From Candidatus Marinacidobacterales bacterium (GTDB lineage Bacteria; Acidobacteriota; Vicinamibacteria; Marinacidobacterales; SMYC01), in NCBI GenBank assembly GCA_965262245.1, contig OZ253507.1, forward strand, positions 2,268,690-2,332,689: DNA of 64,000 nucleotides. The letters run 5' to 3'. Below the pieces are notes generated by a model. It was not told the DNA's origin and made no database searches. It saw only the letters and a list, made by a program, of their open reading frames with translations. Both the position numbers and the translations under genes were made by a program. How positions within the stretch are numbered: position 1 is the first letter of the stretch; the number at the start of each line of letters is the position of its first letter. This document shows, piece after piece, positions 1-64,000 of the stretch.

Positions 1-475
1 GAACGCTGGTCGCGGGCCGGTCGGCAAAACTGCCGTCGTGGGCGCGAAGGACCGCGCGACCAACCGCGTGAGTGCCGCCGTAGTCACGAGCACGGACGGC
101 GATACGCTCAAGAGATTCGTTACTGAGCGGGCCGAGGTTGGAGCGAAGGTGTACACCGACGACCACGGCGGCTATGTTGGGCTGCCGAACCACGAGACGG
201 TCCGCCACTCCGTTGCAGAGTATGTAAAAGGACAGGCGCACACGAACGGGATCGAGTCCTTCTGGTCGATGCTCAAGCGGGCGCACAAAGGCACGTTTCA
301 CAAGCTTTCTCCGAAGCATTTGCAGAGGTACGTAGACGAGTTCGCCGGCAAACACAACATGCGCGACTCAGGAACGCTTGCGCAAATGCGCGACACTGTC
401 GCTCGGATGGTCGGTCGCAACCTCCTCTATCGGGATCTCATCGCGGACAACGGCCTTAGCTCGATGCGGTCGTAG
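1..475 (+). CDS. IS1595-family (ISXO2-like) transposase, C-terminal part; 5' end cut by window edge
   Basis: The 145-aa translation aligns closely with the C-terminal half of the full IS1595-type transposase at 27064..27987 (VYTDDHGGY...HSV.EYV.GQAHTNGIESFW..LKR...GTFH...KHL.RY..EF). Basis: sequence comparison within the window. Confidence 0.8.
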   Translation, partial: NAGRGPVGKTAVVGAKDRATNRVSAAVVTSTDGDTLKRFVTERAEVGAKVYTDDHGGYVGLPNHETVRHSVAEYVKGQAHTNGIESFWSMLKRAHKGTFHKLSPKHLQRYVDEFAGKHNMRDSGTLAQMRDTVARMVGRNLLYRDLIADNGLSSMRS

Positions 476-581
476 TGGACGGAAAAGGGCGCGGGCCAGA
501 GTCTCGGGCGTCGCGCCTACTAGATCGCGCTTCGGGTCTAACATCGGCTTCATCGTTTCCTCCTAATCGAATTGGATGCCT

Positions 582-680
582 GCGTTTTGAAGTTCTGCGT
601 TTTGAAGTTCTGCGTTTTGAAGTTCTGCGTTTTGAAGTTCTGCGTTTTGAAGTTCTGCGTTTTGAAGTTCTGCGTTTTGG
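582..680. repeat. 15-bp direct tandem repeat GCGTTTTGAAGTTCT x6.5
   Basis: Six perfect copies plus one partial copy are seen directly in the sequence, immediately 3' of the IS1595 transposase fragment. The overlapping ORFs 475..753 and 572..796 (LRFEVLRFEV...) are translation artefacts of the repeat. Confidence 0.95.
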
Positions 681-683
681 GCT

Positions 684-953
684 TCACGACTTTTTCCAAG
701 ACGCCCGTGCCTTCTTTAACTCACGATGCTTTGCGAGTGGTGCAATTTTTTGAAAAAAGACAAACCAGTCTTTCGGCCAGGCTTCAAACTGGCTAGTTGT
801 CATTCTTCCTGCATCGATCAAGGGTGTTGGGATTTTCAATTGATCAAGTTCGTACTGTAAATCTAGGATTAACGCAAACCTTTCTGGCTGGAGGGGATTG
901 CTATTTATTAGTTTTGCCGCTTCGTCTCGACACCTTACAATCTCTGGATGCAA
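684..953 (-). CDS. Hypothetical small protein in a low-GC (~42%) segment; TTG start, no recognisable domain
   Basis: 89-aa ORF in an AT-rich island (about 780..1130) that contrasts with the ~62% GC surroundings. It has a non-ATG start and could be non-coding. Confidence 0.25.
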   Translation of the reverse strand: MHPEIVRCRDEAAKLINSNPLQPERFALILDLQYELDQLKIPTPLIDAGRMTTSQFEAWPKDWFVFFQKIAPLAKHRELKKARASWKKS

Positions 954-1193
954 CCTAGAAAATTGTACCGCAGGGCCTCAGCCCGTTTATCCATTTCAAA
1001 TTTGTCAAGATAAGCATCAATGTGCAAAACGTAAGGATGGCAGCGAATTCTGGCGCACCGAGTTCAAGATTCATCGTTAGTCCGTCTTTGTAAGCCCAAC
1101 GGACCAGGGCAAAGATGTCTCCGGTAAAGAATGCTGAGTTCCAAGCTAATTTCGCCTTCCGCACCGCCCGAGAATGTCATGAATGCGCGCGCG

Positions 1194-2980
1194 TCAAGTA
1201 GTCTTTGTAATTCCCACTTTTTTCCCGTCCAACCATGTTGCAATCGTGCGCGCGTGATTATCGTGGACGATAGAGACGCGTTGCCACTTGTCCTTCACAA
1301 ACGGTCTGTCGTTGGACGGCGCTCTACTGAGCCATCGTTCCCCTCTGATTTCGATTTTTGTCCACAATGTGTAACCAAGGATCCAATCGTATTGTTGAAC
1401 TTGTATTCGAATGGGACCGGCGCGGACAATGTCGTACAGATTGGGGCTTGGACGCGCCTTCATGCGAAAACTGACCGTGAAGGCGTGACCGAGAACAACG
1501 GCCGGCTTACACTCGAAGCGAAGTTCGGTCTTGCCGTTCAGGTGAAGCGCCCTGCCATGTGGCCCGTCGATGTAAACGCCCGTATCTTGCGCAGGAGCTT
1601 TTGAGCAAGGGCCTCGGCCGTCGAGCGCGTCTTCGAATGCGAAGGCGATCAACGGTCCATCGTCGGGTTGCGTGGGGCGCGGGAGGGCGGTCAAGCGAGC
1701 CAGCTCCTTGATTGCTATAGGCCGTTTGTAGTTGCGAGTCTTTGAGTCGCCGAGAAACGCGCGGATCGTCGAAAGATAAACGCCTGCCTGTGGTCCGGTG
1801 GTTGACATCGCGTTGAAAGAAGCAAGCGAGAGATCCGTATCCTTGCTCTCGTTGAAGAAGTGTACGAGCCACGTCCTCAATCTTGGGTCTTTTTGCCCGA
1901 GCGTCACAATCAAGTCGACCGTAGGTTCTGCGACCGAGTTTTCACCGTCATATTGTGCAGCCGTGAAAAGATGGCCTAGTGCCGGATGCGCTGCTTCGCC
2001 CATGGCTGTCAGAGCCTCGAGCGCGTCGTGGCGAGGGTTACCTTTCTCCGGCAGACGGATTCCTGCAACAATTTCACCCAAGCGTTCGGCCGCGGGCGCC
2101 GCTGCCGGCCCAAGACCCTGGAGCGCGTGAATAACAGCCAAAGTGTGCTCGCCAGGCTCCAGCAACGGGAGCAGCAGCGGCATCGCGGCAGCGGCATCGC
2201 GGCAGCGGCTTTGGGACCCACGTGATAAAGGGCGCCGATCGCTCTCTTGGTATGTTTGTTCTGTTCTATCCAACGCATATACATGGGCACAGCCGGTGCT
2301 GCGTGCGCTTTGCAGTCATGCAGCAAATCGACAAGCTTGCGAGTAAAGTCGTAATTTTCGTTGGGATCCCACGACGTTTCATCGCGCTCGAAGAGTGCCA
2401 GCACGTCGTGCACCGTGGCCGCGGGGTCACCACGAACTTCATGAAGCGCGGCGATCGTTCTTGCTGCATGGCTTCTTGACGTGGTCTGGAGGAGGGGCTC
2501 GATGTCTGCGACCAAGGTCCGGCCTTTTTCTTTCAAGTTCGAAGCGACGAGCAAAGCTGCGTCGCGCCGTTCTTGGTGATGCCCGTCGAGGTAAGTGCGG
2601 CATAGGGGGATGGCGATGGCAGGGTCGAGGCTCAACTCGGTCAATACGTTACTGAAGCGCTCGCGATGGTGGTCTTGTTCCGCATCGAGCGCCTCGAACA
2701 AAAGGGGCGCGTATTGGTTCGATCCAGCTGGATAACTTGGTAACGTGCCAGCGGCTGCCCACTTGAGATTGTCGTCTCGTAATCCGGCCAAGATGAGGGG
2801 AATAGCAATTTCGTCCTCAATGCCAGCGGGCTTTGAGATATTCCAAGGCAAAGTATTGTGTCTTCCAGTCGGAATGTTCAGCGGCTCGCTCGAACGAGTG
2901 GCCGAGCTCGTGGCTTGCTGGACCAAAGTTGCCATCTTTGAGATACGCACGTGCTCGTTGTCGTACGAGCTCGTGCTCAT
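1194..2980 (-). pseudogene. HEAT-repeat + LamG/concanavalin-like domain protein, frameshifted by a 14-bp tandem duplication; may extend into ORF 955..1164
   Basis: ORF 2009..2980 (HEAT-like repeats PLILAGLRDD..., ...GPKAAAAMPL) and ORF 1194..2273 (AAAAMPLLLPLLEP... then a LamG-like C-terminus W..DGKKVG) are collinear in different frames. Removing one copy of the duplicated 14-mer CAGCGGCATCGCGG (2176..2189 = 2190..2203) restores a single frame. ORF 955..1164 (FFTGDIFALVRW) may continue the LamG domain after another shift. Confidence 0.6.
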
Positions 2981-3473
2981 CCAATACGAAGGGCATTATC
3001 CGGTGGTCGAATGCTTCTTTGTGCGTGAGCTCGATTGGGGGGAGAATGGTGCCTCGTCTGATCACGCCCAGGCGGTCGATCGCAGCTGCGCGTGCGCTGC
3101 CCTTGTTGGTTTCGGCGTAACGGATCACATAGTCGGCCATCTGTTCAGCGGTGAGATCGTCGGCGACGTGCCATATTTCGGCGGGTGTATAGGCGTCGTA
3201 GCCATTGAGGAGTTTTACCCCGCAAGCCATGACCATCCAGATCCCTGCCGCGCCGTACATGGCTGCTTGCAGGAGGATTTTGCCCAGGCCCGCGCTTACT
3301 GCTTGTCGCGCGCCGCGCTCGTCTGTGTCGGTGAGAAGAAAAACATATTCGAGATCGCGCGCGTTCCGGGGTGCGCTCCCCATCGCCAAACGTTTGACTT
3401 TGTTGCTCGCCGATCGCGGGCGGACCAGTGGTTTGACTACGAGACGCTCGGATCCCACTGCATCGGAGGACAC
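2817..3473 (-). CDS. Putative Zn-dependent peptidase (HExxH motif HELGH; DUF2268-like); start uncertain
   Basis: The 218-aa ORF has an HELGHSFE metalloprotease motif near the C-terminus. It overlaps the annotated start of the downstream HEAT-repeat ORF by ~160 bp, so one of the two starts is wrong or a further frameshift exists. Confidence 0.4.
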   Translation of the reverse strand: MSSDAVGSERLVVKPLVRPRSASNKVKRLAMGSAPRNARDLEYVFLLTDTDERGARQAVSAGLGKILLQAAMYGAAGIWMVMACGVKLLNGYDAYTPAEIWHVADDLTAEQMADYVIRYAETNKGSARAAAIDRLGVIRRGTILPPIELTHKEAFDHRIMPFVLDEHELVRQRARAYLKDGNFGPASHELGHSFERAAEHSDWKTQYFALEYLKARWH

Positions 3474-3483
3474 TCTGTCGCGT

Positions 3484-4560
3484 TCACTGACGCGTCCGAT
3501 CAGGTAAACCGGGTCGCCCGGAAGGAGAACGCGGACTTCCGGGGCGGTCGTCGCCGCCGGCTGTCCCGAGCACGCCCAAAATCAAACTCTCGGCGAGCGA
3601 GCGCTTGAAGAGGTCGCTCGAGCGCGCACCCAGTGCGGCGCGAACCGCGAGCTCCCGACTAGCGGCCGTCGAGCGGGCGACCAAGACGTTGGCGATGTTG
3701 GCGCAGGCGATCAGCAGGACGAGGAACACCGCGCCCGAGAGCACCCACAGGATCGTCGTGAGATCGCCGAGCAGCTCCTCGCGCAACGGTCGGGCGGTCA
3801 GGCCCCAGCCGGCGTTGGAGTCGGGGTATTCGCGCGCCAGTTTCTCGGCGATGGCAGCGAGCTCGGCGCGCGCGCCTTCCACGGTGATACCGTCGGCGAG
3901 ACGGGCCATCGCGTCGAACATGCGGTGATCCCGGTCGAGCAGGACTCTGTCAGGGAGCCCCATCGGGAAGTACATCTCGACTTCGTCACTGCCGGGGGGG
4001 AACTGAAAACCCGGTTCGGTAACCCCGATCACCGTGTAGGGCTGGTTGTCCAACTCGAGCGTGGAGCCGATGATGGATGGGTCGGCCCCGAAGCGCCGCG
4101 TCCACGACGCGTGCGTGATGACCAACTTCTTCCCGCGCCCTGGCGTCTCGTCATCGTCGACGAAGAACTGGCCCACGGCTGGTTTCGTTCCGAGAACACG
4201 GAACATTCGGGCCGTCACCACGAGACTGCCAACCCTGACCGGTTGTTCGAGACCGGTCAGCGTGGACCCCATGGAGCGGTACAAAAGAACTTTCCCGTCG
4301 AAGGCTTCGGCGCCTTCGCGCAGGTCACGATAGGTGGGCGGAGACAAGCGAAAAGTGTCCTGCTGATCGGGCCCGCTGGTCGCCCATAGGACCACGAGCT
4401 TGCTGTCATCGCCATAACCGAGCGGGCGAAAGAGCACGCCGTCGACGACACTGAAAATCGCGGTGTTGGCGCTGATGGCGATCGCCAGAGTTGCGATCAC
4501 CACTAACGTGGGAACGGGTGTTTTGAGCAGCGACCGGGCTGCCGCCTTGAAGTTTTTCAT
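3484..4560 (-). pseudogene. ADOP-type (acidobacterial duplicated orphan permease) FtsX/MacB-like permease, N-terminal fragment only
   Basis: The N-terminus MKNFKAAARSLLKTPVPTLVVIATLAIAISANTAIFSVVDGVLFRPLGY matches the ADOP/MacB permease signature, and a periplasmic MacB-type domain and the first FtsX TM helix are present. The ORF stops after ~358 aa whereas full-length proteins are ~800 aa. The HExxH ORF starts immediately downstream, implying truncation or deletion. Confidence 0.6.
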
Positions 4561-4972
4561 TAAAGAAGACCCACCTTTCGGGGTGAATCATCTGTTGCTG
4601 CAGGTGCTGGGCGCGGCGCCGAATCAGCCACTCGTGGAAGCGCTTGCGCTGGTCCGGATGCAGCAGCTCGCCGATGTCTGCATGCACTTGCCGCATGGCG
4701 TCCTGCACTTCAGGGCGAAGCTGCTCCCACTTGAGTTGCACCATATGCTGGCGCTCGGCCGGGATTCTGTGGATCTGCGCCACTTGATCCTCGTCGAGCT
4801 CGAGAAGCTCTTGCAGCTCGGCCATGGCGGCCTCGTGCTCGTCCGCCGCCGACATCGTTGTCAGCGGACGGGCCACAAAATGGCGTTCATACGCGACGCC
4901 GGCGAGCACGCCGAGCGCAAAGATGAACAGCAGTACACCACCGGCACTAACGCGCGGACCCATCATGCTCAT
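4406..4972 (-). CDS. Periplasmic Spy/CpxP-like (LTXXQ-type) protein with N-terminal TM/signal
   Basis: N-terminal hydrophobic segment followed by a helical, charge-rich region with repeated ELQELLELDEDQ...LHPDQRKRF motifs typical of the CpxP/Spy family. The C-terminal ~50 aa of the ORF overlap the ADOP start and are probably not real. Confidence 0.4.
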   Translation of the reverse strand: MSMMGPRVSAGGVLLFIFALGVLAGVAYERHFVARPLTTMSAADEHEAAMAELQELLELDEDQVAQIHRIPAERQHMVQLKWEQLRPEVQDAMRQVHADIGELLHPDQRKRFHEWLIRRRAQHLQQQMIHPERWVFFNEKLQGGSPVAAQNTRSHVSGDRNSGDRHQRQHRDFQCRRRRALSPARLWR

Positions 4973-5335
4973 CAGGGTTCCCCCTCGTCATCGAGTACGG
5001 CGAGTACGGGCGAAAACTGCACCATGAGCGCATCGACGCTGGGAGGTGCGTGGCCACCGATCAACGTTCCAGCGATCTCTCTCGGTGCCACGGAGTTCTC
5101 GATCCAGCGGAAAGCCACCGAGGAATCCGACGTCGGCAAAGCGAGCCAGAGGATCAGCATCGCTGCCGCCGAAGCCGACACGAGCCACGGCGAGCGCCGG
5201 GCGAGCAGGCCGTACCAGTGGTCATGGGCTGCGGCGTAGGCGGCGAGCGGACCGGAGGCGTCGCCACGAATCCGTTCGGCGATCTTTTCCCAATATTCGG
5301 GATCTCGAGGGAGCTGCGATCTCGGGACATCAGCA
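4972..5335 (-). CDS. Putative membrane anti-sigma factor; start codon unclear
   Basis: The C-terminal ~110 aa of ORF 4972..5808 (DPEYWEKIAERIRGD...WLVSASAAAMLILWLALP...) has a cytoplasmic segment plus a TM helix, lying directly downstream of an ECF sigma gene. No clean ATG start is present. Confidence 0.3.
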
Positions 5336-5808
5336 TTACGAAAGCATACCTTGCTGCGGGTCCAACTCTCCCCGTAGCTGCTTGCGGGCGCGGCGTAGAT
5401 GCGTGCGAATCGTTCCTTCGCCGACCCCGAGCATCCGTGCGGCTTCGACGCTGGTGAAGCCTTCGACGTTGCAGAGTCGAACGCACGATTGCTGCATGGG
5501 TGCGAGTGCCTCGATGGCCCGCTCGATGTCGGCAACCACGAGCGCATCAACGGCGGGCGGCGCCGGCGGCTCGTCTTGAAGCAAAGTGAGTGGAGCAAGA
5601 GCCGCGCGCCGACCATCCTTGCTGATCGCCGTTCGGGCCACGTTGCGAACGATGGTGTAGAACCATGCGCTGAACGGGCGCCGATCGTCGTAGTCCGCGA
5701 GGGCGCGTACCGCTCGATGGAAAGGTCCTGGACGACGTCCTCGGCATCTTCGAGGCGGCGCGTATATTGCCAGGAAAGGGCCATCGCGGGGCGCAGATAG
5801 CGGCGCAC
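5336..5808 (-). pseudogene. ECF sigma factor (sigma-70 regions 2 and 4) with a frameshift between the regions
   Basis: Region 2 (RRYLRPAMALSWQYTRRLEDAEDVVQD) is in the frame of ORF 4972..5808. FHRAVRALADYDDRRPFSAWFYTIVRN and region 4 (SFTSVEAARMLGVGEGTIRTHLRRARKQL) are in the frame of ORF 5336..6001. The frames switch at GGAAAGG (about 5718..5724). Confidence 0.6.
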
Positions 5809-6236
5809 GAGGACGCGCCATCATTTCGCGAAAGGGTTCCTCGAGCGTCTCACGCTGGGCGGCCGTTAATTCGAGCCGTTCGGCGATAGCGGTGAAGTGG
5901 TCCGGTGGGTCGGCAGAGTGGCCGTGCTGCGCCTCCCCGACTCCAACCGCGAAGACGGCGGCTAGCAACACGGTCATCATGGCGCGATGGTGTGTCCTCA
6001 TGGGTCAACTCCTCTTACATTTCGGGTGTGCTCCTCCTTTGGAGCACCCTCTTCCACACTGTACTCGCGAGAGCGCGGATCCGTTGACACCGACCCGCGA
6101 CTTTCTTCGATCTCCCGCTCTGGTTGCTTTCGGTCTCCCAGGCCGCTAGATTTCCCTATTACCAAAGGTTACGAATGGCGCTCACTTCCGGAACACGCCT
6201 CGGCTCCTACGCGATCGTTGCGCCGATCCTCACCGC

Positions 6237-7303
6237 ATGAAGATCTATCGTCTCGAGCCCGGGGTCCAACACTACGCCTGGGGCAGCACGGAGTTCATCC
6301 CGGAGCTACTGGGTGTCGATAACGCCGACGGGCGACCCTACGCGGAGCTCTGGCTCGGTGCGCATCCCGACTTGCCGTCAAAAGTCTTGTTGGGAGACGA
6401 GAAGCGCCCGCTCGGCGAGATGATCTCGGGCGAGCTTCCTTATCTCATGAAGATCCTCTCGGCGGCCAAGCCGCTTTCGATACAAACGCACCCGAGTGAA
6501 TCCCGGGCTCGCGAAGGATTCGCGAGGGAGAATGCGGCCGGGATCCCGATCGACGCGCGCCATCGCAGCTATCGCGACCCTCATCACAAGCCCGAGCTTC
6601 TCTGCGCCCTCACCGATTTCTACGTACTCCGGGGCTTTCGTCCCAACCCGACGTCGTTCGGCGACGAGCCCCTGAACACGCTCTACGCGAAGCTGATGAC
6701 GATGTCTCGAGACGAGGTCGATGCGGAGCTCGGGCCGATCGTGGAGAGCCTTGGCGACGGTCACTACGGGAAGGAGGATCGTGAATATTGGGTCCTCCGC
6801 TGTCACGAAGCATATTCCGAGAAAGGTCACTACGATCGTGGTCTTTTTTCGATCTATCTCTTGAACTTGATCCACCTCGACGCGGGCGAAGCCATTTATC
6901 TCGATGCAGGCACGCTCCACGCCTACCTTGAGGGATCCGGCGTCGAGATCATGGCCAACTCGAACAACGTGTTGCGCGGCGGGCTGACGACCAAGCACGT
7001 CGACATCCCCGAGCTTCTTAACAATGTCACCTTTCGCGGAGAGGCGGCGCAGATCGTGAGGGCGTCGAAGCTCGGCCCGAGCGAGTGGGCCTATCATGCT
7101 CCGGCGAAGGAGTTCGAGCTCCGCCGCATCGAAGGCGGTTACGTCAATACCGGCGACCATGGTCCCGAGATCCTTTTCGTCACCGAAGGCGAAGGGACCG
7201 TGGAGGAGCATCTTGTTTCGAGAGGCCAAGCGCTCTTCGTGCCGGAGGGAGAGACGTATCAAGTGCGAGGCTCGCTGGTGCTATACAAAGCGACGGTGCC
7301 GCG

Positions 7304-7307
<4 letters not shown>
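6237..7307 (+). CDS. manA: Mannose-6-phosphate isomerase, type I
   Basis: 356 aa with the PMI type I cupin core (YLMKILSAAKPLSIQTHP, ...HAYLEGSGVEIMANSNNVLRGG). Its stop overlaps the start of the next gene (ATGA). Confidence 0.9.
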
Positions 7308-8812
<1,505 letters not shown>

Positions 8813-8828
8813 GTTCTTACAGACTTGG

Positions 8829-10040
8829 CTACTGTTCGCGATCGTACGGGTGGCGAAGATAGTCGGCCGCCGTTCCGTGCGTGCCGTCGTAATCCGGAAG
8901 CTCTTGGACACGGCGATAATGCGCCGTGGCCTCTTCGCGGCGCCCCATTGTGTCGAGGATCTCGCCCGCGCGCAGATGTGAGAGGGCCCTCTCACGGTCG
9001 GGGGTCCCGGGGTCTTCCGCGGCGCCGCGAAACTGATCGAGCGCTTCATCTTGGCTTCCGAGCGCAAGCAGTCGTTGTGCGAGCGGATAGCGAATTTTGT
9101 CGAGCGGAAGGTTCTGATAGTTCGGAATCTTGTTGACAGCGCGCCGCGCGACCGTCGCGTAGGTTTTCGCCGCCTCGGCGTGCTTTCCCATCAGCTCCAA
9201 TATCTGGGCTTTATTGATATGCAGCAAGTAGTTTTCTGGATATTTGTGGTGCAGTTGCCCCGCCATCTCCAGGGCGTAGGCGTTCTCGTTCTCGCGGACA
9301 TACATGACCATCAGCAGCAGGCGGGCGTCGTCTTTGACGAAATGGCCCTTCGTCGCGGCGCGGGTGAGATATTCGAAGCCCCGGACTTCACTGCCGTGAT
9401 AGCCCGCAAGGGTGGCGATCCATTTGACGTACCAGGGAAGATTGCCGACGACATATTCGTAGGTCCCGACCGTCATGTACGCGTCATAGAAGTCGGGATT
9501 CTCGTCAACGATCGCGCGCTGGATACGATAGGATTCCTTGCCGTATTTGAGCGCCTTGCGAAAGCTTCTTTCGATGGTGAAGGCGAAAACGCCGAGAGCG
9601 CTCTGGCATGCGCCGAGGTAGTAGCGAGCCTCGAAATCTCTCGGATGTTGCTCGAGATAGCGTGTCGCGTTCTCCTGGCTCCGCCGAATGCCGTCGAAAA
9701 AAGCCTGTTTGTCCTCCACGGATATTTCCACGTCGGCCGGCCGGGTGAAATATCCCGGCGAGATGAAGCGCTCGAGGTCGAGCTCGTCGCGAGCGACGAG
9801 CTCACGAAACCAAATGGCGATCGATCGGGCCAACGGTGGCCCCGGATGGTGGGGATATTTTTTTTCGAGCTCGCTGAAGAAAGCGATGCTCTTGTCGTGC
9901 TCGAGGCTGTAGAGGTGGGTGTTCCCTTGGAGGCTCGCAGCCTTGTATTCGGGACTTCTCAGCTTCTCGGCGCTCGCCGCCACAGGCAAAGACGTTGCCA
10001 AAAAGACTCCCAACATACAGGAGCTAAACCCGAATCGCAT
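8829..10040 (-). CDS. Secreted TPR-repeat protein
   Basis: Signal peptide MRFGFSSCMLGVFLATSLPVAASA, followed by TPR-like helical repeats (YYLGACQ..., AYALEMAGQL...). Confidence 0.55.
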   Translation of the reverse strand: MRFGFSSCMLGVFLATSLPVAASAEKLRSPEYKAASLQGNTHLYSLEHDKSIAFFSELEKKYPHHPGPPLARSIAIWFRELVARDELDLERFISPGYFTRPADVEISVEDKQAFFDGIRRSQENATRYLEQHPRDFEARYYLGACQSALGVFAFTIERSFRKALKYGKESYRIQRAIVDENPDFYDAYMTVGTYEYVVGNLPWYVKWIATLAGYHGSEVRGFEYLTRAATKGHFVKDDARLLLMVMYVRENENAYALEMAGQLHHKYPENYLLHINKAQILELMGKHAEAAKTYATVARRAVNKIPNYQNLPLDKIRYPLAQRLLALGSQDEALDQFRGAAEDPGTPDRERALSHLRAGEILDTMGRREEATAHYRRVQELPDYDGTHGTAADYLRHPYDREQ

Positions 10041-10175
10041 CCGGTAAACGCTCTCCCAAATTATAGGCGCGATAATACAACACTAACATAGAAGAAGGAG
10101 AGGTCCTTCTTGAAATTGGCGTGAGCAATTCCGGGCTCGGTAGAAAGGTATAATCAGCGTCGTTTTGGAATCAAC

Positions 10176-10871
10176 ATGCAGGCGCCACGGCATCCCGATC
10201 TGATTTCCACTCCCGTGGTCCGCGTCCAGGATCTGGCCTTCGGCTATGGCGAAGGGGATTTCGAGTTGCGGATTGGAGAGCTCGAAGTCGGACGGGCATC
10301 CTCGGCGGCGTTCATCGGTCCGAGCGGATCGGGTAAGACGACGCTTTTACATCTCATCGCGGGGATCACGCTGCCGCAGTCGGGTACGATCGAGACGAAC
10401 GGAGTCGATCTAACCGGTCTTTCGGAGAACGCGCGCCGCGGCTTTCGCATCAAGAATATCGGCCTCGTCTTTCAGGAGTTCGAGCTTTTGGAATATTTGA
10501 CGGTGCTCGACAACGTGCTCTTGCCCTATCGCATCAATCCGGCGCTCGAGCTGACGGAGGCGGTTCGCGCGAGGGCGGCTGCCGTGACGGTGGATGTGGG
10601 AATAGGAGACAAGCTCTCGCGCTATCCGAGACAACTGTCGCAGGGCGAGCGGCAACGAGTGGCGGTGTGCCGCGCGGTCGTGACCGAGCCGGCCGTGCTG
10701 ATGGCGGACGAGCCGACCGGCAATCTCGACCCGCACAACAAAGGACGCGTGCTCGACATCCTGTTCGATTATGCCGAGGCGAGCGGCGCGACGCTTCTCA
10801 CGGTGACGCATGATCACGATCTGCTCGACCGTTTCGAGCGCGTCGTCGACTTCAAAGAGCTCTTGTCGTGA
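10176..10871 (+). CDS. ABC transporter ATP-binding protein (LolD/MacB-type)
   Basis: Walker A GPSGSGKTTL, signature LSQGERQRVAVCRAV, Walker B VLMADEPTGNLD. The stop overlaps the permease start (GTGA). Confidence 0.85.
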   Translation: MQAPRHPDLISTPVVRVQDLAFGYGEGDFELRIGELEVGRASSAAFIGPSGSGKTTLLHLIAGITLPQSGTIETNGVDLTGLSENARRGFRIKNIGLVFQEFELLEYLTVLDNVLLPYRINPALELTEAVRARAAAVTVDVGIGDKLSRYPRQLSQGERQRVAVCRAVVTEPAVLMADEPTGNLDPHNKGRVLDILFDYAEASGATLLTVTHDHDLLDRFERVVDFKELLS

Positions 10872-11553
10872 AGCAGACGCTCTATCTGGCTTGGCGCTAT
10901 CTGGCGTTTCACCCTCTGAAGACGATCATCCTGCTCACGTCGATCACGTTGATCCTTTATCTCCCTGTAGGCTTGCGGGTCCTCGTGAACCAAAGCTCGG
11001 AACAGCTGACGCGCCGCGCCGACGCGACGCCGCTCGTCGTCGGCTCGAAAGGGAGCCCACTCGAGCTCGTGCTCAACACCCTCTACTTCCGCTCAGACTT
11101 CCCCGAGCCGATGCGCTATAGCGAGGCGCAGGAAGTCCAGGATTCCGGGCTCGCGTCGATCGTGCCGATGTATGTTCGCTACCACTCTCGAGGCCATCCG
11201 ATCGTGGGGACGAGCGTTGAATATTTCGAACGTCGCGAGCTCGGGGTGCAGGTGGGGCGCCTGTTTACGTTTGTCGGCGAGTGCGTTCTCGGGGCGCGCG
11301 TCGCCGAAGCGTTGGGGGCGCATGTGGGAGACGCGGTCATCTCTTCGCCTGAGAACCTCTTCGACCTAGCGGGCGAATATCCCCTGAAGATGAGGATCGT
11401 GGGCATTTTGGCGCTCGAGGACAGCCCGGATGACGACGCGATCTTCGTGGACATCAAGACGACGTGGATCATTGAAGGGATCGGCCACGGTCACCAGGAT
11501 GTGACGCGCCGTGAGGCGGCGGGTGCCGTGTTGTCGCGCGAAGGCAATCGAGT
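10868..11553 (+). pseudogene. FtsX/MacB-type ABC permease, 3'-truncated by an IS fragment
   Basis: N-terminal TM helix and MacB-like periplasmic domain are present (MKQTLYLAWRYLAFHPLKTIILL..., VGSKGSPLELVLNTLYF). The C-terminal FtsX TM domain is missing; the ORF runs into the IS-end fragment at 11554. Confidence 0.65.
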
Positions 11554-11730
11554 GCACAATGTCGATGTGCATGGTTACTATATACTCTATTAAAGATTAT
11601 ATTACAAGAGTTATATGCGTTATTACATGGCTACAAAATGCAGGCGGAGTTCGTATCTCTATCGTTGTAACTCCTTGCAACTAAGGGTGCTTCACCGAAG
11701 AAAGAGAGGTTTTACCGAGGGGAACTTCAG
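11554..11730. mobile_element. Solo left-end fragment of the IS1634-like element
   Basis: 177 bp ~98% identical (2 differences) to 50475..50650, in the same orientation. It contains the IS terminus, the 5' UTR and the first 6 codons of the transposase (MHIDIV). No transposase body follows. Confidence 0.85.
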
Positions 11731-11745
11731 GCTAGAAGTTTCTTT

Positions 11746-12550
11746 TTGACAACTGATGGGAGGTTTCTCATGACCAGGTCGATGTTGGTGATCGGGATGG
11801 CGTTGGCGCTCGTGTCCCCCGCGCTCGCGCAGGACGGTCCGGCGCAGTTTCAGCAAATGGTTCACTTCACCGTCAAGCCCGGGATGGAGGACCAGTTCGA
11901 AGCGATCGTCAAGCAGTACGTCGAGGCCGCGGACAAGACAGGCGCGCCGAATCGCTGGAACGTGTTTCATCAGGGCCCCGGCGGCTCTCCGAACCATTAC
12001 CACCTCGTGACGAGCTTCAACGAGTTTTCGGAGCGAGATGCGTGGACAGGCCCTGGCGAGATGTTCATCGAGGCGCACGGTGAAGAGGAGTTCGCCGCCG
12101 CCAATCGCCGGTGGGCCGCAGCCGTTACGAACGTCCACATCACGCTCTCCACCCACCAGCCGGATCTGAGCACGAAGAAAGACCGCCGGAGGCATCCGGA
12201 ACCACTACCTCGCCACGAACACCGAGATCAGACCGGACAAACTCCAGGAGTACCGCTGGGCGATCGGGAAAATCCGCGAAGCTCAGGACAAGGCGACGGG
12301 GTCCCCCGCGGTGGTCGGGCGGCGAATCTCAGAGGGCAACCGCTGGGTGTTCCGGTCCATCACGGGGTTCGACAACGGCGCGGACCGCGACGGCTGGACT
12401 CCGTTCGGCGAGTTCATGTCCATCTACACGGACGAAGAGCGCGATCAGATCATGGACACGCTTCGCAGCACCATCGTCAGCAGCCGGTGGTACGAAGTAA
12501 CCCGCCGACCCGACCTCAGCCACACCGGTCCGGCCGGCTCGACGAACTAG
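11746..12550 (+). pseudogene. Secreted protein with two tandem homologous domains; frameshift between the domains
   Basis: RBS GGAGG before ATG 11770 and a signal peptide (MTRSMLVIGMALALVSPALA). Domain 1 is in the frame of ORF 11746..12576 (...NRWNVF..NEFSERDAWTGPGEMFIEAHGEEEF). Domain 2 (NRWVFRSITGFDNGADRDGWTPFGEFMSIYTDEERDQ) is in the frame of ORF 12311..12550. The switch is at AAGAAAGACC (about 12175..12185). The stop TAG 12548..12550 lies in the CTAG target duplication of the adjacent IS. Confidence 0.5.
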
Positions 12551-14241
12551 CTAGTTCCTGTCCAGAAACACCATAACTTGTGGTGTGCGAGAGACCTATC
12601 GAAGATGTGGGTATTATACGTTTTCGGAAGGGGCTTCGTGGGGTTGAGAGCGAATGAAAATCTTGGACGAAACGAGAGGCGAATTGTTAGCAATCCATGG
12701 CTATAAGGGGCGGAAGAGTAATAGTTGTTATCGTAATAGGTGTCTTGCCATCATCAGTAGGTTGCAGGTGATGATGGAACTCCATACGTACGATTTAAAA
12801 GAAGGCAATGAGCGCCATGTGCATCGGTCGAGGCCAAAGACTCGTTTCAAGAACGAAATGACGCCTTCGATTCCGCAGCGAAATCGCCGCAGGCGTTGAT
12901 AGACCCAGGAACTCTTGACCATATCGGTCACCGCGAAATGAGCCTTGGTAAAGGCAACATCTTCAACTCCCTTGCCTTTGATGGCTTCCAAGTTTGCCTT
13001 TGAAGAAAACGCGCCATCGTAGGCAACCTGGCGCGGGGCCCGTTCGTAGAGTTCGACTTGACGGTCGATCATGGTTTCCGCGAGAGTTGAATCGGACGGA
13101 TTTCCATCTAAGATCACGCAATCCAAAATCATCGAGGACGAGCCACCAGTCATACACACCTTGTGGCCGTAGAGAGTCTCGCGCCGGTCTTTGCGAATAA
13201 TGTCGGTGTGTTCTTCGAAGATAGAAACGACCTTCTCCTCCGCAGGCACACGCTCTTCGTCGATCACTCGGCGTTGGGTTTGGTTGATGACTTTCTTGGT
13301 GAGGACGAGAAAGTGCTCAAAATCCGCGGCGATCCTCTCCGCGCTCGCTCGCTTCACCGGCTCGGTCAAGCCCGACTCTTCCAACTGTGCTGCAACGCGT
13401 TGAGCGGAGCGATAGGTTTCTTCCGTCACCTTCAGTAGATCTCGATAGACGCGACGCCTTTGTTGCTTATCCTTCGCGTTCAGAACTCCCAGTCGACGTC
13501 TCTTCGCTCGACGCGTTCGATTGCCGAAGACCACTACTGTACCCAGCAGTTCGCGAGCTCGGCACATCACGCGAGTGAGAACCCGAACACAGTCATAAAG
13601 AAGCTCGGAGTCTGTAGGCGGATGAATGTTTGATTCCACTACCGTGCAGTCCACTCGTACTTTTCTTCCCTTTTCGATCCCAGCATCCTCGGCAACGCTC
13701 ACCAGCTCTCGGTTGATCTGCTCCAGCGTTTCGAACTTCACGGCTTTGATGTTTGCTGCTAGGGTCGACTTCGACGGGGTCGGCTCTATGATGCCGAGCT
13801 GGCAAAACGTCCGATAGCTTCGAGAGTCTGCCAAGTGAAACGCCAGCTCCCGATAGGTGAACTGATTCAGCTGCTTCACCAACAACGCCCGGAGAACCTG
13901 CTCCGCGCTCATTCCCCCACGACCAACATCGCTCCCTGCCGGTGGGGTGACCGACCTTAGGTCTTGCAGTACCAGCTCATTGAGCTTAGGATGGGCATCG
14001 AGTAGCGACGAGATCGTTTCGAGCTCGCGTGCGTGCTCCAGCTCCAGCCAGGGCTCACGTAGATTTGGCTGTGGGTTGATCGTTTTTCGCATTTAGGGCT
14101 GGTCTCCTTTGGAGTTAAGTCATTTAGAATCGGATGTTTTCAACGACACGATCCTAATCGACACCCCCTCAGAAGACTAGCCCTAAATTTGCGATTTCTC
14201 CTTTTTTCTCAATCCCTTACAGGCTTCAGGACGGGTACTAG
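12551..14241. mobile_element. IS5/IS1182-family-like insertion sequence (1,691 bp) with imperfect terminal IRs and a 4-bp CTAG target-site duplication
   Basis: Left IR CTAGTTCCTGTCCAGAAAC... at 12551; right IR (reverse complement) CTAGTACCCGTCCTGAAGC... ending at 14241. CTAG is present at 12547..12550 and again at 14242..14245. AT-rich ends flank a single DDE transposase ORF. Confidence 0.7.
12728..14092 (-). CDS. DDE transposase (IS5/IS1182-like)
   Basis: 454-aa ORF filling the IS. Typical N-terminal HTH region and a DDE-type C-terminal domain (YDGAFSS...). The family assignment is inferred from overall similarity. Confidence 0.75.
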   Translation of the reverse strand: MRKTINPQPNLREPWLELEHARELETISSLLDAHPKLNELVLQDLRSVTPPAGSDVGRGGMSAEQVLRALLVKQLNQFTYRELAFHLADSRSYRTFCQLGIIEPTPSKSTLAANIKAVKFETLEQINRELVSVAEDAGIEKGRKVRVDCTVVESNIHPPTDSELLYDCVRVLTRVMCRARELLGTVVVFGNRTRRAKRRRLGVLNAKDKQQRRRVYRDLLKVTEETYRSAQRVAAQLEESGLTEPVKRASAERIAADFEHFLVLTKKVINQTQRRVIDEERVPAEEKVVSIFEEHTDIIRKDRRETLYGHKVCMTGGSSSMILDCVILDGNPSDSTLAETMIDRQVELYERAPRQVAYDGAFSSKANLEAIKGKGVEDVAFTKAHFAVTDMVKSSWVYQRLRRFRCGIEGVISFLKRVFGLDRCTWRSLPSFKSYVWSSIITCNLLMMARHLLR

Positions 14242-14405
14242 CTAGATCACCTCGGCATGCCGCTTCCCGGTTCGGGCATCGGCTGTCCGTTCTTGTTGAC
14301 GTAGACGCTCTCCCACGGGCCGGTCGCGCGCACTTGGAGCGCGACCGGCTCCGTGGTCCACTCGTATGGCTGACAGCGTCGGGGTTCACGGACAACGTGC
14401 CGGCG

Positions 14406-14990
14406 TCAGCTCGATGCTCTCGCTCGGCCTGACGGCGTTGTCGTAGCCGCTCTGTTGATTGGACAGGTAGCCGTTTCTATCCGGGAAGGCCAACCGTGGG
14501 AGCCAGATTGAGCAAGATTTTGGTATCGAGGTAGGCATTTAGAATTTCCCTTGCGGGCGAGAGCGAACGCCGTATCGCGCTTGAGCGCCCACGAGCTCGA
14601 GCCATCGAAGACTTCACGAAACAGATCGTCGTTCGCGTCTTCGCCGCGGCGGCGCGCGAGAAGCTCGGCGCGCTGTGCGCGTGCACGCTCGACACGTACC
14701 GAATCCGGCCAACGGTCGAGCAGAATGGCATAGGCCTCGAGCGCTTCTTCGACGCGTTCGAGCTCCGCGAGGCAATAGCCGACGTAATACTGAGCGTCGT
14801 CGGCTTCCTCGCTCGCGCGGAAATCGCTCACGACGCGTCGGAACTGTGCGAGCGCCTCTTCGAAGCGTTCGTCGATCAAGTGCTCGCGTCCTTCGAGGTA
14901 GAGCTCCCGAGCCGATTCCTGGGCGTCGCTCGAGCAATAGCTGCCGAGCGTCAAGATGAGCAAGAACGAAAAGACCACGTGCTGCTTCAT
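14406..14990 (-). CDS. Secreted TPR-like protein (YbgF/BamD-like fold); C-terminus probably disrupted
   Basis: Signal peptide MKQHVVFSFLLILTLGSYCSS, then TPR-like pairs (ELYLEGREHLIDERFEEALAQFRRVV..., AQYYVGYCLAELERVEEALEAYAILLDRWPDS). The last ~60 aa of the ORF do not look protein-like. Confidence 0.4.
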   Translation of the reverse strand: MKQHVVFSFLLILTLGSYCSSDAQESARELYLEGREHLIDERFEEALAQFRRVVSDFRASEEADDAQYYVGYCLAELERVEEALEAYAILLDRWPDSVRVERARAQRAELLARRRGEDANDDLFREVFDGSSSWALKRDTAFALARKGNSKCLPRYQNLAQSGSHGWPSRIETATCPINRAATTTPSGRARASS

Positions 14991-14991
14991 T

Positions 14992-15864
14992 TCAGAATAC
15001 CTTTCTCGTTCCGCGCTCTTCGCGGCCGATCCAGCCAGATGCTTCGAGGGCTAGAGATACTTTTCCGTTCAAATCAATGGCGGCGAGCTGAGCCGGGAGC
15101 CGGCTCCCTTCGAGGCTCGCTTGAAACACGCCGACGCCCGTCCCGCTCGTCGAGCTCTCGACGGCAGCGAGCTCTTCGAGAAAGAGCTCGGCGCGCCGAA
15201 TGGTTCGAAGGAGGTCCCGGTCTTTGTCAGCATCGAGTGCGGTCTCGAGGAGTCTTCCGTCTCTCAAGAGCTCGCTTGCGCGCTCGCGGGTGAGGAACAG
15301 ATCTTCGGTGCTCACGACATCGACGGAAAGCTCCATCACGCCGACGAGAAGATCTTGGAGACCGTCGACGTAGCGCACACCGACGTCGGACAGAAGCTCG
15401 GCGCGCTCGAGCGCCAAGAGTGCTTCAGGTGAGATGTCGAGATTTTCGACCGCGGCGATCTCCGTGAGTCCGGCGCTCGGCGGTGTGTCGAGCCGGCCGA
15501 TGCCGATCACGAGAACCGCGGCCATCGCCACGAGCTCGTAAGCGCGGTGGGCTCGCGCCGGACTTTCGGCCGGGGCCGGGGGCTCGAGCCGCCGTTTCAG
15601 AGCGATCCACGCTTTTTCGGAGCGCTCGCCGTCGGCATTTTCAGCGGGCTCGGACCACCGATCTCCGTAGGGAAGCAGTGCCTCGGAAACGTTGCTGAGA
15701 GCGGCAAAGGCGACTTGCGCGTCGTCGAGCGCCTCGCGACAGCCGCGGCAGTGTTCGACATGTTCTCGAAGTGCGGCCTCAGCCGCTCGGTCGAGCTCGC
15801 CGAAAAGTAAGGATTCGAGCTGCGCTTCTCGATCTGTACAGGCTGTACAGGCTGCTGGATTCAT
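14992..15864 (-). CDS. Anti-sigma factor (zinc-finger, HxxxCxxC type)
   Basis: N-terminal LREHVEHCRGCREALDD is a ZAS-like zinc-binding motif. The gene lies immediately downstream of an ECF sigma gene; the C-terminal region is predicted helical. Confidence 0.5.
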   Translation of the reverse strand: MNPAACTACTDREAQLESLLFGELDRAAEAALREHVEHCRGCREALDDAQVAFAALSNVSEALLPYGDRWSEPAENADGERSEKAWIALKRRLEPPAPAESPARAHRAYELVAMAAVLVIGIGRLDTPPSAGLTEIAAVENLDISPEALLALERAELLSDVGVRYVDGLQDLLVGVMELSVDVVSTEDLFLTRERASELLRDGRLLETALDADKDRDLLRTIRRAELFLEELAAVESSTSGTGVGVFQASLEGSRLPAQLAAIDLNGKVSLALEASGWIGREERGTRKVF

Positions 15865-16426
15865 CGTCTGACTCCCTTTCGGGCTTTCAAGAAAACTCCG
15901 AGCTTTCGAATACCGCGAAAGACTTGCGTGCGTGCAGTGACCTCGTTGCAGCCGAGGGTTTCGGCAATGACGCGCATCGGAGCTCGTCGAAAAACCGCAT
16001 CGTCACGGCCGCGCGCTGGCCTTCGGGCAGACGCTCGAGGGCTGCTTTCACTGCTGCGGCGCTCTCCGCGCGCAGCAAGCTCGTTTCCGCTTCGGCAGGC
16101 GCGACGTCGATCGGCCTCTGCTCTTCGTCGATGCGGGCTCGCCGGCTCACTTTGCGCCTGTCCTCGATTGCGCGGTTGACGGCAATGCGGCAGAGCCAAG
16201 GATAGAAGCGCTCGGGCTCCCTCAGCCGAGGTAGCTCCTTCAGCGCGGCTACGTAAGCGTCCTGTACCATGTCTTCTGCCAAAATCCTGTCTCTGACGAC
16301 TCCAAAAACGACGTGCACCACGCGATGGTAATAGCGGCGGTGAAGCTCGCCAAAGCTATCCAAATCTCCGGAAAGCGTTCTTTCGACGAGCTTTACGTCT
16401 GCGTGTGCTTCAGCGAGCTCGGGCAT
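15861..16426 (-). pseudogene. ECF sigma factor with a -1 frameshift before region 4
   Basis: Region 2 (DMVQDAYVAALKELPRLREPERFYPWLCRIAVNRAIE) and LPEGQRAAVTMRFFDEL are in the frame of ORF 15887..16426. The region-4 HTH (MRVIAETLGCNEVTARTQVFRGIRKL) is in the frame of ORF 15861..16199. The shift is near 15975..15982. Confidence 0.6.
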
Positions 16427-16492
16427 GTTCGTAGATAGGGCGGTCCTGGGGCCGCTAACGTTGCACGAAAAAAGCGTGCTACCGAAAAAGAG

Positions 16493-17263
16493 TCAACTAT
16501 TCAAGCGCGCCCAGAGCGCTTCACAGGCCTCGACCGCGCGGAGCGGAAGCCGCACGTCGACTTCTCCCGAAAGCAATGTGACGCCCGGGTTGATTTCCAC
16601 CGTGGGCTTGCCATTGTGCTTCGCTTCGAGGACAGGGCGGGCGATATATGGAAAGGCGCTCGTCGTCCCGATCGAAAACACAACGTCGAAGCCCTTCTCG
16701 AGCTCCGTGTGCATGAGCTCGACTTTATGAAAGGGAAGAAGCTCTCCGAAGAGCACGACGTCGGGACGCAGATGCGTGCTGCATTCCGGGCAGGAGGGAA
16801 GCGGCGAGAGTACACTGTAGTCGTCCACCGTGGTCTGATAATCGCACGCCGTGCAGGAAAGGCTATGGATGTCGCCGTGGATATCAATGACGTTGCGAGA
16901 GCCGGCTTTCCGATGGAAGCCGTCGACGTTTTGCGTCAGGACCCAAGCGCGTTCGTAGCGATGCTCTGCCTCGGCGAGCATCTCGTGGGCTCGATTGAAG
17001 CTGGCGCCGCGACACGCGGCTTCGATCTGATGGATGTGCTTCCACGTGAGCGCGGGCTTCGTCTCCATCATCGTGCCCGAGAGCGCTTCTTCGATGGTGA
17101 TGCCTTCGGGCGTATCGACGTCTTCGTAGAGACCGCCAATGCCGCGATAAGTAGGGAGACCGGAATCGGCCGAGATCCCGGCCCCGGTGATGAAGAGAAC
17201 GCTCTTAGCGTCTCTCAGATAAGAAACGACTCTATCGAGCTCGTGTTCGAGGCTCGCCACCAT
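16493..17263 (-). CDS. cobB: NAD-dependent protein deacylase, Sir2 family (CobB-like)
   Basis: [15 protein letters not shown] Rossmann motif, QNVDGFH, and a Zn ribbon (CxxC...CxxC: SCTACDY...CPECS), across 256 aa. Confidence 0.85.
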
Positions 17264-17290
17264 ACTCGGGATTATCCTACAATCCGCTCT

Positions 17291-17820
17291 GTGGGTGTTC
17301 TGCTACTCGAAGAAGTCGACGAAGCGAAGCTCGGGAAGCTGCTCTTGCGCTACGGCTTGTCGCTGAACCACGTTCCCGCCGGCCGCGCGATACCTGGAAG
17401 TTATTGGGGCGATAGCGAAGCGGGTCTCGTCGAAGATCAGCTCTATGCTCGGCCCGACACGCCGATCCACTCCGTGCTGCATGAAGCGTCGCATTTCGTG
17501 TGCATGAACCCATCCCGCCGCGCCTGTCTCGAGCGCGACGCGGGCGGCGACGACGTTGAAGAGAGCGCGGTTTGTTATCTCCAGGTGCTCTTGTCCGATC
17601 ACATTTCGCAGATGGGCCGCGATCGAATGTTTCGCGACATGGATAGCTGGGCTACAGTTTTCGTTTGGGCTCGACGAAGAGCTGGTTCGACGAGGATGCC
17701 GAGGACGCGCTATCTTGGCTTCGAGCCGAAGGATTGGTGGATGAGAAGGAGGCCGCTCTTTGGGTCGGGGCAAGAATAAACTACCAAGTCTTTGTCGTAA
17801 TTCATCTGCTGCAGGGATAA
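17291..17820 (+). pseudogene. Small hypothetical protein with HExxH motif (HEASH); frameshift near 17645..17670
   Basis: The N-terminal part is in the frame of ORF 16616..17779 (...IHSVLHEASHFVCM...). A clearly protein-like C-terminus (STKSWFDEDAEDALSWLRAEGLVDEKEAALWVGARINYQVFVVIHLLQG) is in a different frame and ends at 17820. GTG start. Confidence 0.3.
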
Positions 17821-17920
17821 CGATCCGAGCCGGCGGGAAGCGGATCGCCTGGCGGGACCGCGTCAAATGGAGCTATTTGCAGCTCTTTGAGAGCTTGCCC
17901 ATGGAGACGTAGGCCATTGT

Positions 17921-18724
17921 GTGTTATGGTTACGAATTATGATTCGTAACTCTGATATTGACCGCCTGCGGGGGTTGTTTGCCAAACGTCTCATCGCCAC
18001 CATGGACATGCTCAAGAAGACAGTGGGGACTGTCGCTGACCTGACGGTGTTCCGGAAACTGAGAGAGCTCGACTACTGCACCAGCTATTCGCACCGTGGA
18101 CGTTTCTACACGCTCCGAGAGCTCGCGGAGTTTGATGAGAACGGCTTGTGGTGGATTCGGTCCGTCGGCTTTTCAAGTCGAGGGACACTCGTCGCCACGG
18201 CCGAAGGACTGGTGAACGCCTCCGAGGCTGGCTACGCGGTGGAGGAGCTTGATGCCATTGTTAGGGTTGGGACCAAAGATGTGCTGCCGAAATTGGCCTG
18301 GGAGAAAAGACTTCGCCGCACTCGGATTAGAAATCGCAATGTCTACTTCTCTCCGAAGAGGAGCATTCGTGAACAGCAAATAGCCAGCCGACGTGTTTGG
18401 GAAGCGCAACCCTCTGTGTCCAAGAGTATTGCTGCTCAAGACGTCCTACCCGATGAGCTCAAAGCAGCCATCATCCTTTTCTTTAGCCTGCTCGATGAGA
18501 GAGAAAGGCGTGTGTATGCGGGGCTTGAATCTCTCAAGTTAGGTTATGGCGGTGACCGCCAGATGGCGGAGATCCTCGGGCTCGACGTTAGCACTGTGGC
18601 TCGGGGCCGTCGCGAGCTACTTGAGCATGATGTGAATGTGGAGCGGGTCCGAAAAGCGGGTGCCGGCCGCAAAGCTGTCGAAAAAAAACGCCAGAAGTCA
18701 TCGCGGCGATCGAAGAACTTATGA
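17921..18724 (+). CDS. ISAzo13-like transposase OrfA (HTH part); GTG 17921 or ATG 17939 start
   Basis: The C-terminal part matches ISAzo13-family N-terminal HTH regions. It ends just after an A8 run (18681..18688) where the frame of OrfB takes over. Confidence 0.65.
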   Translation: MLWLRIMIRNSDIDRLRGLFAKRLIATMDMLKKTVGTVADLTVFRKLRELDYCTSYSHRGRFYTLRELAEFDENGLWWIRSVGFSSRGTLVATAEGLVNASEAGYAVEELDAIVRVGTKDVLPKLAWEKRLRRTRIRNRNVYFSPKRSIREQQIASRRVWEAQPSVSKSIAAQDVLPDELKAAIILFFSLLDERERRVYAGLESLKLGYGGDRQMAEILGLDVSTVARGRRELLEHDVNVERVRKAGAGRKAVEKKRQKSSRRSKNL

Positions 18725-19662
18725 AGTACGAGGTCGCTGGCGATCCCGTCAGCGGTCTGAGATGGACTCGCAAGACCACGAAAAAAATAGCTGCCGAACT
18801 CTCGGCCTTGGGCATTCGCGTCAGTCGCAAAACCGTCGCGAAGCTGCTTAAACAGATGAACTTCTCACTCCGGACCAACAAAAAGAAGATCTCGAATGGC
18901 TCTCCTCCAACTCGCGACGCCCAGTTCGCCAACATCACACAGCTACGGGAGCGCTTTAGCCGACGTGGCAATCCCATATTGAGTGTCGACACCAAGAAGA
19001 AAGAGTTGGTCGGACGCTTCAAGAACCCAGGACGCGTCTGGGCTCAAAAGAGCGATGCCGTCAACGACCACGACTTTCGCTCCATGGCAGATGGGGTCGC
19101 AATCCCATACGGCATCTATGATCTCCAGAGTAATCGAGGCACCGTGTATGTCGGAACGTCTTACGACACGTCGCAATTCGCAGTCGAATGCATCGAGAAG
19201 TGGTGGCGCTCTGAAGGTCAGAAGCGTTTTCCCGGCCGCAAACATTTACTTGTCGTAGCTGACACTGGCGGAAGCAACGGCGCAACCCGCCGTGCATGGA
19301 AACACGGCATCCAGCACAAGCTGTGCAACGAGCACGGTTTGGACGTCACGGTCGCACACTATCCACCAGGTGCGTCCAAGTGGAACCCAATCGAGCACCG
19401 CCTGTTCAGCGAGATTAGCAAGAATTGGGCGGGCTGGCCGCTCGATAGCTACGAAACCATCCTGAACTTCATACGGACCACCAAGACCAAAACGGGGCTC
19501 AAGGTTAACGCCCGTCTCGTCAAGAAGCAGTATCCTAAGGGCATCAAAATCTCGGACCCTGCGATGGCGCTACTCAACATCAAAAAATCCTCTTCCCTGC
19601 CGAAGTGGAACTACACGTTGCGTCCATCTAAGAATGGGAAATTATTTCTGCCACGGTCCTAA
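18721..19662 (+). CDS. ISAzo13-like transposase OrfB (DDE catalytic part)
   Basis: The frame continues upstream of its ATG as ...KKTPEVIAAIEELMKYEVAGDPVSGLRW, which matches the usually contiguous ISAzo13 transposase. This implies an OrfAB fusion by -1 frameshift at A_AAA_AAA. Confidence 0.7.
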   Translation: MKYEVAGDPVSGLRWTRKTTKKIAAELSALGIRVSRKTVAKLLKQMNFSLRTNKKKISNGSPPTRDAQFANITQLRERFSRRGNPILSVDTKKKELVGRFKNPGRVWAQKSDAVNDHDFRSMADGVAIPYGIYDLQSNRGTVYVGTSYDTSQFAVECIEKWWRSEGQKRFPGRKHLLVVADTGGSNGATRRAWKHGIQHKLCNEHGLDVTVAHYPPGASKWNPIEHRLFSEISKNWAGWPLDSYETILNFIRTTKTKTGLKVNARLVKKQYPKGIKISDPAMALLNIKKSSSLPKWNYTLRPSKNGKLFLPRS

Positions 19663-19685
19663 AGGCGACGCCGCGCGATTACGAA

Positions 19686-20651
19686 CTAGCTGACCATCGG
19701 AGCTTTGCTGTGGCGCTTCTCTTCCGGGCCCCTTCGATCGGACAAGAAATTGCTGCCTTCGGATTGCTTCAAGTAGCGTTTGATCTCCGCTGCGCGCTCG
19801 GCGAGGATGCGGTGGCTCTCGAACTTCTTCTCGTCGTTGTTGACCGCGGCGATGGTGATTGTCATGAGCGGATAGCGCTTGGGCTCGCCGGAGTGGGATT
19901 CGAGCGTAATACCTTGGTTCTGGCGGTCTTCCTCGGCGTAGAACTGGGCAATGCTCGCGTCGAAGATCGCCATGATGGCATGGCTGAGCTCGGCTTCTCT
20001 GTCCGGAGTCGTCACGAAGACGAAATCGTCGCCTCCGATATGTCCGACGAAATCCTGCTCTCCGCCCATTTTGTTCACGGTTTGCACGATCAACTGAGAC
20101 GTGTGCAACAGCACGCGATCGCCGGCCGCGTAGCCGTAGCGATCGTTATAGGCCTTGAAGTTGTCCAGATCGCAGTAACACACGGAGAAGGTGACGCCGT
20201 TCTCCAGCCGTTCGCGCACGAGTTGCTCGATCACGAGATTGCCCGGGAGCTTCGTGAGCGGATTCACATTCGCTTGCTCTGACGTCCGTCGGATGAGCGT
20301 CTCGACCCGGGCCTTGAGCTCCTCGGGATCGATGGTCTTCATCACGTAGTCGTCGGCGCCCTTGGCGAGGCCCTCGATCTTCCGGCGCACCTGGTCTTCC
20401 ACCGTCAACATAATGATGGGGATGAAGCGCGTAGCGAAATGCTGACGGAGCTCCTGGCAGACGTCCGGTCCCGTCATGTCTCCGAGATGCACATCCATGA
20501 GGATCAGATCGGGAAGCTCGCGCTTGGCTTTCTCCACGGCCACCGCACCGCTCGCCGCGGTGATCACTCTGTAGTCCCATTCCAGCAACAGCTCCCCGGT
20601 GAGCTGCAGACAATCCACGTCGTCATCAACGATCAAGACTTTATCGGCCAT
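19686..20651 (-). CDS. Response regulator with receiver domain and GGDEF-type output (motif GGDDF)
   Basis: REC domain (LIVDDD...DLILMDVHLGDMTG...), then a diguanylate-cyclase-like domain (CYCDLDNFKAYNDRYGYAAGD...VGHIGGDDFVFV). It is an orphan, flanked by IS elements. Confidence 0.8.
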   Translation of the reverse strand: MADKVLIVDDDVDCLQLTGELLLEWDYRVITAASGAVAVEKAKRELPDLILMDVHLGDMTGPDVCQELRQHFATRFIPIIMLTVEDQVRRKIEGLAKGADDYVMKTIDPEELKARVETLIRRTSEQANVNPLTKLPGNLVIEQLVRERLENGVTFSVCYCDLDNFKAYNDRYGYAAGDRVLLHTSQLIVQTVNKMGGEQDFVGHIGGDDFVFVTTPDREAELSHAIMAIFDASIAQFYAEEDRQNQGITLESHSGEPKRYPLMTITIAAVNNDEKKFESHRILAERAAEIKRYLKQSEGSNFLSDRRGPEEKRHSKAPMVS

Positions 20652-20799
20652 TCAGGATCTCCAATCGAACGCCACTAATTATGCAATGACGATGCCAACG
20701 GCCGGACCGCGTGAGGACCGCTAACTGTAACTCGGGAAAAGACTTGATGCAGCGGTGCGAACGCGGGCAGGGCTTTGCGCCCACGTTCGCACCAAAATG

Positions 20800-22226
20800 A
20801 GGATATCCTGAATCTAGTTGAAATCGGTGAGTGACTCCCTTCAAGATCGTCGGTGTCAAAGCTGGCGATCAAAAAGAAAGGAGCCACCCGGTGAGAGCAG
20901 ATACGAAGAAGAGAAAGAATGCAACACAGATGCTGAGGGCGACGCAGGAGCAAGAGTGGTGGGCGGATCAAGTTGTGCATGTGATGCTGGAGGGCAAGCG
21001 AGCGCTGGACGCCGCGATGCTCGATGTCGGACGCCTGGTAGCTGAGACGCTCATGTACATGGAGCGCGAAGAGAGATCTGGGCCAGACTACCATCCTACG
21101 TCGTCCGGGCTTCGCAAATGGGCGAGTCAACGTGGGTCGATCTATGTCGGTGACCAGAAGCTCCCTGTCGAGCACCCTCGATTGCGGGGCCCGGAGGGTG
21201 AGGTCGGGCTGAGAACCTACGAGCAGCTCAAGAATCGCGGGGGCTTTTCGGAGGAACTCCTGTCGGAGGTGCTTCGGGGAATGTCTGCTCGCAAGTACGA
21301 AGAGACGGTGACGGCGGCAGGCAAGGCTTTCGGTGTGACGCCGAGCTCGGTGTCCCGCCATCTGGTCGAGGCGACGGCGAAGCAGCTGAAGCAGTTCCAG
21401 GAGCGCAGTCTCGAAGAGTTTCCGCTCTTCGCGATGTACCTAGACACGGTCCACCGCGGCGGTCAGGCGTTCGTGGTCGCGCTCGGCGTGGACCGTGAAG
21501 GGAAAAAGCTCCCCCTGGGCTTCTGGGAAGGGGCGACAGAGAACCACGAGATCTGCGAGGAATTGCTGGAAGAGTTGGAGCGACGGGGGTTAAAGCTCTC
21601 CAAACGGATCCTCTGGGTAACCGATGGTGGCGGGGGGATCATCAAGGCGCTCAAAGACCGATACGGTAAGAAGCTCATCCACCAGCGGTGTACTTTGCAC
21701 AAAGACCGCAACATCCAGCGCCACCTGCCCAAACGCTACCGCAAGCAGGCACACCACCTCTTCGCGACTGCCTTGGAGCAGAACAGCTACAAGGACGCGA
21801 AGAAGATGTTGCAGGAGTTCGAGCGCTGGCTTCGCGACATCAACGAGTCGGCGGCAGACTCACTCCTCGAGGCACTCGAGGAGGTGCTGATGCTCCACAA
21901 GTTGAAGGTCCCCGCTCTACTGCGCCAGAGCCTGCACTCGACGAATCCTATAGAGAGTATGTTCTCCATGGTTCGTAGTTGCGAGCGCAACATCAAACGC
22001 TACCGTAACAGCAAAATGCGCCAGCGATGGCTCGCCGCTGTGCTGCTGCACTGCGAACAACAGTTCAGACGAGTCAAGGGGCACGCATCCATCGACGTAG
22101 TGGTTGCGGCCATCGATGCGATCCAACGAGAGGACGAGATGCCTGAGGCCGCGTAAGGTCAGGGGCGTAGAGCTGGAAATGACCACGAGTCGCTTATGAT
22201 GGTTTCAACTAATTCCTTGACATCCT
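20800..22226 (+). mobile_element. IS256-family insertion sequence (~1.43 kb) with imperfect 25-bp IRs and a 9-10-bp target duplication
   Basis: IRL GGATATCCTGAATCTAGTTGAAATC (20801..20825); IRR reverse-complement GGATGTCAAGGAATTAGTTGAAACC (22201..22225). Flanking direct repeat CACCAAAATG at 20790..20799 and 22227..22236. Confidence 0.85.
20930..22156 (+). CDS. IS256-family (mutator-type) transposase
   Basis: Motifs FAMYLDTVHRGG, LWVTDGGGGIIKAL, QRCTLHKDRN, STNPIESMFSMVR. ~409 aa from ATG 20930; the ORF also has an upstream GTG at 20831. Confidence 0.85.
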   Translation: MLRATQEQEWWADQVVHVMLEGKRALDAAMLDVGRLVAETLMYMEREERSGPDYHPTSSGLRKWASQRGSIYVGDQKLPVEHPRLRGPEGEVGLRTYEQLKNRGGFSEELLSEVLRGMSARKYEETVTAAGKAFGVTPSSVSRHLVEATAKQLKQFQERSLEEFPLFAMYLDTVHRGGQAFVVALGVDREGKKLPLGFWEGATENHEICEELLEELERRGLKLSKRILWVTDGGGGIIKALKDRYGKKLIHQRCTLHKDRNIQRHLPKRYRKQAHHLFATALEQNSYKDAKKMLQEFERWLRDINESAADSLLEALEEVLMLHKLKVPALLRQSLHSTNPIESMFSMVRSCERNIKRYRNSKMRQRWLAAVLLHCEQQFRRVKGHASIDVVVAAIDAIQREDEMPEAA

Positions 22227-22280
22227 CACCAAAATGCGTAGGAGTTTTCCTACAACCTGTGGGGTTTTGAAGCGCTCGTG

Positions 22281-23468
22281 CTACGCCCCGGTGGGAGCGG
22301 GCTTGCCGTTCGGGAAGATCTCCTTGAACGCGACCATGAACCGCTCCATCTCGTCGGCGGTACCGACCGAGACCCTCAAGTGCTCTAGCATCGGCGGGAA
22401 GGGACGTCCGACGAGAACGGTGCGCTCACGGAACTCCTCGATGACGGGCCGTACCTGTCGGCCGAGATGCACCATGAAGAAGTTGGTCTCCGACGGGATG
22501 CAGTCGAAGCCGAGCTTTTCGAGCTCCGCGGTCGTCTTCTTGCGCAGCTCGAGTGTTATGGTCCGAACCTTCTCTTGCTCCGCTGTGTCTTTGATGGCGG
22601 TGGCGCCGCCCCATTTTGCGATAGCGCTGATGCTCCCCGTGCCGTTCGGACGCATCTGAGCGATGAGGTTCTTGGGCGCGATGGCATATCCGAGTCGGAT
22701 GGCGGCCATGCCCGAGATCTTCGAGAACGTTCGAGCAACGATGACCTGGCGTCCTTCGAGTACGTGAGGAACCGCGGTCGCGTAGCTAGGGTCTTCGACG
22801 AAGTGATGGTAGGCCTCGTCCACCAGGACGGGCATGTCCTCTGGGATTCCGTCGAGAAGCGAGTCGATCTCCTTCTTCGTGACGATGACGCCCGTCGGGT
22901 TGTTCGGGTTGCACATATATACGAAGCCGACGTCACGATAGTTCTTCTTCGTGCCATCGATAATCGCGGGGATGTCCTGCCGGTAGTCCGGGAGAAGCGG
23001 CAGTTTGATCGCATCGGCCTTGATGCCGCTCGCCTGCCGGTACACCGAGCCGTAAGAGGGCTCGACGCCCACAACCTTCTTGCGAACCCGCAGGAACGTG
23101 CTGCCGACGATATTCAGAATCTCGCCCGAGCCGGCGCCGAGCAGAACGTTCTCCGACTCGACACCGTGATGCTCTGCGATCGCCTGGAGGATATTGCCGT
23201 CGGGGTAGCCGTATCGGTTGGCGTATTTGAAGGCGTGGTTCATCGCCTCCATCACTGCATCCGACGGTCCGTAGGGATTCTCGTTGCTCGAGAGCTTGGC
23301 GAAAGCGTTGTACTCCGCCTCGGTGGGGCGCGGGCGCCGGCGCCTTGTCTGCGCCCAGAGCGCGCTTTTCGGACCGAGGCCGAGATAGCCGATAGCCGCA
23401 GCCAAGCTGCCTACGAAACCGCGACGGGAAAGCGTTCTATTCGTATCCATGATTCGTGACTCCTCCAT
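22281..23468 (-). CDS. PLP-dependent aminotransferase (class II, HisC-like) with twin-arginine signal peptide
   Basis: Tat motif SRRGFVGSLAAAIGYLGLG at the N-terminus; PLP-lysine region ARTFSKISGMAAIRLGY; LSSNENPYGP N-terminal substrate motif typical of HisC-type enzymes. Confidence 0.8.
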   Translation of the reverse strand: MEESRIMDTNRTLSRRGFVGSLAAAIGYLGLGPKSALWAQTRRRRPRPTEAEYNAFAKLSSNENPYGPSDAVMEAMNHAFKYANRYGYPDGNILQAIAEHHGVESENVLLGAGSGEILNIVGSTFLRVRKKVVGVEPSYGSVYRQASGIKADAIKLPLLPDYRQDIPAIIDGTKKNYRDVGFVYMCNPNNPTGVIVTKKEIDSLLDGIPEDMPVLVDEAYHHFVEDPSYATAVPHVLEGRQVIVARTFSKISGMAAIRLGYAIAPKNLIAQMRPNGTGSISAIAKWGGATAIKDTAEQEKVRTITLELRKKTTAELEKLGFDCIPSETNFFMVHLGRQVRPVIEEFRERTVLVGRPFPPMLEHLRVSVGTADEMERFMVAFKEIFPNGKPAPTGA

Positions 23469-23620
23469 GCATTTCGTGACTACACGACGCTTCCACGCCC
23501 CTGGTCGGCGAGCTGATGGAGAAGCATTCTAGTCCCTCGGAGGTGAGAAGTCACACGTGGAAGGGCTGCTACCACCTCGAGCTCGGGAGGAAGGTAGCCG
23601 GTAGCCGATAGCAACCAGCT

Positions 23621-24922
23621 CTATACGGATCCCCCAAACGACCTCTCGAAGAGCGCTGTAATCGCCTGACGTCCTGACTCGGAGAGCTCCCGCGTCCCCG
23701 TTCCGGTGAAGCGAGTCTTTTGGATCGTCGGGGCGTCGACTTTCTCCCAGGTCGTAACACTCTCAGTCCACCGGTACCAGCTGTTCTTGGTCTGGTCGAA
23801 GACGTGAAGCCGCTTGTGGAAGTGGCGCGCAAGCTCGGCGCCCCAGCCGGTGCCGCCTTTGACGGTTTGATCCTCGACGATCTCACCGACGACGAAGACT
23901 TCGCCCGCCGTCGCGACCTGATGCCAGATGGTTTTCAGCAAGCGCTGGAACAGCTCGGTCTTTGGGAACGAACGATGAAGCTGCGCCTTGATGTAGGTTT
24001 CGCTGACGCTTCCCCGCTCGAGCTCGTCTTCGCTGAGCTCGACGATACCGCGTGTGCGCGCCGTGGCCCGGCCCGGATAGGAGTAATGAATCTCGTTCAT
24101 TCCCCATCTCTCCGCGGCCTCTCCGAACGCCGCCTCGCTTCCTTTGGCGCCTCCCGAGAGTAACGTGTACGAGGATGACGGGAGCTTGCCGAGAGCGCTC
24201 GACGCATCATCGCCAGCGATCCGCATCGTGTCCGTGTCGAGATGGAGGTGCGTGTCTTCGAGCTCTGTGCAGTCGTGGTCCTTGAGCAAGCGCACCGAAG
24301 CGTGGGTGCCTTCGGGCTCTAGAAAGATGGCGACGTCGATCACGTCCGCGTAAGCGTCGCAAGGCGGCAAGATGCTCGTCGGCTTTTCAGGCGTGCCCTC
24401 GCGGTGAGTTTGGGCGGTCATCCAAAGCTCGGCATCGAGCCTCTTTGCCGCGAGCTTGAAAGCTCCGAGCTCGGCCGCGCGCTCGACGACCGTGCCGCAT
24501 TCCCAATCGAAGCCGTCGATCAAGATGGCCTTGGGCGCGAAGCCGGCTTTGTCCGCGTAGAGGGAGAGCACGTCGTCGAGGCGCTCATGCGAGAACCCGT
24601 TATTGGCATAGGCCTGGATGATGCGGTTTGCGTTCACGAGCTGGCGCACTTGAGCGAGATTCTCGAACTCGGTGAGCTTTGCCAAGTCGTCGAACAGAGC
24701 GTCGTACCACGACTGTACATGATCGAGGTCTTGTCCGAGTGCTACATGGAGGACGGGACGCTCGCGCATCGCGTCATCGAGTCCAATTTGGACGAGGAAC
24801 GCAGTCTTGCCGACACCGGCGCGTGCCATCACGACGCCGAGCTTCCCCGCGCCCAAACCACCTTTGGTCGAGCTCTCCAGAATCCGGAGAGGGCTCTTTT
24901 CGTTGACTTGCTTTCGAAACAT
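23621..24922 (-). CDS. KaiC/RecA-superfamily ATPase fused to a C-terminal LOG/SLOG-like Rossmann domain
   Basis: N-terminal: Walker A VVMARAGVGKTAFLVQIG, Walker B AILIDGFD. C-terminal: LOG-family hallmarks LLSGGAKGSEAAFGEAAERWG (GGxxGxxxA...G), KGGTGWGAELARHFH (PGGxGTxEE-like) and HVFDQTKNSWYRW. The domain assignment is motif-level only. Confidence 0.5.
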   Translation of the reverse strand: MFRKQVNEKSPLRILESSTKGGLGAGKLGVVMARAGVGKTAFLVQIGLDDAMRERPVLHVALGQDLDHVQSWYDALFDDLAKLTEFENLAQVRQLVNANRIIQAYANNGFSHERLDDVLSLYADKAGFAPKAILIDGFDWECGTVVERAAELGAFKLAAKRLDAELWMTAQTHREGTPEKPTSILPPCDAYADVIDVAIFLEPEGTHASVRLLKDHDCTELEDTHLHLDTDTMRIAGDDASSALGKLPSSSYTLLSGGAKGSEAAFGEAAERWGMNEIHYSYPGRATARTRGIVELSEDELERGSVSETYIKAQLHRSFPKTELFQRLLKTIWHQVATAGEVFVVGEIVEDQTVKGGTGWGAELARHFHKRLHVFDQTKNSWYRWTESVTTWEKVDAPTIQKTRFTGTGTRELSESGRQAITALFERSFGGSV

Positions 24923-25041
24923 TGTTGCGGTCTCCTTTGTGCTTAGTGCTCGCTCTCTCTTCGCTCGCTCAGCGTGCTTCGGCGCGACAAGCGCGCCGGG
25001 CTCGCTCCGCTCGCGCAGGCGACCGTATTTTCATCCGCCTG

Positions 25042-25559
25042 CTAGCGTGCCATCGCTTTTTCTTTTTCTTGCTTTGCCACCAGCTCTTCTTCGATGGCCC
25101 CGGGAACCGGCAAATAGCGTGAGAACTCCATGGTGAAATCGGCTTTGCCTTGCGTTGCGGAACGGAGCGTCGTGGCGTAGCCGAACATCTCGGCCAGCGG
25201 AACCTCGGATTCCGTGATGGTGGTGCCCCCATTCTCCTGCTGCCCGATGATCGCGCCGCGGCGCTGCATGAGCGTCGTCAAGACACCGCTCGCATGATCG
25301 GTGGGGGCTTCGACGACGACCCGCATGATGGGCTCGAGCACTTTTGGCTGGCTCCGGTCATAGGCTTCGCGCCACGCCCCGCGCGCCGCTTGCTGGAACG
25401 CGACGTCGGACGAGTCTACCGTGTGGTGGGCGCCATCGTTGATCACGACACGCGCGTTGACAACCGGTGCTCCGATCTTTCGGCCTTTCTCGAGCATCGA
25501 CTTGAAGCCTTTCTCCACCGCCGAGATGAACTGGCGCGGGATGACGCCGCCTTTGATAT
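25042..25559 (-). pseudogene. fusA: EF-G (fusA-like) C-terminal portion (domains IV-V), separated from the N-terminal portion by the IS1595 R-M element
   Basis: Reading from the TSD: IKGGVIPRQFISAVEKGFKSMLEKG...DGAHHTVDSSDVAFQQAARGAW...AEMFGYATTLRSATQGKADFTMEFSRYLPVP matches EF-G domains IV-V. It continues the frame broken at 28048. Confidence 0.85.
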
Positions 25560-25589
25560 GGGAATTATATATTTGACGCCACCAGCCTA

Positions 25590-26282
25590 CTAGAGACGTT
25601 CCTTCTTGAGGTACAGCCTACAGACCGAGGAAGGTGCCACGCGAAACTTGGTGCCGTGGTTTCTGAGCCCTGGGCTCCCTGGCTTGGCTTCCCTAGCATC
25701 GAAGTCAATCACGATCTCGCCTCGCAGAATCTCATTCACGAAGTCGGCCAGGTGAAAGGTCTCGTAGGCGTCGGCCTGACGGAAGCGCACCTTTTGTCCG
25801 TCCTTCTCCCCCTTGACCATGATGAGCCGTCGTAGTTTGGATCCCGCTACCGCCATCAACTCCTCATGGGACCAATACGGGATGAGCCCATTGCCTCGAA
25901 TCGGTCGGACAACGATCTGGCCTCCACTGTCTTCCACTCGGAAGCGATCGCTCTTGCCCTTGATCGTGTGCCGGAAACTCATTCTCCCCTTTGCGTCTTT
26001 CCAGCCGTGCTTGCGAACCATGTAGCGGAGGATGGTTGGTGGGCCAGTTGGCTCCTTGTGAAATAGCGTCAAGAGATTGGTTCTCCGTGTGAACCACTTC
26101 AACTCCCAGCCTACAGAGTCGGGAATATCCACAGAGCCCGTTGTGACGCCTAGCAAGCTCTCCAGGAACATCCCAGGGGCACCAGTTCCTCCGAACTTCT
26201 CCGGCAGGTCATACCAGCCAGCGGAGATAACCCCACGTAACCGCTCAAATAGTTCGCGCTTTGTGCGCGGCGGGGAAGTCAC
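25590..26282 (-). CDS. MutH/Sau3AI-family Type II restriction endonuclease (predicted GATC-type)
   Basis: Matches to E. coli MutH: GAPGMFLESLLGVTTGSVDIPDSVGWELKW (MutH [32 protein letters not shown]), KLRRLIMVKGE, and C-terminal RLYLKKERL (MutH GFYLKKNF). GTG start overlaps the MTase stop (GTGA). Confidence 0.7.
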   Translation of the reverse strand: MTSPPRTKRELFERLRGVISAGWYDLPEKFGGTGAPGMFLESLLGVTTGSVDIPDSVGWELKWFTRRTNLLTLFHKEPTGPPTILRYMVRKHGWKDAKGRMSFRHTIKGKSDRFRVEDSGGQIVVRPIRGNGLIPYWSHEELMAVAGSKLRRLIMVKGEKDGQKVRFRQADAYETFHLADFVNEILRGEIVIDFDAREAKPGSPGLRNHGTKFRVAPSSVCRLYLKKERL

Positions 26283-27067
26283 TGCACAATCCGACGAACG
26301 GCGGAGAGCCGTTCTCTGGCCAGCTTGCAGTATTCCTCGGAGATATCGAACCCGATCCACTTCCGTTTCTCTGCCTCGGCCGCAATCGCCGTAGATCCGG
26401 AGCCCATGAACGGGTCAAGAACGATCTTGCCTTTCGTCGATGCGATACAGCGTTGGGCCAATTCAATGGGGAAGGGTGCTGGGTGTGGGTTGTTGTTCTC
26501 TTGTGGAATGCTCCAGATGTCTCCGGCGGCGTTCGCCTTTGGCACCAGCTTAAAATCTGGTTTGGCGATTAGGTAGATAACCTCGTAGGTAGGCAGGAAA
26601 TAGCCTGGATTGAAATTGATACCTCCCTTGCGTTGCCAAATGACGATCTGCCGGACGGGGAAGCCTTCCATGATATCAGCCCTGTCTTGGAGTAGCCCGC
26701 CCTGGATGCGCCACTTGTGGTTGTAGAAAATGGCTCCATCTTTGCGCAGCACGCGCATCATCGCCTTCAAGCACTTCTTCTGCCACTCGACATAATCATC
26801 ATGCGGCATGGCGTCACCGTTGGAAGCGTAGCCCTTGATCAACGCGGCTTTTGGCCACTTCCCACCGCTTCCGTTTTTGAGACCGTTCCCCGTGCTGTTC
26901 TTGATGTTGTAGGGCGGACTGGTGACGATCGCATCTACCGATAACGCGGGCAGTTTGGCCATGAGTTTGAGGCAATCGCCAGGATGCACCTTGTCGAGCC
27001 ACGGCTCCATCAAGTGCGGAGCAGTGCGCGTGACGGCCTCAGTTATGAGCTGGCTAAAGGTTGTCAT
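26279..27067 (-). CDS. DNA methyltransferase, N6-adenine/N4-cytosine type (beta class; motif IV SPPY before motif I FxGxG)
   Basis: DAIVTSPPY (motif IV), IVLDPFMGSGSTAIAAE (motif I), N4/N6 methylase fold. ATG 27065..27067 overlaps the transposase TGA (ATGA). Confidence 0.85.
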   Translation of the reverse strand: MTTFSQLITEAVTRTAPHLMEPWLDKVHPGDCLKLMAKLPALSVDAIVTSPPYNIKNSTGNGLKNGSGGKWPKAALIKGYASNGDAMPHDDYVEWQKKCLKAMMRVLRKDGAIFYNHKWRIQGGLLQDRADIMEGFPVRQIVIWQRKGGINFNPGYFLPTYEVIYLIAKPDFKLVPKANAAGDIWSIPQENNNPHPAPFPIELAQRCIASTKGKIVLDPFMGSGSTAIAAEAEKRKWIGFDISEEYCKLARERLSAVRRIVQ

Positions 27068-27987
27068 CGAATCAGATCCGAATAGGTCAGACGAAGGCCG
27101 GACGATGCGCCTAGCAAGGTGTCTACTCTTTCGCCGCCCTTGATCTTCCCAAGGTTGAATCGCGCCGAGAATTCGGCGAGATAACGGTGCAGGTGTTTCC
27201 AAGTGAAGTGGTGAAAGGTGCCGATGTAGCCGCGTTTCAGTAGCGCCCAGAAGGATTCTATCCCGTTAGTATGCGCTTGCCCGCGCACGTACTCGCCCAC
27301 AGAGTGGCGGACGCTCTCATGGGAGTAGAGGCGATCTAGACCGAGATAAGCGCTGTGATCGTCCGTGTAGAGAACGGAACCAGCCGCGACATTGGATTGG
27401 ACAAAACCATGAAGCACCATCTGGCTCGTGTTGGGGATGGCTTTTACCTTCACCTTCCCCGCGCGCGAGCGGGCACCGGCAACTGGCTGTTTACCTACGG
27501 GGCCGCGACCCTTGATCTTCTGGCGACGCTTATCGGCGTGCATGTTCCGCGCCTTGCCGCCAATGAACGTCTCATCGACTTCGACGATCCCATCAAACGG
27601 TCCTCCGTACGAGTCCATTTGATCTAGGACTTCTCGGAGCCGACCCAGCATAAACCACGCCGTCTTTTGCGTTACGCCTATCTCTCGGGCCAATTGAGTA
27701 GACGGGATACCCTTTCTGTTGGAAGTGATCAACCATGCCGCGACAAACCATTTACGGAGCGGGAGACGGCTTTCCTCGAAGATCGTCCCCTTTCGGACTG
27801 AGAACTCCTGGCGACAATCGGCGCACTTGTAACCGCCTCGACGGACGTTGTAGAACTTGCGCGTGGAAACGCACCAAGGGCAAACGATACCTTTGGGCCA
27901 GCGCTGGCGCTCCAAGTGCTCGATGCAGCTTTTCTCGGTTGAGAAGGCTTCGCGTAGTGCGTATAGGCTGTCGTAGGTAAGTTCCAT
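27064..27987 (-). CDS. IS1595-family transposase (ISXO2-like, N-terminal zinc ribbon + DDE)
   Basis: 307 aa: zinc ribbon CPWC...CADC, DDE core EVDETFIGG...VLYTDDHSAYLGL...HSVGEYVRGQAHTNGIESFWALLKR. The start is 60 bp inside the right IR. Confidence 0.9.
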   Translation of the reverse strand: MELTYDSLYALREAFSTEKSCIEHLERQRWPKGIVCPWCVSTRKFYNVRRGGYKCADCRQEFSVRKGTIFEESRLPLRKWFVAAWLITSNRKGIPSTQLAREIGVTQKTAWFMLGRLREVLDQMDSYGGPFDGIVEVDETFIGGKARNMHADKRRQKIKGRGPVGKQPVAGARSRAGKVKVKAIPNTSQMVLHGFVQSNVAAGSVLYTDDHSAYLGLDRLYSHESVRHSVGEYVRGQAHTNGIESFWALLKRGYIGTFHHFTWKHLHRYLAEFSARFNLGKIKGGERVDTLLGASSGLRLTYSDLIR

Positions 27988-28047
27988 GCCCTATCTCCTA
28001 CCACCACTATAGCCTGTTTAGCTGGTGGCGTCAAATATATAATTCCC

Positions 28048-29676
28048 TTTGATATTGTCGACGAACTCGAAGTCACTATCGGTGTTCGGCTCCAGATAGC
28101 CGGCCACGCGACCATATTGGCCCGAACCACCGGTTTGCTTCTTGTGGACGTAGTCGAAAAAGACTTGTTTGCCGAGGGTCTCCCGATACGCGACCTGAGG
28201 CGGCGACACTTCGACTTCGACATTGTATTCGCGCTTCATCCGCTCGATATAGACCTCGAGCTGAAGCTCGCCCATGCCGTGGATGACGGTCTCTCCCGAT
28301 TCGGGATCCGCGCCCGCTTTGAAGCTCGGGTCTCTTTCGTAAACCGCTGCAGAGCCTTCGTCATGTTGACTTGCGATTTGTTGTCGACGGGCTTGACGGA
28401 CAGCGAGATCACCGGCTCAGGAACGTGGATCGACGTCATCGCTAATTTGCGCTTGCCGTCGGTGAAGGTATCGCCGGAGCTGCAATCGAGACCGAAGATC
28501 GCGGCTATATCGCCGGGGCCGGCGTCTTCGATCTCCTCCATCTCGTCAGCGTGCATTCTAACGAGCCGGCCGACTTTTGTCTGCTTCCCCGTGCGCGTAT
28601 TCGTGACGAACAAGTCACGGTCGAGATACCCTTGATAGACGCGCACATAAGTGAGCTGTCCGTAGGCGGCCGTCTTCGAGCTTGAAAGCGAGCGCGACGA
28701 TTCCTTTGTCCGGACTCGGATCGAGCGGGATTCTAGCTTCGTCCTTGCTCGTGAAGTCGATGGCCTCGTTCTTGATGTCGGGAGGGCTCGGGAGGTATTG
28801 GACCACGGCGTCCAGAAGAGGCTGGACGCCTTTGTTCTTGTAGGCCGAGCCGACGAGCACCGGGGTCATTTGGAGTGCGAGGGTCCCTTCGCGCACGGCC
28901 CGATAGATCTGCTCTTCGGTGACTTGCTCTTCGAGGATCGCTTCCATGAGCTCATCGGAGAACATCGACACCGCATCGAGCATCTCTTCGCGAAACGCCG
29001 AGGCTTTCTCCTCGAGCTCGGTGGGGATCGCTTTCTCGACGACCCTCTCCCCGTTCTCGCCCTCGAAGAAGAGAGCTTTCATGCGGATGAGGTCCACGAC
29101 GCCTTTGAAAGCGTCCTCGAGGCCGATGGGGATTTGGAGCAGTACAGGGTTGTGGCCGAGCTTCTCGCGGAGTTGATCGCGCACGCGCACCGGGTCCGTG
29201 CCCACGCGATCGCACTTGTTGACGAAGGCGATGCGCGGCACGTGGTAGCGGTTCATCTGCCGGTCCACCGTATAGGACTGGCTCTGAACGCCCGCGACCG
29301 AGCGCAGGACGAGCACGGCGCCGTCGAGGACGGCGAGGCTCCGCTCCACCTCGATCGTGAAATCGACGTGCCCTGGAGTGTCGATGATGTTCACGTGATG
29401 GCCGAGCCAGCTGCAATGGGTCGCGGCGCTCGCGATGGTGATGCCGCGCTCGCGCTCGCGCTCCATCGAGTCCATCTTCGCACCGACGCCGTCTTTGCCT
29501 TTGACGTCGTGAATGGCGTGAACGCGGTCCGTGTAAAAGAGAATCCGCTCGGTCAGCGTTGTCTTGCCGCTGTCTATGTGAGCGGAAATCCCGATATTTC
29601 GGATGGTGTTCAGATCTTTGATCACCTTCTTACCTCGTTTGAAACGGGTGACAGGCCAGACCTCAACAACACGCAC
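28048..29676 (-). pseudogene. fusA: EF-G (fusA-like) N-terminal portion (G domain, domains II-III, start of IV), with two additional internal frameshifts
   Basis: G-domain motifs [27 protein letters not shown]. Domain [10 protein letters not shown]...AGDIAAIFGL in a second frame (shift at the C-run about 28663..28671). FEFVDNIK in a third frame ends at the TSD. ORFs 28615..29676, 28236..28646 and 28018..28275. Confidence 0.85.
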
Positions 29677-29868
29677 ACGCTCGCTCTCGCTCTTGTTAAT
29701 GTTAATGTGAGGTGTCGTTCGTGCGAAGAATCGGCGACAAACAGACGATCACTTCGCGTTCGAGGGAAGGCCGACTTCTTACTAAGTACCCAGAATAGCG
29801 CGCCAAGGCGCTCTGCGCCAGACTTTGTCCGGCGCCCCTTTTGACAAGACGAGCCGCCCGCCCCTAGG

Positions 29869-31681
29869 ATGCTCCAACCGGTGCTGAGACGATTAGTTTT
29901 TTGGGGGCTCGCCGTCGCTTGGGGGTCGACGGCTTTTGCGCAGATCGAGCTTCCGACCCCCGCGTCCCATTACGAGGATTACGACCCCGAAAAAGCGGCT
30001 CAGACCCTCATGCTGCAGCTCGCCGTGCGGGTCCCAGAAGCCCGCCGCGCGCGGGCCATGGAGCTATTCGAGCGCGCAAAAGCCGGAGACCCGCACGTGC
30101 TCACGGTCGCCGAGGCACGGGAGCTGCTGGAATCGGCGGATTGGACCGATTTTCGTCCCGATCTGTTGCGACTCTTGCTGCATGGCTCGAACGTTCTCGG
30201 CGTAGTGCCGACCGATTATGCGCACTGGACGCCGCTCGTTCACGACGCGCTCTTGTTGTTCCTCGACCAACTGAGCGAAGAGCGGCTCATCGAACGGGTC
30301 GTCGCTCAAGCGAACTTGCCGCGGGATGCGAGCCGCGGCGCGCGAGCGCTCGCGTTCATTGTCAATACGCCGAGCCTCCAGAAACTCGCGCAAATCCTCG
30401 CGAGAAACCAGGGCATCGACGCGGATTTCCGCGCCGCGCTCCAGACGGTGGAGAACGGGCTCGAGACCGCGCAGTATGACGCCGTCTTCGCGCAAATCGA
30501 GAGCGAGCTGAGTGCTTCGGTGTGGAAACAGTACGAGCTCGAGCTCGACGATACTCTGCTGGGGGGAGGCAAGCGTCGGCGCCGTTGTTGCTGCAACGTT
30601 CAAAGATCCCGAAACCGGAGAGACGGAGCGCGCCGCGTGCAAGGTCTTGAAACCCTACGCGGTATCGGCGCTCGCGGAAGATTTGGTGATCATCGATCAC
30701 GTGCTTCTCTTCCTCGAGGAAAATGCGGAGCTCTACGATCTCGGCGCGACACCGCTCGTCGAGATCTTCTTGGAGATTCGCCAGGCGCTGTCGCGGGAGG
30801 TACGGGTCAAGGATGAGCAGCAGAATCTCGCGCGTGCGCACGTCTACTACGCCGACCAGCCGAAAGTCCTCGTCCCCGCGCTCTACCCGTTCTCGACCGA
30901 AAACCTCACGTGCATGGAGCTCGTTCGAGGCGTCAAGATCACCGACGCCTATATCGGCGACGGCGAAAAAAGGGCCAAGCTCGCCCGCCGGCTGAGCGAC
31001 GCCCTGATGTACGACGTCTTGTTCTCGCCCCATGACACCGCGCTCTTTCACGGAGACCCGCACGCGGGCAACGTGTTCCATGTCGAGGAAGGTGGCGAGG
31101 ACCCGTTTCGCATTGCCCTCATCGATTGGGGACTCGCGGCCGAGTTCAATCGTCGGGAGCGGGAAAAGATGGTGCAGCTGATGCTTGGTCTCTCATTGCG
31201 CCATGCGAAGCGCCTCGCGAACAATGTCGACGTTCTCATCGAGTGGGAGCCAGAGGGTCCGGAGGACATCGCCGCGATGAAAGCGCGCATGAAAGAGCTT
31301 CTCGCGGAGGAGAGCGCCGAAGGGATGTTCGCGCTTCTCGACAAGCTCATCGCGCGTCTCGCTCGGGAAGGCTACTCCCTGCGCTTCGACGCGACGATGT
31401 TCATCAAATCGCAGCTGACGGTCTCCGGGATCCTGGCGGAGCTCGATCCTGAATTCGAACAGGACGAATATGTGATGGGGCGTATGGCGAGCCAGGTCAC
31501 GAGCGAGCTCGGGAAGCGGCTTTTGCGCACGGTCTATTTTCCGAAGTGGAACTCTCACGACTATCCGAGCATGATGTCCAACGAGGACGTCAAAGACGTC
31601 CAGTGTCAGAAGATTGGACGCGGCTTCAAAGCGTTCGGAAAAGCGATCTGGAAGGGCGTCACCTTCCAATGGCTGTTCTAG
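29869..31681 (+). CDS. ABC1/UbiB-family atypical kinase with N-terminal signal-like segment; +1 frameshift in a G6 run
   Basis: ORF 29869.. ends its sensible sequence at ...ELELDDTLLG. ORF 30512.. continues as EASVGAVVAATF..., then HGDPHAGNVF, IDWGLAAEF (ABC1 kinase motifs). Deleting one G of GGGGGG (30561..30566) restores the frame. Confidence 0.7.
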
Positions 31682-31697
31682 ATTCACCGAGGAGGTC

Positions 31698-32912
31698 ATG
31701 ATGCGACATCGTTTCTCGCGGCGCGGGTTTCTCTCCGGGCTTGGTCTTGCGTCGCTCTCCGGTGGCCTCGGCCGCCCTGTAGCCGCCTCCGAGGCTGCGG
31801 CGACAGATGTCTACGCCGATCTCGGCGTGCGTCCTTTCATCAATGCCGCGGGAACCTATACCGCGCTCAGCGGCTCGCTTCTGCTGCCGGAGGTGCGTGC
31901 GGCGATGGACGAAGCGTCGCGCGCTTACGTCTCGCTCGGCGAGCTTCAGGAAGCCGCCGGTGCCCGCATCGCCGAGCTCGCGGGTGCTGAGGCAGCGCTC
32001 GTCACGTCGGGCTGCGCGGCTGCTCTGACCCTGGCCACGGCGGCCTGCGTTCTCGGCGAAGACGAAGAGGCCATCCGACGCGCGCCGGATACGGACGGAT
32101 TGAAAAACGAAGTGATCTTTCTCAAAGAGCATCGCTTCGGCTACGACCATGCCATCCGGAACGTCGGCGTCAAGATCGTCGAAGTCGAGTCCAAGGAGGC
32201 TATGCAGAGCGCGATCAACGACCGTACGGCGATGCTGTTCTTTCTCAACTTCGCGAATAACCGCAGCCCCATGACGCGGGAAGAAGTAGCGGCCTTGGGA
32301 AAAGAAAAGCGCGTCCCCACTCTGGTCGACGCAGCGGCCGACCTGCCGCCGGTTGGTAATCTCCGCGCTTACAACGATATGGGCTATGACCTCGTCGCTT
32401 TCAGCGGGGGAAAGGCGCTCCGAGGTCCTCAATGTTCCGGGATCTTGATGGGAAGAGGCGATCTCATCCGTGCGGCCTATCTCAATGGGCCTCCGCATTC
32501 GAACTCGGTCGGGCGCATCGCGAAAGTGGGCAAGGAAGAGATCGTGGGGCTCACGAAAGCCGTGGAGCTCTACACGAAGCGGGACCACGAGGCTGAGTGG
32601 GAAGCTTGGGACGACGCGGTGAGCCATATCCTCGAAAACGTTGCGAGAGTGCCCGGCGTTCGCGGCGAGCGCTTCGTTCCCGAGATCGCGAACGCGGTGC
32701 CGCACGCGGCGATCCTATGGGATCCGAAGCGCATTACGCTGACGCGACAAGACTTCGTCGACGCTCTCAGAGAAGGGGACCCTCGCATCGAAGTGCGGCC
32801 GAGCGATCCGGGAGAGCCTCGGCTCGAGATTGGGGTGTGGATGATGGAGCCCGAGGACCATCTCGTCGTGGCCAAGCGGTGCCGCGAGGTCTTGGAGGAG
32901 GCGCGGGCGTGA
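31698..32912 (+). CDS. SelA/DgaE-family PLP-dependent enzyme with twin-arginine signal
   Basis: RBS GGAGG then ATG; Tat motif SRRGFLSGLGLASLSGG. Fold-type I PLP enzyme similar to L-seryl-tRNA(Sec) selenium transferase-like proteins (FSGGKALRGPQCSGIL). Confidence 0.65.
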   Translation: MMRHRFSRRGFLSGLGLASLSGGLGRPVAASEAAATDVYADLGVRPFINAAGTYTALSGSLLLPEVRAAMDEASRAYVSLGELQEAAGARIAELAGAEAALVTSGCAAALTLATAACVLGEDEEAIRRAPDTDGLKNEVIFLKEHRFGYDHAIRNVGVKIVEVESKEAMQSAINDRTAMLFFLNFANNRSPMTREEVAALGKEKRVPTLVDAAADLPPVGNLRAYNDMGYDLVAFSGGKALRGPQCSGILMGRGDLIRAAYLNGPPHSNSVGRIAKVGKEEIVGLTKAVELYTKRDHEAEWEAWDDAVSHILENVARVPGVRGERFVPEIANAVPHAAILWDPKRITLTRQDFVDALREGDPRIEVRPSDPGEPRLEIGVWMMEPEDHLVVAKRCREVLEEARA

Positions 32913-32962
32913 GGGGCTCGCGTTGACATCGAGCCGCTTTCGACCTATCGTCGCCCTACCCC

Positions 32963-33988
32963 ATGACGGAAAAATCGGATGAGCTCACCTGGCTGAGCAC
33001 CGTATCTCTACTAGTCCTCGCCGGAGTTGCTCTCGCGGTCGCGCTCATCTATACGCGCGCGGTCATGGTTCCTTTCGTTCTAGCCATATTGTTCTCCTAT
33101 CTCGTCGGTCCCATCGTGGACTGGATGCAGGTGAAGCCGAAGATGCCGCGCGGCGTGTCCATTCTCTTCGCACTTCTCGTCGTGCTCGGGCTCATTACCC
33201 TCATCATCATGCTCATCACAGTCTCGGCGCGCGGGATTGCCGCGAGCGCTCCAATTTATCGCGAGCGCCTCGCGAGCATGGCCCAGAGCATCTTTTCGAT
33301 CCTCGACCGGTTCGACATCGACCTCGGCCAGTCCGCCATCCTCGACGCTCTGAAAGACCTTCCCGTATTCAGCTTCGTCCGGTCCACGGCTGGAGGCGTC
33401 GTGAGCTTCATCACGAACGGATTTCTCGTTTTGGTGTTTACTATTTTCCTGCTCGCCGGCAGGGCACCGGGCGAGGTGCGCGTCGGGATCTATCGCGAGA
33501 TCGACGACAAGATCCGGCGCTACCTCGTCACGAAAGTCACCACCTCGGCGGCGACCGGAATCTTGGTCGGCATCATTCTCGGCATCCTTGGGCTCGACCT
33601 CGCCTTCGTCTTCGGGGTGCTCGCTTTCTTTTTGAACTTCATTCCCAATGTCGGCTCGCTCATCGCGATTTTACTCCCGCTGCCGCTCGCGATCGTGCAG
33701 TTCGACAGCTGGGTACATATCGGTCTCATCCTGGCCCTTCCCGGCGCGGTGCAGCTGACGATTGGAAACGTGATCGAGCCCAAGCTCATGGGGGAAGGGC
33801 TGCAACTCCATCCGGTCTCGATCCTGCTCGCTCTCGTTTTTTGGGGTTTGATTTGGGGTGTGGTCGGCATGTTGCTTGCCGCGCCGATCACCGCGGTGCT
33901 GCGGATTGTGCTCGACCGGTTCGAGACGACGCGTCCTTTTGCCGAAATACTCGCGGGCCGCCTGCCCGGCGCCGAAGCGCCCGCGTGA
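32963..33988 (+). CDS. AI-2E family transporter (PerM/YdiK-like, UPF0118)
   Basis: 8-TM profile and the characteristic FIPNVGSLIAILLPLPLAIVQF...PGAVQLTIGNVIEPKLMG signature. Confidence 0.8.
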   Translation: MTEKSDELTWLSTVSLLVLAGVALAVALIYTRAVMVPFVLAILFSYLVGPIVDWMQVKPKMPRGVSILFALLVVLGLITLIIMLITVSARGIAASAPIYRERLASMAQSIFSILDRFDIDLGQSAILDALKDLPVFSFVRSTAGGVVSFITNGFLVLVFTIFLLAGRAPGEVRVGIYREIDDKIRRYLVTKVTTSAATGILVGIILGILGLDLAFVFGVLAFFLNFIPNVGSLIAILLPLPLAIVQFDSWVHIGLILALPGAVQLTIGNVIEPKLMGEGLQLHPVSILLALVFWGLIWGVVGMLLAAPITAVLRIVLDRFETTRPFAEILAGRLPGAEAPA

Positions 33989-34059
33989 ACCCACGTCGCC
34001 GCCCATCGTTTGTACCGGCTTCGTGACTGCTATACCATCGCTTTGGTGCGGGGGATGTA

Positions 34060-34482
34060 GTGAGCGAAGATATCGAAAGCGTATGCCGGGAGATCCAGCA
34101 ATTGCTCGACGCCCTTCGACACGACCTCCTCGAGGGCAGCGTCAGGCTCTTTCGCGAGCATTTTGCGGACGACGCTGTCGTTCCAGCCTTTGACGATCCG
34201 CGCATCTTCGTCGGCAAAGAAAGCTCCATCGAATATATTCGGGGTCTTTCGCAGCTAACCAAATTTCGAACACTCGACGGCGAGATCGAGCACTTCAAGC
34301 TTCATGGCGATGTTGCAATCGTGCTCGAGCGCGGCACGTCGCGCTACGAAGTTCGAGGTCAGATGTATCAGGACACGGGCCGGACAACGTGGGTACTTCT
34401 CCGCCAAGATAACCGGTGGCGGGTCACGCATTTTCACCTGGAGTCGATGGCGATTAATCCAATCGTCGCCCCAGAGAAGTGA
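34060..34482 (+). CDS. SnoaL-like/NTF2-fold protein (DUF4440-like)
   Basis: ~140 aa and small alpha+beta barrel pattern (...WVLLRQDNRWRVTHFHLE). Family-level guess only. Confidence 0.45.
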   Translation: MSEDIESVCREIQQLLDALRHDLLEGSVRLFREHFADDAVVPAFDDPRIFVGKESSIEYIRGLSQLTKFRTLDGEIEHFKLHGDVAIVLERGTSRYEVRGQMYQDTGRTTWVLLRQDNRWRVTHFHLESMAINPIVAPEK

Positions 34483-36970
34483 CCGCCTCCTCGATCGTCT
34501 GCGTCACCTCTCGATAATCCTGACTCTCACGAAACGAAAGCGCCCCGCCGAAACTAACGCGCACCGGGCCTCGCTTCGGCCAGCGGTCGTCGAACGACAG
34601 GATGTCGTAGAGCCCACTCAAGTGGATCGGGATAACGGGGATCTGAAGACGCACCGCTAAGAGTCCGACGCCGGCTTGGAAGGGCTCGATGGATCCGTCC
34701 CGCGTCAGCCGGCCTTCGGGATAGATCAAGATGGAGTAGCCCTTATCGGCCAGGGCGCCGGCGAAGCGGAGGCCGTCGCGGGTTCCCGCGCTCGTGCGCG
34801 CGAGCGGGAAGACGTTGGCGAGCACGATGGCGAGCCAATATTGGATCGCGGTGGAAAGCCGCTCCGAGGCGCTGCCCGTTTTCTTCAAATAGGCGTCGAA
34901 ATATTCTTGTTGCACTGCCGGCGCGACACGCCCGCGCCAAGCTAAAGGTAGCGCGGTGAGAATAGCGAGCGTGTCGAGATTGCTTTGATGGTTCGCGGCG
35001 AAGATGACCGGACCGCTCAGATTCTCGAGCTCCCCCTCGATTGTAAGGGGAAGATAGTGTCGGAAGAGAGGTCGGATGACGCTTTCGCGAAAAGCCGCAC
35101 GGGCGAAGCGCAACGGGGCGACGCGTCCGTAGCGCGCCAAGCCGCTGAGCGGCGCCCGGTCGGGCCCGCGCGCGCGTGCCGGCGCGGCGCTCTCGACAAA
35201 GCGCTCGAGCTCTCCGAGCGTGGTGACACGGGCCATCTCCTCCTCCGAGAGCTCCCGTCCGGTTTGTTCCTCGAGGCGCGTCAAAAGCTCGATACGGTCG
35301 AGCGAGCTCAGGCCAAGCTCTTCGCTCAGTTGGTCGGCGTCGCCCATCTTCTCGCTGGGTCGTCCGCGCTGCTCTGCCAGGAGCGCTCGCACGCCGCGAG
35401 TCGGTGGGGCTGACGCCGGCGCTTTCAGACGCGCGAGCACTTCGCTGCGCCGTATCTTGAACGTCGACTGCGTGCGCGGGAAGTCGTCTTCGGGCCAGAC
35501 GCTCCATGCGCGCACACGCTGGTGTGCTTCGAGCTCGGCATTGGCGTGCTTTATCGCGGCCTCGACCGCGGTGTGACCTTCGGCCATCCGTAGCACCGCG
35601 TGAATGACGTCACCCTTGTCGCTCGGCTGGCCGACAACGATAGCTTCCTTGATTTCCGGCTGTGCGTCGAGAACGGCTTCGACGTCAGCCGGGTAGACGT
35701 TCATGCCGTCCGCGCCGACGATGACGTCCTTCTTGCGTCCTTTGTAGTAGAGCTCGCCGTCGTCGCCCATCTCGCCGAGGTCTCCCGTGTGGAGCCATGC
35801 CTGCTCGGCCCGCCCGCCCGCGCCGAAATATTCGAGCGAGACGTTTTCGCCGCGGACGAGAATCTCTCCGTCCTCGGCGAGCTTTATCTGCTGGCTTCCC
35901 ACCGCTTTGCCAATCGCTCCACGCTTCGGGTGGAAGGGATGATTCGTCGCGACGAGAGAGCTCGTCTCCGTGAGCCCGTAGCCTTGGACGAGCACGAATC
36001 CGAGCCGCCACCACAACGCTTCGTCTTCGGGGGCGAGGTGCGCGCCGCCGGAAAGTATGGCCCAGAACTTCCAACCAAAAGCGGCATGCACGTCGCGGTG
36101 GCGCCACCAGCGCGCGAGCCCCCCGAGGACACCGACGCGTTGGCCGCCCGCATCTTCCTCCGGCTCGAGATCGAATCGGCGCTCGAGCTCGCCGCGCAAG
36201 CCCGACAGGAACCGGGGCACCGTGGTGAGCACCGAGATCCGCTCGCGCCGGATCGTCTCGATGATTGCCGAGGGATGGATCGCGTGCATGAAGGCCACCG
36301 AGCCTCCCATCACAACAGGGACGAAGAGCCCGGTGAACTGTCCGAAGACATGACTCAGCGGCAAGAGGTCGAGAAAGCGGATCGGCTGGAACGGGCGAGC
36401 ATAGAGGGCGTATTTGCGGATCTCGTTTTGGATGGGCGTGAGATTCGCGACGAGATTCTTGTGGCGATGCACGACGCCTCGGGGCTCTCCCGTCGTTCCC
36501 GAGGTATAGATGATTTGCACGATGTCGCTGGTTTTCGCAGCGACCGGCTCCAGGGGCTCCTCCGAATCGAGCCCGCCGACGTCCTGGAGTGAAAGTTGCG
36601 AGAGTGCTATCTCGTCATCGTCAGTGTCAGTGTCGACTTCGGCTCCGTGGACGAGAAGCTTTGCTTCGACGTCGCGCTGGACCCGCGTGACGAAAGCCTT
36701 CGAGGAGCGAAAATCGAGCGGGACCACCGTGACGCCGCGTGCGAGCGCCGCCCAGAAAACCGCGACCCATTCCGGCCGGTTCTCACCCCAGAGGAGAAGG
36801 CGATCGCCTGGCGCGAGACCGCGAGCGTCGAGCTCGCGGGCGGCCCCTCGTATGTGGCGGTAGAGCTCGCGATAGGTCCATTTCCGCGTGCGATAGCTGG
36901 TCGCGAGGACGATGGCCTCGCGGTCGCCGAGCGCCTCCATGTCTGGAAGGAGCTCCAGCAGAGAGTTCAT
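34454..36970 (-). CDS. Tri-domain acyl-AMP ligase - acyl carrier protein - lysophospholipid acyltransferase fusion (Aas-like, reversed domain order)
   Basis: AMP-binding motifs YTSGTTGEPRGVVHRH and GDLGEMGDDGELYYKGRKKD. PP-binding LSEELGLSSLDRIELL. PlsC-type acyltransferase FAANHQSNLD (HxxxxD) and ILIYPEGRLTRDG. Confidence 0.8.
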   Translation of the reverse strand: MNSLLELLPDMEALGDREAIVLATSYRTRKWTYRELYRHIRGAARELDARGLAPGDRLLLWGENRPEWVAVFWAALARGVTVVPLDFRSSKAFVTRVQRDVEAKLLVHGAEVDTDTDDDEIALSQLSLQDVGGLDSEEPLEPVAAKTSDIVQIIYTSGTTGEPRGVVHRHKNLVANLTPIQNEIRKYALYARPFQPIRFLDLLPLSHVFGQFTGLFVPVVMGGSVAFMHAIHPSAIIETIRRERISVLTTVPRFLSGLRGELERRFDLEPEEDAGGQRVGVLGGLARWWRHRDVHAAFGWKFWAILSGGAHLAPEDEALWWRLGFVLVQGYGLTETSSLVATNHPFHPKRGAIGKAVGSQQIKLAEDGEILVRGENVSLEYFGAGGRAEQAWLHTGDLGEMGDDGELYYKGRKKDVIVGADGMNVYPADVEAVLDAQPEIKEAIVVGQPSDKGDVIHAVLRMAEGHTAVEAAIKHANAELEAHQRVRAWSVWPEDDFPRTQSTFKIRRSEVLARLKAPASAPPTRGVRALLAEQRGRPSEKMGDADQLSEELGLSSLDRIELLTRLEEQTGRELSEEEMARVTTLGELERFVESAAPARARGPDRAPLSGLARYGRVAPLRFARAAFRESVIRPLFRHYLPLTIEGELENLSGPVIFAANHQSNLDTLAILTALPLAWRGRVAPAVQQEYFDAYLKKTGSASERLSTAIQYWLAIVLANVFPLARTSAGTRDGLRFAGALADKGYSILIYPEGRLTRDGSIEPFQAGVGLLAVRLQIPVIPIHLSGLYDILSFDDRWPKRGPVRVSFGGALSFRESQDYREVTQTIEEAVTSLGRRLD

Positions 36971-37461
36971 GTCGTCATCTTAGGCTCCATCAGAGTGCGC
37001 AGCCAGTCCTCTGGCATGCGCACGGCGACGACTTCACCTTTCGCGGTTTGGATTGCGTCCGCCGACAGCGTGACCTCCACGGTGACGACGCGCCCTCGGA
37101 TTTCTTTCGCGCGTCCCCGAAGCGTGAGCGTGACGCCGAGAGGAGTGGGCTTCAAATAATTGACATGCAGCGAGCCGGTCACGAATCGAAGCGGCGGCTC
37201 CGTCCCCATCTCGCGGCCTTCCGCCCTATGCGCCGCGGCCGCGGCGGTCCCGGTGCCGTGACAATCGATGAGGGACGCGATGAGCCCCCCATAGACGTAA
37301 CCGGGAAGCGCTATATGGTGCGGCTCGGGATCGAAACGGCAGATCGATACGTCTCCATCCCAGAAGCTCTCGATCCGGTGCCCGTGCTCGTTGAGCACGC
37401 CGCATCCATAGCAATGTTGTGTCTCCTCGGGGTAGAGCTCTTGAAAGCTCTTTGCAGTCAT
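36967..37461 (-). CDS. Hotdog-fold thioesterase (PaaI/4HBT-like)
   Basis: From ATG MTAKSFQELY; HGGLIASLIDCHGTGTAAAAA core. The upstream ORF extension to 37557 is not supported. Confidence 0.7.
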   Translation of the reverse strand: MTAKSFQELYPEETQHCYGCGVLNEHGHRIESFWDGDVSICRFDPEPHHIALPGYVYGGLIASLIDCHGTGTAAAAAHRAEGREMGTEPPLRFVTGSLHVNYLKPTPLGVTLTLRGRAKEIRGRVVTVEVTLSADAIQTAKGEVVAVRMPEDWLRTLMEPKMTT

Positions 37462-37475
37462 AGGCGTAGGTAGGC

Positions 37476-37835
37476 TCAGCGAGCCGCGGCGAGAAAGAGC
37501 AAAACCCAGCCGACGAGCAAAGCGACGCCGCCGAGAGGCGTCACCGCACCAAGCCAACGGATGCCGCTGATACTGAGAATGTAGAGACTTCCGGAAAAGA
37601 CAGCGATCCCGAGGGTGAAGGCCCAGCCCGCGGCGTTCGCGAAGCTTTCCGGGTTCTTGTCGGCGACCCAGGCTACCGCCAGCAGCGCGAGCGCGTGATA
37701 GACGTGGTAGCGGACGCCCGTCTCGAAGATGGCGAGCATGTCAGGGGAGAGCCGTTGGCGCAACCCGTGCGCGCCGAAGGCGCCGAGCGCTACGGCCAAG
37801 AACATGAGTGCGCTTCCTACCCGTATCCAGAACAC
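37476..37835 (-). CDS. DUF423 family membrane protein
   Basis: 119 aa, 4 TM helices, GAFGAHGL...YH motif typical of the YgdD/DUF423 family. Confidence 0.7.
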   Translation of the reverse strand: MFWIRVGSALMFLAVALGAFGAHGLRQRLSPDMLAIFETGVRYHVYHALALLAVAWVADKNPESFANAAGWAFTLGIAVFSGSLYILSISGIRWLGAVTPLGGVALLVGWVLLFLAAAR

Positions 37836-37849
37836 GGGTGGATTCTATC

Positions 37850-38536
37850 TCAAGCGGCCAGTGCGGCGAGCGCTTCCGGGTCTTGAATGATGACGCGGCC
37901 TTCCGCCACGGTGATGACGCCTCGGCGCCTCAGGCCCGAGAACGTGTGATTCACGATCTCGCGGCTCACGCCGAGTAGGTTTCCGAGCGCGGATTGGCTA
38001 AGCTTGATGCGAAGAAGAATGCCGCGGCTGTCAGGCACGCCGTAGTTTTGGCTGAGTTCGAGCAGCAGGTCGGCGAGTCGTTGCGGGGCGTTTTTGTAGA
38101 CGACGTCCATGAGGCGTTTTTCGAGCTTCTTTTGGCGTCGGCCCATCAGCTGTGCGAGCTTCATCAAGAGCTCGGGGCGGCGCTTCAGCATCGAACGGAA
38201 CCGCACTTCCGGCACGACGTACAACGTGGACGGCTCGAGGGCTTCCGCCATCGTTTCACGCGGCTCTTCGTCGAGCACGCCGGTCTCTCCAAAAAACGAG
38301 CCCGGCTCGACGATTTCCAAGATGAACTCCTTGCCGTTATCGGACAGCCGCGAGATCTTGATGCGTCCAGAGGCGAGAAAGTAGACGGCATCGGAACGGT
38401 CGCCCGGGAGATACAAGAGACGACCTTTTTCGGCGATGCGCGTCTGGCTCCGGGATTCGAGCTCTGTGAATTCTTCAAAATCGAGATTCTCGAACAGCGC
38501 GAAATCGCGCAGGTTCAACATTCGTCTCAGCTTCAT
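37850..38536 (-). CDS. Crp/Fnr-family transcriptional regulator
   Basis: cNMP-binding domain (FFGETGVLDEEPRETMAEAL) plus C-terminal HTH (LSQSALGNLLGVSREIVNHTFSGLRRRGVI). Confidence 0.85.
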   Translation of the reverse strand: MKLRRMLNLRDFALFENLDFEEFTELESRSQTRIAEKGRLLYLPGDRSDAVYFLASGRIKISRLSDNGKEFILEIVEPGSFFGETGVLDEEPRETMAEALEPSTLYVVPEVRFRSMLKRRPELLMKLAQLMGRRQKKLEKRLMDVVYKNAPQRLADLLLELSQNYGVPDSRGILLRIKLSQSALGNLLGVSREIVNHTFSGLRRRGVITVAEGRVIIQDPEALAALAA

Positions 38537-38617
38537 ATCTCCTCCGAAGGCCGTTACTCGCCTCTCGTTGAGTAGTTTTGCCGGGAGGACGGCTTTGGTT
38601 ACAGCTAAGACGCTTTT

Positions 38618-39625
38618 TTATCGAGCGGTCTGGCCGGGCTTCAACGGTTTTTGCAGCTCGCGCGGCTCATCCGGGTAGAGCTCGGCGACATAGCTCTCGT
38701 AGCCGTTGTAAATCGGCGTCGGGAAGGGCTCCCGGTTGTCGAGCCAATGCGAGGTCGCCTGGCTCCAGCGCGGGTGCGGGATATAAGAATTCACGTTCGA
38801 GATGAAGCCATATTCGTGCTTCTGGATTTGCCAAAACGTGCGGGGCGCTTTCGACGTGAGCTCGATCGTTACGATGGCTTTCGGGTTCTTGTAGCCGTAT
38901 TTCCACGGGACGGTGATGCGGATAGGGGCGCCATGCTGCTTGAGCAGAGGCTTCCCGTAGACGCCGGTGACCACCATGGCGAGCTCGTTCATCGCTTCTT
39001 CCATCCGGAGCCCCTCCCGATAGGGCCAAGGATAGTAATCCGCTTCGCGAACCCCCGGCATCTGGTTCCGTTTGAGCGCGCTTTCGAAGCTCACATATTT
39101 GGCGGAGTCTTTGGGCTCGACTTTGGCCAGGAGCTTCGAAAGAGGAAACCCCGTCCAGGGAACGTTCATCGCCCAGCGCTCGACGCAGCGGAAGTGGTAA
39201 ATCCGCTCTTCCTGATCGAAAGCGAGAAGGTCGTCGAGGTCGAAGGTCGCGGGCTTCGCGCACTCGCCCTTTACTTCGATCTTCCAAGGCACGACTTCGT
39301 AATCCGCCGTATGCCGCCATACCGGGCCGCCGCGTCCAGGTAGAAACTCGTAGAAATTGTTGTGCGACGCCGCGACTTCGCGAGGCGTGAGCGCCTTGCG
39401 CTCGATCGCCTCGGGCACTTTGAACGAAGCGTCACGAGGCGCCGGGAAGACATCCGTGTTCTCGTAAGGCGGCGTGAGCAGTTCGGCTTCGCCTGCGCCC
39501 GCGAAAAGAGATGGGCCCGTTGCGAGCCCAATTCCGAGGGCTGTCATGAAGCGGCGCCGATCGAAAAAGACGGATTCGGGCGTGACCGTATGAGACGGGA
39601 TTCTTGGGGTGAAGCGTTTCGACAC
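38618..39625 (-). CDS. msrP: Protein-methionine-sulfoxide reductase catalytic subunit MsrP (YedY; molybdopterin oxidoreductase) with Tat signal
   Basis: Tat motif DRRRFMTALGIGLA; sulfite-oxidase-family Moco domain (HNNFYEF, RCVERWAMNVPWTGFPL, YGYKNPK). Confidence 0.85.
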   Translation of the reverse strand: MSKRFTPRIPSHTVTPESVFFDRRRFMTALGIGLATGPSLFAGAGEAELLTPPYENTDVFPAPRDASFKVPEAIERKALTPREVAASHNNFYEFLPGRGGPVWRHTADYEVVPWKIEVKGECAKPATFDLDDLLAFDQEERIYHFRCVERWAMNVPWTGFPLSKLLAKVEPKDSAKYVSFESALKRNQMPGVREADYYPWPYREGLRMEEAMNELAMVVTGVYGKPLLKQHGAPIRITVPWKYGYKNPKAIVTIELTSKAPRTFWQIQKHEYGFISNVNSYIPHPRWSQATSHWLDNREPFPTPIYNGYESYVAELYPDEPRELQKPLKPGQTAR

Positions 39626-39669
39626 GGCGGACCTCCAGTACAGGGGATTCTAGCAAGCCTGGAGAGGTT

Positions 39670-40341
39670 TTACCTCTCCGCCCAGCTCTGGAGGCGCTGG
39701 CGCTCCCACCACATGCCGGCGAGAAGGCCAAGAAGCCCCATCACGAGAACCGCGCCAGTGTGCCACGGCACGATATGGCCGGGATGAGACATGCCGCAGT
39801 GAAGGCGATAGACACCCTCGGAGATGAACCCGCCGCCTAGACCACCGAGCAGTCCAGCGACTTTGGGCCGAAGCGGCAACCCGCGCGACAGGAGCGCGAG
39901 CACGAGGATCACTGGCGGCAAACCGAGAATCGAGATACGCCAGAAGCACATCGCCTCCATTTGCCAGCGCATAGATGGCCCGAAGCCGCTATGCGCGAGC
40001 GTCCAGTAAGCGCTTCCAACCTGGAACACGATGGCGACGAGCGGGAGGGCGACCCACCACGCCCAGCTGACGGTCGACTCGGGCGCTCGCTGGATGAGTG
40101 CGAGCACGAGCACGGCGTAGGCAGAGCCCACCATCAGGCTCGCCGGGATCCAGAGAGGGGCGGCGCCGATTTCGGCCGCGTCGCCGCGCAGCCCGAAAAC
40201 CATGAGCACGAGGCTCAACGAGAAAAGCGCTACCGGAAACGCAATCAAAGCACTCGCCCACGCGGGGCGGAGTGGGCGCACGGGCTTCAGATCCCGCGCG
40301 ACTTCACGGCGGATCCTCTCGAAAGAGCTATCTAGGTTCAC
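39670..40341 (-). CDS. Membrane anti-sigma factor, NrsF-like (DUF1109)
   Basis: Cytoplasmic N-terminus (RIRREVARDLKPVRPL) followed by ~6 TM helices. It overlaps the stop of the upstream ECF sigma gene. The arrangement matches the sigF-nrsF-msrP module known from Caulobacter. Confidence 0.5.
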   Translation of the reverse strand: MNLDSSFERIRREVARDLKPVRPLRPAWASALIAFPVALFSLSLVLMVFGLRGDAAEIGAAPLWIPASLMVGSAYAVLVLALIQRAPESTVSWAWWVALPLVAIVFQVGSAYWTLAHSGFGPSMRWQMEAMCFWRISILGLPPVILVLALLSRGLPLRPKVAGLLGGLGGGFISEGVYRLHCGMSHPGHIVPWHTGAVLVMGLLGLLAGMWWERQRLQSWAER

Positions 40342-40936
40342 GCGCCGCCCCTACGTCGTCGGGAGATGCCAAGATTGTCCGCAACGCTCCGAGCGCGCGA
40401 TGCGCTCTCAGCTTCGCCGTGCCTGCCCGGATGCCGAGCATGGCGCCGATCTCTCCGAAGGTGAACCCCCAGACGTGGTGCAGCAACACCGCCTCGCGCC
40501 GGTCGTCCGAAAGTTCCGCGAGCGCGTTCCACACGTCGCGGTGCGAGCCGAGCTGCTCCATCGCGGGCGGCACGGGCACTTCGGGGAGCTCCTCGAGCGC
40601 GCCTGTTTCCACCTTGTACCGGCGTGCCGAAGCGCGTCGATGCATCAGGTACACGTGACGCGCGATAGCGAAGGCCCACGGCCGAACCGGCCGTGGCGGC
40701 GCATAGGTATGGCGCGAACGATGGATTTGCAGGAACGTTTCTTGTAGAAGGTCTTGCGTCAGGGAAGCGTTGTAGGTGAACGACGACAGAAAGCCGCGCA
40801 GCTTGGGCGCGAGCTTCGCGTAGAGTGCATCGAACGCTTCGAGCTGCCCGGCCTGATAGCGCACCATGAGCTCGCTCAGCTCTGAATCGACGGGTGCGCT
40901 CGCGCTCACTACGGGCGTCATTATGACCCAAGCCAA
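40328..40936 (-). CDS. ECF sigma factor
   Basis: Region 2 (QDLLQETFLQIHRSRHTYAPPRPVRPWAFAIARH) and region 4 (GFTFGEIGAMLGIRAGTAKLRAHRALGALR). Confidence 0.8.
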   Translation of the reverse strand: MAWVIMTPVVSASAPVDSELSELMVRYQAGQLEAFDALYAKLAPKLRGFLSSFTYNASLTQDLLQETFLQIHRSRHTYAPPRPVRPWAFAIARHVYLMHRRASARRYKVETGALEELPEVPVPPAMEQLGSHRDVWNALAELSDDRREAVLLHHVWGFTFGEIGAMLGIRAGTAKLRAHRALGALRTILASPDDVGAAREPR

Positions 40937-41005
40937 TCCTCATCATCACCTATAGATGGTCGGAATAATTGGGGGGTGTCGTCTATGACGGCCTTCACAC
41001 GTTCT

Positions 41006-42391
41006 TCATCCGCCGAGCCGCATGAAGAGATTATTGAGGGATTCCGCGAGCGTGGGATGGGCGAAGACACCGTCCCGGATCGAAGTGTAGGGAACATGAC
41101 CCATCATGGCGACTTGCAAGACCGACATGATCTCGCCGCCGCCAATGCCGAGAATGGCACAGCCGAGAATCTGCTTCGTCTGCGGGTCGACGAGCGCTTT
41201 CATGAAGCCGCGGGTCTCGTCCATCTCGAGTGCGCGGGCGACATGGCTCATCGGTATTTTGGCGACTTCGTAGGAGACGGCGAGCTTGCGGGCTTCACGC
41301 TCGCTCAGACCCACGCGGCCGAGCTCGGGATCCATGAACACGGCGTAAGGGACGAGCCGTCCCGCCGTGCTCGCATCGCCGTCATGGAGAAGGTTGGCTT
41401 CGACGATGCGGTAGTCATCGTAAGAAATGTGGGTGAAGGCGGGGCCTCCGGTCACGTCACCGAGCGCATAGACCCCGTCGACATTCGTTTCGAGCTTGTC
41501 GTTCACCGGGATGAAGCCGCGCGCGTCGAGCTCGACCCCCGCCGCTCGAGGGGATAAAGCACCGGTGTTGGGCGTTCTGCCGGCGGCGACGAGAAGCTCT
41601 GAAGCTTCGAGGACCCGCGTTCCGTTCTTAGTCTCCACCGTAATCGAAGTGGCGCCTTCGCCGTCGCGCGCCACTCCAGTGACGGTCGCCTCGAGCAAAA
41701 TTTCGATGCCGTCCTCGCGAAAGATCTCGAATATCGCCTCCGCGACGTCTTCGTCTTCCCGCGGGAGGAGCTGACGGCCGCGCTGCACGATCGTCACCGC
41801 GCTTCCGAAGCGGCGAAACATCTGGCCGAACTCGACCCCGATATAGCCGCCACCGAGGATGACGAGGTGCTCCGGAACGGTGTCGAGCTCCATCAGGGTT
41901 CCCGACGTGAGAAACCGGATATCCGCGAGGCCATCTATGTCCGGGACCGCGGGCTTCGTACCGGTATTGATAAAGATCCACGGAGCGGTGAGCTCGAGCT
42001 CGTCTCCGATCGCGATGCGGCGCGCGTCGGTAAAGCGCGCTTCGCCGAAGATCAGCTCGATGTTCTCTTCTCGCTCGAGACCTTTGCGGCTCCCGCCGCT
42101 GAAGAGATCCACGATGGCGCGCTTGCGCTCGCGCACGCGGTCGAGCTCAACGTCTATAGCGCCGGTGCGCACGCCGTAATCACTCGCACGCCGGGCCAAG
42201 TGAGCCACCCGCGCGCTCGCGACCATCGTCTTGGTTGGAGTGCAGCCGTAGACGATGCAGGAGCCGCCGACTTTGTCGTCGCGCTCGATGATGGCTGTCT
42301 TCTTTCCGGATTTGGCGAGGGATTTGGCGAGCGGCTTGCCAGCCTGGCCTGTTCCGATGATGATGGCGTCGTAGGCTCTTGAATCCGACAT
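41006..42391 (-). CDS. FAD-dependent pyridine nucleotide-disulfide oxidoreductase (class I; mercuric/glutathione reductase-like)
   Basis: FAD GxGxxG (IIGTGQAG), redox-active [16 protein letters not shown] site [13 protein letters not shown]-terminal dimerisation domain with HPTLAE. Confidence 0.85.
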
Positions 42392-42452
42392 GGTGGTGAA
42401 TTACTTTACCATTCTTGCCAACGAGACGTCGTAAGATGCCCGCAGGATCGAG

Positions 42453-43781
42453 ATGACGATGCGTACCGAAGCCCACCTCGCTACCGTCGAGATTCCGGCC
42501 AATTTGCGCATCAACGATCAGATTCAGCGATTTCGAGAAGCGTGCCGCCGCATGGGCTGCCGAAGGCCCTATCACCACTTCGCCTTCGGGCAGTCGCCTT
42601 TCTCGCCGCCGCCTTCCGTGGTTGAAGCGTTGCGGGCACATGCCGGCGAGCATGGCTATCTTCCGACCGCAGGGCTTCCCACCCTCCGCGAAACAGTAGC
42701 TCGTTACTACGCGCACCATTTTCGAATGACGGTAGCGCCGGAGCAGGTTGTCGTGAGCCCCGGCAGCAAGGAAATGATCGCGATGCTCTTGACCGCTCTC
42801 GAGGGCCGCGTCCTCGTGCCCATCCCGTCCTGGGTGAGCTATATGCCTCAAGCGGCCATATCGCGGAAGGAAGTCGTTCCGTTGCGATTGCACGCGTCGG
42901 AAGGCTTCAAGCTGACGCCTGAGCGCTTACGCCACGGGATAGAGAAAGCGGCGGGCTCGCCATCGATCCTCATTTTGAACCACCCGCACAATCCGACGGG
43001 TGCTGTCTATGATCGCGGCGAGCTCGAAACGCTCGCGGAGGTCTGTCGAACGCATGGCGTTGCGGTGATTTCTGATGAAATCTATGCGCGGACGGCGTTC
43101 GACCCCGAAGCTTTCACGAGCATGGGCGAAGTTTATCCCGAAGGTACGATCGTCACGGGGGGCCTCTCGAAAGATCGCGGCGCGGGAGGCTATCGCGTCG
43201 GTGTCGGCATTTTCCCGCCGCGTGAGAAGCAGTTGTTGATCGACGTCTTGAAGATCGCCGGCTCGACCTATTCTTCGGTCGCTGCGCCCATCCAACATGC
43301 CGCCATCCATGCCTACACGCTCGACGAAGACGTCGAGAGCACTATCCGTGATTGCCGAGCGGTCAACCGCGCGGTCGGGGAAGTGGCGTCCGCGCTCTTC
43401 TCTGCTGCCGGCTTCGAAACGCGCGCGCCCCAAGGAGCTTTTTATCTGTTCGTCGATCTTGGCCGCGACCGCGAAGCTTTCACGAAGATTGGTCTGGACA
43501 CGAGCGCCGCGGTTGCCGAGCACGTGTTGCACGTGGAGCATACGGCCATGCTCCCCGGAAACGCCTTGCTCCTCGATGACGGTGAGCTTGCCTTCCGCTG
43601 TAGTTACGTCGACTATGACGGGGACGCCGCTCTTACGGAGTGGCGTCGATGCTCGCCTTCGACGAAATCCGAACGGGAAGACTTCGTGCGCAGGATGTGT
43701 CCTTTGATTCCCGAGGGCATCCGTTATCTCGAGCGCTATCTTGCCCAAATACGAGCCGGTGAAAGACCCGAGCACGTGTGA
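42453..43781 (+). CDS. PLP-dependent aminotransferase, class I/II
   Basis: NHPHNPTGAV, SDEIYAR, GGLSKDRGAGGYRVG (PLP lysine region) across 442 aa. Confidence 0.8.
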   Translation: MTMRTEAHLATVEIPANLRINDQIQRFREACRRMGCRRPYHHFAFGQSPFSPPPSVVEALRAHAGEHGYLPTAGLPTLRETVARYYAHHFRMTVAPEQVVVSPGSKEMIAMLLTALEGRVLVPIPSWVSYMPQAAISRKEVVPLRLHASEGFKLTPERLRHGIEKAAGSPSILILNHPHNPTGAVYDRGELETLAEVCRTHGVAVISDEIYARTAFDPEAFTSMGEVYPEGTIVTGGLSKDRGAGGYRVGVGIFPPREKQLLIDVLKIAGSTYSSVAAPIQHAAIHAYTLDEDVESTIRDCRAVNRAVGEVASALFSAAGFETRAPQGAFYLFVDLGRDREAFTKIGLDTSAAVAEHVLHVEHTAMLPGNALLLDDGELAFRCSYVDYDGDAALTEWRRCSPSTKSEREDFVRRMCPLIPEGIRYLERYLAQIRAGERPEHV

Positions 43782-43798
43782 AAAGAGAGAAGACAAGT

Positions 43799-44914
43799 AT
43801 GAACCGTGTCGCTGTGGTTGCCGGTATGAGGACCCCGTTCGTCAAGTCGGGAAAAGCGTTCAAGGATCTCGGCCCTTTGCGCCTGGCGCGTGAGTCGGTG
43901 CGCGCTCTCCTGAACGAGCAAGGCCTCGACGCGGAAGCTGTCGAGTCACTCGTTTTCGGCGTTGTTGTTCCGGAACGAGGCAAACCGAATCTCGCACGGG
44001 AAATCGTCTTCGAGGAAGAGCTTCCGAGCCATATCGAAGCCCAAACGATGTCGTCCTACTGCATCACCGGTCTCCGTACGATCGCGAGCGTGGCCGACGC
44101 CATCGCAACCGGCCGGATCGCGTGCGGTATTGCGGGAGGGGTGGACTCTCTATCTTTCTCGGATCCGAGCACGTTCCAAGAGCCGTCGACGGGGCTCAGC
44201 ATGGGAGAGCACACCGAGCTGACCCGCAAGGCGTGGGACATTTCTCGAGCCCGTCAAGACGAGATCGCTCTCGCGAGCCATCGCCACGTGGTCGCCGCGC
44301 GCGACAAGCTCGCTGGGGAAATTTGCCCAGTGTTCGGCATCGACGCCGATTCCGGCCCGCGCGCCGATACTTCGATCGAAGCGCTCGGCGCGCTCCGTCC
44401 CGTTTTCGATCCTGAAGGCATGCTCACCGCGGGTAACTCCTCGCCCGTGACGGACGGCGCGTCCGCGGTTCTGCTGATGAGCGAGGAGAGGGCGCGAAGC
44501 GACAACCTGGAGCCGCTTGCTTTCATACGCACGATGGCCTTCGCGGCGCTCGATCCATCCGAAGGACTGCTCATGGCGCCCGCCATCACCGTGCCGCGCG
44601 CACTGTCCCAGAGCGGATTAAAGCTGTCGGAGATCGACCTGATCGAGATTCACGAAGCGTTCGGCGCTCAAGTTCTCGCGAACGCGGCGGCGTGGGAGAA
44701 GGGGTGGAAAGGGGAGCCGACCGGGGCCGTCGATTGGGATCGCGTGAACGTGAACGGAAGCTCGATTGCGATCGGGCATCCGTGGGCCGCGACCGGCGGG
44801 CGGATCGTGACGACGCTTGCGAACGAAATGGCACGTCGCGACAAGAACCTGGGACTTGTGAGTATTTGTGCCGCCGGTGCAATGGCCGGCGCCGTCGTCC
44901 TCGAGCGGGCCTAG
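43799..44914 (+). CDS. Thiolase (acetyl-CoA C-acyltransferase family)
   Basis: N-terminal RVAVVAGMRTPF, active-site Cys region SSYCITGLRTIASVADAIATG, C-terminal NVNGSSIAIGHPWAATGGR and GLVSICAAGAMAGAVVLE. Confidence 0.8.
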   Translation: MNRVAVVAGMRTPFVKSGKAFKDLGPLRLARESVRALLNEQGLDAEAVESLVFGVVVPERGKPNLAREIVFEEELPSHIEAQTMSSYCITGLRTIASVADAIATGRIACGIAGGVDSLSFSDPSTFQEPSTGLSMGEHTELTRKAWDISRARQDEIALASHRHVVAARDKLAGEICPVFGIDADSGPRADTSIEALGALRPVFDPEGMLTAGNSSPVTDGASAVLLMSEERARSDNLEPLAFIRTMAFAALDPSEGLLMAPAITVPRALSQSGLKLSEIDLIEIHEAFGAQVLANAAAWEKGWKGEPTGAVDWDRVNVNGSSIAIGHPWAATGGRIVTTLANEMARRDKNLGLVSICAAGAMAGAVVLERA

Positions 44915-45154
44915 TGAAGTTGGATGATGTCGTTGAGGCTAACGCTTCCGAGTGTTCCGAAAATTTGGCGATCGGGGTCTTTGGATAATTGGCCACGAGA
45001 ATGTTCCCTTCAGCGGGGGCGAGCGGGCTTCTTATAGATAAAGAGTCGCGAGCGCCGAAAAAGATAGATATAGCGGCGTAAATAGCTCTTTGCCGGGAAT
45101 TTATGCGGATGAGATGAGTGAAGTGGTTGCAATTGGCGGAGGCGGCACGTACAT

Positions 45155-46159
45155 TTGGTCTTCCGCCGACTCTTGACCGTTGGTTTTGTTGCATCCCCTG
45201 TGAGCTTCTGGATCGGTCGTATCGCCCAAGCGCTGTTCGCGCTGTTTGCGGTGTCGATCTTGGCGTTTCTGTTTCTCGAGCTTGCGCCGGGAGACTACTT
45301 GGATCGCATGCGGCTCAGCCCGCAAATCTCCCGGGAAACACTCGAGGCGATGCGCGTTCAATACGGACTCGACCGACCTTTCGTGGAGCGCTACTGGACG
45401 TGGCTTGGCGCGGTCGTCACGGGCACGTGGGGTTTTTCGTTCGCTTACGGCATCGCAGTCGCACCGCTCGTGTGGGGACGCGCCATGAATACGCTCGTGC
45501 TCGGCGCGAGTGCTCTCGCCGTGGCCTGGGCGCTCGCATTGCCCGTCGGCGTTTGGTGGGCTACGCGCCGGAGCACGAACGTGTTTTCCTTGGGGTTTCT
45601 GACCTCCGTCATCCTCGGCTTTCCCGAGCTCATCTTGGCGCTAGCCATGCTCGTGCTCGCCGAGAGGTCGGGGGCCTTCCCTGTTGGAGGGATGCGCTCG
45701 ATCGGCGCCGGCGATCTTTCGACATTGGGACGCGCGCGCGACCTTCTGTGGCATCTCGTGCTTCCGGTTACGACTCTCGCGCTCCCAGCCTTCGCGGTGC
45801 TCGTACGCCACGTGAAAGCGGCGGTCGAAGACGTGATGGAAGAGACGTTCGTCTGCAACGCCCGCGCTCTCGGCGTCACTGGACGAAGGCTCGTGCTCCA
45901 CCACATCTTACGTCCCGCCGCGAATCCTCTCATCTCGATTGCGGGCTTGTCTGTCGCGTCACTTCTCAGCGGTTCCTTCATCGTCGAGGTTGTTATGGGC
46001 TGGCCGGGTCTCGGGCCGTTTCTTCTCGAAGCGATCCGCGCGCGCGACGTCCACGTCGTTATCGGCGGCGTGATGTGCTCGGCGGTGCTCGTCGTCGCCG
46101 GTGGTCTTCTGACAGACGTCTTTCTCTACCTCAACGATCCCAGAATGGAGTCGGGATGA
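45155..46159 (+). CDS. ABC transporter permease (DppB/OppB-like)
   Basis: 334 aa with 6 TM helices and the binding-protein-dependent permease EAA-like region (...ARALGVTGRRLVLHHILRPAANP). Confidence 0.85.
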   Translation: MVFRRLLTVGFVASPVSFWIGRIAQALFALFAVSILAFLFLELAPGDYLDRMRLSPQISRETLEAMRVQYGLDRPFVERYWTWLGAVVTGTWGFSFAYGIAVAPLVWGRAMNTLVLGASALAVAWALALPVGVWWATRRSTNVFSLGFLTSVILGFPELILALAMLVLAERSGAFPVGGMRSIGAGDLSTLGRARDLLWHLVLPVTTLALPAFAVLVRHVKAAVEDVMEETFVCNARALGVTGRRLVLHHILRPAANPLISIAGLSVASLLSGSFIVEVVMGWPGLGPFLLEAIRARDVHVVIGGVMCSAVLVVAGGLLTDVFLYLNDPRMESG

Positions 46160-47173
46160 GGCGCGACACGAAGCTCTCAGCACTCTTGCTGCTCTTGGCG
46201 TCGATTCACGGAGTCGCGATCCTCGCAGGGTTCTTCTCGCCCTATTCGTATCGCGAGCAGAATCGCGACGTGCCGCTTGCGGCGCCGACCAAGCTGCGAT
46301 GGGTCGATGGGAGCGGCGGGTGGCATCTGCGCCCTTTGGTCGAGAGCCCCCTTGCGGGCGGCGCATTGGTGCCGCTTCGCTTCTTCGTTCGGGGTAGCTC
46401 TTATTCGGTTTTGGGTCTGTTCGGATCGGACTTACATCTCTACGGCGTCGATGAGCCTCATCGCGTCTTTCTTCTTGGTACCGACGCTCTCGGGCGCGAT
46501 TATTTTTCGCGGCTCGTCGTCGGCGCACAGGTGTCGCTGACAGCAGGCCTCGTCGCTGCGGCGCTCGCTCTCACCACGGCCTTGAGCCTCGGCGCTCTCG
46601 CCGGCTATTTCGGCGGCTTCATCGACTCTGCGATCATGAGACTCGTGGACGTGTTCTTGAGCTTGCCTTGGATTTACATGCTTCTCGCCGCGCGCGCTTT
46701 TCTCCCCCTCGACATGGCGCCGGGGACGGCGTTTTTCGTGATCGTCGTGCTTCTCGGCCTTTTGGGATGGCCGGCGCCGACGCGCATCGTGCGCGGCATC
46801 GTGATGAGCGCGCGCGCGCGACTACGTCGAAGCCTCCCGGGGCGCCGGCGCCGGGCACCTCCACTTGCTCTAGCGCCACATCCTCCCACAGGCTCAAAGC
46901 GCGATAGCGATCCAAGCCACCCTGCTCGTGTCCGCCTACATGCTTGCCGAAGTCACCCTTTCCTACGTGGGCCTCGGCGTCGGCGAGCCCCTGCCGAGTT
47001 GGGGAAATATGCTTGCCGACCTGCCGCGGGGGAGCCTTCTCGGCGCCGAACCCTGGACCTTCGCACCGGCCTTCTTGCTTGTCGGCGTGACTTGGCTCTA
47101 TCATTCGGTCCTATCGTCTCTCGGGGGCCATCATTCGCGCGGGAGTTGGGGGCGCGACGCGAGGTTGACTTGA
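46156..47173 (+). pseudogene. ABC transporter permease (DppC/OppC-like) with a frameshift in a (GC)6 run and an in-frame TAG
   Basis: The N-terminal part is in the frame of ORF 45118.. up to ...IVRGIVMSARAR. It continues in the next frame from GCGCGCGCGCGCG (46808..46820) as RDYVEASRGAGAGHLHLL*RHILPQAQ. The TAG at 46871..46873 replaces a sense codon. The C-terminus SAYMLAEVTLSYVGLGVGEPLPSWGNMLAD is ORF 46928..47173. Confidence 0.75.
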
Positions 47174-47205
47174 GCCGTACGGGTTCATCTAACGGGTTTC
47201 GCATC

Positions 47206-48627
47206 ATGTACGTGCTAGCGCATTTCATCCTTTTTTCTTGCTTTGCCGTTGTCGGCCACAGCGAGCAGCGCGGTGGCCGGCTCGTCGTGAGCGAAACGTC
47301 CGAGCCGAAACATTTCAACCCGGTTACGGCGGTCGATTGGGCGACGAAGACGGTGGTGGGTCTGCTGATGGCGGACCTCTTGCACATCGACCGTGAGGAC
47401 CAGAAGGTCTATCCGAACCTCGCCTCAGATTGGGACGTCTCCGAGGATGGGCGCAGCTATACGCTGACCCTTCGCGAGGGCGTTCGTTTCTCGGATGGTC
47501 ACCCCGTCGATGTGGACGACGTGCTGTTCTCCTTGCGGGTCAATCTCGACGAGGCGATCAACTCCCCGCAGCGGGGACTTTTTATCGTTGGTGGGGAGCC
47601 GATCCGGGCGCGCAAGCTCGGTGCGCGTCGTATCGCCTTCGAGCTCGCCGGGCCCTATGCCGCGGGCGAAAGGCTGTTCGACTCGTTCTACGTCTTGCCC
47701 CGCCATCGACTCGAAGAGTCCTATGAGAGCGGCGAGCTCGCGAGCGCGTGGGGCCTTCTCTCGGATCCGGAGCGCATCGTCGGCCTGGGTCCGTTCCGAC
47801 TCGAGCAAGTCGTGCCGGGCGAGCGGATCGTCCTTGAGCGCAACCCTTATTACTGGAAAGTCGACGAGGCCGGCGAGGCTCTGCCTCATCTCGATGAAGT
47901 GGTCATTCTCATGACGCCTTCGGAAGACGCGGAATTGTTGCGGTTCAAGGCCGGCGAGATTCACATGATCCAAGATCTAGGCTTCCGGGATTTCGACGCG
48001 CTCGATGCTGAATCGAGTTTCGCGATGCGCGATCTCGGCCCCGGGCTCGAGCACAACTTTCTGTTCTTCAATCTCAACGATCGCGCAGGCGGGGAAGACG
48101 AAGATCTGGACACCCGTCAGAGCTGGTTCCGGAACGACGCGTTTCGGCGCGCTGTGTCGGACGCCATCGATCGCCAGTCCATGGTGCGGCTCGTCTATGG
48201 AGGGCGCGCAGCGCCGCTCGCCTCACACGTCACGCCGGGAAACAAACTTTGGATCAACCGGAGTCTCGTCGTCGCGCCATATTCGGAGGCGCTAGCGAAG
48301 GAGAGTTTTCGAGACGCGGGCTTTCGATGGAACGAAGCGGAGCGCCTCGTAGACGCTGAGGGGCGCCTCGTGGAATTCTCGATCCTCACGAGTGCCGGGA
48401 ACCGTCCACGTTCCATGATGGCGAGCTTGATCCAGGAGGATTTGCAGCGGGTCGGGATCGAGGTCACCATCGCGACGCTCGAGTTCAGGGCCTATGTCGA
48501 TCGAATCTTTCAGGGACGTGATTTCGAGACGGCGCTTCTTGGTTTGGGAGGCTCGGACGCGGATCCGAATCCCGAAATGAGCTTCCTGGGTCGCAGTGGT
48601 GGAGCCAAGGCCTTTTCGGCGACATGA
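47206..48627 (+). pseudogene. ABC transporter substrate-binding protein, family 5 (Dpp/Opp-type), 3'-truncated at the IS insertion
   Basis: Signal peptide MYVLAHFILFSCFAVVG; SBP_bac_5 motifs through GLGGSDADPNPEMSF. The expected last ~70-80 aa are missing, and the ORF ends where the IS1634-like element begins. Confidence 0.7.
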
Positions 48628-50493
48628 GTTTCGTACGATAGAGGCAAGGTGGCGGAGCAGAGTTCTGAAACTGTAAGCGGGGCTTCCGTCCTCCAGCTTT
48701 TTGGAGCGCACTTTTCGAAGAGCGGCCTGCGAACGCTTGGCCGGTGCCACAGGGTCGCGGCTTGCCTTGGCATTCTGATCTTCGTCAGAAAAAAGCACTG
48801 GTCGCCACGCCTCAAGCATGTGCCATTCAACGTAGTAGGCCAGCATACACAAGAAGATGTGTGCCCGGACTCGGTTTTCGAGACGGTGGCGAATAGGCCG
48901 CACCTTGAGGTCCATGGTCTTGAATGAACGAAACGCACGCTCGACTTGGGTGAGCAACTTATAGCTGCGGACGGTATCCTCAGTGTTCATCTGCTGTGCA
49001 CTGAGACTGGTGCGAATCACATAGATGCCGTCCAGTGCGGCTTCTGCCTCGACCTTCTTTTTGTCGATTTCGAAGGAGAAGGCATCGTCACGAATATCTA
49101 GTTTGAAGTGTTTTCCGACTTTGTACTTGTTGAGAACTTTGCCTACCCGCACCCCTATAGTGGCTTTTCCATGGAGCTGACCGTGCTCGATTCGCTGACG
49201 CAGTTGCTCCATTCGCCTGGCGATAGTCTTCATATGCTGTTTCCACCGGGCGAGTTGCTTGTCAGCTAACACACTATTGTCTTTAGCAATGTGCGCAGCA
49301 TCGACAGCCATCGTCGTCTCGTCGACCTTGAAGTCGAAGCCGTCGTCACGGGTCTCGAACTTGTAGTACTTGCCCACCTTGTATTCAGCAAGGAGTTTTT
49401 GCACTCGGGCATTGATGTCTTCCCTACCGTGCAAGCGGCCGCGTTCGACCATCCGGCAAATCCTTTTCAGTTCTTTGCTGGTCGCTTCGAGCAATTCCTG
49501 ACGCTTTAGGGCTCGGCGCTTCGCCAGTTCGTGGTTGCGACAGGCCACGAGACGCTCGTTGGGAAAATCCGAGTGTGTCAACTCAAACAAGTTGCGCTCG
49601 TCAAACAGCCCCATCTGCAGCGCCCCTTCGTTGAGGAGTTTGCGAATCGGCGCGGGTCGCAGGGCTGTAATCCAATCAATGCCCTCGAAGTCCTGTAAAG
49701 CGTCAACCTGTCTTTGGGTGATCATTCCGCGGTCGCCGACCATCACAAACCGCTTGATGCCGAACTGCTCTTGCACCTTTACTACTTGAGGTAGAAACGT
49801 TTTCGGATCGCCGGTGTTGCCCTCGAACACCGATACCGAGACAGGGACGCCCCTTTGGTTGGTCAAAAGGCCGTAGTTGATCTGGAGTTTGTTTTTCTTA
49901 CCGTCGCGGTTGTATCCGAGGCGGGCCAGGGGGCACTTTTCTCCCTCGAAGTAGCTTGAGCTCAAATCGTACAAACCAAGTCCACCGTTTTCGAGGTGAC
50001 GCGCCGCCAGTTTTTTCTCAATAACCCTTTGGCGCTCGAACACCCAGTCCATAGCGGCATATAGGTCGTCCTCGTCGGCATCACTCACACCGAGGATTTC
50101 GGGCAACGTTGTGCTGTGCCACCACTGGCTCGTTGCCAACCTCGACTGGGCTTCGAGTATGCGGGCGGCCACCATAGCCACCACCAGGTCACGTTGGCGT
50201 GAGCGTCGGGATGCGACGAGTTTGTCGAACTCAAGGCGTTTCATCGCGCTCAACACGGCCTCGACGCCACCGTGGAGTCGCGACCCGTCGGGCACAACCT
50301 CGAAGACGTCCTCGACCGCGACGAGTTTTTCTCCCTTGAGAACCCGTCGAATGGAGTCGACCTGCTCGCTTGGCAGTTTGGACAGGTTGGCAATTGTGCG
50401 CTTGCGCGGTTTCTTGCTTTTGGCGTCGCGAAAGGACTCACGGAGCAAAACGGCGGGTTTGGAGTTGCGGTTGGGCACAATGTCGATGTGCAT
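48292..50493 (-). CDS. Large DDE transposase (IS1634/IS4-like), 733-aa ORF; C-terminal ~100 aa probably read-through into flanking DNA
   Basis: Begins MHIDIVPNRNS; long transposase typical of the IS1634 group. Family-level call from length and architecture only. Confidence 0.6.
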   Translation of the reverse strand: MHIDIVPNRNSKPAVLLRESFRDAKSKKPRKRTIANLSKLPSEQVDSIRRVLKGEKLVAVEDVFEVVPDGSRLHGGVEAVLSAMKRLEFDKLVASRRSRQRDLVVAMVAARILEAQSRLATSQWWHSTTLPEILGVSDADEDDLYAAMDWVFERQRVIEKKLAARHLENGGLGLYDLSSSYFEGEKCPLARLGYNRDGKKNKLQINYGLLTNQRGVPVSVSVFEGNTGDPKTFLPQVVKVQEQFGIKRFVMVGDRGMITQRQVDALQDFEGIDWITALRPAPIRKLLNEGALQMGLFDERNLFELTHSDFPNERLVACRNHELAKRRALKRQELLEATSKELKRICRMVERGRLHGREDINARVQKLLAEYKVGKYYKFETRDDGFDFKVDETTMAVDAAHIAKDNSVLADKQLARWKQHMKTIARRMEQLRQRIEHGQLHGKATIGVRVGKVLNKYKVGKHFKLDIRDDAFSFEIDKKKVEAEAALDGIYVIRTSLSAQQMNTEDTVRSYKLLTQVERAFRSFKTMDLKVRPIRHRLENRVRAHIFLCMLAYYVEWHMLEAWRPVLFSDEDQNAKASRDPVAPAKRSQAALRKVRSKKLEDGSPAYSFRTLLRHLASIVRNSCRRKGLGSTTATQEAHFGIRIRVRASQTKKRRLEITSLKDSIDIGPELERRDGDLDPDPLQILLDQARHHGTWTVPGTREDREFHEAPLSVYEALRFVPSKARVSKTLLR

Positions 50494-50650
50494 GGTTACT
50501 ATATACTCTATTAAAGATTATATTACAAGAGCTATATGCGTTATTACATGGCTCAAAATGCAGGCGGAGTTCGTATCTCTATCGTTGTAACTCCTTGCAA
50601 CTAAGGGTGCTTCACCGAAGAAAGAGAGGTTTTACCGAGGGGAACTTCAG
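48292..50650 (-). mobile_element. IS1634-like (IS4 superfamily) insertion sequence; left end at 50650 well defined, right end about 48600..48630
   Basis: The left end is defined by identity to the solo copy at 11554..11730. The right end is inferred from where SBP homology stops and from a subterminal motif similarity (48630..48650 vs 50575..50600). The transposase ORF reads through the presumed right end to 48292. Confidence 0.65.
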
Positions 50651-50739
50651 TTTATCAGTTTGGTCAGCCCTCACATCCTCGTCGGGGCGAAAGCGACGCT
50701 GGGGAATTTTCGTCCCGGGATCCTGCCGCCTTATACGCT

Positions 50740-51372
50740 TTGGAACGCCGAAGAGCTCTTCTGGACGAGATGAGCGCGCGCGAGGCTCGGAATCTGAATC
50801 CGAGCGATGCATGGACCGACCTGCGTCTCGTTCGCGCCTGCCTCGATGGGAGCGAGGATGCGTGGAACGCGATTCTCGACAAATACAAGCGGCTCATCTA
50901 CTCGATCCCGATCAAACACGGCTTCTCGCCCGAGGACGCGTCCGACATTTTCCAATCCGTATGTGTGGAGCTGTTGAAGGAGCTCCCGCGGCTGCGCGAA
51001 CCACGCGCTCTCGCCGGCTGGCTGATCAAAGTCACGGCCCACAAATGTTTTCATTGGCAGCGCACGGAGTCTCGCTACGTAAAGACGGAGAACCCGCCAG
51101 CGCCCGTTTTCGAAGGGCCGGATCTCGACGAGCTTCTCGACGCCGTCGAGCGCGAGCAAATGCTTCGCGACGCTATGGGCTCGCTCACCGCCCGATGCAA
51201 GAAACTCGTCTCGATGTTGTTCTTCGACTTTCCGCTCACACCTTATGACGCGGTGGCCAAGAAGTTGGGGCTTGCCCGCGGCTCCATCGGGTTCATCCGC
51301 CGCCGCTGTCTCGATCGTCTGAAGAGGAATCTCGAGGAGCGAGGCTACAAGGGACGCCTGCCACGTGACTAG
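50740..51372 (+). CDS. ECF sigma factor
   Basis: Region 2 (SDIFQSVCVELLKELPRLREPRALAGWLIKVTAHKC) and region 4 (LTPYDAVAKKLGLARGSIGFIRRRCLDRL). Probable real start at a downstream ATG (about 50770). Confidence 0.8.
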   Translation: MERRRALLDEMSAREARNLNPSDAWTDLRLVRACLDGSEDAWNAILDKYKRLIYSIPIKHGFSPEDASDIFQSVCVELLKELPRLREPRALAGWLIKVTAHKCFHWQRTESRYVKTENPPAPVFEGPDLDELLDAVEREQMLRDAMGSLTARCKKLVSMLFFDFPLTPYDAVAKKLGLARGSIGFIRRRCLDRLKRNLEERGYKGRLPRD

Positions 51373-54241
51373 CGATCGGGACCAGTTGCTGATGAGCGAG
51401 CTGGGGAAGCTGACGGAAGACGACGCCTTGCAAGCGTTCATCAGACGTCACCCGGAGCTTGTTCGGAGTGACTTCGTCGGGGCGCTCTCGGACACTGTTG
51501 TGAAGCAAGTTCGCGTGGACGCCGATGCGGCGCTCGCGCTCGCGCGGGCGAGCTGCGCGATAGCGGACGAGCTCGGGGAGGAGCGAGATCTTGCGCAAGC
51601 GGAGAAAGCGATGGGAAACGCTTTCTACGGACTAGGAGAATATCGTGTTGCGGTCGATCGTTACGAGCAATCGGCGGCGCGTTTCGAGGCATGCGGTGAG
51701 AACGTGGAGCAGGGAAGGGCCCTCAGCACTTCGATTCAGGCGCGTATTCTCCTCGGCGATTATGACTCCGCCGCCGACGCCGCGGAGCGCGCCCGAACGA
51801 TCTTCGAGAAGATCGGCGATCGGAAGCGTCTGGCTATCCTCGACAACAATGTCGGGAACATCATGCATCGCCAGGACCGGTTCCACGAAGCGCTCGCGAT
51901 GTATGAGCGCGCCTATCGAACGCTCGCCGAATTGCAGGATACGAATGGTGTCGCGGCCGCTCTGAGCAACGTGACCCTCTGTTTGATTATGCTGAACGAC
52001 TTCCCGCGCGCGCTCGAAATCCACCGCGAGGCGCGTGAGGTTTGTGAGGAGCTCGGCATGCCGAGGCTCGTCGCTCGCGCGGACTACAACATCGCTTACC
52101 TGTATTACCTCCGCGGGGAATATTCACGTTCGACCGAGATGTTGAACACCGCGCGACAACTGTTCAAACGCAGCAGCGACGATTATCACGTCGCTCTCTG
52201 CGACATGGATCAAGCGGAGATTTATATCGACCTGAATCTTCATGCGGAGGCGTCCCGTCTCGCGAGCCGCGCGCGCAAACAATTTGCCAAGCTCGGCACT
52301 GGATACGAACAAGCCAAATCGATGGCGCTCGAGGCGATAGCACTCAGCAATCAAGGGAAGATCCTTCGCGGGCTCGATCTTTTCGAGAAGGCGCGGGAAA
52401 GCTTCGTGCGGGAGAAGAACCAAGTGTGGCCGTGGATGATCGATCTTTATCGCGCGTTCGTCTATGGCGATGAAGGGCGGTTGATCGAGGCTCGGCAGCT
52501 TGCGCGCCGCGTGCTCCCCATCTTCGAGGAAGCGGGACTAGGGGCCAAAGCGATCGTCTGCCGGCTTCTCCTCGCGCGCCTCGCACTGAGAATCGGTGAT
52601 TGGCGAGCGGCGCGAAAAGACTGCGAGGAGGCTCTCGAGCGTGCGTCGGCCATCGATTCGCCTCTCTATGTCTTCCAGGCGAGGTTCCAGATGGGCGAGA
52701 TCGAGGAGGCCGCGGGCCACACGGCCGAGGCCATCCAGAGCTTCGAGGCGTCGGCCAAAACACTCGAATCCTTGCGCAGCAGTCTTCAGCGCGAAGAGAT
52801 GAAGATCGCTTTTCTTCGTAATCGGTTGGGTGTCTACGAGTCGCTCGTCGATCTGTGCCTGAAGAGCGCCCCGGGCACTGAGCCTAGGACTGAGCTTGAT
52901 CTTGACGCGAAAGAAAAGGCGCTTTACTACATCGAGCAGTCGAAAGCACGAGCGCTCGTAGATCTCATCCTCGGCTCGATCCGCGGCCGGCCACACGCCT
53001 CGGGCGAGAGTGAGTTCGCGCGCACGGTCCAGAAGCTCAGAGAAGAGCTCAATTGGTACTATCGCCGTATCGAGCACGAGCAGCTGAGCCGTGAGTCCTT
53101 CAATCTCTAGCGTTTGGAGGAGCTCACCAAGACCGCCCGGGCGCGAGAGACCGAGCTTCTCGATGCGCTGCGGGAGCTTCCTGCCGGCGACGGCCGTTTC
53201 GGGAGTTTGCGCGATACTGGGGCCGTGTCTCTGGCGCGCATTCAAGAGGCGCTTGGGCCGAATCGCTCTCTCATCGAGTACTACATTGCGCGCGGACGGG
53301 TCTACGCTTGCGTGATCACACAAAGCGATCTCGTCATGCGCCCGCTCGGGGACGCCGAGCACGTCAAGAACACGGTACGGCGGCTTCAGTTCCAGATTTC
53401 GAAGTTCCAGCTGCCGCGAGACTATCTTGCGACGTTCGAAAGCTCGATCCACGAGGCGACCGTCGTTCACTTGAACGAGCTCTATGAAAGTTTGGTCGGA
53501 CCCCTCGTGGATGCGCTGCGGGGAAGCGAGCTCGTCATCGTTCCCCACGCTTTCATGCACTACCTACCGTTTCACGCGTTTTATGACGGCCGTCGCTACG
53601 TCGTCGACGACTATGCGGTGTCCTACGCTCCGAGTGCGACTGTTTTCGTTCACTGTCACGAGCTTCCGGCCGCGGAGGGGAATCGCTCCTTGATCTTGGG
53701 TATTCCGGATCGGACCGCTCCGTTTATTCTGGACGAGGTGCACGCGGTCGCGGATGCGGTTTCCGAGCCCGAGGTTCTGCTCGGCTCGGAGGCCTCGCTC
53801 AAGGCGCTGCGGGAGAAGGCGCCTGGTAGCCGGCTCATGCACATCGCCACCCATGGCCGAAAGGACAACCCGATGTTCTCGGCGATCCGGCTCGGCGACT
53901 CCTACTTGAGCCTCTACGATCTCTACGAGCTGTCATTGCCCGTGGACCTCGTGACGGTGAGCGCTTGCGCGACAGGCTTGAGTGTCGTGGTGGAAGGTGA
54001 CGAGATTCTCGGACTCGTTCGCGGCTTGCTCTTTGCGGGGGCGCGGTCTTTGGTCGCGACGCTTTGGAACGTGCAGGACCGGGCGACGGCCGACTTGATG
54101 GGCTCGTTCTATTCGCATTTGCGAACGGAGAAAAATCGCGCCGTGGCACTTCGCTATGCTATGCTCCAGCAGCGAGAAAGGTCTTCCCAGCCTTTCTTTT
54201 GGGCTTCCCGCGTGTTGGTGGGCAAGGTGGAGCAGGGGTGA
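51365..54241 (+). pseudogene. TPR-repeat + CHAT (caspase-like) peptidase, one reading frame interrupted by an in-frame TAG at 53108..53110
   Basis: ORF 51365..53110 carries TPR repeats. ORF 53114..54241, in the same frame, carries the CHAT domain with the His/Cys dyad (MHIATHGRKD; VTVSACATG). The sequence reads ...SFNL*RLEEL.... Confidence 0.75.
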
Positions 54242-54364
54242 AAGCTAAGTCCTTGTTGGGTAGGTGTTTATGGGTCCCTCTGTATCTTTCGCTGGTTCGG
54301 TGACTCTTTATTGCAAAGCGGCAATACTGGGTTGCACGGTACAGGAATCTTGGAGGGTTCAGGC

Positions 54365-54991
54365 ATGAGTCACTACCCCGATGAGGTGTGGGCGGATTGG
54401 GTGCGCGGGACCACGACCGCTGAGCTAGCAGATGAGATCCGGGCTCATCTGAGCTCCGGCTGCGACCCATGCGAGGATGGGGTCGCCATGTGGGCGTCCG
54501 TTTTGGAGCTCGTGAACCAGGAAGCTTCGTTCGAGCCGCCCGTGGAAGTACTGAAAATCGCGAGTGCGCTCTTCGCGCAACTTCGACCCCAGGAACGAAA
54601 GTTCGGGCCGATTCGAGTCGCGGAGCTCTTGTTCGACAGCTTTAGAAATCCCCTGCCCGCCGGCGTTCGGAGTCTCGAGCGCGCCGCGCGGCATCTCAGC
54701 TACAAGGTGGCGGACTTCTTCGTCGACGTCCGCATCGAAGAGCAACCCAGCGGAGGCCAGGCTTCAGTGGTTGGACAGCTCCTCCATCATCCGGATGCCT
54801 CGGCGTTCTCGCTCGAGGGGCTTCCGGTTGTTTTGACGAGCGGCCGCGCGACACTTGCCGAAACGACAACGAATCAATTTGGTGAGTTCATGTTCGAGAT
54901 GGATTCGGAGCGAGAGAACCATCTAGCTATTGCGATGGGAGACGAGTTCGCCTTGGTAGTGCCGCTCGGGAGGCGGCGAGGTCACGCTTGA
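54365..54991 (+). CDS. Putative zinc-finger (zf-HC2-like) anti-sigma factor with C-terminal beta-sandwich (carboxypeptidase-regulatory-like) domain; no TM helix
   Basis: N-terminus MSHYPDEVWADWVRGTTTAELADEIRAHLSSGCDPCEDG (H...C..C motif). C-terminal GLPVVLTSGRATLAETTTNQFGEFMFEMDSE resembles CarboxypepD_reg-like folds. Confidence 0.45.
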   Translation: MSHYPDEVWADWVRGTTTAELADEIRAHLSSGCDPCEDGVAMWASVLELVNQEASFEPPVEVLKIASALFAQLRPQERKFGPIRVAELLFDSFRNPLPAGVRSLERAARHLSYKVADFFVDVRIEEQPSGGQASVVGQLLHHPDASAFSLEGLPVVLTSGRATLAETTTNQFGEFMFEMDSERENHLAIAMGDEFALVVPLGRRRGHA

Positions 54992-55074
54992 AGAGGTGGC
55001 AGGAGGAAAGACATCTGGAAGGGAGATTTAGCCCAAGTTTCTTTTGAGGGGACCACGGGGGTTAATCCGACATC

Positions 55075-56472
55075 ATGCAACGCGTTCTAATTCGGTCTAT
55101 TTGTTTATTACTCTCCGTATTCCTGTCCGCGTTCCCGGCGGCCTCTGAAGAATACTTTCTTGTCCGGGTCGACGACGAGCGCAAGAGCGACGAGACCGAA
55201 GTACAGCTCCTCGAGCGTTTGGGCTTTATCTATATGCGGTCCGTCGATTCCGGCCGCCGTGAGGTACACCTCGTCTCGGCGCCGTACGAGCTCTCGAAAT
55301 CCTTTATCAGAGAGTTGAAAAGGTCCGAGCGCCGGCTTCGCAACATCGAGCTCGTCGAAGATCTATATCTCACCGATATGGTCGAGAATGAGGCGCGCGC
55401 AAGTGCTTTTAAGGGTGCGCTCGACTACGCGGAAGCGATCGCTTCACAAGGCAGCAAAAAGGAGAACTTCCACGGCGCGAAGGTGCTCAGAGGCTATGCC
55501 AAGCAACGCCTCGTGGACATCCTGGATTTCGATTCGGTCCATCGTCACTACGGAACCGGTGACGGCGTTATCGCGGTCATCGATACGGGCGTCGACCCCT
55601 TTCACCCCGGCCTCGTGGGCAGTCTCGTCCCAGGCTACGATTTCATTTTCGACGAGCCTGGCTACGCGTCGGAGTGGAGAGAGCTCGATCCCGAGCTGTC
55701 CCAACAGCTCATGGAGTCCGGATCAGGAAGCGTCGATCAATCCTCGGTGGCTATCCTCAGCCAATCTTCCGTCGCGATTCTGAACCAATCCTCGGTTGCC
55801 ATCCTGAGCCAATCCTCGGTCGCCATCTTGAGTCAGCCCGAATATCAATCATTCGGCCACGGCACGATGGTGGCGGGCGCGATTCGCCTCGCGGCTCCCA
55901 CCGCGAAAATCATGCCGCTCAAGGCCTTTGGCCCAGATGGCACAGCGAGCACGGCGGATATCGTCGACGCGATTTACTTTGCTGTCGCGAACGGGGCCGA
56001 CGTGATCAACATGAGCTTTAGCTTAAGGACTTTCTCCGAAGAGACCATGCGGGCGATCAATCATGCGACGCGCCAAGGTGTCATCTGCATCTCGGCGGCG
56101 GGCAATCTCGGTACGGAAACGCTCGTCTATCCTGCCGCCCTGGCCAACGTGACCGGCGTTGCCGCTGTTACGGAGGATCAAGAGCTGAGCTCCGTCTCGA
56201 ATTACGGTGAAGATCTGGTCAGCCTGGCAACGTTTGGTGAAGCGTTGGTGACGACCTATCCCGGCGGTCTCTATGCTAGCGTCTTCGGAACGTCTTTTAG
56301 CACGGACATCGTCTCCGGAGCCGTCGCCATTTTCCGCGAAATCGATGAGAACTTGGACCAACACGGGGCAGAGACGGCCTTGGCCATGAAACGGCCTCGA
56401 TCCGGCGATCTCGGCCACGGCGTGCTCGAGCTCGAAGCCGCGCTGAAGATGTTCAAGAAGAAAAAGCGTTAG
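55075..56472 (+). CDS. Secreted subtilisin-like serine protease (peptidase S8) with an internal octapeptide repeat insert
   Basis: Signal peptide; catalytic Asp (VIAVIDTGVD), His (HGTMVAG), Ser (GTSFSTDIVSGAVA). Between Asp and His there is a 4x (QSSVAIL[SN]) insert. Confidence 0.85.
   Translation: MQRVLIRSICLLLSVFLSAFPAASEEYFLVRVDDERKSDETEVQLLERLGFIYMRSVDSGRREVHLVSAPYELSKSFIRELKRSERRLRNIELVEDLYLTDMVENEARASAFKGALDYAEAIASQGSKKENFHGAKVLRGYAKQRLVDILDFDSVHRHYGTGDGVIAVIDTGVDPFHPGLVGSLVPGYDFIFDEPGYASEWRELDPELSQQLMESGSGSVDQSSVAILSQSSVAILNQSSVAILSQSSVAILSQPEYQSFGHGTMVAGAIRLAAPTAKIMPLKAFGPDGTASTADIVDAIYFAVANGADVINMSFSLRTFSEETMRAINHATRQGVICISAAGNLGTETLVYPAALANVTGVAAVTEDQELSSVSNYGEDLVSLATFGEALVTTYPGGLYASVFGTSFSTDIVSGAVAIFREIDENLDQHGAETALAMKRPRSGDLGHGVLELEAALKMFKKKKR
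55738..55833 (+). repeat. 4 x 24-bp in-frame tandem repeat encoding QSSVAILS/N within the S8 protease
   Basis: The copies differ at synonymous third positions (tcg/tcc, gtg/gtc/gtt, gct/gcg/gcc) while the peptide is conserved. Confidence 0.9.
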
Positions 56473-56475
56473 CGG

Positions 56476-56625
56476 CTTTCAAAAAGCGTAACGCGAGCCG
56501 AAGCCGCAACCAGCGAAGACCAATCTCCGTCTTCATCCCACTTCCCCGTTTTTATCCCCACCTCTCCCTGCTTTTAACACCGCTCAAAGCCAAGGAGAGG
56601 TGGGGATAGAAGGAGAGGTGGGGAC
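56476..56625. terminator. Inverted-repeat/hairpin region between convergent genes (S8 protease and PPIase)
   Basis: GCGGCTT...AAGCCGC hairpin directly after the protease stop. CCCCACCTCTCC ... GGAGAGGTGGGG (x2) inverted repeats further downstream. Confidence 0.4.
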
Positions 56626-56636
56626 AAGAAAGCGGG

Positions 56637-57788
56637 TTAGGGATCCTCGGGCGGGGGGCCAATCACGACCGGGACCACTTGATAGTCGACGGCATTTGCG
56701 TTCACCGCGGTGGCGATGGAGATCTGGTGCCTTCCGCTCAGGCCGTTGGTCGGTGTTACTGTCATGAGCCCGGTCTCGAACTCGACGACATATTGAAGGT
56801 TCTCGTTGGCGACCACCGGAACTTGTAGCCCGTTCGCCGTCATGCTGGTCTGGTCTAGAAACAGCGCGGGATCTCCCTCGGCGTCGCGGGCTATGAGCTG
56901 ATAGGTTACGGCAGTATTCACCGGTGTTTCGATGTCTTCAACGTCTGCGAGAAAAGGCGCACTGTTGACGAGATCCGGCGTCACATTCACACGGAAAGTC
57001 TGCTGCGTCTCGGCGCCGGATGCGTTTCGAACCGTGACGGTGATGTCAACGGCCCCAGTGGCTCCTTCGGGAGCTTTCAGCATGAGCACGGCGTTTTGCG
57101 TATCGGTGAAGGATTCGACGGACTCCATCACGACATCCGTAATCGGGCGGTCGTCTGGACCGGTCGCTACATTGCTAATCCGCTCACGGACGGCCTCTCC
57201 CTCCACGAGGATTCCGAAAATGGAATGGTTGAAGTCGAGGTGACGCCGGGGCCCTTCAGTGATGAAGAACTGCGAATTGTTGGTATCGTCGCCCGATTTG
57301 GCCATCGAGAGCAGACCGGTCCGATTGTGCTGCAAGTCGACGTGGAATTTGTCGTCGAACCTCCCAAGGGTGGAGCCGCCCGTTCCGGTTCCGGTCGGGT
57401 CTCCGCCTTGCAGGACGAAATCGTTGATGATGCGATGGAAAATAACCCCGTCGTAGAAACCGCTAGTCGCGAGCGCTGCGATGCGATTCGTTGCGCGGCG
57501 AGCGCGCCCGTCGAAAAGCTCGAAGACCATCACGCCGAAATTGGTGACGTGAATGCGCAGACTGCGATTGCCGGTCAGCACGGTCGGCGTGACGAGCGGA
57601 TCGCTCGAGACCGCGGTAAAGCTCAAGGCTTGACCGCTCGGACTCCGTCCGTCGAGAGGGATGTGGATTGGGGAGCCGCCGAGAAGCGCTGTTTGCGGGA
57701 TGGTTTGAAACGTAGGCTGCGCGCCGAGCGTGGAAGCGAAGGTCATCGCACCCAACAGAAGACGAGTCGTCTTGGAAGCTCTGTGCAT
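56637..57788 (-). CDS. Secreted cyclophilin-type peptidyl-prolyl cis-trans isomerase with C-terminal Ig/cadherin-like domains
   Basis: From ATG 57786..57788 (MHRASKTTRLLLGAMTFASTLGA signal). Cyclophilin motifs FHRIINDFVLQGGDPTGTGTGG and SMAKSGDDTNNSQFFIT. Confidence 0.8.
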   Translation of the reverse strand: MHRASKTTRLLLGAMTFASTLGAQPTFQTIPQTALLGGSPIHIPLDGRSPSGQALSFTAVSSDPLVTPTVLTGNRSLRIHVTNFGVMVFELFDGRARRATNRIAALATSGFYDGVIFHRIINDFVLQGGDPTGTGTGGSTLGRFDDKFHVDLQHNRTGLLSMAKSGDDTNNSQFFITEGPRRHLDFNHSIFGILVEGEAVRERISNVATGPDDRPITDVVMESVESFTDTQNAVLMLKAPEGATGAVDITVTVRNASGAETQQTFRVNVTPDLVNSAPFLADVEDIETPVNTAVTYQLIARDAEGDPALFLDQTSMTANGLQVPVVANENLQYVVEFETGLMTVTPTNGLSGRHQISIATAVNANAVDYQVVPVVIGPPPEDP

Positions 57789-57863
57789 GGTGCAGTCCTC
57801 GAAGGCACGCCAGCCTAGCACAACGGGCGCTCGATCGGGAATCGGGAGTAAACTAGCCTCGCT

Positions 57864-59462
57864 GTGACCGAAGCACGACCGAATCCGCAATCCATCGATC
57901 TCGGTCCCTACGATGCGGCCCTGCGGCTCCAGCTCGAAGACTGGCGGGCGACGAACAAAGTGTCCAGGCTCTGGGAGCGGGATGCGACCCTTTGGACGGG
58001 AGGCAATGAAGGGCGCTGGCTTGGCTGGATCGATGTCATCGATCGCCAGCTTGCCGCAGGGGCGACTTTGGCGGCGCTGCAACAGGACATTGTGGAGGCT
58101 GGTTTTCGTCATGCGGTCGTGCTCGGTATGGGAGGCTCGAGCCTTTGTCCCGAAGTTCTGAGCCGGACTTTTCCAACCCGGCCAGGATTTCCCGAGCTCC
58201 ACATCTTGGACTCGACGGTGCCGGCACAGATTCTGAGTCTCGAGCGTCGGCTCGCTCTCGACGAAACGCTCTTCATCGTCGCCTCGAAGTCGGGGTCGAC
58301 GTCGGAGCCTAACGCTTTCGAGAGATATTTCTTTGCGAGATCGGGGCAGGGCAAACGCTTCATCGCCGTGACCGATCCAGGCTCGGCGCTCGAAGAGCTC
58401 GCGCGCGCACAGGACTATCGCGCCATCTTTCCGGGAGAGCCCGAGATCGGCGGGCGATTCTCGGCGCTCTCGAACTTTGGGATGGTGCCTGCGGCGGTGA
58501 TGGGGCTCGATCCGATAGCCTTCTTGACGCGAGCGCGGACGATGGTCGAAGCTTGTGGGCCCGGCGTCGCGCCGGAAAAGAACCCTGCGGTCGCGCTCGG
58601 GATCGCTCTCGGTGTAGCCGCGCTCGAAGGGCGCGACAAAGTTACCATCGTGACGTCAGAGGCTTTTTGTTCCTTTGGGGCTTGGCTCGAGCAGCTCATC
58701 GCGGAGTCGACCGGCAAGCACGGGAAGGGCGTTCTCCCGGTCGCTCTCGAAACGCTCGGGGCTCCGCCGGTCTATGGGGACGATCGAATCTTCGTGCATC
58801 TGGCATTGTCCTCCGATCCGTCGAAGCTTCCCGCGGGTTACCCTTCCGTCAAGATAGTGCTCGACTCCGCCGATGACTTGGGCCAGGAATTCTTTCGCTG
58901 GGAGCTCGCGACCGCCGTGCTCGGTGCTGTGCTCGAGCTCGATGCTTTCGATCAGCCCGACGTCGAAGCGGCCAAAGTCAAGACACGCGTGTTGTCGGAC
59001 CGGTACCAGGAGACCGGTGAACTGCCCGCCGAGAACGGCGCTTTCCCTTCGGCGGAGGAGCTCCGCGCCTTGCTCGACCAGCTCGAGCGCGGCGACTATT
59101 TTGCGATCCAGGCCTATGTCGAGAGGAGTCCGGAGAACGATGCCGTTCTTCAGTCCATCCGGATGCGCGTGCGAGACACGCGTCGCGTCGCAACGACCCT
59201 GGGATACGGCCCGCGGTTCTTGCATTCGACGGGACAGTTCCATAAAGGCGGTCCCAATCGGGGCGTGTTTCTCCAGATCACTGCGGACGATGCGCAGGAT
59301 ATCGAGATTCCAGGCAGGCGATACACGTTTGGCCACTTGAAGCGATTTCAGGCCCAGGGTGATCTCGAAGTGCTTCGCGAGCGCGGTCGACGCGTGCTCA
59401 GGGCTCATCTTGGCCGTGACGTCACCTCCGATTTGGAGCGTTTGGCTGAACGCCTTTCCTGA
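57864..59462 (+). CDS. pgi: Glucose-6-phosphate isomerase
   Basis: SIS domains with GRFSALSNFGM and YGPRFLHSTGQFHKGG across 532 aa. Confidence 0.85.
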   Translation: MTEARPNPQSIDLGPYDAALRLQLEDWRATNKVSRLWERDATLWTGGNEGRWLGWIDVIDRQLAAGATLAALQQDIVEAGFRHAVVLGMGGSSLCPEVLSRTFPTRPGFPELHILDSTVPAQILSLERRLALDETLFIVASKSGSTSEPNAFERYFFARSGQGKRFIAVTDPGSALEELARAQDYRAIFPGEPEIGGRFSALSNFGMVPAAVMGLDPIAFLTRARTMVEACGPGVAPEKNPAVALGIALGVAALEGRDKVTIVTSEAFCSFGAWLEQLIAESTGKHGKGVLPVALETLGAPPVYGDDRIFVHLALSSDPSKLPAGYPSVKIVLDSADDLGQEFFRWELATAVLGAVLELDAFDQPDVEAAKVKTRVLSDRYQETGELPAENGAFPSAEELRALLDQLERGDYFAIQAYVERSPENDAVLQSIRMRVRDTRRVATTLGYGPRFLHSTGQFHKGGPNRGVFLQITADDAQDIEIPGRRYTFGHLKRFQAQGDLEVLRERGRRVLRAHLGRDVTSDLERLAERLS

Positions 59463-59504
59463 AGCCTCATTTACTTGACCGCCGCCGCCCCGCGTGTGTA
59501 GACT

Positions 59505-59529
59505 ATATCGGACCCTGCGGGTCCTATAT
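59505..59529. promoter_or_regulatory. Candidate Rrf2-regulator operator (near-palindrome ATATCGGACCC-TGC-GGGTCCTATAT) upstream of rrf2-sufBCDS
   Basis: 11-bp arms with one mismatch, in the AT-rich promoter region. A second small palindrome GTCCT-AATTA-AGGAC lies at 59608..59622. Confidence 0.3.
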
Positions 59530-59630
59530 TGTATGTCCCTATTCTGGTGACATTTAGTGCTTTGACAACCAGTTCTCTGAGTATTATTATATGTCCGACC
59601 AGATTAGTCCTAATTAAGGACATTGAAACC

Positions 59631-60107
59631 ATGCTCAAGCTTTCCAAGAGAGTCGACTATGCCCTGATCGCGCTGATGCATCTCGCGCAACAGGACGAAG
59701 GTGCGTCTTCGGCCCGCGAGGTGGCGACCATATACGGCATGCCGCAAGACCTCCTCGCCAAGGTGCTTCAGAAGCTGACACGTTCCGGGCTCGTTGTGTC
59801 CCGCCAGGGAGTGAAGGGCGGCTACAGCTTGGCTCGGCCCCCCGAGGCGATCACGGTCGCGCGCGTGATCGAGGTCGTCGAAGGGCAGCCGTCTTTGACC
59901 CAATGCCTCACCGATCTGGGGGCATGCGAGCAGTTCGATACTTGCAACATCAAGAGCCCGCTGCAACGGCTCAACGACGAAGTGCTGTTGATGTTGTCCC
60001 GCACGACCATCGCCAGAATGTGCGATGAAGACCATGCCTCTTTTGCCGGGGAACGAACAAACGTCGCCGCCGCGGACGACGTCCAGCTCCCTGTGATCCA
60101 GGACTAG
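59631..60107 (+). CDS. Rrf2-family transcriptional regulator (IscR/SufR-like)
   Basis: MLKLSKRVDYALIALMHLA...HTH; C-terminal Cys cluster CLTDLGACEQFDTC, consistent with an Fe-S-sensing Rrf2 regulator. Confidence 0.85.
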   Translation: MLKLSKRVDYALIALMHLAQQDEGASSAREVATIYGMPQDLLAKVLQKLTRSGLVVSRQGVKGGYSLARPPEAITVARVIEVVEGQPSLTQCLTDLGACEQFDTCNIKSPLQRLNDEVLLMLSRTTIARMCDEDHASFAGERTNVAAADDVQLPVIQD

Positions 60108-60128
60108 AACTCAGAGGGAACGACCAGG

Positions 60129-61577
60129 ATGAGCACCACAACCGACAAGCTCAAAGAATTCGTCGACAAGGACTATGCCTACGGCTTCGTCACTGAGATC
60201 GAGCAGGACACTATCCCGAAAGGGCTCGACGAGAAGACCGTCCGCATCATTTCGGAGAAGAAAGAAGAGCCCGAATGGCTCCTCGAGTGGCGCCTGAAAG
60301 CTTTCCGGCATTGGCTCACAATGACGGAGCCGACATGGCCGAACGTCCACTATCCGCCGATCGACTACCAAGACGTGCGCTACTATTCCGCGCCGAAGCA
60401 GGATAAGGACAAACCGAAGAGCCTCGATGAAGTCGACCCGGAGCTCCTGCGAACTTACGAAAAACTCGGTATCTCCCTCGAAGAGCAGGGGCGTCTCGCG
60501 GGGGTCGCGGTCGATGCTGTTTTCGACTCTGTTTCCGTGGCCACGACCTTCAAGGACAAGCTGTCCGAGCTCGGCATCATTTTTTGTAGCTTCTCCGAAG
60601 CGGTCAAAGAACATCCGGATCTCGTGCGGAAATATCTGGGCACCGTCGTTCCCTATAGCGACAACTTCTTCGCCACGTTGAACTCGGCGGTCTTCAGTGA
60701 CGGGTCTTTCGTCTACATACCGAAAGGCGTTCGCTGTCCGATGGAGCTTTCGACTTATTTCCGGATCAACGCGGCCGAGACGGGGCAGTTCGAGCGGACC
60801 CTCATCATCGCCGACGAGGGAGCCTATGTGAGCTATCTCGAAGGATGCACCGCTCCGATGCGGGACGAGAACCAGCTTCACGCTGCCGTCGTCGAGCTCG
60901 TCACCCTCGACAACGCGGAAATCAAATATGCCACCGTGCAGAACTGGTACCCGGGCGACAAAGACGGCAAAGGCGGCATCTATAATTTCGTCACGAAGCG
61001 CGGCAAGTGCGCGGGCGTCAAGTCGAAGATCTCGTGGACGCAAGTCGAGACCGGCTCGGCCATCACTTGGAAATATCCGAGCTGCTTGCTGCTCGGCGAC
61101 GATTCGATCGGCGAGTTCTACTCGGTCGCTCTGACGAACAATTACCAGCAAGCCGATACCGGCACCAAAATGATCCACGTGGGGAAGAACACGAGAAGCA
61201 CCATCATCTCGAAAGGGATCTCTGCGGGCCACGGCCAGAATACCTATCGCGGCCAAGTGAAGATCCTGAAAAGTGCCGAAGGGGCGCGCAACTACTCACA
61301 ATGCGACTCGCTACTCATCGGTGACAAATGCGGTGCGCATACTTTCCCCTATATCGAAGTCAAGAATCCCACCGCGCAAATGGAGCACGAAGCGACGACC
61401 TCGAAGATTGGGGAAGACCAGCTTTTTTATTGCAACCAGAGGGGTATCGACACGGAGAACGCCGTTTCCATGATCGTGAACGGCTTTGCCAAGCAAGTCT
61501 TGCGCAATCTCCCGATGGAGTTCGCCGTCGAAGCCCAGAAATTGTTAGGCGTCAGTTTGGAAGGAAGCGTTGGCTAA
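60129..61577 (+). CDS. sufB: Fe-S cluster assembly protein SufB
   Basis: 482 aa, strong SufB/SufD-family similarity ([16 protein letters not shown]..., [26 protein letters not shown]). Confidence 0.9.
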
Positions 61578-62343
61578 ACACAATATGACTGCATTGATCG
61601 AGATCAAGAACCTGCACGCGAAGGCCGAAGGGCGCGAGATCCTTCACGGCATCGATTTGACGATTCAACCCGGCGAAGTGCACGCCATCATGGGACCGAA
61701 CGGCTCGGGAAAGAGCACGTTGTCACAAGTGCTGGCGGGACGTGACAGCTTCGAGGTCACCGAAGGGGAAGTGCTCTACAATGGAAAGGACTTGCTCTCG
61801 CTGACGCCCGAAAAGCGCGCCTGCGAAGGTGTCTTCCTTGCTTTTCAATATCCTGTCGAGATCCCCGGCGTGAACAACACTTACTTTTTGAAGGCGGCCC
61901 TCAACTCCGTCCGCAAATACCGGGGCGAAGACGAGCTGGACGCGATGGATTTTCTGAAGCTCGTGCGCGAGAAAGTCAAGCTCATCGAGCTCGCCGAAGA
62001 GCTCATAAACCGTCCGGTCAATGAAGGATTCTCGGGCGGCGAGAAAAAGCGCAACGAGATTTTCCAGATGGCGGTGCTCGAGCCGACCTTCGCAATCCTC
62101 GACGAGACCGATTCGGGGCTCGACATCGACGCTCTCCAAGTCGTGGCTGCGGGCGTGAACGCGCTTCGAAGCAAAGAGCGGTCGATGCTCGTCATCACCC
62201 ACTATCAGCGCCTCTTGAACCACATCGTTCCGGACTTCGTCCACGTTCTCTTCGACGGCCGTATTGTTCGCTCGGGCGGCAAGGAGTTGGCGGAGAAGCT
62301 CGAAGAAGAGGGCTATGGCTGGCTCGAGACGAAGGTAAGCTGA
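61570..62343 (+). CDS. sufC: Fe-S cluster assembly ATPase SufC
   Basis: Walker [11 protein letters not shown], signature [11 protein letters not shown], Walker [12 protein letters not shown]-loop. Overlaps the sufB stop. Confidence 0.9.
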
Positions 62344-62346
62344 GTC

Positions 62347-63669
62347 GTGGCTGTGATCGAGTCCGCTGAAGACGAGCTCCGCTCGTTATTTCTCTCGCGC
62401 TCAACGGAGCGCAGCAGCGAAAGCGAGCCCGGCTGGCTCGCTCTCGTGCGTAAAAACGCCTTCGAACGTTTTCTCGACAAGGGTTTTCCGACCACACGCG
62501 ACGAAGACTGGCGTTTCACGAATGTGGGCGCCATTGCGAGGCGGGCTTTCGAGTTCGCGAGCGATGGGGCTGAAGCCGAAGACGAAGCGCGCACGCTTCT
62601 TGCGAGCCTCGGTCTCGAGGCCCTCTCTCGGCACGAGCTCGTTTTCGTGAACGGGCAGTTCTCGCAAAACCTGTCCTCGCTCTCCGATCTTCCTGACGGC
62701 GTCGTCGTTTCGAGCCTCGAGAACGCGTGGTCGCACTCGATCGAAGAGCTCCAACCTGTGCTCAGTCGCAGCCCTTCGGACGAGACCGCATTTTTCGACC
62801 TCAATGAAGCCTTCGTCGCTGATGGCGCTTTCGTGCACATAGGAAAAGGCGTCGTCGTCGACGCGCCCATCCATTGCGTGTTCCTGGCCGTGCCCACGGG
62901 CGAGCCCTTCGTTCATCACCCGCGGAACGTGATCGTGGCCGGGGAGCAGAGCGAGGCTCGCATCGTCGAGACCTATGCCGGCATAGAGGGCTCGACTTAC
63001 TTTACGAATGCGGTAACCCAGCTCGTCGCGCGGCCGGGCTCGGTCGTCGATCACTACAAAGTCCAGCGCGAGAGCGTGAAAGCGTTCCACGTGGCCAGCC
63101 TGGATTTCGCTCAGGAGCGGAGTGCTTCGGTCTCGAACCATTCGCTCTCGATCGGCGCCGCGCTGGCCAGAAACGACATCCGTGCCGAGCTCGGCGGGGA
63201 AGGGGCCAACGTGACGCTCAACGGCCTTTACGTCGTCAAGGGCAGCCAGCATGTGGATCATCACACGGTGATCGACCATCAAGTCGCGCATTGCACCAGT
63301 CGTGAGCTGTATAAAGGCGTTCTCGACGACGAGGCCACTGGCGTGTTCAACGGCCGGGTGATCGTTCGAGCGGATGCGCAGAAGACCGACGCGAAGCAAT
63401 CGAACAAGAACCTTCTTCTTTCGAAGGAGACGCTCGTGAACAGCAATCCCCAGCTCGAGATCCACGCCGACGACGTGAAGTGCGCGCATGGCGCCACCAT
63501 CGGCCAACTCGATGCGGAGGCGTTGTTCTACATGAGGACTCGGGGAATCGAGCTCGACGAAGCCCGCAAGATTCTCACCGAAGGCTTCATGTCCGATGTG
63601 AGCGACCGGATTCGAGTTGACGCTGTTCGAAAAGCAGTACGTAGGCTCTTGTTCAAGGACGCGGCCTAA
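62347..63669 (+). CDS. sufD: Fe-S cluster assembly protein SufD
   Basis: SufB/D-family beta-helix protein following sufC (...HTVIDHQVAHCTSRELYKGVLDDEATGVFNGRV). Confidence 0.85.
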   Translation: MAVIESAEDELRSLFLSRSTERSSESEPGWLALVRKNAFERFLDKGFPTTRDEDWRFTNVGAIARRAFEFASDGAEAEDEARTLLASLGLEALSRHELVFVNGQFSQNLSSLSDLPDGVVVSSLENAWSHSIEELQPVLSRSPSDETAFFDLNEAFVADGAFVHIGKGVVVDAPIHCVFLAVPTGEPFVHHPRNVIVAGEQSEARIVETYAGIEGSTYFTNAVTQLVARPGSVVDHYKVQRESVKAFHVASLDFAQERSASVSNHSLSIGAALARNDIRAELGGEGANVTLNGLYVVKGSQHVDHHTVIDHQVAHCTSRELYKGVLDDEATGVFNGRVIVRADAQKTDAKQSNKNLLLSKETLVNSNPQLEIHADDVKCAHGATIGQLDAEALFYMRTRGIELDEARKILTEGFMSDVSDRIRVDAVRKAVRRLLFKDAA

Positions 63670-63687
63670 TTCTCGAGGTACCAGCCA

Positions 63688-64000
63688 ATGACCGTGAGCA
63701 GCAATGCAGAAATCTCGACGAGCAGCGCGTCGAACCGTGATTTCGACGTCGATCGTGTCCGCGGCGATTTTCCGGGCTTGCATCAAACGGTCCACGAGAA
63801 GCCGCTCGTCTTTCTCGATAGCGCCGCAAGCGCTCAGAAGCCGCAGCAAGTCATTGACGCGATCTCGAACTTCTACGCCCATGACTACGCGAACATTCAT
63901 CGCGGCGTCCACGAGCTCAGCCAGCGCGCGACGAAAGCCTACGAGAACGCTCGCCTGAAGATCCAGCGATTCCTTGGCGCGCCGTCCGAGCGCGAAATCA
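63688..64000 (+). CDS. sufS: Cysteine desulfurase SufS/CsdA, N-terminal part (runs off window)
   Basis: MTVSSNAEI...DFDVDRVRGDFPGLHQTVHEKPLVFLDSAASAQKPQQVIDAISNFYAHDYANIHRGVHELSQRAT matches class V aminotransferase/SufS N-termini. Confidence 0.85.
   Translation, partial: MTVSSNAEISTSSASNRDFDVDRVRGDFPGLHQTVHEKPLVFLDSAASAQKPQQVIDAISNFYAHDYANIHRGVHELSQRATKAYENARLKIQRFLGAPSEREI

Follow-up and report, generated by a model that had tools for sequence, protein, structure and literature searches.

Organism and window

The window covers 64 kb of chromosome on a contig of approximately 10.2 Mb. It originates from the large soil or sediment genome of an uncultured acidobacterium of the class Vicinamibacteria; the order is probably Candidatus Marinacidobacterales. 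A literature search found no papers on Candidatus Marinacidobacterales, and none on Vicinamibacteria together with metaMDBG. Among the approximately 60 genes of the window, 11 frame-changing sites were located in nine genes; an earlier note on this DNA had given at least 11 genes, a figure that holds for the sites and not for the genes. Beyond these sites, the window has two in-frame TAG codons and five or more truncations or insertions of IS elements, and approximately 12-13 genes are disrupted. The features are summarized in Table 1.

Table 1. Genes, elements and sites described in the window
Feature	Position	Strand	Remarks
HEAT/LamG (Laminin_G_3) pseudogene	1194..3236	-	two frame changes; last 59 codons missing
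HEAT/LamG frame change 1	2828-2830	-	+1 C (CC>CCC)
HEAT/LamG frame change 2	2174-2209	-	perfect 14-bp tandem duplication; coding-strand sequence GCCGCTGCCGCGAT
ADOP-family duplicated permease, truncated	3484..4560	-	N-terminal 42% only
ECF sigma #1 remnant	5336..6001	-	1-nt deletion at ~5723-5725
Secreted-protein gene	11770..12550	+	+1 A at 12178-12180 (AA>AAA)
ECF sigma #2	15864..16426	-	1-nt deletion at 15978 in region 4; CCC>CC in coding-strand orientation
HExxH ORF	17291..17817	+	1-nt deletion (GGGG>GGG) at 17649-17651
ISAzo13-family transposase	17921..19662	+	orfA 17921-18724, orfB 18721-19662
ISAzo13 A8 run	18681-18688	+	putative recoding site
EF-G gene (TIGR00484 type)	25045..29625	-	three hits: +1, -1, IS1595 insertion
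EF-G shift 1	28665-28666	-	+1
EF-G shift 2	28331-28332	-	-1, adjoining substitution at 28330
IS1595-family unit inside EF-G	25560..28047	-	transposase, N6/N4 methyltransferase, MvaI/BcnI-like endonuclease
ABC1-family kinase	29869..31681	+	+1 G, G5>G6 at 30561-30566
DppC	46156..47173	+	(GC)7>(GC)6 at 46808-46819; TGG>TAG at 46871-46873
IS1634-family element	48589..50650	-	NF033559 match
TPR-CHAT in-frame TAG	53108..53110	+	splits a 949-aa gene (51392-54241)

Disrupted genes

Coding frames were followed with a profile of codon log-odds trained on the intact genes. This profile replaced a GC3 frame plot, which was dropped because its signal is too weak at 60% GC.

The HEAT/LamG pseudogene matches an intact 728-aa homologue (P0001, 89% identity) in frames -3/-1/-3. 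The junction between ...EYLKA and AGIEDE... fits this homologue solely after removal of one C at the first frame change. At the second, TRF reported a period of 14, 2.6 copies and 100% matches; the duplication is missing from P0001 and from P0002 (99% identical). Both frame changes are common to the assemblies L002 and L003. Homology to P0001 stops at 1215, and its tail has no match anywhere in the window. A frameshift in the LamG tail, considered possible before, was rejected because the final 59 residues of the homologue are absent in all frames; the defect is a 3' truncation. The neighboring ADOP remnant covers positions 1-336 of 803 of the TIGR03434 profile, and its match to the FtsX domain extends over 3-61 of 120 profile positions.

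In the sigma #1 remnant, codons 1-25 are swapped for a 5' fragment of a gene for an LTXXQ-type periplasmic protein (5815-6001), and the Sigma70_r2 match is divided over two frames. Intact 184-aa homologues exist, of which P0088 (92% identity) aligns with aa 26-55 in frame -2 and with aa 57-184 in frame -1. The chimeric 221-aa product was found identical on eight contigs. In sigma #2, the Sigma70_r4_2 match changes frame between profile positions 3-27 and positions 32-54. After repair it has 188 aa and equals P0004 (99% identity, 188 aa). The gene is intact, with the extra G, in L024; the sister lineage L013 shares the lesion, and the frameshifted 179-aa product occurs on 14 contigs.

The coding potential of the secreted-protein gene changes frame at approximately 12170. 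The extra A is common to L001, L002 and L003, and the exact 268-aa product occurs on three contigs. L013 is without this A, yet has a shift of its own at 12258. The shift in the HExxH ORF is also visible in the coding potential and translation of the window. L013 and L024 carry GGGG there and their products read through, while the deletion is common to contig_255 (ERZ25068832).

An intact 695-aa EF-G orthologue aligned by tblastn in frames -2/-3/-2, followed by the C-terminus past the insertion. The second shift had been placed at 28250 in the earlier note; it exists, but lies approximately 80 nt away. EF-G is intact in all seven other-lineage loci and in L018, a locus of a related species; its lesions are common to both contig_255 loci. 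The IS1595-family unit ends in perfect 27-nt inverted repeats, is flanked by the 8-bp direct repeat TTTGATAT, and is missing from the seven other-lineage loci. Judged by its sequence, the unit is a complete element with a predicted restriction-modification cargo, placed there by bona fide transposition. Residues 1-232 of the 603-aa ABC1 orthologue match in frame 1 and residues 232-603 in frame 2; the run is G5 at eight loci of other lineages, and G6 both in the window and in contig_255. A related species, represented by a short-read MAG, keeps both EF-G and ABC1 intact. In related species, the two genes were also seen to have been lost independently. The presence of an IS256 element at 20799-22227 depends on the lineage.

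DppC, too, aligned in two frames when the intact protein of L008 was used in tblastn. The adjacent IS1634-family element replaces approximately 165 bp of a DppA-like binding-protein gene (47206-48615, 50651-50770), with aa 1-470 and aa 517-556 of the protein aligning on either side; the same structure is carried by L009. The DppC lesions are without same-lineage confirmation because no same-lineage contig was found for 38.5-48.5 kb when exact products of DppB, the truncated binding protein, the aminotransferase and the molybdopterin oxidoreductase were searched. Counts at the (GC)n repeat over four assemblies are 6, 7, 7 and 8. Three alleles in four assemblies, and repeat lengths that differ between near-identical lineages, would fit reversible phase-variation switches in DppC ((GC)6/7/8) and ABC1 (G5/G6). 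The runs are short for contingency loci, however, and the ABC1 allele follows lineage rather than sample. The (GC)8 allele stems from an assembly at 3.4x depth, and DppC bears a TAG as well, next to an operon partner destroyed by an IS. Such switching is considered very improbable.

In two genes the frame changes form compensating pairs that restore the frame (+1/-1 in EF-G, +1/+14 in HEAT/LamG). They rescue no protein because stop codons come 8-50 nt after the first shift, and two such pairs would arise by chance in about one case in four, which is not statistically notable.

Reproducibility across assemblies

Intact counterparts with 89-99.9% identity were found for EF-G, ABC1, DppC, the binding protein, both sigma factors, the HExxH ORF, HEAT/LamG and TPR-CHAT, which marks the lesions in them as derived. 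Same-lineage assemblies reproduce nine of the 11 sites; the A8 run is reproduced by the sister lineage L013, and the DppC site is without a comparator. Apart from the A run, contig_255 shares all nine sites within its range, and the contigs of ERZ25069191 share all four in theirs. Frameshifted exact products also recur for HEAT/LamG (three contigs), EF-G (two) and ABC1 (two). All comparators resemble long-read metagenome assemblies from one or few projects, and for the sites at 17649, 28331, 28665 and 30561 contig_255 is the sole same-lineage witness. This contig is noisy elsewhere and might come from the same sample as the window.

The density of broken frames had raised the suspicion of an insufficiently polished assembly, with many shifts at homopolymers. 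Random consensus errors of this kind would explain why every single-base lesion lies within a run of 1-8 identical nucleotides. The names of the contigs point to long-read assemblers, and contig_255 shows exactly such noise, with 17 indels in 14 kb. The run-length changes that break ORFs in the window are of the type known for nanopore and PacBio CLR consensus sequences. The link to homopolymers is weak, however: among the frame-changing sites only A8, G5>G6 and G4>G3 fall in runs of at least 4 nt, and the others lie in runs of 1-3 nt, one dinucleotide repeat and one tandem duplication. Real slippage and sequencing errors favor the same short runs, so the association with runs cannot separate the two. 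Comparison with other assemblies can.

The window and the same-lineage assemblies disagree over 19 indels; in every case a third assembly backed the window, which was never the outlier. Of the homopolymers of at least 6 nt, 30 of 32 are equal in length across all covering loci, T8 and G7 included. Core genes are free of indels against several other lineages over a length of 13-15 kb: none were found against L005, L006 and L008 over lengths of 13.9-15.5 kb, nor against seven loci between 30562 and 43988. The only lineage-private indels within 28-45 kb number three, all inside EF-G and ABC1. The core genes at 31.7-45 kb and at 54-64 kb, approximately 20 in number, contain no frameshifts, unlike the pattern of poor polishing. 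Of the ten true frameshift lesions, nine sit within the first 31 kb (binomial p ~0.008), in the IS-rich left half, clustered in presumably dispensable, IS-flanked genes. Unlike random errors, the changes are reproduced in other assemblies and samples, follow lineage, do not scale with run length and spare core genes. Random errors from poor polishing are thus a very improbable source of the indels. The 14-bp duplication, the IS1595 unit and the truncations cannot be read errors at all.

Systematic basecalling errors, set by sequence context or DNA modification, could recur throughout a lineage by way of its own methylation pattern, for example through the IS1595-borne methyltransferase, which no other lineage carries. 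Discrepancies between assemblies are in fact enriched near GGAG/CGGAG (p ~0.002), an enrichment that explains some errors of contig_255 and not the lesions of the window. The sigma #2 site, GG(G)AG, has the same context as the contig_255 insertion errors. Systems of the MvaI/BcnI type target CCWGG or CCSGG, and inspection of the frameshift sites showed none within such a motif. Identical local contexts give intact alleles in other lineages that were sequenced and assembled in the same manner. The sigma lesions are common to many contigs (14 and 8) and to L013, which is without the EF-G locus and therefore without the IS1595 insertion there. The 14-bp duplication, the truncations and the IS insertions are left unexplained. 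Nanopore errors induced by modification are on record, but are mainly substitutions and not indels (PMC11610573). As a source of the frame changes, systematic errors are quite improbable.

The TAG in the TPR-CHAT gene is the only lesion contradicted by a same-lineage assembly: GAG is found at 53108 in L009, of the same lineage, and in L007, and the truncated 572-aa product occurs on one contig only. The window has five private substitutions, three of them at the center (CpG) of CTCGAG, and this TAG belongs to the recurrent CTCGAG>CTCTAG pattern; it is therefore suspect. These motif-specific, assembly-private substitutions resemble modification errors of nanopore reads, which are overwhelmingly A/G or C/T, but two of the three CTCGAG changes are G>T transversions (PMC11610573). 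The stop codon at 53108 thus probably arose as an artefact of the consensus. Among the changes earlier regarded as bona fide mutations, the 14-bp duplication and the IS truncations stand, and this TAG is doubtful.

ISAzo13 transposase

The transposase consists of two overlapping ORFs, with NF033519 profile positions 3-76 in orfA and 88-387 in orfB. An exact-pattern scan of JGI metagenomes for the context of the A run gave no matches and was replaced by a protein-based scan. Of 75 distant relatives, 71 have ORF2 in the -1 frame and 63 have exactly A8, in a motif close to GGAAAAAAAAC. The run length is kept across relatives of just 54-68% protein identity. Near-identical separate products number 271 for orfA and 187 for orfB, and A8 is also present in L013. 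The A8 run, previously listed with the error-type shifts, is by this conservation a native programmed -1 recoding site, as predicted from sequence comparison, and not a lesion. Recoding would take place by ribosomal frameshifting or by transcriptional slippage on A8.

Among IS elements, fusion of orfA with orfB through conserved A8/A9 runs is known (Baranov et al. 2005, PMC1088944). The ISAzo13 element resembles these A8/A9 elements, as well as IS1 and IS3, in that its two ORFs overlap, ORF2 lies in frame -1, and A8 is conserved in the overlap region. It differs in its family, for which the NCBIfam model NF033519 describes the transposase as one protein. A literature search on ISAzo13 and frameshifting found no paper that describes recoding in the family. 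Annotation should treat the transposase as an orfA/orfB recoding gene.

Interpretation

Taken together, the broken frames likely represent ordinary, recent IS-associated gene decay in a lineage of uncultured Vicinamibacteria. A mobile-element-rich accessory region (approximately 1-31.7 kb) and the neighboring dpp operon (45-51 kb) would have been inactivated recently. Slippage in short runs and at a (GC)n repeat would account for the indels of 1-2 nt, and the other processes would be one tandem duplication of 14 bp, transposition of IS elements and deletions associated with IS. Second hits would then have gathered in genes that were already dead (EF-G, HEAT/LamG, DppC and sigma #1). The lesions may have persisted through relaxed selection or drift, because the affected genes are, as we propose, dispensable. 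Several hits per gene and the independent losses of EF-G and ABC1 noted above hint indirectly toward relaxed selection. The decaying, IS-colonized accessory segment proposed in the earlier note is borne out by the six IS elements, the truncations, the multiply hit genes and the intact orthologues of sister lineages.

IS expansion with accumulation of pseudogenes is a textbook feature of Shigella, Bordetella pertussis, Yersinia pestis and Burkholderia mallei. As in these bacteria, IS insertions in the window are polymorphic between near-identical lineages, slippage indels and truncations strike dispensable genes, and dead genes are hit several times while close relatives keep intact orthologues. 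Unlike these host-restricted pathogens, the source acidobacterium is uncultured and presumably free-living; its contig is about 10 Mb long, of which the 64-kb sample alone was examined. An ongoing, lineage-specific burst of inactivation by IS transposition and slippage indels, possibly in a mutator background, with the CTCGAG changes as real, site-directed events (e.g. loss of restriction targets), is unlikely.

Under the preferred reading of IS-associated decay, the affected genes should be annotated as pseudogenes and not be 'repaired', and the stop codon at 53108 in the TPR-CHAT gene needs caution in annotation. Comparison with other assemblies, which reversed two calls of the earlier note, separates real slippage from errors. 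The IS1595 unit would move a restriction-modification system. The window supplies evidence for a conserved A8 site, predicted to act in recoding, in a large group of ISAzo13-family elements, and offers a small, well-controlled picture of active IS elements and decaying genes in co-occurring lineages of an uncultured Vicinamibacteria species.

Nature of the frame disruptions

The high density of frame disruptions is real and exceeds that of a typical genome. The earlier note had suggested that it may stem from a decaying, IS-colonised segment, from an insufficiently polished assembly, or from both. The first suggestion is supported. As a source of the indels, the second was rejected on five tests, namely reproducibility, outlier status, homopolymer length, core genes and distribution. 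Eleven frame-changing sites lie in nine genes; ten are counted as true lesions, and the eleventh is the A8 run of the ISAzo13-type element. The features are listed in the table.

Coordinates and properties of the features discussed (window numbering)
Feature	Position	Strand	Remarks
HEAT/LamG, frame change 2	2174-2209	-	perfect 14-bp tandem duplication
HEAT/LamG, frame change 1	2828-2830	-	CCC run with one surplus C
MacB-type gene	10868-11593		not in the earlier note; only the periplasmic core domain left; ends at start of IS-end repeat
ADOP permease			not in the earlier note; shortened to 42% of length
ISNCY element	12728-14092		
ISAzo13 element	17921-19662		A8 run at 18681-18688
IS256-family element	20799-22227		presence polymorphic among lineages
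Private substitution	24320		CTCGAG>CTCTAG
IS1595-family unit	25560-28047		complete, inserted in EF-G; perfect 27-nt inverted repeats; 8-bp target duplication TTTGATAT
MvaI/BcnI-like endonuclease	25590-26171		cargo of the IS1595-family unit
N6/N4 methyltransferase	26279-27067		cargo of the IS1595-family unit
EF-G lesions	28331; 28665		-1 at 28331; +1 at 28665; 2.5-kb insertion
DppA-like binding protein			about 165 bp replaced by IS1634-family element
Private substitution	49957		CTCGAG>CTTGAG
Private substitution	53108		CTCGAG>CTCTAG

Comparators and annotation

Likely genes were mapped by a codon-usage score and annotated with Pfam and NCBIfam. The decisive step was the look-up of the exact products of the window across public assemblies, which gave 18 loci of the same species in 11 ENA assemblies; each frame disruption was then compared with the other assemblies at base level. 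The window's own lineage is represented by two assemblies. Contig_255 of ERZ25068832 (loci L001, L002 and L004) covers 1-38553, with 99.98% identity at 24.4-38.5 kb and noise at 7-24 kb; this contig, noisy elsewhere, is the sole same-lineage witness at 17649, 28331, 28665 and 30561. Two contigs of ERZ25069191 (9-10x depth) cover 1-14560 (L003; 8 substitutions and 1 indel relative to the window) and 48546-64000 (L009; 5 substitutions, no indel). Loci L005-L008, L010-L017 and L024 belong to sister lineages with 98.4-99.9% identity. The comparators probably all stem from long-read assembly within related projects. When species-representative genomes were scanned with the intact ABC1 kinase, the nearest relatives shared 86-89% protein identity and came from MAGs labelled Acidobacteria bacterium and Candidatus Marinacidobacterales (class Vicinamibacteria).

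At 7260-7690, at the phosphomannose isomerase/phosphoglucomutase junction, contig_255 (L002) has a divergent block, with about 50 differences over 430 bp (about 12%), between flanks identical to the window. This block could reflect recombination involving a diverged allele, or else a consensus built from mixed strains.

Assembly error versus mutation

With the exception of the A-run, all frame-changing sites in range are common to contig_255 and the ERZ25069191 contigs. The exact frameshifted products also recur: that of ECF sigma #2 on 14 contigs, that of ECF sigma #1 on eight, those of the secreted protein and HEAT/LamG on three each and no more, and those of EF-G and the ABC1 kinase on two each. 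The EF-G, ABC1 and HExxH lesions were found in the window's lineage only. Leaving out the divergent contig_255 block, the window and the same-lineage assemblies disagree at 42 positions. The window is the outlier at five of these, all substitutions, and in 19 of 19 indel disagreements the third assembly backs the window.

The two checks proposed in the earlier note gave the same answer. Among runs of at least 6 nt, 30 of 32 have the same length in all covering loci, the exceptions being the A8 run, at which contig_255 alone differs, and the G6 run, whose length depends on the lineage. Over 13.9-15.5 kb of core-gene sequence no indel was found against L005, L006 and L008, and none separates the window from seven loci at 30562-43988. 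About 20 core genes are intact in this indel-free stretch and at 54-64 kb. Of the ten true lesions, nine fall within the first 31 kb, the IS-rich part (p about 0.008), and the only three lineage-private indels at 28-45 kb are all in EF-G and ABC1. The association with runs does not separate error from mutation, because real slippage mutations likewise prefer short runs.

Indel disagreements recur at GG(G)AG/CGGAG (10423, 14335, 15978 and others), with 6 of the 42 sites near CGGAG, where 3% would be expected; errors of contig_255 account for most. The sigma #2 site lies in a GG(G)AG context, one in which contig_255 makes errors, but the same product occurs on 14 contigs and L024 has the intact allele in the identical context.

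Decayed genes of the left half

The minus strand matches the intact 728-aa homologue of HEAT/LamG, P0001 (89% identity), in frames -3/-1/-3. The 14-bp duplication is missing from P0002, a 99%-identical protein. The possible frameshift in the LamG tail proved to be a truncation, the final 59 residues of the homologue being missing. Compared with intact 184-aa homologues, ECF sigma #1 has residues 26-55 and 57-184 in separate frames, and residues 1-25 are swapped for the start of an LTXXQ-type gene. The secreted protein shows a coding-potential frame switch at about 12170, and one A of AAGAAAGA is missing in L013. In ECF sigma #2, region 4 is divided between frames at a site that reads GG in the window and GGG in L024; after repair the protein has 188 aa, the same length as its homologue P0004 (99% identity). 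The HExxH ORF has GGG where L013 and L024 have GGGG.

Two copies of a 177-bp repeat, about 99% identical, lie at 11554-11730, starting at the 3' end of the MacB-type gene, and at 50475-50650, forming the right end of the IS1634-type insertion. At 580-679 a perfect 15-bp tandem repeat, CTGCGTTTTGAAGTT, with 6.7 copies adjoins an IS1595 copy; same-lineage contig L003 has five copies fewer.

EF-G, ABC1 and mobile elements

Six IS elements were identified: the IS1595-family unit, IS256, ISNCY, ISAzo13, IS1634 and a second IS1595 at the window edge. The unit in EF-G comprises a transposase and, as cargo, a Type II restriction-modification pair. It is missing at EF-G of seven sister loci, in which the 695-aa TIGR00484-type orthologue is intact. 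The ABC1 kinase has G6 in the window and G5 in eight sister loci.

In related species (L018-L023), the neighbourhood of EF-G, a 433-aa ATPase-like gene and ABC1 is deleted, fragmented or frameshifted; it is intact in the short-read MAG L018. Both EF-G and the 433-aa gene are missing from L019, L020 retains remnants only, with the parts of its split ABC1 about 70 kb apart, and in L022 the ABC1 frame shifts at residue 370. This degradation is independent, and these genes are therefore expendable.

The A8 run of ISAzo13

The A8 run, originally counted as a frame disruption, is better described as a conserved, putative recoding site. The matches of the NCBIfam ISAzo13 model to orfA (profile positions 3-76) and orfB (88-387) flank the run. 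Eighty relatives were examined, from diverse and mostly short-read metagenomes, at 54-68% protein identity. The two parts are in different frames in all 76 in which both were found. In a closer analysis, ORF2 lies in the -1 frame in 71 of 75 and the run is exactly A8 in 63 of 75, in a motif close to GGAAAAAAAAC. Within this species, orfA and orfB are found hundreds of times over as separate products that are nearly identical. Programmed -1 frameshifting or transcriptional slippage has been described in other IS elements (PMC1088944), and the conserved sequence points to the same signature here and to no lesion; no description of recoding in the ISAzo13 family was found in the literature. In contig_255 the run is A9, most plausibly one of the many errors in that contig.

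In-frame stops and CTCGAG sites

DppC has (GC)6 in the window versus (GC)7, followed 60 nt downstream by TGG>TAG. Within its lineage the window alone covers these lesions, including the TAG at 46872; that stop lies in an already frameshifted gene of an already IS-cut operon. The copy number of the (GC)n microsatellite (46808-46819) is 6, 7, 7 and 8 across four assemblies, and (GC)7 alone keeps the frame.

The TAG at 53108, which breaks the 949-aa TPR-CHAT gene, had been taken for a bona fide mutation. This is doubtful: same-lineage L009 and also L007 disagree, and the truncated product occurs on one contig only. Three of the five window-private substitutions fall at the central CpG of CTCGAG, whose 85 sites make up 0.8% of the window (chance about 5e-6). 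No such bias was seen in the other assemblies. The simplest reading is a modification-linked consensus error; a real site-specific process could also be responsible. G>T, however, is not usual for modification-linked errors (PMC11610573). TCGA (776 sites, 231 expected) and CTCGAG (85, 21 expected) are in strong excess across the window, and CTAG is depleted (60, 231 expected).

Interpretation

Among the frame disruptions, one is a putative programmed recoding site; among the stop codons, one is doubtful. The lesions of the two sigma factors are older; L013 also carries that of sigma #2, and the broken product of either gene occurs on many contigs. The sequence changes themselves were observed directly; selection on the affected genes has probably been relaxed, and the decay lesions would have become fixed in one lineage within a diverse population. 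What the window shows is ordinary mutational decay, of a well-known kind, among dispensable genes of a region rich in mobile elements.

Follow-up and report, generated by a model that had tools for sequence, protein, structure and literature searches.

How did the end of an insertion sequence (IS) come to stand alone beside a truncated ABC permease gene, and why does nearly the same sequence recur next to a second broken ABC transporter gene? These questions were raised by a 64-kb stretch of DNA from a Candidatus Marinacidobacterales bacterium (referred to as the window, i.e., the whole stretch that was analyzed). The short sequence beside the permease gene is referred to as copy A, and the longer IS that carries its repeat as copy B. 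The original prediction had explained the ends of both ABC operons by IS-adjacent deletions.

Results

A Single Pair of Long Direct Repeats in the Window

The sequence at window positions 11554-11730 (177 bp) recurs at 50475-50650 (176 bp) in the same orientation. With 175 of 177 aligned columns identical, the match agreed with the 98% originally given for these two intervals. The differences are one substitution and one 1-base indel, and the alignment breaks off sharply at both edges. In a repeat search of the whole window, this pair was the sole long repeat, with a 15-bp tandem array and one weak 33-nt pair at chance level as the other repeats. The 177-bp repeat is real and far beyond chance. 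Its G+C content is 40% vs. 60% for the window. A longer non-IS repeat family enclosing the 177 bp was looked for, and none was found. The repeat search also revealed no inverted-repeat partner of 11554-11730 in the 64-kb window. The two intervals are direct repeats spaced 38.9 kb, and homologous recombination between the two remnants could remove the intervening 38.9 kb.

The tandem array at window 565-699 is perfect and comprises roughly 7-9 units of 15 bp (CTGCGTTTTGAAGTT). The alignment with the related contig L001 is offset at this array, implying a different number of units there.

The Repeat Belongs to a 2214-bp Element of the IS1634 Family

The full-length element was defined from 12 complete copies on related metagenome contigs (L012, L013 and L031-L040), which were gathered from contigs encoding transposase P0001 and its sister sequence P0362. 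All 12 are 2214 bp long, save one of 2213 bp, and their ends read CTGAAGTTCC.../...GGAACTTCAG. The copies start with CTGAAGTTCCCCTCGG, which is the left inverted repeat, and finish with ...GGGGACAGGAACTTCAG; the right inverted repeat, given as its reverse complement, is CTGAAGTTCCTGTCCCCTGG. The two inverted repeats agree perfectly over their first 10 bp, in which position 1 is C and positions 7-8 are TT. The transposase ORF spans nt 159-2135 in consensus numbering and encodes a product of 658 aa. A perfect 6-bp target duplication was found for nine of the 12 copies, and one more showed a single mismatch. The duplicated targets, e.g., CTTAGG, TCTAGC, GCTAGC, TCTAGA, TTTAAG and CTTAAA, have a palindromic nYTARn core in common (CTAG, TTAA, TTAG). 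The flanks clearly do not match in two of the 12 copies (L036 and L039) and are off at one base in L035; these mismatched flanks suggest recombination between IS copies.

The 733-aa transposase ORF of the window matched NCBIfam NF033559 with 316.5 bits (cutoff 100) and also matched Pfam DDE_Tnp_1. Among the matches listed, close homologs were mostly 653-664 aa long, the 99%-identical 658-aa form being P0001. The prediction of a solo IS1634-like end was thus borne out, the family by NF033559 and the terminus by the 12 intact copies with their target-site duplications, and the 177-bp sequence is almost certainly a remnant of this 2214-bp element.

The element is apparently an unnamed member of the known IS1634 family. 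This IS4-related 'emerging family' (De Palmenaer et al. 2008, PMC2266710) is characterized by termini of the consensus C-----YT, duplications of 5-6 bp and transposases of unusual length, with an element length quoted in 2008 as 1500-2000 bp (PMC2266710). The element studied here shares with the family a single large DDE transposase ORF matching NF033559, termini that fit C-----YT (CTGAAGTT), short target duplications (6 bp, compared with 5-6 bp) and a long transposase that contains an internally repeated spacer region. In contrast to the family, it is slightly longer, with 2214 bp as compared to 1500-2000 bp, and its targets have the palindromic nYTARn core rather than being simply AT-rich. 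Moreover, it lacks long variable duplications like those reported for IS1634 and IS1549 themselves.

P0362 was recorded on 34 contigs, and one 978-kb contig carried four copies, indicating that the element is abundant and recently active. An exact-pattern scan for the left end of the IS gave no match in the GTDB species-representative genomes or the JGI metagenome contigs.

Several N-terminal transposase fragments in the 90% cluster end in foreign tails. Three truncated ORFs of the P0001 cluster (P0363, P0364 and P0374) are broken at two positions and have one foreign tail in common, GCRS.IYN..NNLQ.HYRWYVT.C. This common tail probably represents the translated terminus of a different mobile element that enters this IS repeatedly.

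Copy A Is a Solo Left End Abutting a Truncated ABC Permease Gene

Copy A (11554..11730, minus strand) matches nt 1-177 of the 12 complete 2214-bp copies. It consists of the left inverted repeat (11715-11730; CCGAGGGGAACTTCAG on the plus strand), an AT-rich leader and, from the transposase ORF, only the initial 19 nt (11554-11572, minus strand; ATGCACATCGACATTGTGC), exactly as the sequence had been read before. At nt 84-85, copies A and B alone have CC, while TT is present in 12 of 12 complete copies. This common variant indicates that both copies belong to one sublineage. With one terminus, no partner in the window and flanks from two chromosomal regions, copy A is a solo IS end. Further solo ends or short copies were not found among the loci L001-L040 (about 0.6 Mb of related contigs). 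A MITE or another two-ended non-autonomous derivative was considered and rejected, since copy A has the left inverted repeat only and other short copies are absent from L001-L040.

To the left of copy A lies an intact ABC transporter ATPase gene (10176..10871, plus strand), the partner of the truncated MacB_PCD-type permease ORF (10868..11593, plus strand; Pfam MacB_PCD). The native codons 1-228 of the permease stop at 11553 (junction J1), as compared to 392-393 aa in its relatives, and its last 13 codons and the stop codon (11554-11593) are supplied by the IS fragment, giving a permease remnant of 241 aa. Alignment with the relatives is lost after ...REGNRV, and comparison with the sister contigs L004-L006 places the breakpoint at 11553|11554. 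Permease homologs that are 92-93% identical carry names of Acidobacteria-like MAGs; for the ATPase, the best relatives among the matches listed in a genome scan were only 66-68% identical. The abutting permease had been noted as lacking its FtsX domain; its whole C-terminal membrane part is gone, and 228 of 393 codons are left. Pfam detected MacB_PCD in the permease, while FtsX was undetected even in the intact 393-aa relatives (E<=0.01). The window permease lacks the hydrophobic residues 300-393 of these relatives.

The transposase start within copy A opens a 68-aa chimeric ORF (window 11366-11572, minus strand) that runs antisense through the permease remnant. This ORF is probably meaningless, and gene finders would call it. 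A consensus scan revealed no sigma-70-like promoter or terminator in 11300-11900, and no Rfam family matched in 11300-12000 (E<=1). These empty scans give no reason to assume that the fragment contains an RNA element or an obvious promoter directed outward. Copy A has no demonstrated function and merely gives a stop codon to a permease pseudogene.

The Segment to the Right of Copy A Is Contiguous in an IS-Free Sister Strain

The IS terminus abuts a chromosomal segment (11731..12554, plus strand) at junction J2 (11730|11731). Window positions 11732-12554 and 14237-14546 are contiguous in the related contig L002, where they directly follow the second PrkA gene and no IS is present at this point. 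The segment with the secreted-protein gene thus comes after the ZnuA-PrkA cluster in L002; the same ATPase/permease pair is located about 8 kb upstream and is co-oriented with it. The empty site for copy A in L002, TTCTAGAAG, is a typical target of this IS. The window flank beside the left inverted repeat reads TCTAGC and lies about 39 bp upstream of a gene for a small secreted protein; the base directly beside the IS terminus is G at window 11731 vs. T in the L002 empty site.

The gene for the small secreted two-domain protein (ORF 11770-12576, plus strand) is frameshifted by an extra A at 12178 as compared to L002. The true C-terminal half is read in ORF 12311-12550, and the same frameshifted product of 268 aa was called in two other assemblies. 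The small secreted protein had no Pfam or NCBIfam match.

The segment is interrupted by an ISNCY-family insertion sequence (12555..14236, 1682 bp, minus strand; NF033593, 438 bits) with a 454-aa transposase (12728-14092, minus strand). This element is missing from L002 and is flanked by an 8-9-bp duplication, (A)CTAGCTAG, at 12546-12554 and 14237-14245. Its presence in the segment abutting copy A is a clean, simple insertion. An extra inverted ISNCY copy was observed in L001 at about 20513, at a position matching window ~20681 and missing from the window. Since the ISNCY element is polymorphic between L001, L002 and the window, it is currently mobile in the population.

The continuation of the L002-type segment (14237..14546, plus strand) ends at junction J4. 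This junction (14543-14546) is IS-free, has a 4-bp microhomology (AATT) and joins the segment to the interior of a TPR/HEAT-repeat gene. The gene remnant (14406..14990, minus strand) is native only in its N-terminal part, from 14990 down to about 14547; the intact gene encodes 659 aa in L006.

Sister Strains Are Broken Differently in the Same Interval

The intact ABC ATPase gene served as the anchor for finding sister strains. Its exact look-up yielded six sister contigs that were 98.6-99.9% identical over the shared DNA. Alignment of both IS junctions with related contigs, as had been proposed along with the original prediction, recovered IS-free sites in L002 for the copy A terminus and in L020 for copy B. 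L002 corresponds to ERZ26167216 ctg494865, L020 to ERZ25074053 ctg379595 and L023 to ERZ28763718 ctg86703. The sequence on the left side of copy A agrees with L004-L006 as far as 11553. The window flanks (to 11553 and from 14543) stand only 1927 bp apart in L004-L006.

The gene order on the far side of the permease was seen in relatives. Species with 90-93% identical permeases have the order ATPase-permease (393 aa)-ZnuA, followed by PrkA-gene remnants. Sister strains reached via the SIR2 gene have ZnuA-PrkA-DUF444-SpoVR-PrkA beside a sigma/SIR2 block. These gene orders fit a collinear ancestor. L023 keeps the permease to about residue 372, which indicates that the membrane domain existed recently in the population.

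In sister strains, the permease was cut independently at other points where no IS1634 fragment is present. In L002, an IS66 element lies at permease codon ~92; in L003, the permease breaks near codon 105; and in L004-L006, it is fused at about codon 244 to a sulfatase fragment. In L021-type contigs the deletion reaches the sigma gene, and in L023 a segment is apparently inverted. The comparison of architectures drew on the loci L002-L006, L014-L016 and L021-L026. The interval from the ATPase/permease pair to SIR2 (window 10176-17263) was found in at least six architectures on contigs that are about 99% identical over shared DNA. As each sister strain is broken differently in this interval, it represents a rearrangement hotspot.

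In four sister contigs, another gene stands after the second PrkA gene, and the L002 arrangement may itself be derived. The tail of L002 (20238-20696) had no match among the first 40 loci (L001-L040). No strain was found to represent the predicted intermediate, in which a complete IS would precede the secreted-protein gene, and the sequence linking this gene to the sulfatase/TPR block was not recovered.

Copy B Interrupts a Dpp-Type Binding-Protein Gene

Copy B (48589..50650, minus strand) is a right-end-truncated IS1634-family element that comprises IS nt 1-2063 of 2214, with its left inverted repeat at 50635-50650 (minus strand). The element at 48.6-50.65 kb had been taken for an intact copy; however, it has lost its last 151 bp, in which 23 codons and the right inverted repeat are located. 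Its transposase starts at 50493 and has 635 native codons, after which the frame runs into antisense sequence of a substrate-binding protein (SBP) gene. The resulting chimeric ORF of 733 aa (48292-50493, minus strand) comprises these 635 transposase codons and 98 codons of antisense SBP. The 733-aa protein matched P0001 over residues 1-635 only, with the remaining 98 residues being foreign. Copy B carries two private changes.

The interrupted gene encodes a family-5 (Dpp/Opp/Nik-type) SBP. Its 5' part (47206..48588, plus strand) is broken at 48588|48589. It had been described as 3'-truncated, but its last 40 codons and stop codon persist beyond the IS at 50651..50773 (plus strand; FISLVSPHILVGAKATLGNFRPGILPPYTLWNAEELFWTR, then stop). 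In L020, where no IS is present, the intact gene has the same 40 codons in the same frame. The search for homologs of the SBP fragment yielded nothing closer than 53% identity, and the intact arrangement in L020 was instead found via a 208-aa protein encoded nearby. The sequence of L020 agrees with the window as far as 48588 and again from 50651, with 165 bp between, and its translation gives a continuous family-5 binding protein across the copy-B site. Since the reading frame of L020 is continuous across the site, the IS was inserted inside the SBP gene, at ...FDYRP|FISLV.... The gene thus lost only 55 codons (165 bp) at copy B.

Immediately after the complete SBP gene, L020 has the same sigma-factor gene that comes next in the window, so no Dpp ATPase genes were there to be deleted. 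Therefore, the ATPase genes are indeed absent as originally noted, but their absence is unrelated to the IS, since the IS-free L020 lacks them as well. Compared with L020, the window has also lost 2 bp from a (GC)n run at 46807, which frameshifts a DppC-like permease gene (dppC); with this frameshift, the whole Dpp cluster appears to be decaying in the window strain.

Discussion

The deletion endpoints inside the IS lie at nt 177/178 in copy A and at nt 2063/2064 in copy B, and neither copy retains the right inverted repeat. As read from the sequences, J1 and the copy-B junction are blunt, with no shared bases and no microhomology. The internal breakpoints and blunt junctions point to illegitimate, homology-independent deletion and not to adjacent deletion made by transposase. 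With a probability of roughly 0.8, copy A was left by a deletion that truncated the IS and was not made by transposase. The enzymology of the deletion cannot be read from sequence. As both remnants lack the right end, neither can transpose.

A specific history with two deletions accounts slightly better than evenly for the present arrangement; we infer its order of events and its collinear ancestor, while the insertions, breakpoints and empty sites it builds on are observed. In a first step, an IS copy would have transposed into each site by its usual route, at copy A about 39 bp ahead of the gene for the small secreted protein. In a second step, a later illegitimate deletion at each site would have extended from the IS interior through the right inverted repeat into the flanking chromosome. 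At copy B, the IS would thereby have lost 151 bp and the SBP gene its 165 bp (55 codons), together with one copy of the target duplication. At copy A, it would have run from IS nt 178 to permease codon 228, removing about 2.04 kb of the IS and the intervening DNA. Judged against L002 and related species, the host DNA lost at copy A may amount to roughly 8 kb or more, including the membrane domain of the permease, ZnuA and the PrkA/DUF444/SpoVR cluster. Another deletion, independent of any IS (J4, AATT), would then have removed the DNA between the secreted-protein gene and the TPR gene, and the ISNCY element would have entered separately. Since the DNA on the sulfatase/TPR side was not recovered, this collinear history with two deletions has the status of a model rather than of a reconstruction.

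The structure at copy A might alternatively have arisen from a patch or replacement. Here, a 1.3-kb piece with the IS tip and the secreted-protein gene would have been brought into an already deleted locus of the L004-L006 type, in which the permease remnant was joined beforehand to the sulfatase fragment and the TPR gene, replacing 1927 bp by template switching in break repair or by illegitimate recombination with incoming DNA. The short distance of 1927 bp between the window flanks in L004-L006 fits this proposal, as does the 4-bp microhomology at J4, which is typical of template switching or end joining. It is nevertheless unlikely, since it needs one complex event with two illegitimate ends and would make it a coincidence that the same gene lies co-oriented downstream of the same ATPase/permease pair in L002; in addition, the window holds no second (donor) copy of the segment. 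An assembly chimera, in which the 177-bp repeat caused a mis-join in metagenome assembly, is extremely improbable. Such repeats can mislead assemblers and the population is highly polymorphic, but a mis-join would give a hybrid of two loci and not an IS tip between unique DNA. Moreover, the junction sequences recur in independent assemblies of two other samples (ERZ25069191 and ERZ25068832), whose contigs contain identical 50-mers spanning J1, J3, J4 and both copy-B junctions, which makes an assembly artefact unlikely.

Two further proposals assign a role to the transposase. In transposase-mediated adjacent deletion, as for IS1, IS10 and IS903, the IS stays complete and the deletion starts exactly at its end. 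If the IS-adjacent deletions of the original prediction are taken in this sense, intramolecular transposition would have removed the distal parts of both ABC operons, in line with an element that is clearly active in the population and with two truncated genes that both adjoin IS1634-family sequence. The loss of host DNA beside the IS is common to these cases and the present one; here, however, the IS is cut internally (nt 177/178 in copy A, nt 2063/2064 in copy B) and has no right inverted repeat. Copy B lost only 165 bp of host DNA and the remainder of the SBP gene survives past the IS, and the ATPase genes are missing from the IS-free strain too. Adjacent deletion in its classical, transposase-made sense is therefore a poor fit and very improbable. 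An abortive transposition, with cleavage at the right inverted repeat only, two-way resection and homology-free rejoining, would lead copies to lose preferentially the right end and adjacent host DNA. Both window remnants kept the left end and lost the right one, and both junctions are blunt, as such a process would produce; with two cases only, however, the chance of the same end being lost is 0.5. The IS-free J4 demonstrates a deletion in this region without any IS end, and the three truncated ORFs with one tail point to the insertion of another element and not to a right-end deletion. The truncated transposase ORFs of the 90% cluster neither support nor test right-end-specific decay. Abortive transposition is thus improbable, and a directed decay route, by which right-end cleavage, resection and end joining would make gene loss systematic and transposase-initiated instead of random, is slightly less probable still.

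Illegitimate deletion after ordinary IS insertion, the preferred explanation, makes copy A a commonplace trace of genome decay in a bacterium rich in insertion sequences, from a population in which IS-associated decay is heavy. Like partial IS copies in other IS-rich decaying genomes, it is one-ended, immobile and located beside pseudogenes, and, as for IS remnants elsewhere, its strain population shows many IS-linked rearrangements of the same region. It differs from usual IS remnants in nothing essential and is unusual only in that its history is readable, because sister strains keep the IS-free site and alternative deletions. Nothing here is surprising to a specialist.

For annotation, the permease gene, the Dpp binding-protein gene, dppC and the small secreted-protein gene should all be read as pseudogenes, and the 733-aa "transposase" as the chimeric read-through of a crippled element. 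When a gene appears 3'-truncated at an IS junction, the far side of the IS should be inspected before a large deletion is assumed. The contigs covering the rearrangement hotspot could serve as a small natural data set on DNA loss in IS-rich genomes.

Follow-up and report, generated by a model that had tools for sequence, protein, structure and literature searches.

A near-invariant A8 run as a probable programmed recoding site between OrfA and OrfB of an ISAzo13-family insertion sequence

The 64-kb stretch of DNA analysed here (the window) contains an insertion sequence of the ISAzo13 family in which the transposase is divided between two overlapping reading frames, OrfA and, at −1 relative to it, OrfB, and in which the junction of the two is occupied by a run of eight A's that is very probably a programmed recoding site. 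Ribosomal −1 frameshifting at the run would, in our estimate, be the main route of this recoding, a view that we hold with appreciably less assurance. The layout of the reading frames, the slippery heptamer in phase with OrfA, its conservation, and the continuity of the predicted fusion with single-ORF members of the family were all observed directly. An A_AAA_AAA heptamer at the OrfA/OrfB junction of an ISAzo13-like transposase was what the initial annotation had described, and both its phase and the −1 position of OrfB were borne out. The locus thus offers what is looked for in a programmed −1 site, i.e., ORFs that overlap at −1, homologues in which the two parts are contiguous, an in-phase heptamer and conservation beyond coding need; a stimulatory element (a 3′ structure or a 5′ Shine–Dalgarno-like sequence), which is common but not obligatory at such sites, was not found.

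In the window copy the run is written G-A8-C and is read by OrfA as …GTC GAA AAA AAA CGC CAG…, with the P-site codon AAA at 18683–18685 and the A-site codon AAA at 18686–18688 (the features of the element are collected in Table 1). Beyond the run, OrfA continues for 11 sense codons (33 nt) and its TGA is the 12th codon, an earlier count of 12 codons past the run being correct only if the stop is included; upstream of the ATG, a GTG at 17921 provides an alternative OrfA start in an open frame. The −1 frame, entered at the codon ACG (Thr, 18688–18690), reads TPEVIAAIEELMKYEVAGDP… and is open through 19662. Its stop in the window copy, TAA at 19660–19662, falls within the flank of the element because the stop used by the family, at 19642–19644, reads TTA here. 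For OrfA and OrfB to form a single ORF the run would have to be A9 or A6, since the removal of one A leads into the third frame and not into OrfB, and the comparison of A7 with A8 that had been proposed as a check should therefore be one of A9 with A8. Runs of eight A's are not in themselves exceptional: two were found in the window versus 1.08 expected, so the run alone is not beyond chance, and what does go beyond it is where this run lies and how well it is conserved. The other A8 of the window (9858–9865, − strand) was considered as a frame break and rejected, as it lies in frame, encoding E-L-E-K-K-Y-P, inside an ordinary 403-aa ORF (8829–10040). No tRNA genes were found within the window.

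Table 1. Features of the insertion sequence in the window, and variant junctions among the diverged relatives (L numbers)
Feature	Position	Strand	Remarks
ISAzo13-family insertion sequence, 1,898 bp	17762..19659	+	Limits of similarity to six sibling copies at other sites
Left terminal inverted repeat, GGGTCGGGGCAAGAATAAAC	17762..17781	+	Imperfect; GG at start
Palindrome GTTACGAAT-TATG-ATTCGTAAC	17929..17950	+	Perfect 9-bp stem; OrfA start codon in loop
OrfA, 261 aa	17939..18724	+	ATG 17939 to TGA 18722–18724; N-terminal domain and first helix-turn-helix; standard decoding
A8 run	18681..18688	+	Conserved in relatives; heptamer A_AAA_AAA at 18682–18688
OrfB frame, −1 relative to OrfA	18688..19662	+	Second HTH-like region and complete DDE_Tnp_ISAZ013 catalytic domain
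Palindrome ATCGCGGCGAT	18700..18710	+	No predicted stimulatory structure
Second A run, A7	18781..18787	+	In frame within OrfB (T-K-K-I); A8 in sibling L005
Right terminal inverted repeat (reverse complement GGACCGTGGCAGAAATAATT)	19640..19659	-	Imperfect
L013, L026, L041			A7, in phase, OrfB at −1
L029			CTA AAA AAG, i.e., A_AAA_AAG on an A6 run, OrfB at −1
L024, L039, L078			One lineage; run begins at codon position 3
L014, L070			A9 through substitution, not insertion
L035			CAA AAA AAA
L036, L052 (A7), L007 (A9)			Indel variants, broken
L008			Distant relative, single ORF

That the two frames together encode one protein was indicated by profile searches. A Pfam search placed OrfB in PF07592 (DDE_Tnp_ISAZ013) at 2.9e-120, with positions 2–308 of the 308 in the model covered and weak HTH-like matches preceding the DDE domain, and gave no match to OrfA at E<0.01. 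Of OrfA, the C-terminal 70 residues only (183–253) correspond to a part, positions 3–76, of NF033519, the NCBIfam equivalog model for ISAzo13 transposases (387 positions); nothing was matched in the N-terminal 180 aa. The predicted fusion, a 574-aa OrfAB (…AVEKK-TPEVIAAIEEL…, with the junction peptide …VEKKTPEVIAAIEELMK), scored 481.6 bits against this model, for which the cutoff is 200, and the match ran from position 3 to 387 unbroken across the junction, positions 3–76 being in OrfA and the remainder in OrfB. Since the model spans the junction, the OrfAB fusion is taken to be the real transposase, and both the PF07592 domain and the NF033519 score place it in ISAzo13. ISfinder describes ISAzo13 elements as single-ORF, of ~1.25–2.2 kb, with imperfect inverted repeats beginning G(a/g) and target duplications of 0–4 bp. 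The size of the element in the window and its imperfect, GG-initiated ends agree with that description, the window copy itself being without a target duplication. In members of the family from cultured organisms, e.g., ISStsp1 of Streptomyces, one ORF crosses the junction and there is no A run there.

Evidence for a programmed site also came from diverged relatives. The sample comprised 80 metagenomic loci with 53–69% amino acid identity, which formed 56 clusters at 80% nucleotide identity and came mostly from short-read (JGI, SPAdes-type) assemblies of many projects. The −1 two-ORF layout together with an in-phase A_AAA_AAR heptamer was present in 76 of them. In 66 the run is exactly G-A8, starting at the second position of an OrfA codon (GAA AAA AAA) and with OrfB at −1, and a canonical G-A8 member occurs in 44 of the 56 clusters; ten further loci hold the −1 layout with an in-phase A_AAA_AAR. 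The minimal element common to all 76 loci is the in-phase heptamer, and the exact length of eight equals the heptamer plus the adjoining bases of the flanking Glu (GAA) and −1-frame Thr (ACN) codons. The spelling is far from what codon usage predicts, E-K-K being written GAA-AAA-AAA at 66 loci versus an expectation, from each locus's own codon usage, of ~8.5 of 79. Upstream of the run the weakly conserved position is position 3 of the 0 frame (0.35 bits), and from the first codon past the run it is position 3 of the −1 frame (0.61 bits); as the wobble frame switches exactly at the run, selection must be acting on the fused −1 reading. The OrfA stop lies 9–33 nt past the run in the canonical loci (9 nt in 42 of 66), and in L010, L030 and L014 a stop in the OrfB frame abuts the run, two features that locate the shift in the run itself.

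A lineage (P0220; L089–L094, e.g., L091 at 2303–2312) with an interrupted run, GAAAACAAAC, and OrfB still at −1 was considered as a counter-example and set aside. In L089, L090 and L092, which come from three samples, the interrupted-run copy has the same downstream genes beside it, apparently one chromosomal locus, and the lineage is probably an immobilised copy. A different ISAzo13-type element, found in 10 places in the record of a Microvirga lotononidis plasmid (L087, 2062–2070; NZ_CP141049.1), has its junction in frame and changes frame (+1 downstream) at an A9 within the catalytic SVDSKKKELVG motif; this A9 may be another type of A-run recoding site, or else an indel of the assembly.

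None of the elements that commonly assist ribosomal frameshifting was detected around the run. A conserved 3′ hairpin or pseudoknot was not found (RNAalifold, applied to 95 nt of 67 sequences, predicted 0 pairs), the 3′ fold of the window's own sequence had a z-score of −1.07, i.e., no stimulatory structure, the wobble positions of upstream Gly codons were not enriched for Shine–Dalgarno-like bases, and an Rfam search gave no match at the site. The small palindrome ATCGCGGCGAT, to which attention had been drawn earlier, does exist, but it lies 11 nt and not 9 nt past the run, is unconserved, and no role for it was detected.

The lack of a detected ribosomal stimulator gives some weight to a possible, if rather unlikely, alternative in which the recoding is programmed at the level of transcription: RNA polymerase would stutter on T8 and add a non-templated A, and some of the mRNAs, now A9, would encode OrfAB, a protein identical to the product of frameshifting. 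A pure homopolymer is present, 8 A's long in 66 of the 80 loci and 9 in a few. There are precedents: Baranov et al. described IS elements that slip on A9, and in D. radiodurans and Nostoc on A8 (PMC1088944), and the transcriptional realignment sites listed by Antonov et al. include An with n>7 (PMC3711429). The homopolymer needed for RNA-polymerase slippage is at least 9, or 8 in some bacteria, which makes A8 borderline (PMC1088944). However, the lineages with A6G (L029) and A7 (L013, L026, L041) keep the in-phase heptamer and the −1 layout, and on 6–7 A's very little slippage is to be expected. The length of eight, moreover, is fully explained by the heptamer with its Glu (GAA) and Thr (ACN) codons, and the runs have not been lengthened in evolution, though longer ones would slip better. 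The retention of the layout in the A6G and A7 variants, the in-phase heptamer common to all 76 loci and the explained length led us to favour ribosomal frameshifting over slippage of the polymerase.

The nearest relatives of the window copy required separate consideration, since they are not uniform at the run. Six siblings share 99.3–99.4% identity with the window element and have unrelated flanks: L001–L004 are on ENA metagenome contigs, from assemblies ERZ25074053, ERZ21829562 and ERZ25071132, and L005 and L006 are in two 'Candidatus Marinacidobacterales' MAG chromosomes. In L001–L004 (99.4% identical, four insertion sites) the run is A9 and there is one uninterrupted 568-aa ORF, which reads …AVEKKTPEVIAAIEEL…, exactly the predicted fusion; these four have an identical transposase protein, intact target duplications and 0–3 DNA differences. 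The window copy, L005 and L006 have A8, i.e., three independent A8 copies in the lineage, and a scan, with a variable-length gap, of species-representative genomes other than the window's own gave two copies, both A8. The seven near-identical copies differ by three indels, each of them in an A run, a pattern that would fit slippage in replication as well as homopolymer errors of long reads; one of the three is the A8 of L005 at the second A run (A7 in the window), which breaks OrfB. Divergence is greatest in the window copy, which has 9 private substitutions, an extra A at its left end and the family stop changed to TTA.

Such data could be taken to mean that the gene is simply broken, the A9 single ORF being ancestral and the A8 of the window either a deletion that inactivates it or a homopolymer miscalled in a long-read assembly. 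The four A9 copies with their 568-aa ORF, the concentration of indels in A runs (including one that breaks OrfB) and the private substitutions, lost stop and missing target duplication of the window copy all speak for this reading, and we nevertheless consider it quite improbable. A pseudogene or assembly error should appear as a sporadic break without a motif, whereas 76 of 80 diverged relatives, mostly from short-read assemblies, keep OrfB at −1 and have the same run, and there are three independent A8 copies in the window's own lineage. In addition, an OrfA-only protein (P0121, 261 aa, near-identical) with the window's exact post-run tail, …EKKRQKSSRRSKNL, stands for a cluster of 271 members, versus clusters of 1–9 members for the fused forms of that lineage, and in sister lineages with 84–87% identity OrfA ends with the same post-run tail. 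From the sizes of these clusters it follows that A8 is the majority state in the window's lineage and A9 the exception; the latter may have been derived as a 'constitutive' variant, or may reflect a homopolymer miscalled from long reads. Since copies inherit the run of their donor and A8 is dominant at many sites, the distribution also implies that A8 elements would be able to transpose.

The initial annotation had offered a programmed −1 OrfAB fusion and a homopolymer indel as alternatives, and had leaned towards the first. The first is supported by the 76 of 80 relatives, the wobble switch at the run and the 271 versus 1–9 cluster sizes, and the A8/−1 layout, being the norm across diverged relatives, makes the second quite improbable. 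Sibling copies with an uninterrupted ORF and another run length had been named there as grounds for abandoning a programmed shift; taken literally, L001–L004 are such copies, but the 80 relatives overturn that conclusion, and a criterion confined to siblings is too narrow.

Several protein sequences read through the junction by another path. In P0004, P0005 and P0010, from the window's lineage, A8 is compensated by another 1-nt indel close to the run, and the same kind of compensated read-through is seen in P0020, P0026, P0028, P0036, P0045 and P0062, from the clade at ~55% identity (examples are 'EKKRQKFIAAIEEL' and '...SCRKKTPEV'). Such proteins may come from true pseudo-revertants with a fused transposase, or from errors of assembly. 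P0006 and P0024 come from one 10.2-Mb NCBI contig that has both a fused and an OrfB-only call.

That OrfB is instead made as a second, separate protein, from its own start or by reinitiation and with no fusion, is highly improbable: gene callers do routinely give OrfB-only (315–320 aa) and OrfA-only (249–263 aa) products, and the window copy has an ATG (MKYE) 33 nt past the run, but no conserved OrfB start codon was found (an ATG stands at the position of this Met in no more than 30 of 66 loci, and 13 have the non-start codon CTC there), the amino acid conservation in the −1 frame (T-P-E-V/I-I) begins directly at the run, upstream of any candidate OrfB start, and neither the family model nor the single-ORF relatives show a break at the junction.

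The mechanism that we propose is accordingly one of programmed −1 frameshifting by the ribosome. Standard translation would yield OrfA (261 aa), the DNA-binding N-terminal part of the transposase, stopping 33 nt past the run. Some ribosomes, a minority, would slip back by one base at GAA AAA AAA while tRNA-Lys occupies both their P and A sites, then read ACG CCA GAA… and proceed through OrfB. The product would be the 574-aa OrfAB, with both helix-turn-helix regions and the DDE catalytic domain, as the active transposase, and a low rate of slipping would keep transposition low. OrfA alone is probably an inhibitor or regulator that acts by binding the ends of the element, by analogy with InsA of IS1 and OrfA of IS3/IS911. 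The ribosomal nature of the slip, its efficiency and the regulatory role of OrfA are what we infer from the observed layout and its conservation.

A more elaborate version, which we regard as unlikely and put forward tentatively, would have the run working at two levels: A8 would recode at a low level, and replication slippage to A9, or a compensating indel close by such as those of P0004, P0005 and P0010, would produce a heritable constitutive fusion and bursts of transposition, followed by reversion or decay, i.e., a phase-variable 'throttle'. The four A9 copies (L001–L004), at different sites, with intact duplications and an identical protein, fit such a burst.

The ends of the element were taken from the sibling alignments because its terminal inverted repeats are too imperfect for the inverted-repeat finder, which missed them over 17700–19900. 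In the sibling consensus the right and left ends match at ~19 of 30 positions, and at 17778 the left end of the window copy has an additional A that no sibling has. A 3-bp duplication, TWA, in a CTWAG target is seen in five of the six siblings (L001–L004 and L006). No target-site duplication was found for the window copy, which is flanked by TTT (17759–17761) and TAA (19660–19662), and its absence suggests recombination between two copies or mutation of a flank. The palindrome at the OrfA start codon has a stem of 12 bp in the siblings and is specific to the window's lineage. In most other members of the clade (the OrfA start regions of L009–L086), AACTATAACATTATG is strongly conserved just at the OrfA start and might serve as a −10 box from which a leaderless mRNA is transcribed.

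The surroundings of the element hold some features of their own. The gene upstream (~17277–17761, + strand) has an apparent frame change near 17650, around a short G/T homopolymer, and its 3′ end runs into the left end of the IS; the gene may have suffered a frameshift as well as truncation by the insertion. Roughly 1.2 kb downstream of the element there is an ORF (20831–22156, + strand) that by eye resembles transposases of the IS256 family (Transposase_mut-like), and between the two transposase loci is one (19686–20651, − strand) that by eye is response-regulator/GGDEF-like. The sibling copy L001 likewise has an adjacent Transposase_mut gene.

Control of transposase synthesis by frameshifting is textbook knowledge in the case of IS1 and IS3, and IS5 and IS630 are also known to use it. 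In IS1 the transposase is the fused product and the shorter protein an inhibitor; at IS3-family sites a hairpin or pseudoknot is usual downstream and a Shine–Dalgarno-like element frequent upstream. The closest parallel to the element described here is IS1 insA/insB′ (A_AAA_AAC), in which, likewise, the upstream ORF is DNA-binding, the catalytic ORF is at −1 and the shift takes place at an A-rich heptamer, the two ORFs overlapping only very briefly, with no established 3′ stimulatory structure (PMC4066793). It differs from IS1 in having an ISAzo13/PF07592 transposase, A_AAA_AAA within A8 and a much larger OrfA (261 aa) with an extra N-terminal domain, and in being known from sequence alone. 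With the IS3 family (IS911, IS150, IS3; A_AAA_AAG or A_AAA_AAA) it shares the OrfA/OrfAB logic and the Lys-Lys class of heptamer, the relative L029 even using A_AAA_AAG, whereas the downstream hairpin or pseudoknot and the Shine–Dalgarno-like element are not conserved here, and the transposases are unrelated besides the DDE fold (the match to NF033516 was only 21 bits). The likeness to IS3-type elements that had been suggested at first thus holds for the layout; there is no IS3-like 3′ structure, and the site is closer to that of IS1.

The elements in which transcriptional realignment occurs on A8–A10 (Deinococcus radiodurans, Nostoc, Mesorhizobium) also have a conserved A run at the orfA/orfB junction, and those of Nostoc, like the copies here, vary by ±1 in run length among near-identical copies (PMC1088944). 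In the clade described here, by contrast, the run is mostly 8 and never >9, and variants with 6–7 A's keep the layout. The single-ORF ISAzo13 elements (NF033519; ISStsp1) are alike in their transposase (481.6 bits) and size range, but have no A run at the junction, and it is the present clade that splits the transposase, at model position ~76.

The heptamers A_AAA_AAA and A_AAA_AAG account for 72% of those in IS1 and IS3 family elements (PMC4066793), and a 2016 review gave the frameshifting IS families as IS1, IS3, IS5 and IS630, those four only (PMC5009743). Among the papers that could be searched, none links ISAzo13 with frameshifting, the single one to contain both words being unrelated, and PF07592 is not mentioned in the text of the GeneTack supplements. 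What is new, then, is a probable ISAzo13 frameshift strategy with a near-invariant A8 in a large environmental clade; the IS1/IS3 logic, and the heptamer class, which is the commonest, were known.

A specialist is unlikely to be surprised by the finding, and its use lies in annotation and in a natural test case that is without structure. Thousands of OrfA-only and OrfB-only proteins of this clade are in the public databases, their loci now entered either as pseudogenes or as a pair of transposase genes, 'hypothetical' or truncated, and each such locus should be annotated as one programmed-frameshift gene. For the same reason, differences between A8 and A9 at this site in long-read MAGs are not to be 'polished' away. 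For the biology of these elements, the apparently stimulator-free site would offer a clean case of what A_AAA_AAA alone, or transcription of A8, may achieve in non-model phyla, the Acidobacteriota and the PVC group among them.

Follow-up and report, generated by a model that had tools for sequence, protein, structure and literature searches.

A gene that joins a RecA-like ATPase domain to a SLOG domain raises the question of which cellular process its product serves, and with which partner. We analysed such a gene in a window of 64,000 nucleotides, the whole stretch of DNA under analysis. The domains named in the earlier note were found, whereas its reading of the gene as an orphan was wrong and its appeal to the DprA-RecA relationship was not supported. 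Our results point to translation: with a probability of about 0.55, the fusion is the SLOG-bearing form of an unnamed RecA-like P-loop protein that is the operon partner of the translocation-specialised EF-G paralogue spdEFG1 and acts in translation control. A scan of the whole window against Rfam gave no match.

The fusion gene and its two domains

The features of the gene are as follows, all on the minus strand.

23621..24922, minus strand: RecA-like/SLOG fusion gene, a 433-aa ORF with an ATG start and its stop codon in the range
24932..24937, minus strand: ribosome-binding site AAGGAG, 9 nt 5' of the fusion-gene ATG, read from the sequence
24209..24922, minus strand: RecA-like (DnaB/gp41/KaiC-like) P-loop domain, residues ~1-238
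24803..24826, minus strand: Walker A, ARAGVGKT, residues 33-40
24731..24736, minus strand: G63-Q64, the position of the DnaB-family catalytic Glu, from alignment to gp41
24506..24529, minus strand: Walker B strand, AILIDGFD, residues 132-139
23624..24196, minus strand: SLOG domain with beta-hairpin extension and terminal helix, residues 243-433
24101..24154, minus strand: first SLOG glycine loop, GGAKGSEAAFGEAAERWG, residues 257-274, with the GxE signature
23825..23860, minus strand: second SLOG loop, KGGTGWGAELAR, residues 355-366

The fusion gene is real and under selection. The single 433-aa ORF claimed earlier is borne out by its ATG start and by more than 1370 homologues of ~430 aa (E-values to 1e-288), and an alignment of 36 homologues at 56-92% identity showed many invariant columns in both halves of the protein. 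The AlphaFold2 model built from the alignment had a pLDDT of 85.8 and a pTM of 0.83. All four motif strings quoted in the earlier note were located, at residues 33-40, 132-139, 257-274, and 355-366, an agreement well above chance. Its division into a RecA-like N-terminal half and a SLOG C-terminal half also agreed with the model, the fold comparison, and the PHROG and weak Pfam matches; since the weak YAcAr/cpYpsA Pfam matches, the PHROG matches and the SLOG structural matches coincide, this two-domain architecture is correct.

The N-terminal domain has the RecA-like alpha/beta core fold, the GxxGxGK[TS] motif and the Walker B Asp of the RecA/DnaB/KaiC-like superfamily, and it ends in an L-D-x-x-T motif that also closes the stand-alone homologues described below. 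We compared 59 fused representatives and 47 partner proteins. Walker A residues G36, G38, and K39 were invariant in 47/47 partners, with K39 in 55/59 fused representatives, and Walker B D136 was present in 46/47 partners and in 55/59 fused representatives, the other four carrying Glu. Among the 47 partners H59 and W167 were invariant and the C-terminal L-D-x-x-T nearly so; these are the family's own residues.

Alignment to gp41 placed G63 opposite the Glu that is Gln in PDB 8g0z (ISMEM vs ISMQM), which we take to be the DnaB-family catalytic Glu, E227. This column was variable, with G/S/D/R/A/T in the 59 fused representatives and G/N/D/A/T/E in the 47 partners. The neighbouring column 64 held D or E in only 26/47 partners and is Gln in the window protein. 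A conserved catalytic Glu after strand 2 (SLEM in DnaB) was absent from the 59 fused representatives and the 47 partners. Of the residues considered for a trans-acting Arg finger and ring formation, R211 occurred in only 28/59 fused representatives and K214 in 38/47 partners, and the loop at residues 176-195, presumably the place of the DnaB H4 DNA-binding loop, was variable and poorly conserved, with indels, in the family alignments. With the Walker motifs kept and the catalytic Glu, R211, and the 176-195 loop not conserved, the residue pattern agrees better with a switch or adaptor that binds ATP than with a helicase.

Pfam and NCBIfam gave sub-threshold matches to AAA_25, KaiC, and DnaB_C on residues 9-162 of the fusion protein, and no match on its C-terminal half. 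The KaiC model PF06745 scored 19.1 bits against a cut-off of 26.6, NF006799 scored 11.7 against 408, and DnaB_C (PF03796) scored 15.1 against 27 on residues 20-59 only; in Pfam the DnaB N-terminal domain was absent from the protein. The closest structures and profiles were replicative helicases and RAD51 paralogues, and the PHROG match of this half was "DnaB-like helicase" (2.6e-9). The N-terminal domain is acidic (pI ~5-5.7) and the C-terminal domain near neutral. A KaiC clock role was rejected, as the protein has a single such domain; KaiC proper has tandem CI-CII domains and scores above the Pfam and NCBIfam thresholds. A helicase role was rejected as well, as the catalytic Glu is missing.

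The C-terminal domain has a SLOG-type Rossmannoid fold, a glycine loop with the GxD/E signature, and a second, GGxG-type loop. In these loops G257, G261, E263, and G356-G357-T358-G359 were invariant. Among the 59 fused representatives, which share 28-58% overall identity, a near-invariant pocket was found, comprising G261, E263, F266, and G267 of the first loop (59/59), R289, R317, W333, H334, GGTGW of the second loop (59/59), E363 (57/59), K370, D376, Q377, G407, G409, and R411. The LOG catalytic motif is PGGxGTxxE, and GGTGWGAE (GGTGWxxE) has the same spacing, with E363 at what we take to be the position of the LOG catalytic Glu; Z-scores to LOG structures were only 6-7.6. In the phage SLOG homologues this Glu is mostly Gln. 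The GxD/E signature is that of the YpsA clade (PMC6459960).

A sequence-profile search of the PDB with the SLOG domain found nothing even at E 10, and fold comparison alone succeeded. Its further matches were all SLOG proteins: ShosA/DprA, TM1055, MCP, YpsA, DprA, LOG, and YgdH. Only 2/16 relatives matched the Pfam models YAcAr (PF10686) or cpYpsA (PF12694), at E 0.0054 and 0.05, and the window domain matched neither; one homologue (P0021) has a precomputed PF10686 match. The Pfam LOG model and the DprA models of Pfam and NCBIfam gave no match, and the accessory SAM and winged-helix domains of DprA were absent. The PHROG match of this half was "DprA-like DNA recombination-mediator" (4e-7). The SLOG domain is a sibling family of cpYpsA, YAcAr, and YpsA that lacks a Pfam or NCBIfam model, and the protein is an unmodelled new family in two known superfamilies.

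We searched 1.84 billion representatives with the SLOG profile and obtained 2198 proteins, which fell into three groups: RecA fusions, stand-alone proteins of ~180-195 aa, and very large phage proteins (2800-4900 aa) in which Pfam recognised no domain. In the N4-like Klebsiella phage Pylas (NC_049444.1, L095) the SLOG domain lies inside the virion RNA polymerase (vRNAP), at about residues 988-1158 (12001-12513 within the vRNAP gene at 9040-20499), and is 58% identical to a crAss-type query. An annotated phage collection contained the family in crAss-like phages and many jumbo phages as well. In published surveys, most viral SLOG domains are assigned to the YpsA-like clade and predicted to sense or process ADP-ribose derivatives (PMC9503650, PMC7824862).

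Two stand-alone members were seen in other surroundings. In the 462-kb huge phage LR756500.1 (L084, 6001-6546) the SLOG gene lies in a block with an RNA ligase, an AAA_33 protein with faint HD matches, which is possibly an RNA-repair kinase, a DFP-like protein, and a major-vault-protein-like gene. In a bacterium, a homologue sharing 35% identity with the window domain (L083, 8001-8555) comes after rpsF-rplI-dnaB on a contig that has several split genes and may be a noisy assembly.

An operon pair with spdEFG1

We analysed 80 genome loci, kept from 586 matching stretches, whose fusion-protein relatives were 39-73% identical to the window protein. They came from Acidobacteriota, including Vicinamibacterales, and from Myxococcota, including Sorangium, Polyangium, and Anaeromyxobacter. 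In 80/80 loci the next gene upstream, on the same strand, was an EF-G homologue. The gene is therefore no orphan lacking operon partners; the EF-G paralogue that the earlier note had recorded beside it is its conserved partner. Between the EF-G stop and the ATG of the partner lay a median of 14 bp, and no more than 50 bp in 69/80 loci. The most divergent fused representative that could be placed (P0232) also follows an EF-G gene. Across the two phyla, identity to the reference was 63-85% for EF-G and 39-73% for the partner. A KDG insertion in switch I was present in 69 of the 71 loci that held a full upstream EF-G; this three-residue insertion marks spdEFG1, the bacterial relatives of mitochondrial EFG1 (Margus et al., PMC3150367; PMC4342817).

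ORF clustering of the 80 loci showed no conserved neighbour beyond the pair, and only a few lineage-specific ones (Ser/Thr kinases and YchJ-like, HupE, Sua5, and HDOD proteins). No recombination genes recurred near the pair. PADLOC gave no meaningful match, its one marginal hit being a P-loop match to a DinG model (E 0.0035). The defence islands that the earlier note had suggested looking for were not seen in this survey, and the flanking genes were ordinary.

For the reverse scan, metagenome contigs were selected by the spdEFG1 switch-I motif GKDGVGAxMD, which gave 63 loci that contained the 3' end of EF-G and no less than 700 nt beyond it. A homologue of the RecA-like N-terminal domain was directly downstream on the same strand in 48/63 loci, and the partner was absent in 15/63. 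The complete partner ORFs were stand-alone proteins of 217-244 aa without SLOG in 44/46 cases, and only two were fused; the loci with stand-alone partners showed no separate SLOG gene. Since most spdEFG1 loci carry the RecA-like homologue, mostly as a stand-alone protein, the conserved unit is spdEFG1 with a ~232-aa RecA-like protein, in a tight and ancient two-gene operon. The SLOG domain, missing from 44 of the 46 partners, is a lineage-specific C-terminal addition to this older pair, found in Acidobacteriota and Myxococcota among the genomes sampled.

Spirochaetes and many uncultured lineages have the core pair. For the stand-alone partner we found more than 2200 relatives, among them proteins of cultured Spirochaetes, which are named "hypothetical" or "KaiC-like domain-containing protein". 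In the cultured Treponema primitia ZAS-2 it starts 5 bp after EF-G; there, a gene for a 1076-aa WD40/beta-propeller protein (L216, 5725-8955) follows 22 bp after the partner on the same strand. On one metagenome contig of 34% GC (L149), the EF-G with the KDG motif is followed on the same strand by rpsL and rpsG, not by the RecA-like partner, a gene order unusual against the classical str operon. A comparison of 47 partner-linked with 15 partner-less spdEFG1 proteins gave only three scattered partner-specific columns, and no interface was localised.

In the literature searched we found no description of the spdEFG1/RecA-like pairing or of a dedicated protein partner of the spdEFG1/mtEFG1 lineage. 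The main study of EF-G gene context compared orthologues of E. coli genes only, and would therefore have missed such a partner. The association, which spans several bacterial phyla, is strongly conserved and apparently undescribed.

A fusion found in the marine assemblies bears on physical contact. The 738-aa protein P0145, identical on four independent assemblies (L091-L094, 6001-8217), begins with an EF-G G/G' domain (residues 7-295, 43% identical to EF-G) that is degenerate, having lost the P-loop Lys and DTPGH and kept NKCD. EF-G domains II-V are gone, and after an acidic linker comes the whole of a RecA-like/SLOG partner, which shares 43% identity with the window protein. This single pseudo-GTPase case suggests a physical association of the partner with the G/G' region of EF-G.

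The broken spdEFG1 gene of the window

In the window itself the upstream EF-G gene is interrupted.

25042-29676, minus strand: disrupted spdEFG1-type EF-G gene, whole span
25042..25559, minus strand: EF-G 3' part (end of domain IV, domain V, stop codon)
25560..28047, minus strand: IS1595-family element, 2488 bp, inside the EF-G gene
28048..29676, minus strand: EF-G 5' part with the KDG switch-I insertion
24923..25041, minus strand: spacer from the EF-G stop to the partner start, 119 bp

The gene carries the KDG insertion of spdEFG1 and is a pseudogene. Its 3' part aligned by tblastn to residues 529-702 of the EF-G of locus L004 at 74% identity. A metagenome contig 99.3% identical to the window (L081) has an intact 695-aa EF-G; against it, the 5' part showed a +1 indel (an extra C) near 28666 and a -1 indel near 28332, which put 111 codons out of frame and are either real pseudogene decay or assembly errors. 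The inserted element ends in perfect 27-nt terminal inverted repeats and is flanked by an 8-bp target duplication, TTTGATAT, at 25552-25559 and 28048-28055. Pfam identified an IS1595 transposase, an N4/N6 DNA methyltransferase, and an MvaI/BcnI-type restriction endonuclease in it, so that its cargo is a complete type II restriction-modification pair. L081 lacks the element, and the insertion is therefore recent. A second mobile element, with a Mutator/IS256-family transposase (PF00872) at 20831-22156 on the plus strand, lies 1.5 kb downstream of the fusion gene.

The 119-bp spacer is also present in the 99%-identical relatives L081 and L082. It holds no terminator-like site on the partner's strand and no promoter-like site in a consensus-based scan, a method that may be unsuited to this phylum. 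The intact partner ORF differs from that of a 99% relative by four synonymous and four non-synonymous changes, a sample too small to judge decay. As its gene is a pseudogene, spdEFG1 is dispensable in the window organism, which presumably has another EF-G. An inactive EF-G beside an intact partner could mean an EF-G-independent role of the partner, or merely that the disruption is recent.

A putative switch on spdEFG1 and the alternatives

The reading that we favour builds on the coupling of the partner to EF-G, which argues for a function in translation control and not in DNA recombination. The RecA-like domain would bind ATP and not act as a motor, as it keeps Walker A and B and has no conserved catalytic acid or nucleic-acid loop and seemingly no conserved Arg finger. 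As a nucleotide-dependent adaptor or switch, the domain would contact EF-G, probably at the G/G' domain. ArlH/FlaH and RadB, which are single-domain KaiC-like proteins, modulate partner NTPases, and the proposed mode would resemble theirs. The SLOG pocket may bind, and possibly cleave, a nucleotide-derived ligand such as an ADP-ribose derivative or a purine nucleotide, and would thereby couple the activity or availability of the spdEFG1 paralogue to that ligand. We infer the interaction of partner and EF-G from synteny and the one fusion. Against a role in translation, the nearest named relatives of both halves are DNA-transaction proteins (DnaB/gp41 and the "DprA-like" PHROG). The partner is also missing from 15/63 spdEFG1 loci. 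To our knowledge, translocation by Borrelia spdEFG1 and by mitochondrial EFG1 needs no factor of this kind, and the partner therefore cannot be an obligatory cofactor.

A wider proposal is speculative, and we hold it only tentatively. spdEFG1, the counterpart of mitochondrial EFG1 and the main translocase of Spirochaetes, may have an ancient, unnoticed RecA-like NTP-binding partner, to which SLOG was added in Acidobacteriota and Myxococcota, wiring translocation to an NAD/ADP-ribose-derived or other nucleotide signal. Phage vRNAPs carry the same SLOG family into cells, which would suggest a common ligand on which both phage and host act.

Three other explanations were weighed, and each fits the context less well than partnership with spdEFG1. 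The first, which we consider unlikely, takes SLOG as an enzyme and not a sensor, a LOG-like N-glycosidase or ADP-ribose-processing hydrolase that acts on a modified nucleotide, or on a modification of EF-G or the ribosome, and is targeted by the RecA-like domain. It draws on the LOG-like motif spacing with E363 at the presumed catalytic position, the retention of this Glu in 57/59 EF-G-linked proteins where phage copies mostly have Gln, the invariant polar residues R289, R317, H334, K370, D376, Q377, and R411, and the LOG and YgdH enzymes among the structural neighbours. The characterised chemistry of SLOG proteins is the cleavage of N-glycosidic bonds (PMC9503650).

Ranked below this, and quite improbable, is a conflict or immunity module, in which SLOG senses a phage-induced nucleotide signal of the cADPR type and the EF-G paralogue, as effector or decoy, either arrests translation or protects it. 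Thoeris-type systems use SLOG domains of the YpsA-like clade as sensors and conflict systems commonly contain them (PMC6459960, PMC9503650), the same SLOG family occurs in injected phage virion RNA polymerases and in jumbo phages, and the window locus was struck by a mobile restriction-modification element. However, the conservation is housekeeping-like, with the pair in every one of the 80 loci, the neighbourhoods are not defence islands and yielded no meaningful PADLOC match, and most lineages have the partner without the SLOG sensor.

The least probable of the three is a mediator of DNA recombination, repair, or replication, with a DnaB/RadA-like ATPase, an ssDNA-binding DprA-like SLOG domain, and an EF-G co-transcribed for growth-rate co-regulation only: the helicase and RAD51-paralogue likeness, both PHROG names, the DprA structures among the fold matches, the SLOG homologue downstream of dnaB, and the fusion of some phage homologues to helicases (also PMC9503650) speak for it, but the catalytic Glu equivalent and the 176-195 loop are not conserved, DnaB N-terminal and DprA accessory domains and a Pfam DprA match are missing, the N-terminal domain is acidic and the C-terminal one near neutral, no recombination genes recur nearby, and co-regulation alone hardly explains the 80/80 linkage, the ~14-bp spacing across phyla, and the fusion to an EF-G G domain.

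The EF-G paralogues themselves are already well catalogued. If the spdEFG1 partnership is true, translocation would have a further level of regulation in a conserved ATP-binding partner that sometimes bears a nucleotide-sensing SLOG domain. Culturable Treponema and Myxococcota offer a way to test this. Through its pairing with EF-G, a SLOG family that otherwise turns up in injected phage proteins would also gain its first cellular context, and more than 3500 proteins called "hypothetical" or "KaiC/GvpD/RAD55 family ATPase" could take names from their context.

Among known systems, the adaptor ATPases of the ArlH/FlaH, RadB, and PH0284 type differ from the window family, which shows no detectable membership of theirs (the KaiC Pfam score stays below its cut-off) and has its own invariant H59 and W167 and C-terminal L-D-x-x-T; the partner here is a translational GTPase, whereas ArlH/FlaH and RadB act on an archaellum ATPase or a recombinase. 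Unlike DnaB, T4 gp41, T7 gp4, and Twinkle, the window protein has no N-terminal helicase domain, it carries Gly at the catalytic Glu position, and its family has no conserved DNA-binding loop and seemingly no conserved Arg finger. Its SLOG domain lies below the Pfam thresholds of cpYpsA, YAcAr (YspA), and YpsA (PF12694, PF10686; PDB 3imk, 2nx2) and differs from them in an extra helical insert and a C-terminal beta-hairpin and helix. The earlier note's comparison with DprA and RecA is not supported: the other domains and the Pfam signature of DprA are absent here, and the RecA-fold half resembles DnaB and KaiC and not RecA, is older than the SLOG addition, and is linked to EF-G. FusB and FusC are EF-G-binding accessory proteins that modulate EF-G on the ribosome. 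The likeness to them would be conceptual, that of a small dedicated protein modulating EF-G on the ribosome, whereas the folds are unrelated and FusB-type proteins are resistance determinants.

Follow-up and report, generated by a model that had tools for sequence, protein, structure and literature searches.

What split a gene for elongation factor G (EF-G) in Candidatus Marinacidobacterales, leaving a transposase gene, a DNA methyltransferase gene and a restriction endonuclease gene between its two parts? The window analysed here is a stretch of 64,000 nucleotides of contig OZ253507.1, and a sequence-only reading of it had proposed that an IS1595-family transporter IS (tIS) enclosing a complete Type II restriction-modification (R-M) operon had inserted into EF-G. 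This core reading was upheld by family matches, by an empty site in sister strains and by insertions of the same unit elsewhere. Taken as a whole, the segment 25560-28047 is very probably an autonomous 2,488-bp IS1595-family tIS carrying a complete Type IIP R-M pair. In this soil acidobacterium the element is genuine and very clean, though elements of its type were already known. Its features and those of the interrupted gene are as follows.

25042-25551, minus strand: EF-G 3' part, domains IV-V (Pfam EFG_IV and EFG_C on the corresponding gene call of assembly L001)
25552-25559, no strand: left copy of the target site duplication (TSD), 8 bp, TTTGATAT, read directly
25560-25586, plus strand: left terminal inverted repeat (IRL), 27 bp, endonuclease end, perfect complement of 28021-28047
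25590-26282, minus strand: Type II restriction endonuclease, MvaI/BcnI family, 230 aa, GTG start (Pfam MvaI_BcnI)
26279-27067, minus strand: DNA methyltransferase, beta-class, SPPY motif, 262 aa, ATG start (Pfam N6_N4_Mtase)
27064-27987, minus strand: IS1595-family DDE transposase, 307 aa, N-terminal zinc ribbon (Pfam, NCBIfam)
28006-28034, minus strand: candidate promoter TTGACG-17-TATAGT, -35 hexamer within IRR (sequence match, putative function)
28021-28047, minus strand: right terminal inverted repeat (IRR), 27 bp, transposase end, perfect complement of IRL
28048-28055, no strand: right copy of the TSD, 8 bp, TTTGATAT
28056-29625, minus strand: EF-G 5' part, codons 1 to about 523, two frameshifts and five substitutions

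The element has perfect ends and an empty site

The perfect 27-bp inverted repeats and the exact 8-bp duplication reported earlier were both recovered. The repeat GGGAATTATATATTTGACGCCACCAGC lies at 25560-25586 (+) and 28021-28047 (-), with 27 of 27 positions complementary, and these are its sole two matches in the window when up to three mismatches are allowed (0 expected from 100 shuffles). The EF-G reading frame was also found to be continuous, as claimed, once the element and one copy of the TSD are removed. Moreover, the uninterrupted gene was seen in all four syntenic sister-strain contigs (L086-L089), which encode an intact 695-aa EF-G and each carry at the junction a single ATATCAAA, the gene-strand form of the 8-mer TTTGATAT; this junction is the true empty site, and the unit went into a functional and conserved EF-G gene. 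The intact allele (P0121, 695 aa) scores 950 bits against the TIGR00484 EF-G equivalog, whose cut-off is 659. About 96% of the element is coding, with almost no spare DNA around the genes, and its GC content is 0.56 vs 0.605 in the flanks, a contrast that we counted toward foreign origin. A single copy of the element was found in the window and in the exact-match index.

The transposase belongs to the IS1595 family

The transposase matches Pfam DDE_Tnp_IS1595 (PF12762, E = 1.9e-42) and Zn_ribbon_IS1595 (PF12760, E = 1.6e-10) as well as NCBIfam transpos_IS1595 (NF033547, E = 1.1e-57, 195 bits for a cut-off of 75). Residues C36/C39/C55/C58 and D138/D209/E244/K251 are kept in at least 95% of 64 relatives, and the zinc ribbon is a trait of all IS1595 groups except IS1016. 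Terminal repeats with an 8-bp TSD, which also characterize the family, are present here. Among 85 loci (80 from GTDB genomes, the others being close relatives and the window locus itself), the terminus GGGAATTATATA is common to 65, and perfect 8-bp duplications flank 43 of the 65 delineated elements, the window locus counted. The 8-mers chosen as targets tend to be rich in AT. The DDE transposase would recognise the 27-bp terminal repeats and insert the whole unit by an 8-bp staggered cut.

The GGGAATTAT terminus, the E244-K251 pair and the D-D-E-K7 spacing fit what we take to be the ISNwi1 consensus of the ISfinder family table ('ggnnatTAT / DDEK'), and the subgroup of the element is probably ISNwi1 or 'ISNwi1+' of ISfinder. 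IS1595-family tIS including this subgroup were reportedly described by Siguier, Gagnevin and Chandler in 2009. With such tIS the element shares a transposase with zinc ribbon and DDE_Tnp_IS1595 domains, terminal repeats, an 8-bp duplication and passengers inside. Two observations place it among tIS (definitions in PMC8101967, PMC3129680 and bioRxiv 10.1101/2021.05.26.445724): the whole 2,488 bp was inserted, judged by the empty site, and the three genes recur between equivalent repeats at other sites.

The interrupted EF-G gene carries further lesions

The sequence-only reading held that precise excision would restore fusA, but the allele also contains two frameshifts that were missed at first, an extra C at 28666 and a missing G at 28333, together with five substitutions relative to the intact sister-strain alleles, three of which are non-synonymous and at conserved residues. 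Excision would not restore EF-G, because the two frameshifts and the three non-synonymous changes would remain. Errors of the long-read assembly might account for the two indels, though less easily for the five substitutions. Lineage-specific changes number 7 in the 2.09 kb of EF-G vs 6 in 7.8 kb of flanks (binomial P = 0.0096). The argument for a recent hop from perfect repeats and TSD also proved weak, since only about 0.2 changes are expected in this 70-bp target at the rate of the disrupted EF-G gene, and perfect repeats are thus no proof of a recent hop.

In the window and in the four sister strains, this EF-G gene lies outside the str operon (rpsL-rpsG-fusA-tuf), unlike the principal fusA, and it is flanked by an ABC1 kinase gene and by a 433-aa ORF without Pfam match. 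A G6 run in this ABC1 gene contains a frameshift, and extra indels are carried by the sister assembly L001; both bear on the chance that the two EF-G indels are assembly errors. The 64-kb window contains no second EF-G-like gene. Cell survival would imply another one in the genome of roughly 10 Mb, and the interrupted copy would have been left to decay following insertion.

Is the element still active? The full-length transposase ORF retains every conserved Zn-ribbon and DDE-K residue, both repeats are perfect, and the transposase dN/dS vs relatives is about 0.1. All this speaks against an element that is immobile or dying, that is, one that arrived once and whose transposase is inactive here, the stranded R-M pair being kept by addiction or defence and the perfect repeats reflecting a small mutational target. 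We consider this reading rather unlikely, although it would account for finding just one copy, both in the window and by exact matching, and for an insertion old enough for 7 lineage-specific EF-G changes, and the same fate is clear in the relatives L099 (truncated transposase) and L102 (remnant plus IRR). An autonomous tIS remains our preferred explanation.

The cargo is a predicted Type II R-M pair

The endonuclease matches Pfam MvaI_BcnI (PF15515, E = 4.6e-24) over model positions 3-227 of 227, and the PDB sequences of R.MvaI at about 1e-10 (8e-11) and of R.BcnI at 1e-7. Its PD-(D/E)XK stretch 'PD..wElK' aligns with 'PD..IEIK' of both enzymes, and it is predicted to be monomeric. The N-terminal 37 aa, located 5' of the ATG chosen by gene callers, are conserved in relatives, whose endonucleases are 230-238 aa long. 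The methyltransferase matches Pfam N6_N4_Mtase (E = 3.8e-41), contains a VTSPPYN motif in its translation and has as best solved relatives 8s9n/8s9m, described as 'DNA cytosine-N4 methyltransferase' (E = 1e-35); its specificity is probably N4-cytosine, and from the gene linkage we infer that it is the cognate partner of the endonuclease. The pair resembles MvaI/BcnI systems in the endonuclease Pfam family, the aligned catalytic stretch and the N4-cytosine-type partner, but its endonuclease is only distantly related and sits inside an IS.

Activity and specificity of the pair are predictions from these matches. MvaI cuts CC^WGG and BcnI cuts CC^SGG, and a CCNGG-type site is the likely target here. 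Site avoidance in the sub-clade hints at CCSGG: in four related elements, the closest ones, the counts are small (0, 1, 0 and 1, total 2) for about 9 expected per element from composition or 2.6-4.4 from a Markov model (totals of about 35 and about 14), while CCWGG is at expectation and not depleted. Some distant members show the reversed CCSGG/CCWGG pattern.

All three genes are under purifying selection, with dN/dS of 0.06-0.12: about 0.1 for the transposase, 0.08-0.12 for the methyltransferase and 0.06-0.09 for the endonuclease vs L004 and L005 (dN = 0 vs L002).

The three genes may form one operon

The gene overlaps noticed previously were both read in the sequence: ATGA at 27064-27067 combines the transposase stop with the methyltransferase start, and GTGA at 26279-26282 the methyltransferase stop with the endonuclease GTG start. 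Both are conserved in L002, L004 and L005. Short intergenic gaps replace them in more distant members, so translational coupling is not family-wide. The candidate promoter in IRR is the only coding-strand promoter-like match within the element, it is followed by a GGAGA ribosome-binding site ahead of the transposase ATG, and terminator-like sites were absent from the coding strand of the element. Co-transcription and translational coupling of the transposase, methyltransferase (M) and endonuclease (R) genes are consistent with the sequence.

We infer from this layout a single tnp-M-R operon, driven from the candidate promoter with its -35 hexamer in the repeat next to the transposase. As the element and EF-G share orientation, read-through from the EF-G promoter may also drive the operon at this site. 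In a naive cell, the tnp-M-R order, the 4-bp overlap and the GTG start of R would make the methylase appear earlier than the endonuclease and in excess over it. The R-M pair could pay for the IS by restricting phages and stabilise it through post-segregational killing of cells that lose the element, a putative addiction role, and in return the transposase would give the pair mobility between replicons.

The same unit is inserted at other sites

A search for sibling copies, suggested by the sequence-only reading, found the trio with its own 8-bp duplications in several phyla. The unit is present at other sites in Acidobacteriota, Chloroflexota, Delta- and Gammaproteobacteria, Bacteroidota and Verrucomicrobiota, and its independent insertions at such sites span six phyla or more. 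Seven or more of them, besides the one in EF-G, show a perfect 8-bp duplication of their own, which brings the independent insertion sites of this kind to at least eight and is indirect evidence of transposition. At transposase identities of 95%, 86% and 84%, relatives have the trio at unrelated sites, with the TSDs CAAAGAAG and TTTGCAAA and one degenerate TSD. Copies that have diverged further come from Caldilineaceae, a deltaproteobacterial MAG, Halieaceae, Flavipsychrobacter and Verrucomicrobiales, among which the TSDs ATAGTTTT, CTAAAGAG, TTTTTTTG and ATAAGTAG were read; no clear TSD was seen at the Halieaceae copy (L008). Since the trio recurs with its own TSDs and its three genes are under purifying selection, the R-M pair is genuine cargo and transposes together with the IS.

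Among metagenome sequences, all five endonuclease relatives are linked to a methyltransferase, to a transposase where the sequence allows, or to a terminal repeat. Endonuclease relatives of at least 50% identity with enough flank are all IS-linked or accompanied by IS remnants, except one. The M-R pair does not need the IS, because it occurs without any transposase in L101 and with transposase remnants only in L099, where the gene is 5'-truncated, and in L102, where a 40-aa remnant and IRR persist. Intact and decayed relatives together lay out a likely life cycle.

Comparison with known mobile R-M units and transporter IS

Larger defence-carrying transposons, Tn7-like and others, span 10-100 kb and combine a multi-protein transposition machinery with a variable cargo region. 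The present element resembles them in that defence genes hitch-hike on a DDE-transposase element, and differs in being a 2.5-kb unit with a single transposase and one operon. Within the IS1595 family, tISCpe8 of Clostridium perfringens and MTnSag1 of Streptococcus agalactiae are alike in their transposase, repeats of about 25 bp, 8-bp TSD and single small cargo (PMC5704250), but they carry a lincosamide-resistance gene and an oriT, which makes them mobilisable, instead of an R-M pair. Reviews name transcription regulators and antibiotic-resistance genes as tIS passengers (PMC11891212, PMC5704250), and neither of these two mentions a complete MvaI/BcnI-type R-M operon overlapping the transposase gene.

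The concept itself is not new: IS1595 tIS form a recognised class, and R-M units resembling transposons, 8-bp duplications included, have been known since 2010 (Furuta, Abe & Kobayashi 2010, NAR 38:2428; PMC2853133). Those units likewise have terminal inverted repeats, an 8-bp TSD and an empty site in a sister genome (PMC2853133). The unit of Neisseria gonorrhoeae comes with 26-bp repeats, an 8-bp duplication and a COG3677 transposase-like gene; however, its Type IIG gene is truncated and its transposase 'likely inactivated', while the Xanthomonas unit is without transposase (PMC2853133). The present element amounts to an autonomous version of these units, because its transposase and Type IIP pair are intact and intact relatives are many.

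Arguments on how R-M systems travel between genomes have so far drawn mostly on indirect signs such as odd GC, repeats at the flanks and linked mobility genes. The present case offers an R-M vehicle that is intact, minimal and autonomous, caught together with its empty site, and shows that such an element can become fixed within a conserved translation-factor gene. Fixation in EF-G is in line with the view that costly insertions are survivable for an IS whose cargo is addictive or defensive. The small size of the element puts its synthesis and direct tests of transposition, phage restriction and post-segregational killing within reach.

Methyltransferases recur in the cargo slot of the subgroup

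DNA methyltransferases account for 21 of the 133 cargo ORFs in about 60 relatives, and methyltransferase or R-M modules are the commonest identifiable cargo in the IS1595 subgroup of the element. Sister elements carry N4/N6 methyltransferases, a C5-methyltransferase with a HaeIII endonuclease, an EcoRI-like methyltransferase with an HNH protein, Dam-like and Type IIG enzymes, or an N6-methyltransferase with an S subunit. Tentatively, and with considerable doubt, these elements may represent a large multi-phylum IS1595 lineage whose single cargo slot holds mostly methyltransferases and R-M systems of many types, and which propels them through a shared life cycle. If so, a sizeable share of environmental Type II R-M mobility would be self-propelled, by R-M operons that own a transposase, and the cycle would run from arrival through a host-gene disruption tolerated thanks to addiction or defence to transposase decay and a stranded R-M pair. 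Outside ISfinder, TnPedia and the 2009 founding paper, we found no paper describing this cargo pattern.

MvaI and BcnI, which are relatives of MutH, act as monomers and nick DNA strand by strand. This property, and a cargo-transposase linkage that is tight and persists down to 45-65% transposase identity, could suggest that the M-R pair serves the transposon directly, for example by nicking that assists the cutting or repair of the target, or by epigenetic control of transposase expression, and not defence or addiction. Such a role is highly improbable: the pair is kept without any transposase in L101, the target duplications contain no CCNGG motif, and quite different R-M types fill the same slot in sister elements, a swapping that fits interchangeable cargo and not a transposition cofactor. 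Finally, that the insertion in EF-G is an assembly or binning artefact, a chimeric join of IS-bearing reads with the EF-G locus, is scarcely credible even though the source is an assembly of long metagenomic reads in which some indel errors remain, as the junctions are base-identical in a second assembly (L001; ERZ25068832 contig_255, 2 samples) and the exact duplication of 8 bp that are single-copy at the empty site is expected of transposition, not of mis-assembly.

Structure of the element and its three genes

The perfect 27-bp terminal inverted repeats and the exact 8-bp target duplication (TSD) that a sequence-only reading had described were both read again in the window, and the two gene overlaps that it reported, ATGA between the transposase and methyltransferase (M) genes and GTGA between the methyltransferase and endonuclease (R) genes, were reproduced. 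The features of the element are as follows.

Features of the IS1595-family element (repeats and duplication by sequence reading)
25560-25586, inverted repeat GGGAATTATATATTTGACGCCACCAGC; perfect reverse complement at 28021-28047
25552-25559 and 28048-28055, TSD TTTGATAT, directly outside both repeats
27987-27064, minus strand, transposase ORF, 307 aa
27067-26279, minus strand, methyltransferase ORF, 262 aa
26282-25590, minus strand, endonuclease ORF, 230 aa, GTG start

The repeat has just two matches in the 64 kb, even at three mismatches, and none in 100 shuffles. The transposase matches Pfam DDE_Tnp_IS1595 (1.9e-42) and Zn_ribbon_IS1595 (1.6e-10) as well as NCBIfam transpos_IS1595 (1.1e-57), and its residues C36, C39, C55, C58, D138, D209, E244 and K251 are kept in at least 95% of 64 relatives. 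The methyltransferase matches N6_N4_Mtase (3.8e-41) and contains an SPPY motif; the nearest solved structures are cytosine-N4 methyltransferases (E = 1e-35). The Pfam MvaI_BcnI match of the endonuclease spans almost the full model (4.6e-24), and the protein aligns with R.MvaI (8e-11) and R.BcnI (1e-7), the PD..ExK stretch included. Automatic gene callers choose an internal ATG for this gene, giving 193 aa. Since the 37 codons upstream of this ATG lie within the Pfam model and are conserved among the endonuclease relatives (230-238 aa), the GTG overlapping the methylase stop is the likely translation start.

All three genes were compared with those of close relatives of the element. Against L002, L004 and L005, the transposase has a dN/dS of 0.08-0.10 and the methyltransferase one of 0.08-0.12; for the endonuclease it is 0.06-0.09 against L004 and L005, dN being zero against L002. 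When window 25560-28047 is set against L002 4941-7431 and L004 4940-7423, dS drops steeply along the element, from 0.26 (transposase) to 0.078 (M) and 0.006 (R) for L002 and from 0.93 to 0.67 and 0.31 for L004, a gradient that suggests recombination among related elements or a swap of the cargo end.

Regarding expression, the coding strand of the element holds a single sigma-70-like match, TTGACG-17-TATAGT at 28034-28006; its -35 hexamer lies within the transposase-end repeat (IRR), and GGAGA and then the transposase ATG come after it. No terminator-like site was found on the coding strand within the element, and no controller protein is encoded in it. The element is oriented as the EF-G gene, so transcription from the host EF-G promoter may run into it; the truncated EF-G frame stops nine codons into the IRR. 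Upon entry into a new cell, methylase would be favoured over endonuclease by the gene order tnp-M-R, by the 4-bp overlaps and by the endonuclease starting with GTG.

For the recognition site there is a hint only, of a possible BcnI-like CCSGG specificity in the sub-clade of the window element. CCSGG occurs 0, 1, 0 and 1 times in this element and its three closest relatives, where composition predicts about 9 per element and a Markov estimate 2.6-4.4; CCWGG is at or above expectation in the same four. Some distant members show the reversed pattern.

Sister strains carry the empty site

With the element cut out and two frameshifts repaired, the EF-G gene encodes 695 aa. The EF-G shares 95% identity with an NCBI protein named after an Acidobacteria MAG, which is the basis for placing the host among the acidobacteria. 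The restored protein differs at 3 residues (692/695) from P0121, the intact EF-G of sister strains, whose gene lies on four contigs (L086-L089) of related samples. These contigs show the gene order of the window (ABC1 kinase, EF-G, 433-aa ORF, aminotransferase) and 99.3-99.9% identity to it on either side of the element, and they hold one ATATCAAA at the site where the window has the element and a second copy. The EF-G halves are joined in related genomes lacking the element, and the frame, as had been read beforehand, is continuous across the duplication once the element and one 8-mer are removed. A separate neighbouring insertion of the R-M genes is ruled out because the empty site shows a single 2,488-bp insert, in agreement with the initial view that they are part of the element. 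A chimeric assembly is excluded as well, since a second assembly of the locus (L001, ERZ25068832 contig_255, two samples) shows identical junctions. Exact-match look-ups returned no further copy beyond this locus.

The neighbourhood is highly IS-polymorphic among strains that are 99.3-99.9% identical. The window lineage and L001 share a 1.4-kb segment (20800-22226) that L087-L089 lack and that codes for a Transposase_mut (IS256-type) protein; the sister contigs carry other IS types near the site, namely IS66 (L086, L088), a Y1 transposase (L087) and ISAZ013 (L089). At 1-1215 the window start truncates another, distinct IS1595-family element; what is left of it comprises the C-terminal 145 aa of a transposase (38-475, plus strand), 47% identical to the one studied here, about 740 bp of possible cargo, and a family-type terminus GGGAATTACAAAGAC.. 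on the minus strand that ends at 1215.

The interrupted EF-G gene appears to be decaying

The intact allele scores 950 bits against the EF-G equivalog TIGR00484 (cut-off 659), and the gene lies outside a str-operon context in every strain, window and sisters alike. The four intact alleles are identical to one another in the coding region, and the window allele differs from them at 7 positions.

Changes in the window EF-G allele
28666, extra C; 28333, missing G (indels)
29459, L to R; 29304, C to R; 29199, A to T (non-synonymous, conserved residues)
29146; 28330 (synonymous substitutions)

Taking as lineage-specific only those changes that the window and L001 have in common and that L087-L089 lack, we found 7 in the 2.09 kb of EF-G versus 6 in about 7.8 kb of flanks (binomial P = 0.0096). 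In view of this excess the gene appears to be decaying. Precise excision had been expected to restore fusA, but it would not do so, as the allele would retain its two frameshifts and three non-synonymous changes; likewise, with so many lineage-specific changes in the gene, the recent hop proposed at first is not demonstrable.

Another explanation could be that both frameshifts are pure long-read sequencing errors. L001 carries extra indels, and the adjacent ABC1/UbiB-type kinase gene (29869-31681) is split near 30566 by an extra G in a GGGGGG run, which is probably a homopolymer error of the long-read assembly and calls for caution on indels in the window. This extra G is specific to the window lineage, and the called ABC1 lengths vary from 504 to 603 aa in sister assemblies. 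However, substitutions are enriched in EF-G too, and sequencing error is therefore disfavoured overall, while it could hold for the indels alone. For the lineage to have survived, it should possess a further EF-G gene; none lies within the 64-kb window. Directly downstream of EF-G, a 433-aa ORF (23621-24922), with no Pfam match on record, is conserved in all sister strains.

The same three genes travel together in related elements

The transposase has its three nearest homologues (95%, 86% and 84% identity) on different contigs at unrelated sites, and each is followed by a 262-aa methylase and an endonuclease of the same kind. Their end repeats are near-identical to those of the window element, and their TSDs are CAAAGAAG, TTTGCAAA and one decayed (6/8 match). 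The trio is also present in 5 of 80 GTDB genome loci; the best transposase match among GTDB species representatives is 65% identical.

Trio-bearing GTDB loci (transposase/M/R identity; TSD)
Caldilineaceae MAG, 65/68/67%; ATAGTTTT
Deltaproteobacterial MAG, 62/71/57%; CTAAAGAG
Halieaceae MAG, 60/67/43%
Flavipsychrobacter, 48/64/42%; TTTTTTTG
Verrucomicrobiales MAG, 45/70/40%; ATAAGTAG

All five JGI metagenome loci with an endonuclease relative also hold the methylase, the transposase (sequence allowing) or the terminal repeat just past the endonuclease, and one of them is complete, with TSD TTTTTTAT. For 12 of the best 120 endonuclease relatives, the longest contig equals in size that of one of the best 120 transposase relatives. 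The tnp-M-R family probably has hundreds of members. Both overlaps are kept in L002, L004 and L005, and short intergenic gaps replace them in distant members. A neighbour-joining tree places L009 and L022 outside the main clade of seven, as could be expected if two transposase lineages had captured the R-M cassette independently, a point that so crude a tree cannot decide. On PLSDB plasmids, tblastn matches to the transposase were all below 48% identity with the generic annotation 'IS1595 family transposase', and the two contexts read showed no R-M cargo and no subgroup name. Protein families, empty site and recurrence of the trio elsewhere all support the initial core reading of an IS1595 transporter IS (tIS) with Type II R-M cargo.

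In tISCpe8 and MTnSag1, characterised examples of the IS1595 family, the repeats measure 25 bp and the duplications 8 bp (PMC5704250). For Xanthomonas oryzae and Neisseria gonorrhoeae, R-M genes were described within inverted repeats with 8-bp duplications and empty sites, the Neisseria unit having a degenerate COG3677 transposase-like gene (Furuta et al., PMC2853133). Unlike these units, the present element is intact and autonomous, and its R-M type is different. Apart from the Furuta 2010 units, our literature search, which did not extend to ISfinder, the founding paper or a 2014 FEMS review, turned up no account of R-M genes carried by an IS1595 element, and none of an IS1595 tIS with an MvaI/BcnI-type R-M system, a combination that may perhaps be previously undescribed. 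The element is a textbook-clean, testable example of a known arrangement, that of R-M genes inside IS ends.

Decayed copies

Other M-R pairs were found with less of the IS. In L099 and L100 the pair is accompanied by transposase residues 134-306 only and the IRR, in L102 by a 40-aa transposase remnant and the IRR, and in L101 there is no trace of an IS. These contexts fit a life cycle in which the IS would deliver the R-M pair, the transposase would then be lost and the pair kept. The L102 unit is flanked by a 107-nt direct repeat (2983-3089 and 4732-4838, 95% identical) that takes in the downstream gene's promoter and 5' end; the arrangement resembles one already described in R-M systems, 'insertion with long target duplication'.

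Cargo across the wider IS1595 subgroup

We then considered 85 loci, namely the window's own locus L001, the close relatives L002-L005 and the 80 GTDB genome loci. Repeat pairs with the terminus GGGnnTTATATAC were found in 65 of the 85, and 43 of these 65 elements have perfect 8-bp duplications, mostly AT-rich. With one or two exceptions they measure 1.8-5.8 kb and so carry cargo; L049 (1,245 bp) is the only bare one. Pfam scans were run on 133 cargo ORFs.

Recognisable cargo (counts by ORF)
Methyltransferases: N6_N4_Mtase 11, EcoRI_methylase 3, C5 DNA_methylase 3, N6_Mtase 2, D12 1, MT-A70 1
Endonucleases: MvaI_BcnI 5 (and 3 outside the ORF filter), RE_HaeIII 1, HNH 3
Other: P63C 6, Bro-N 3, PemK toxin 2

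Other R-M types in the corresponding slot of sister elements (single-protein scans of representative ORFs)
L032 5921-7923, C5-MTase and HaeIII-family endonuclease
L030 6112-8221, EcoRI-like MTase and GmrSD_N-HNH protein
L073 5915-9199, 1,094-aa Type IIG-like protein
L055 1321-4114, N6-MTase and Type I S-subunit homologue
L053 5901-7589, N6_N4 MTase with a fused Mrr-like nuclease domain

Among recognisable cargo, DNA methyltransferases and R-M systems thus rank first in this IS1595 subgroup, a bias that may deserve a systematic survey.

In one clade, with elements of about 2.0-2.7 kb, the cargo is one gene of 320-350 aa that has a P63C domain in six elements (L012, L018, L019, L023, L048 and L051, at about 5900-6900) or a Bro-N domain in three (L010, L021 and L029); both domains are typical of phage proteins. 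Two relatives, L040 6841-8073 and L080 6648-7916, have received insertions of their own: an ISL3-family transposase gene in one case and, in the other, a group II intron reverse transcriptase/maturase.
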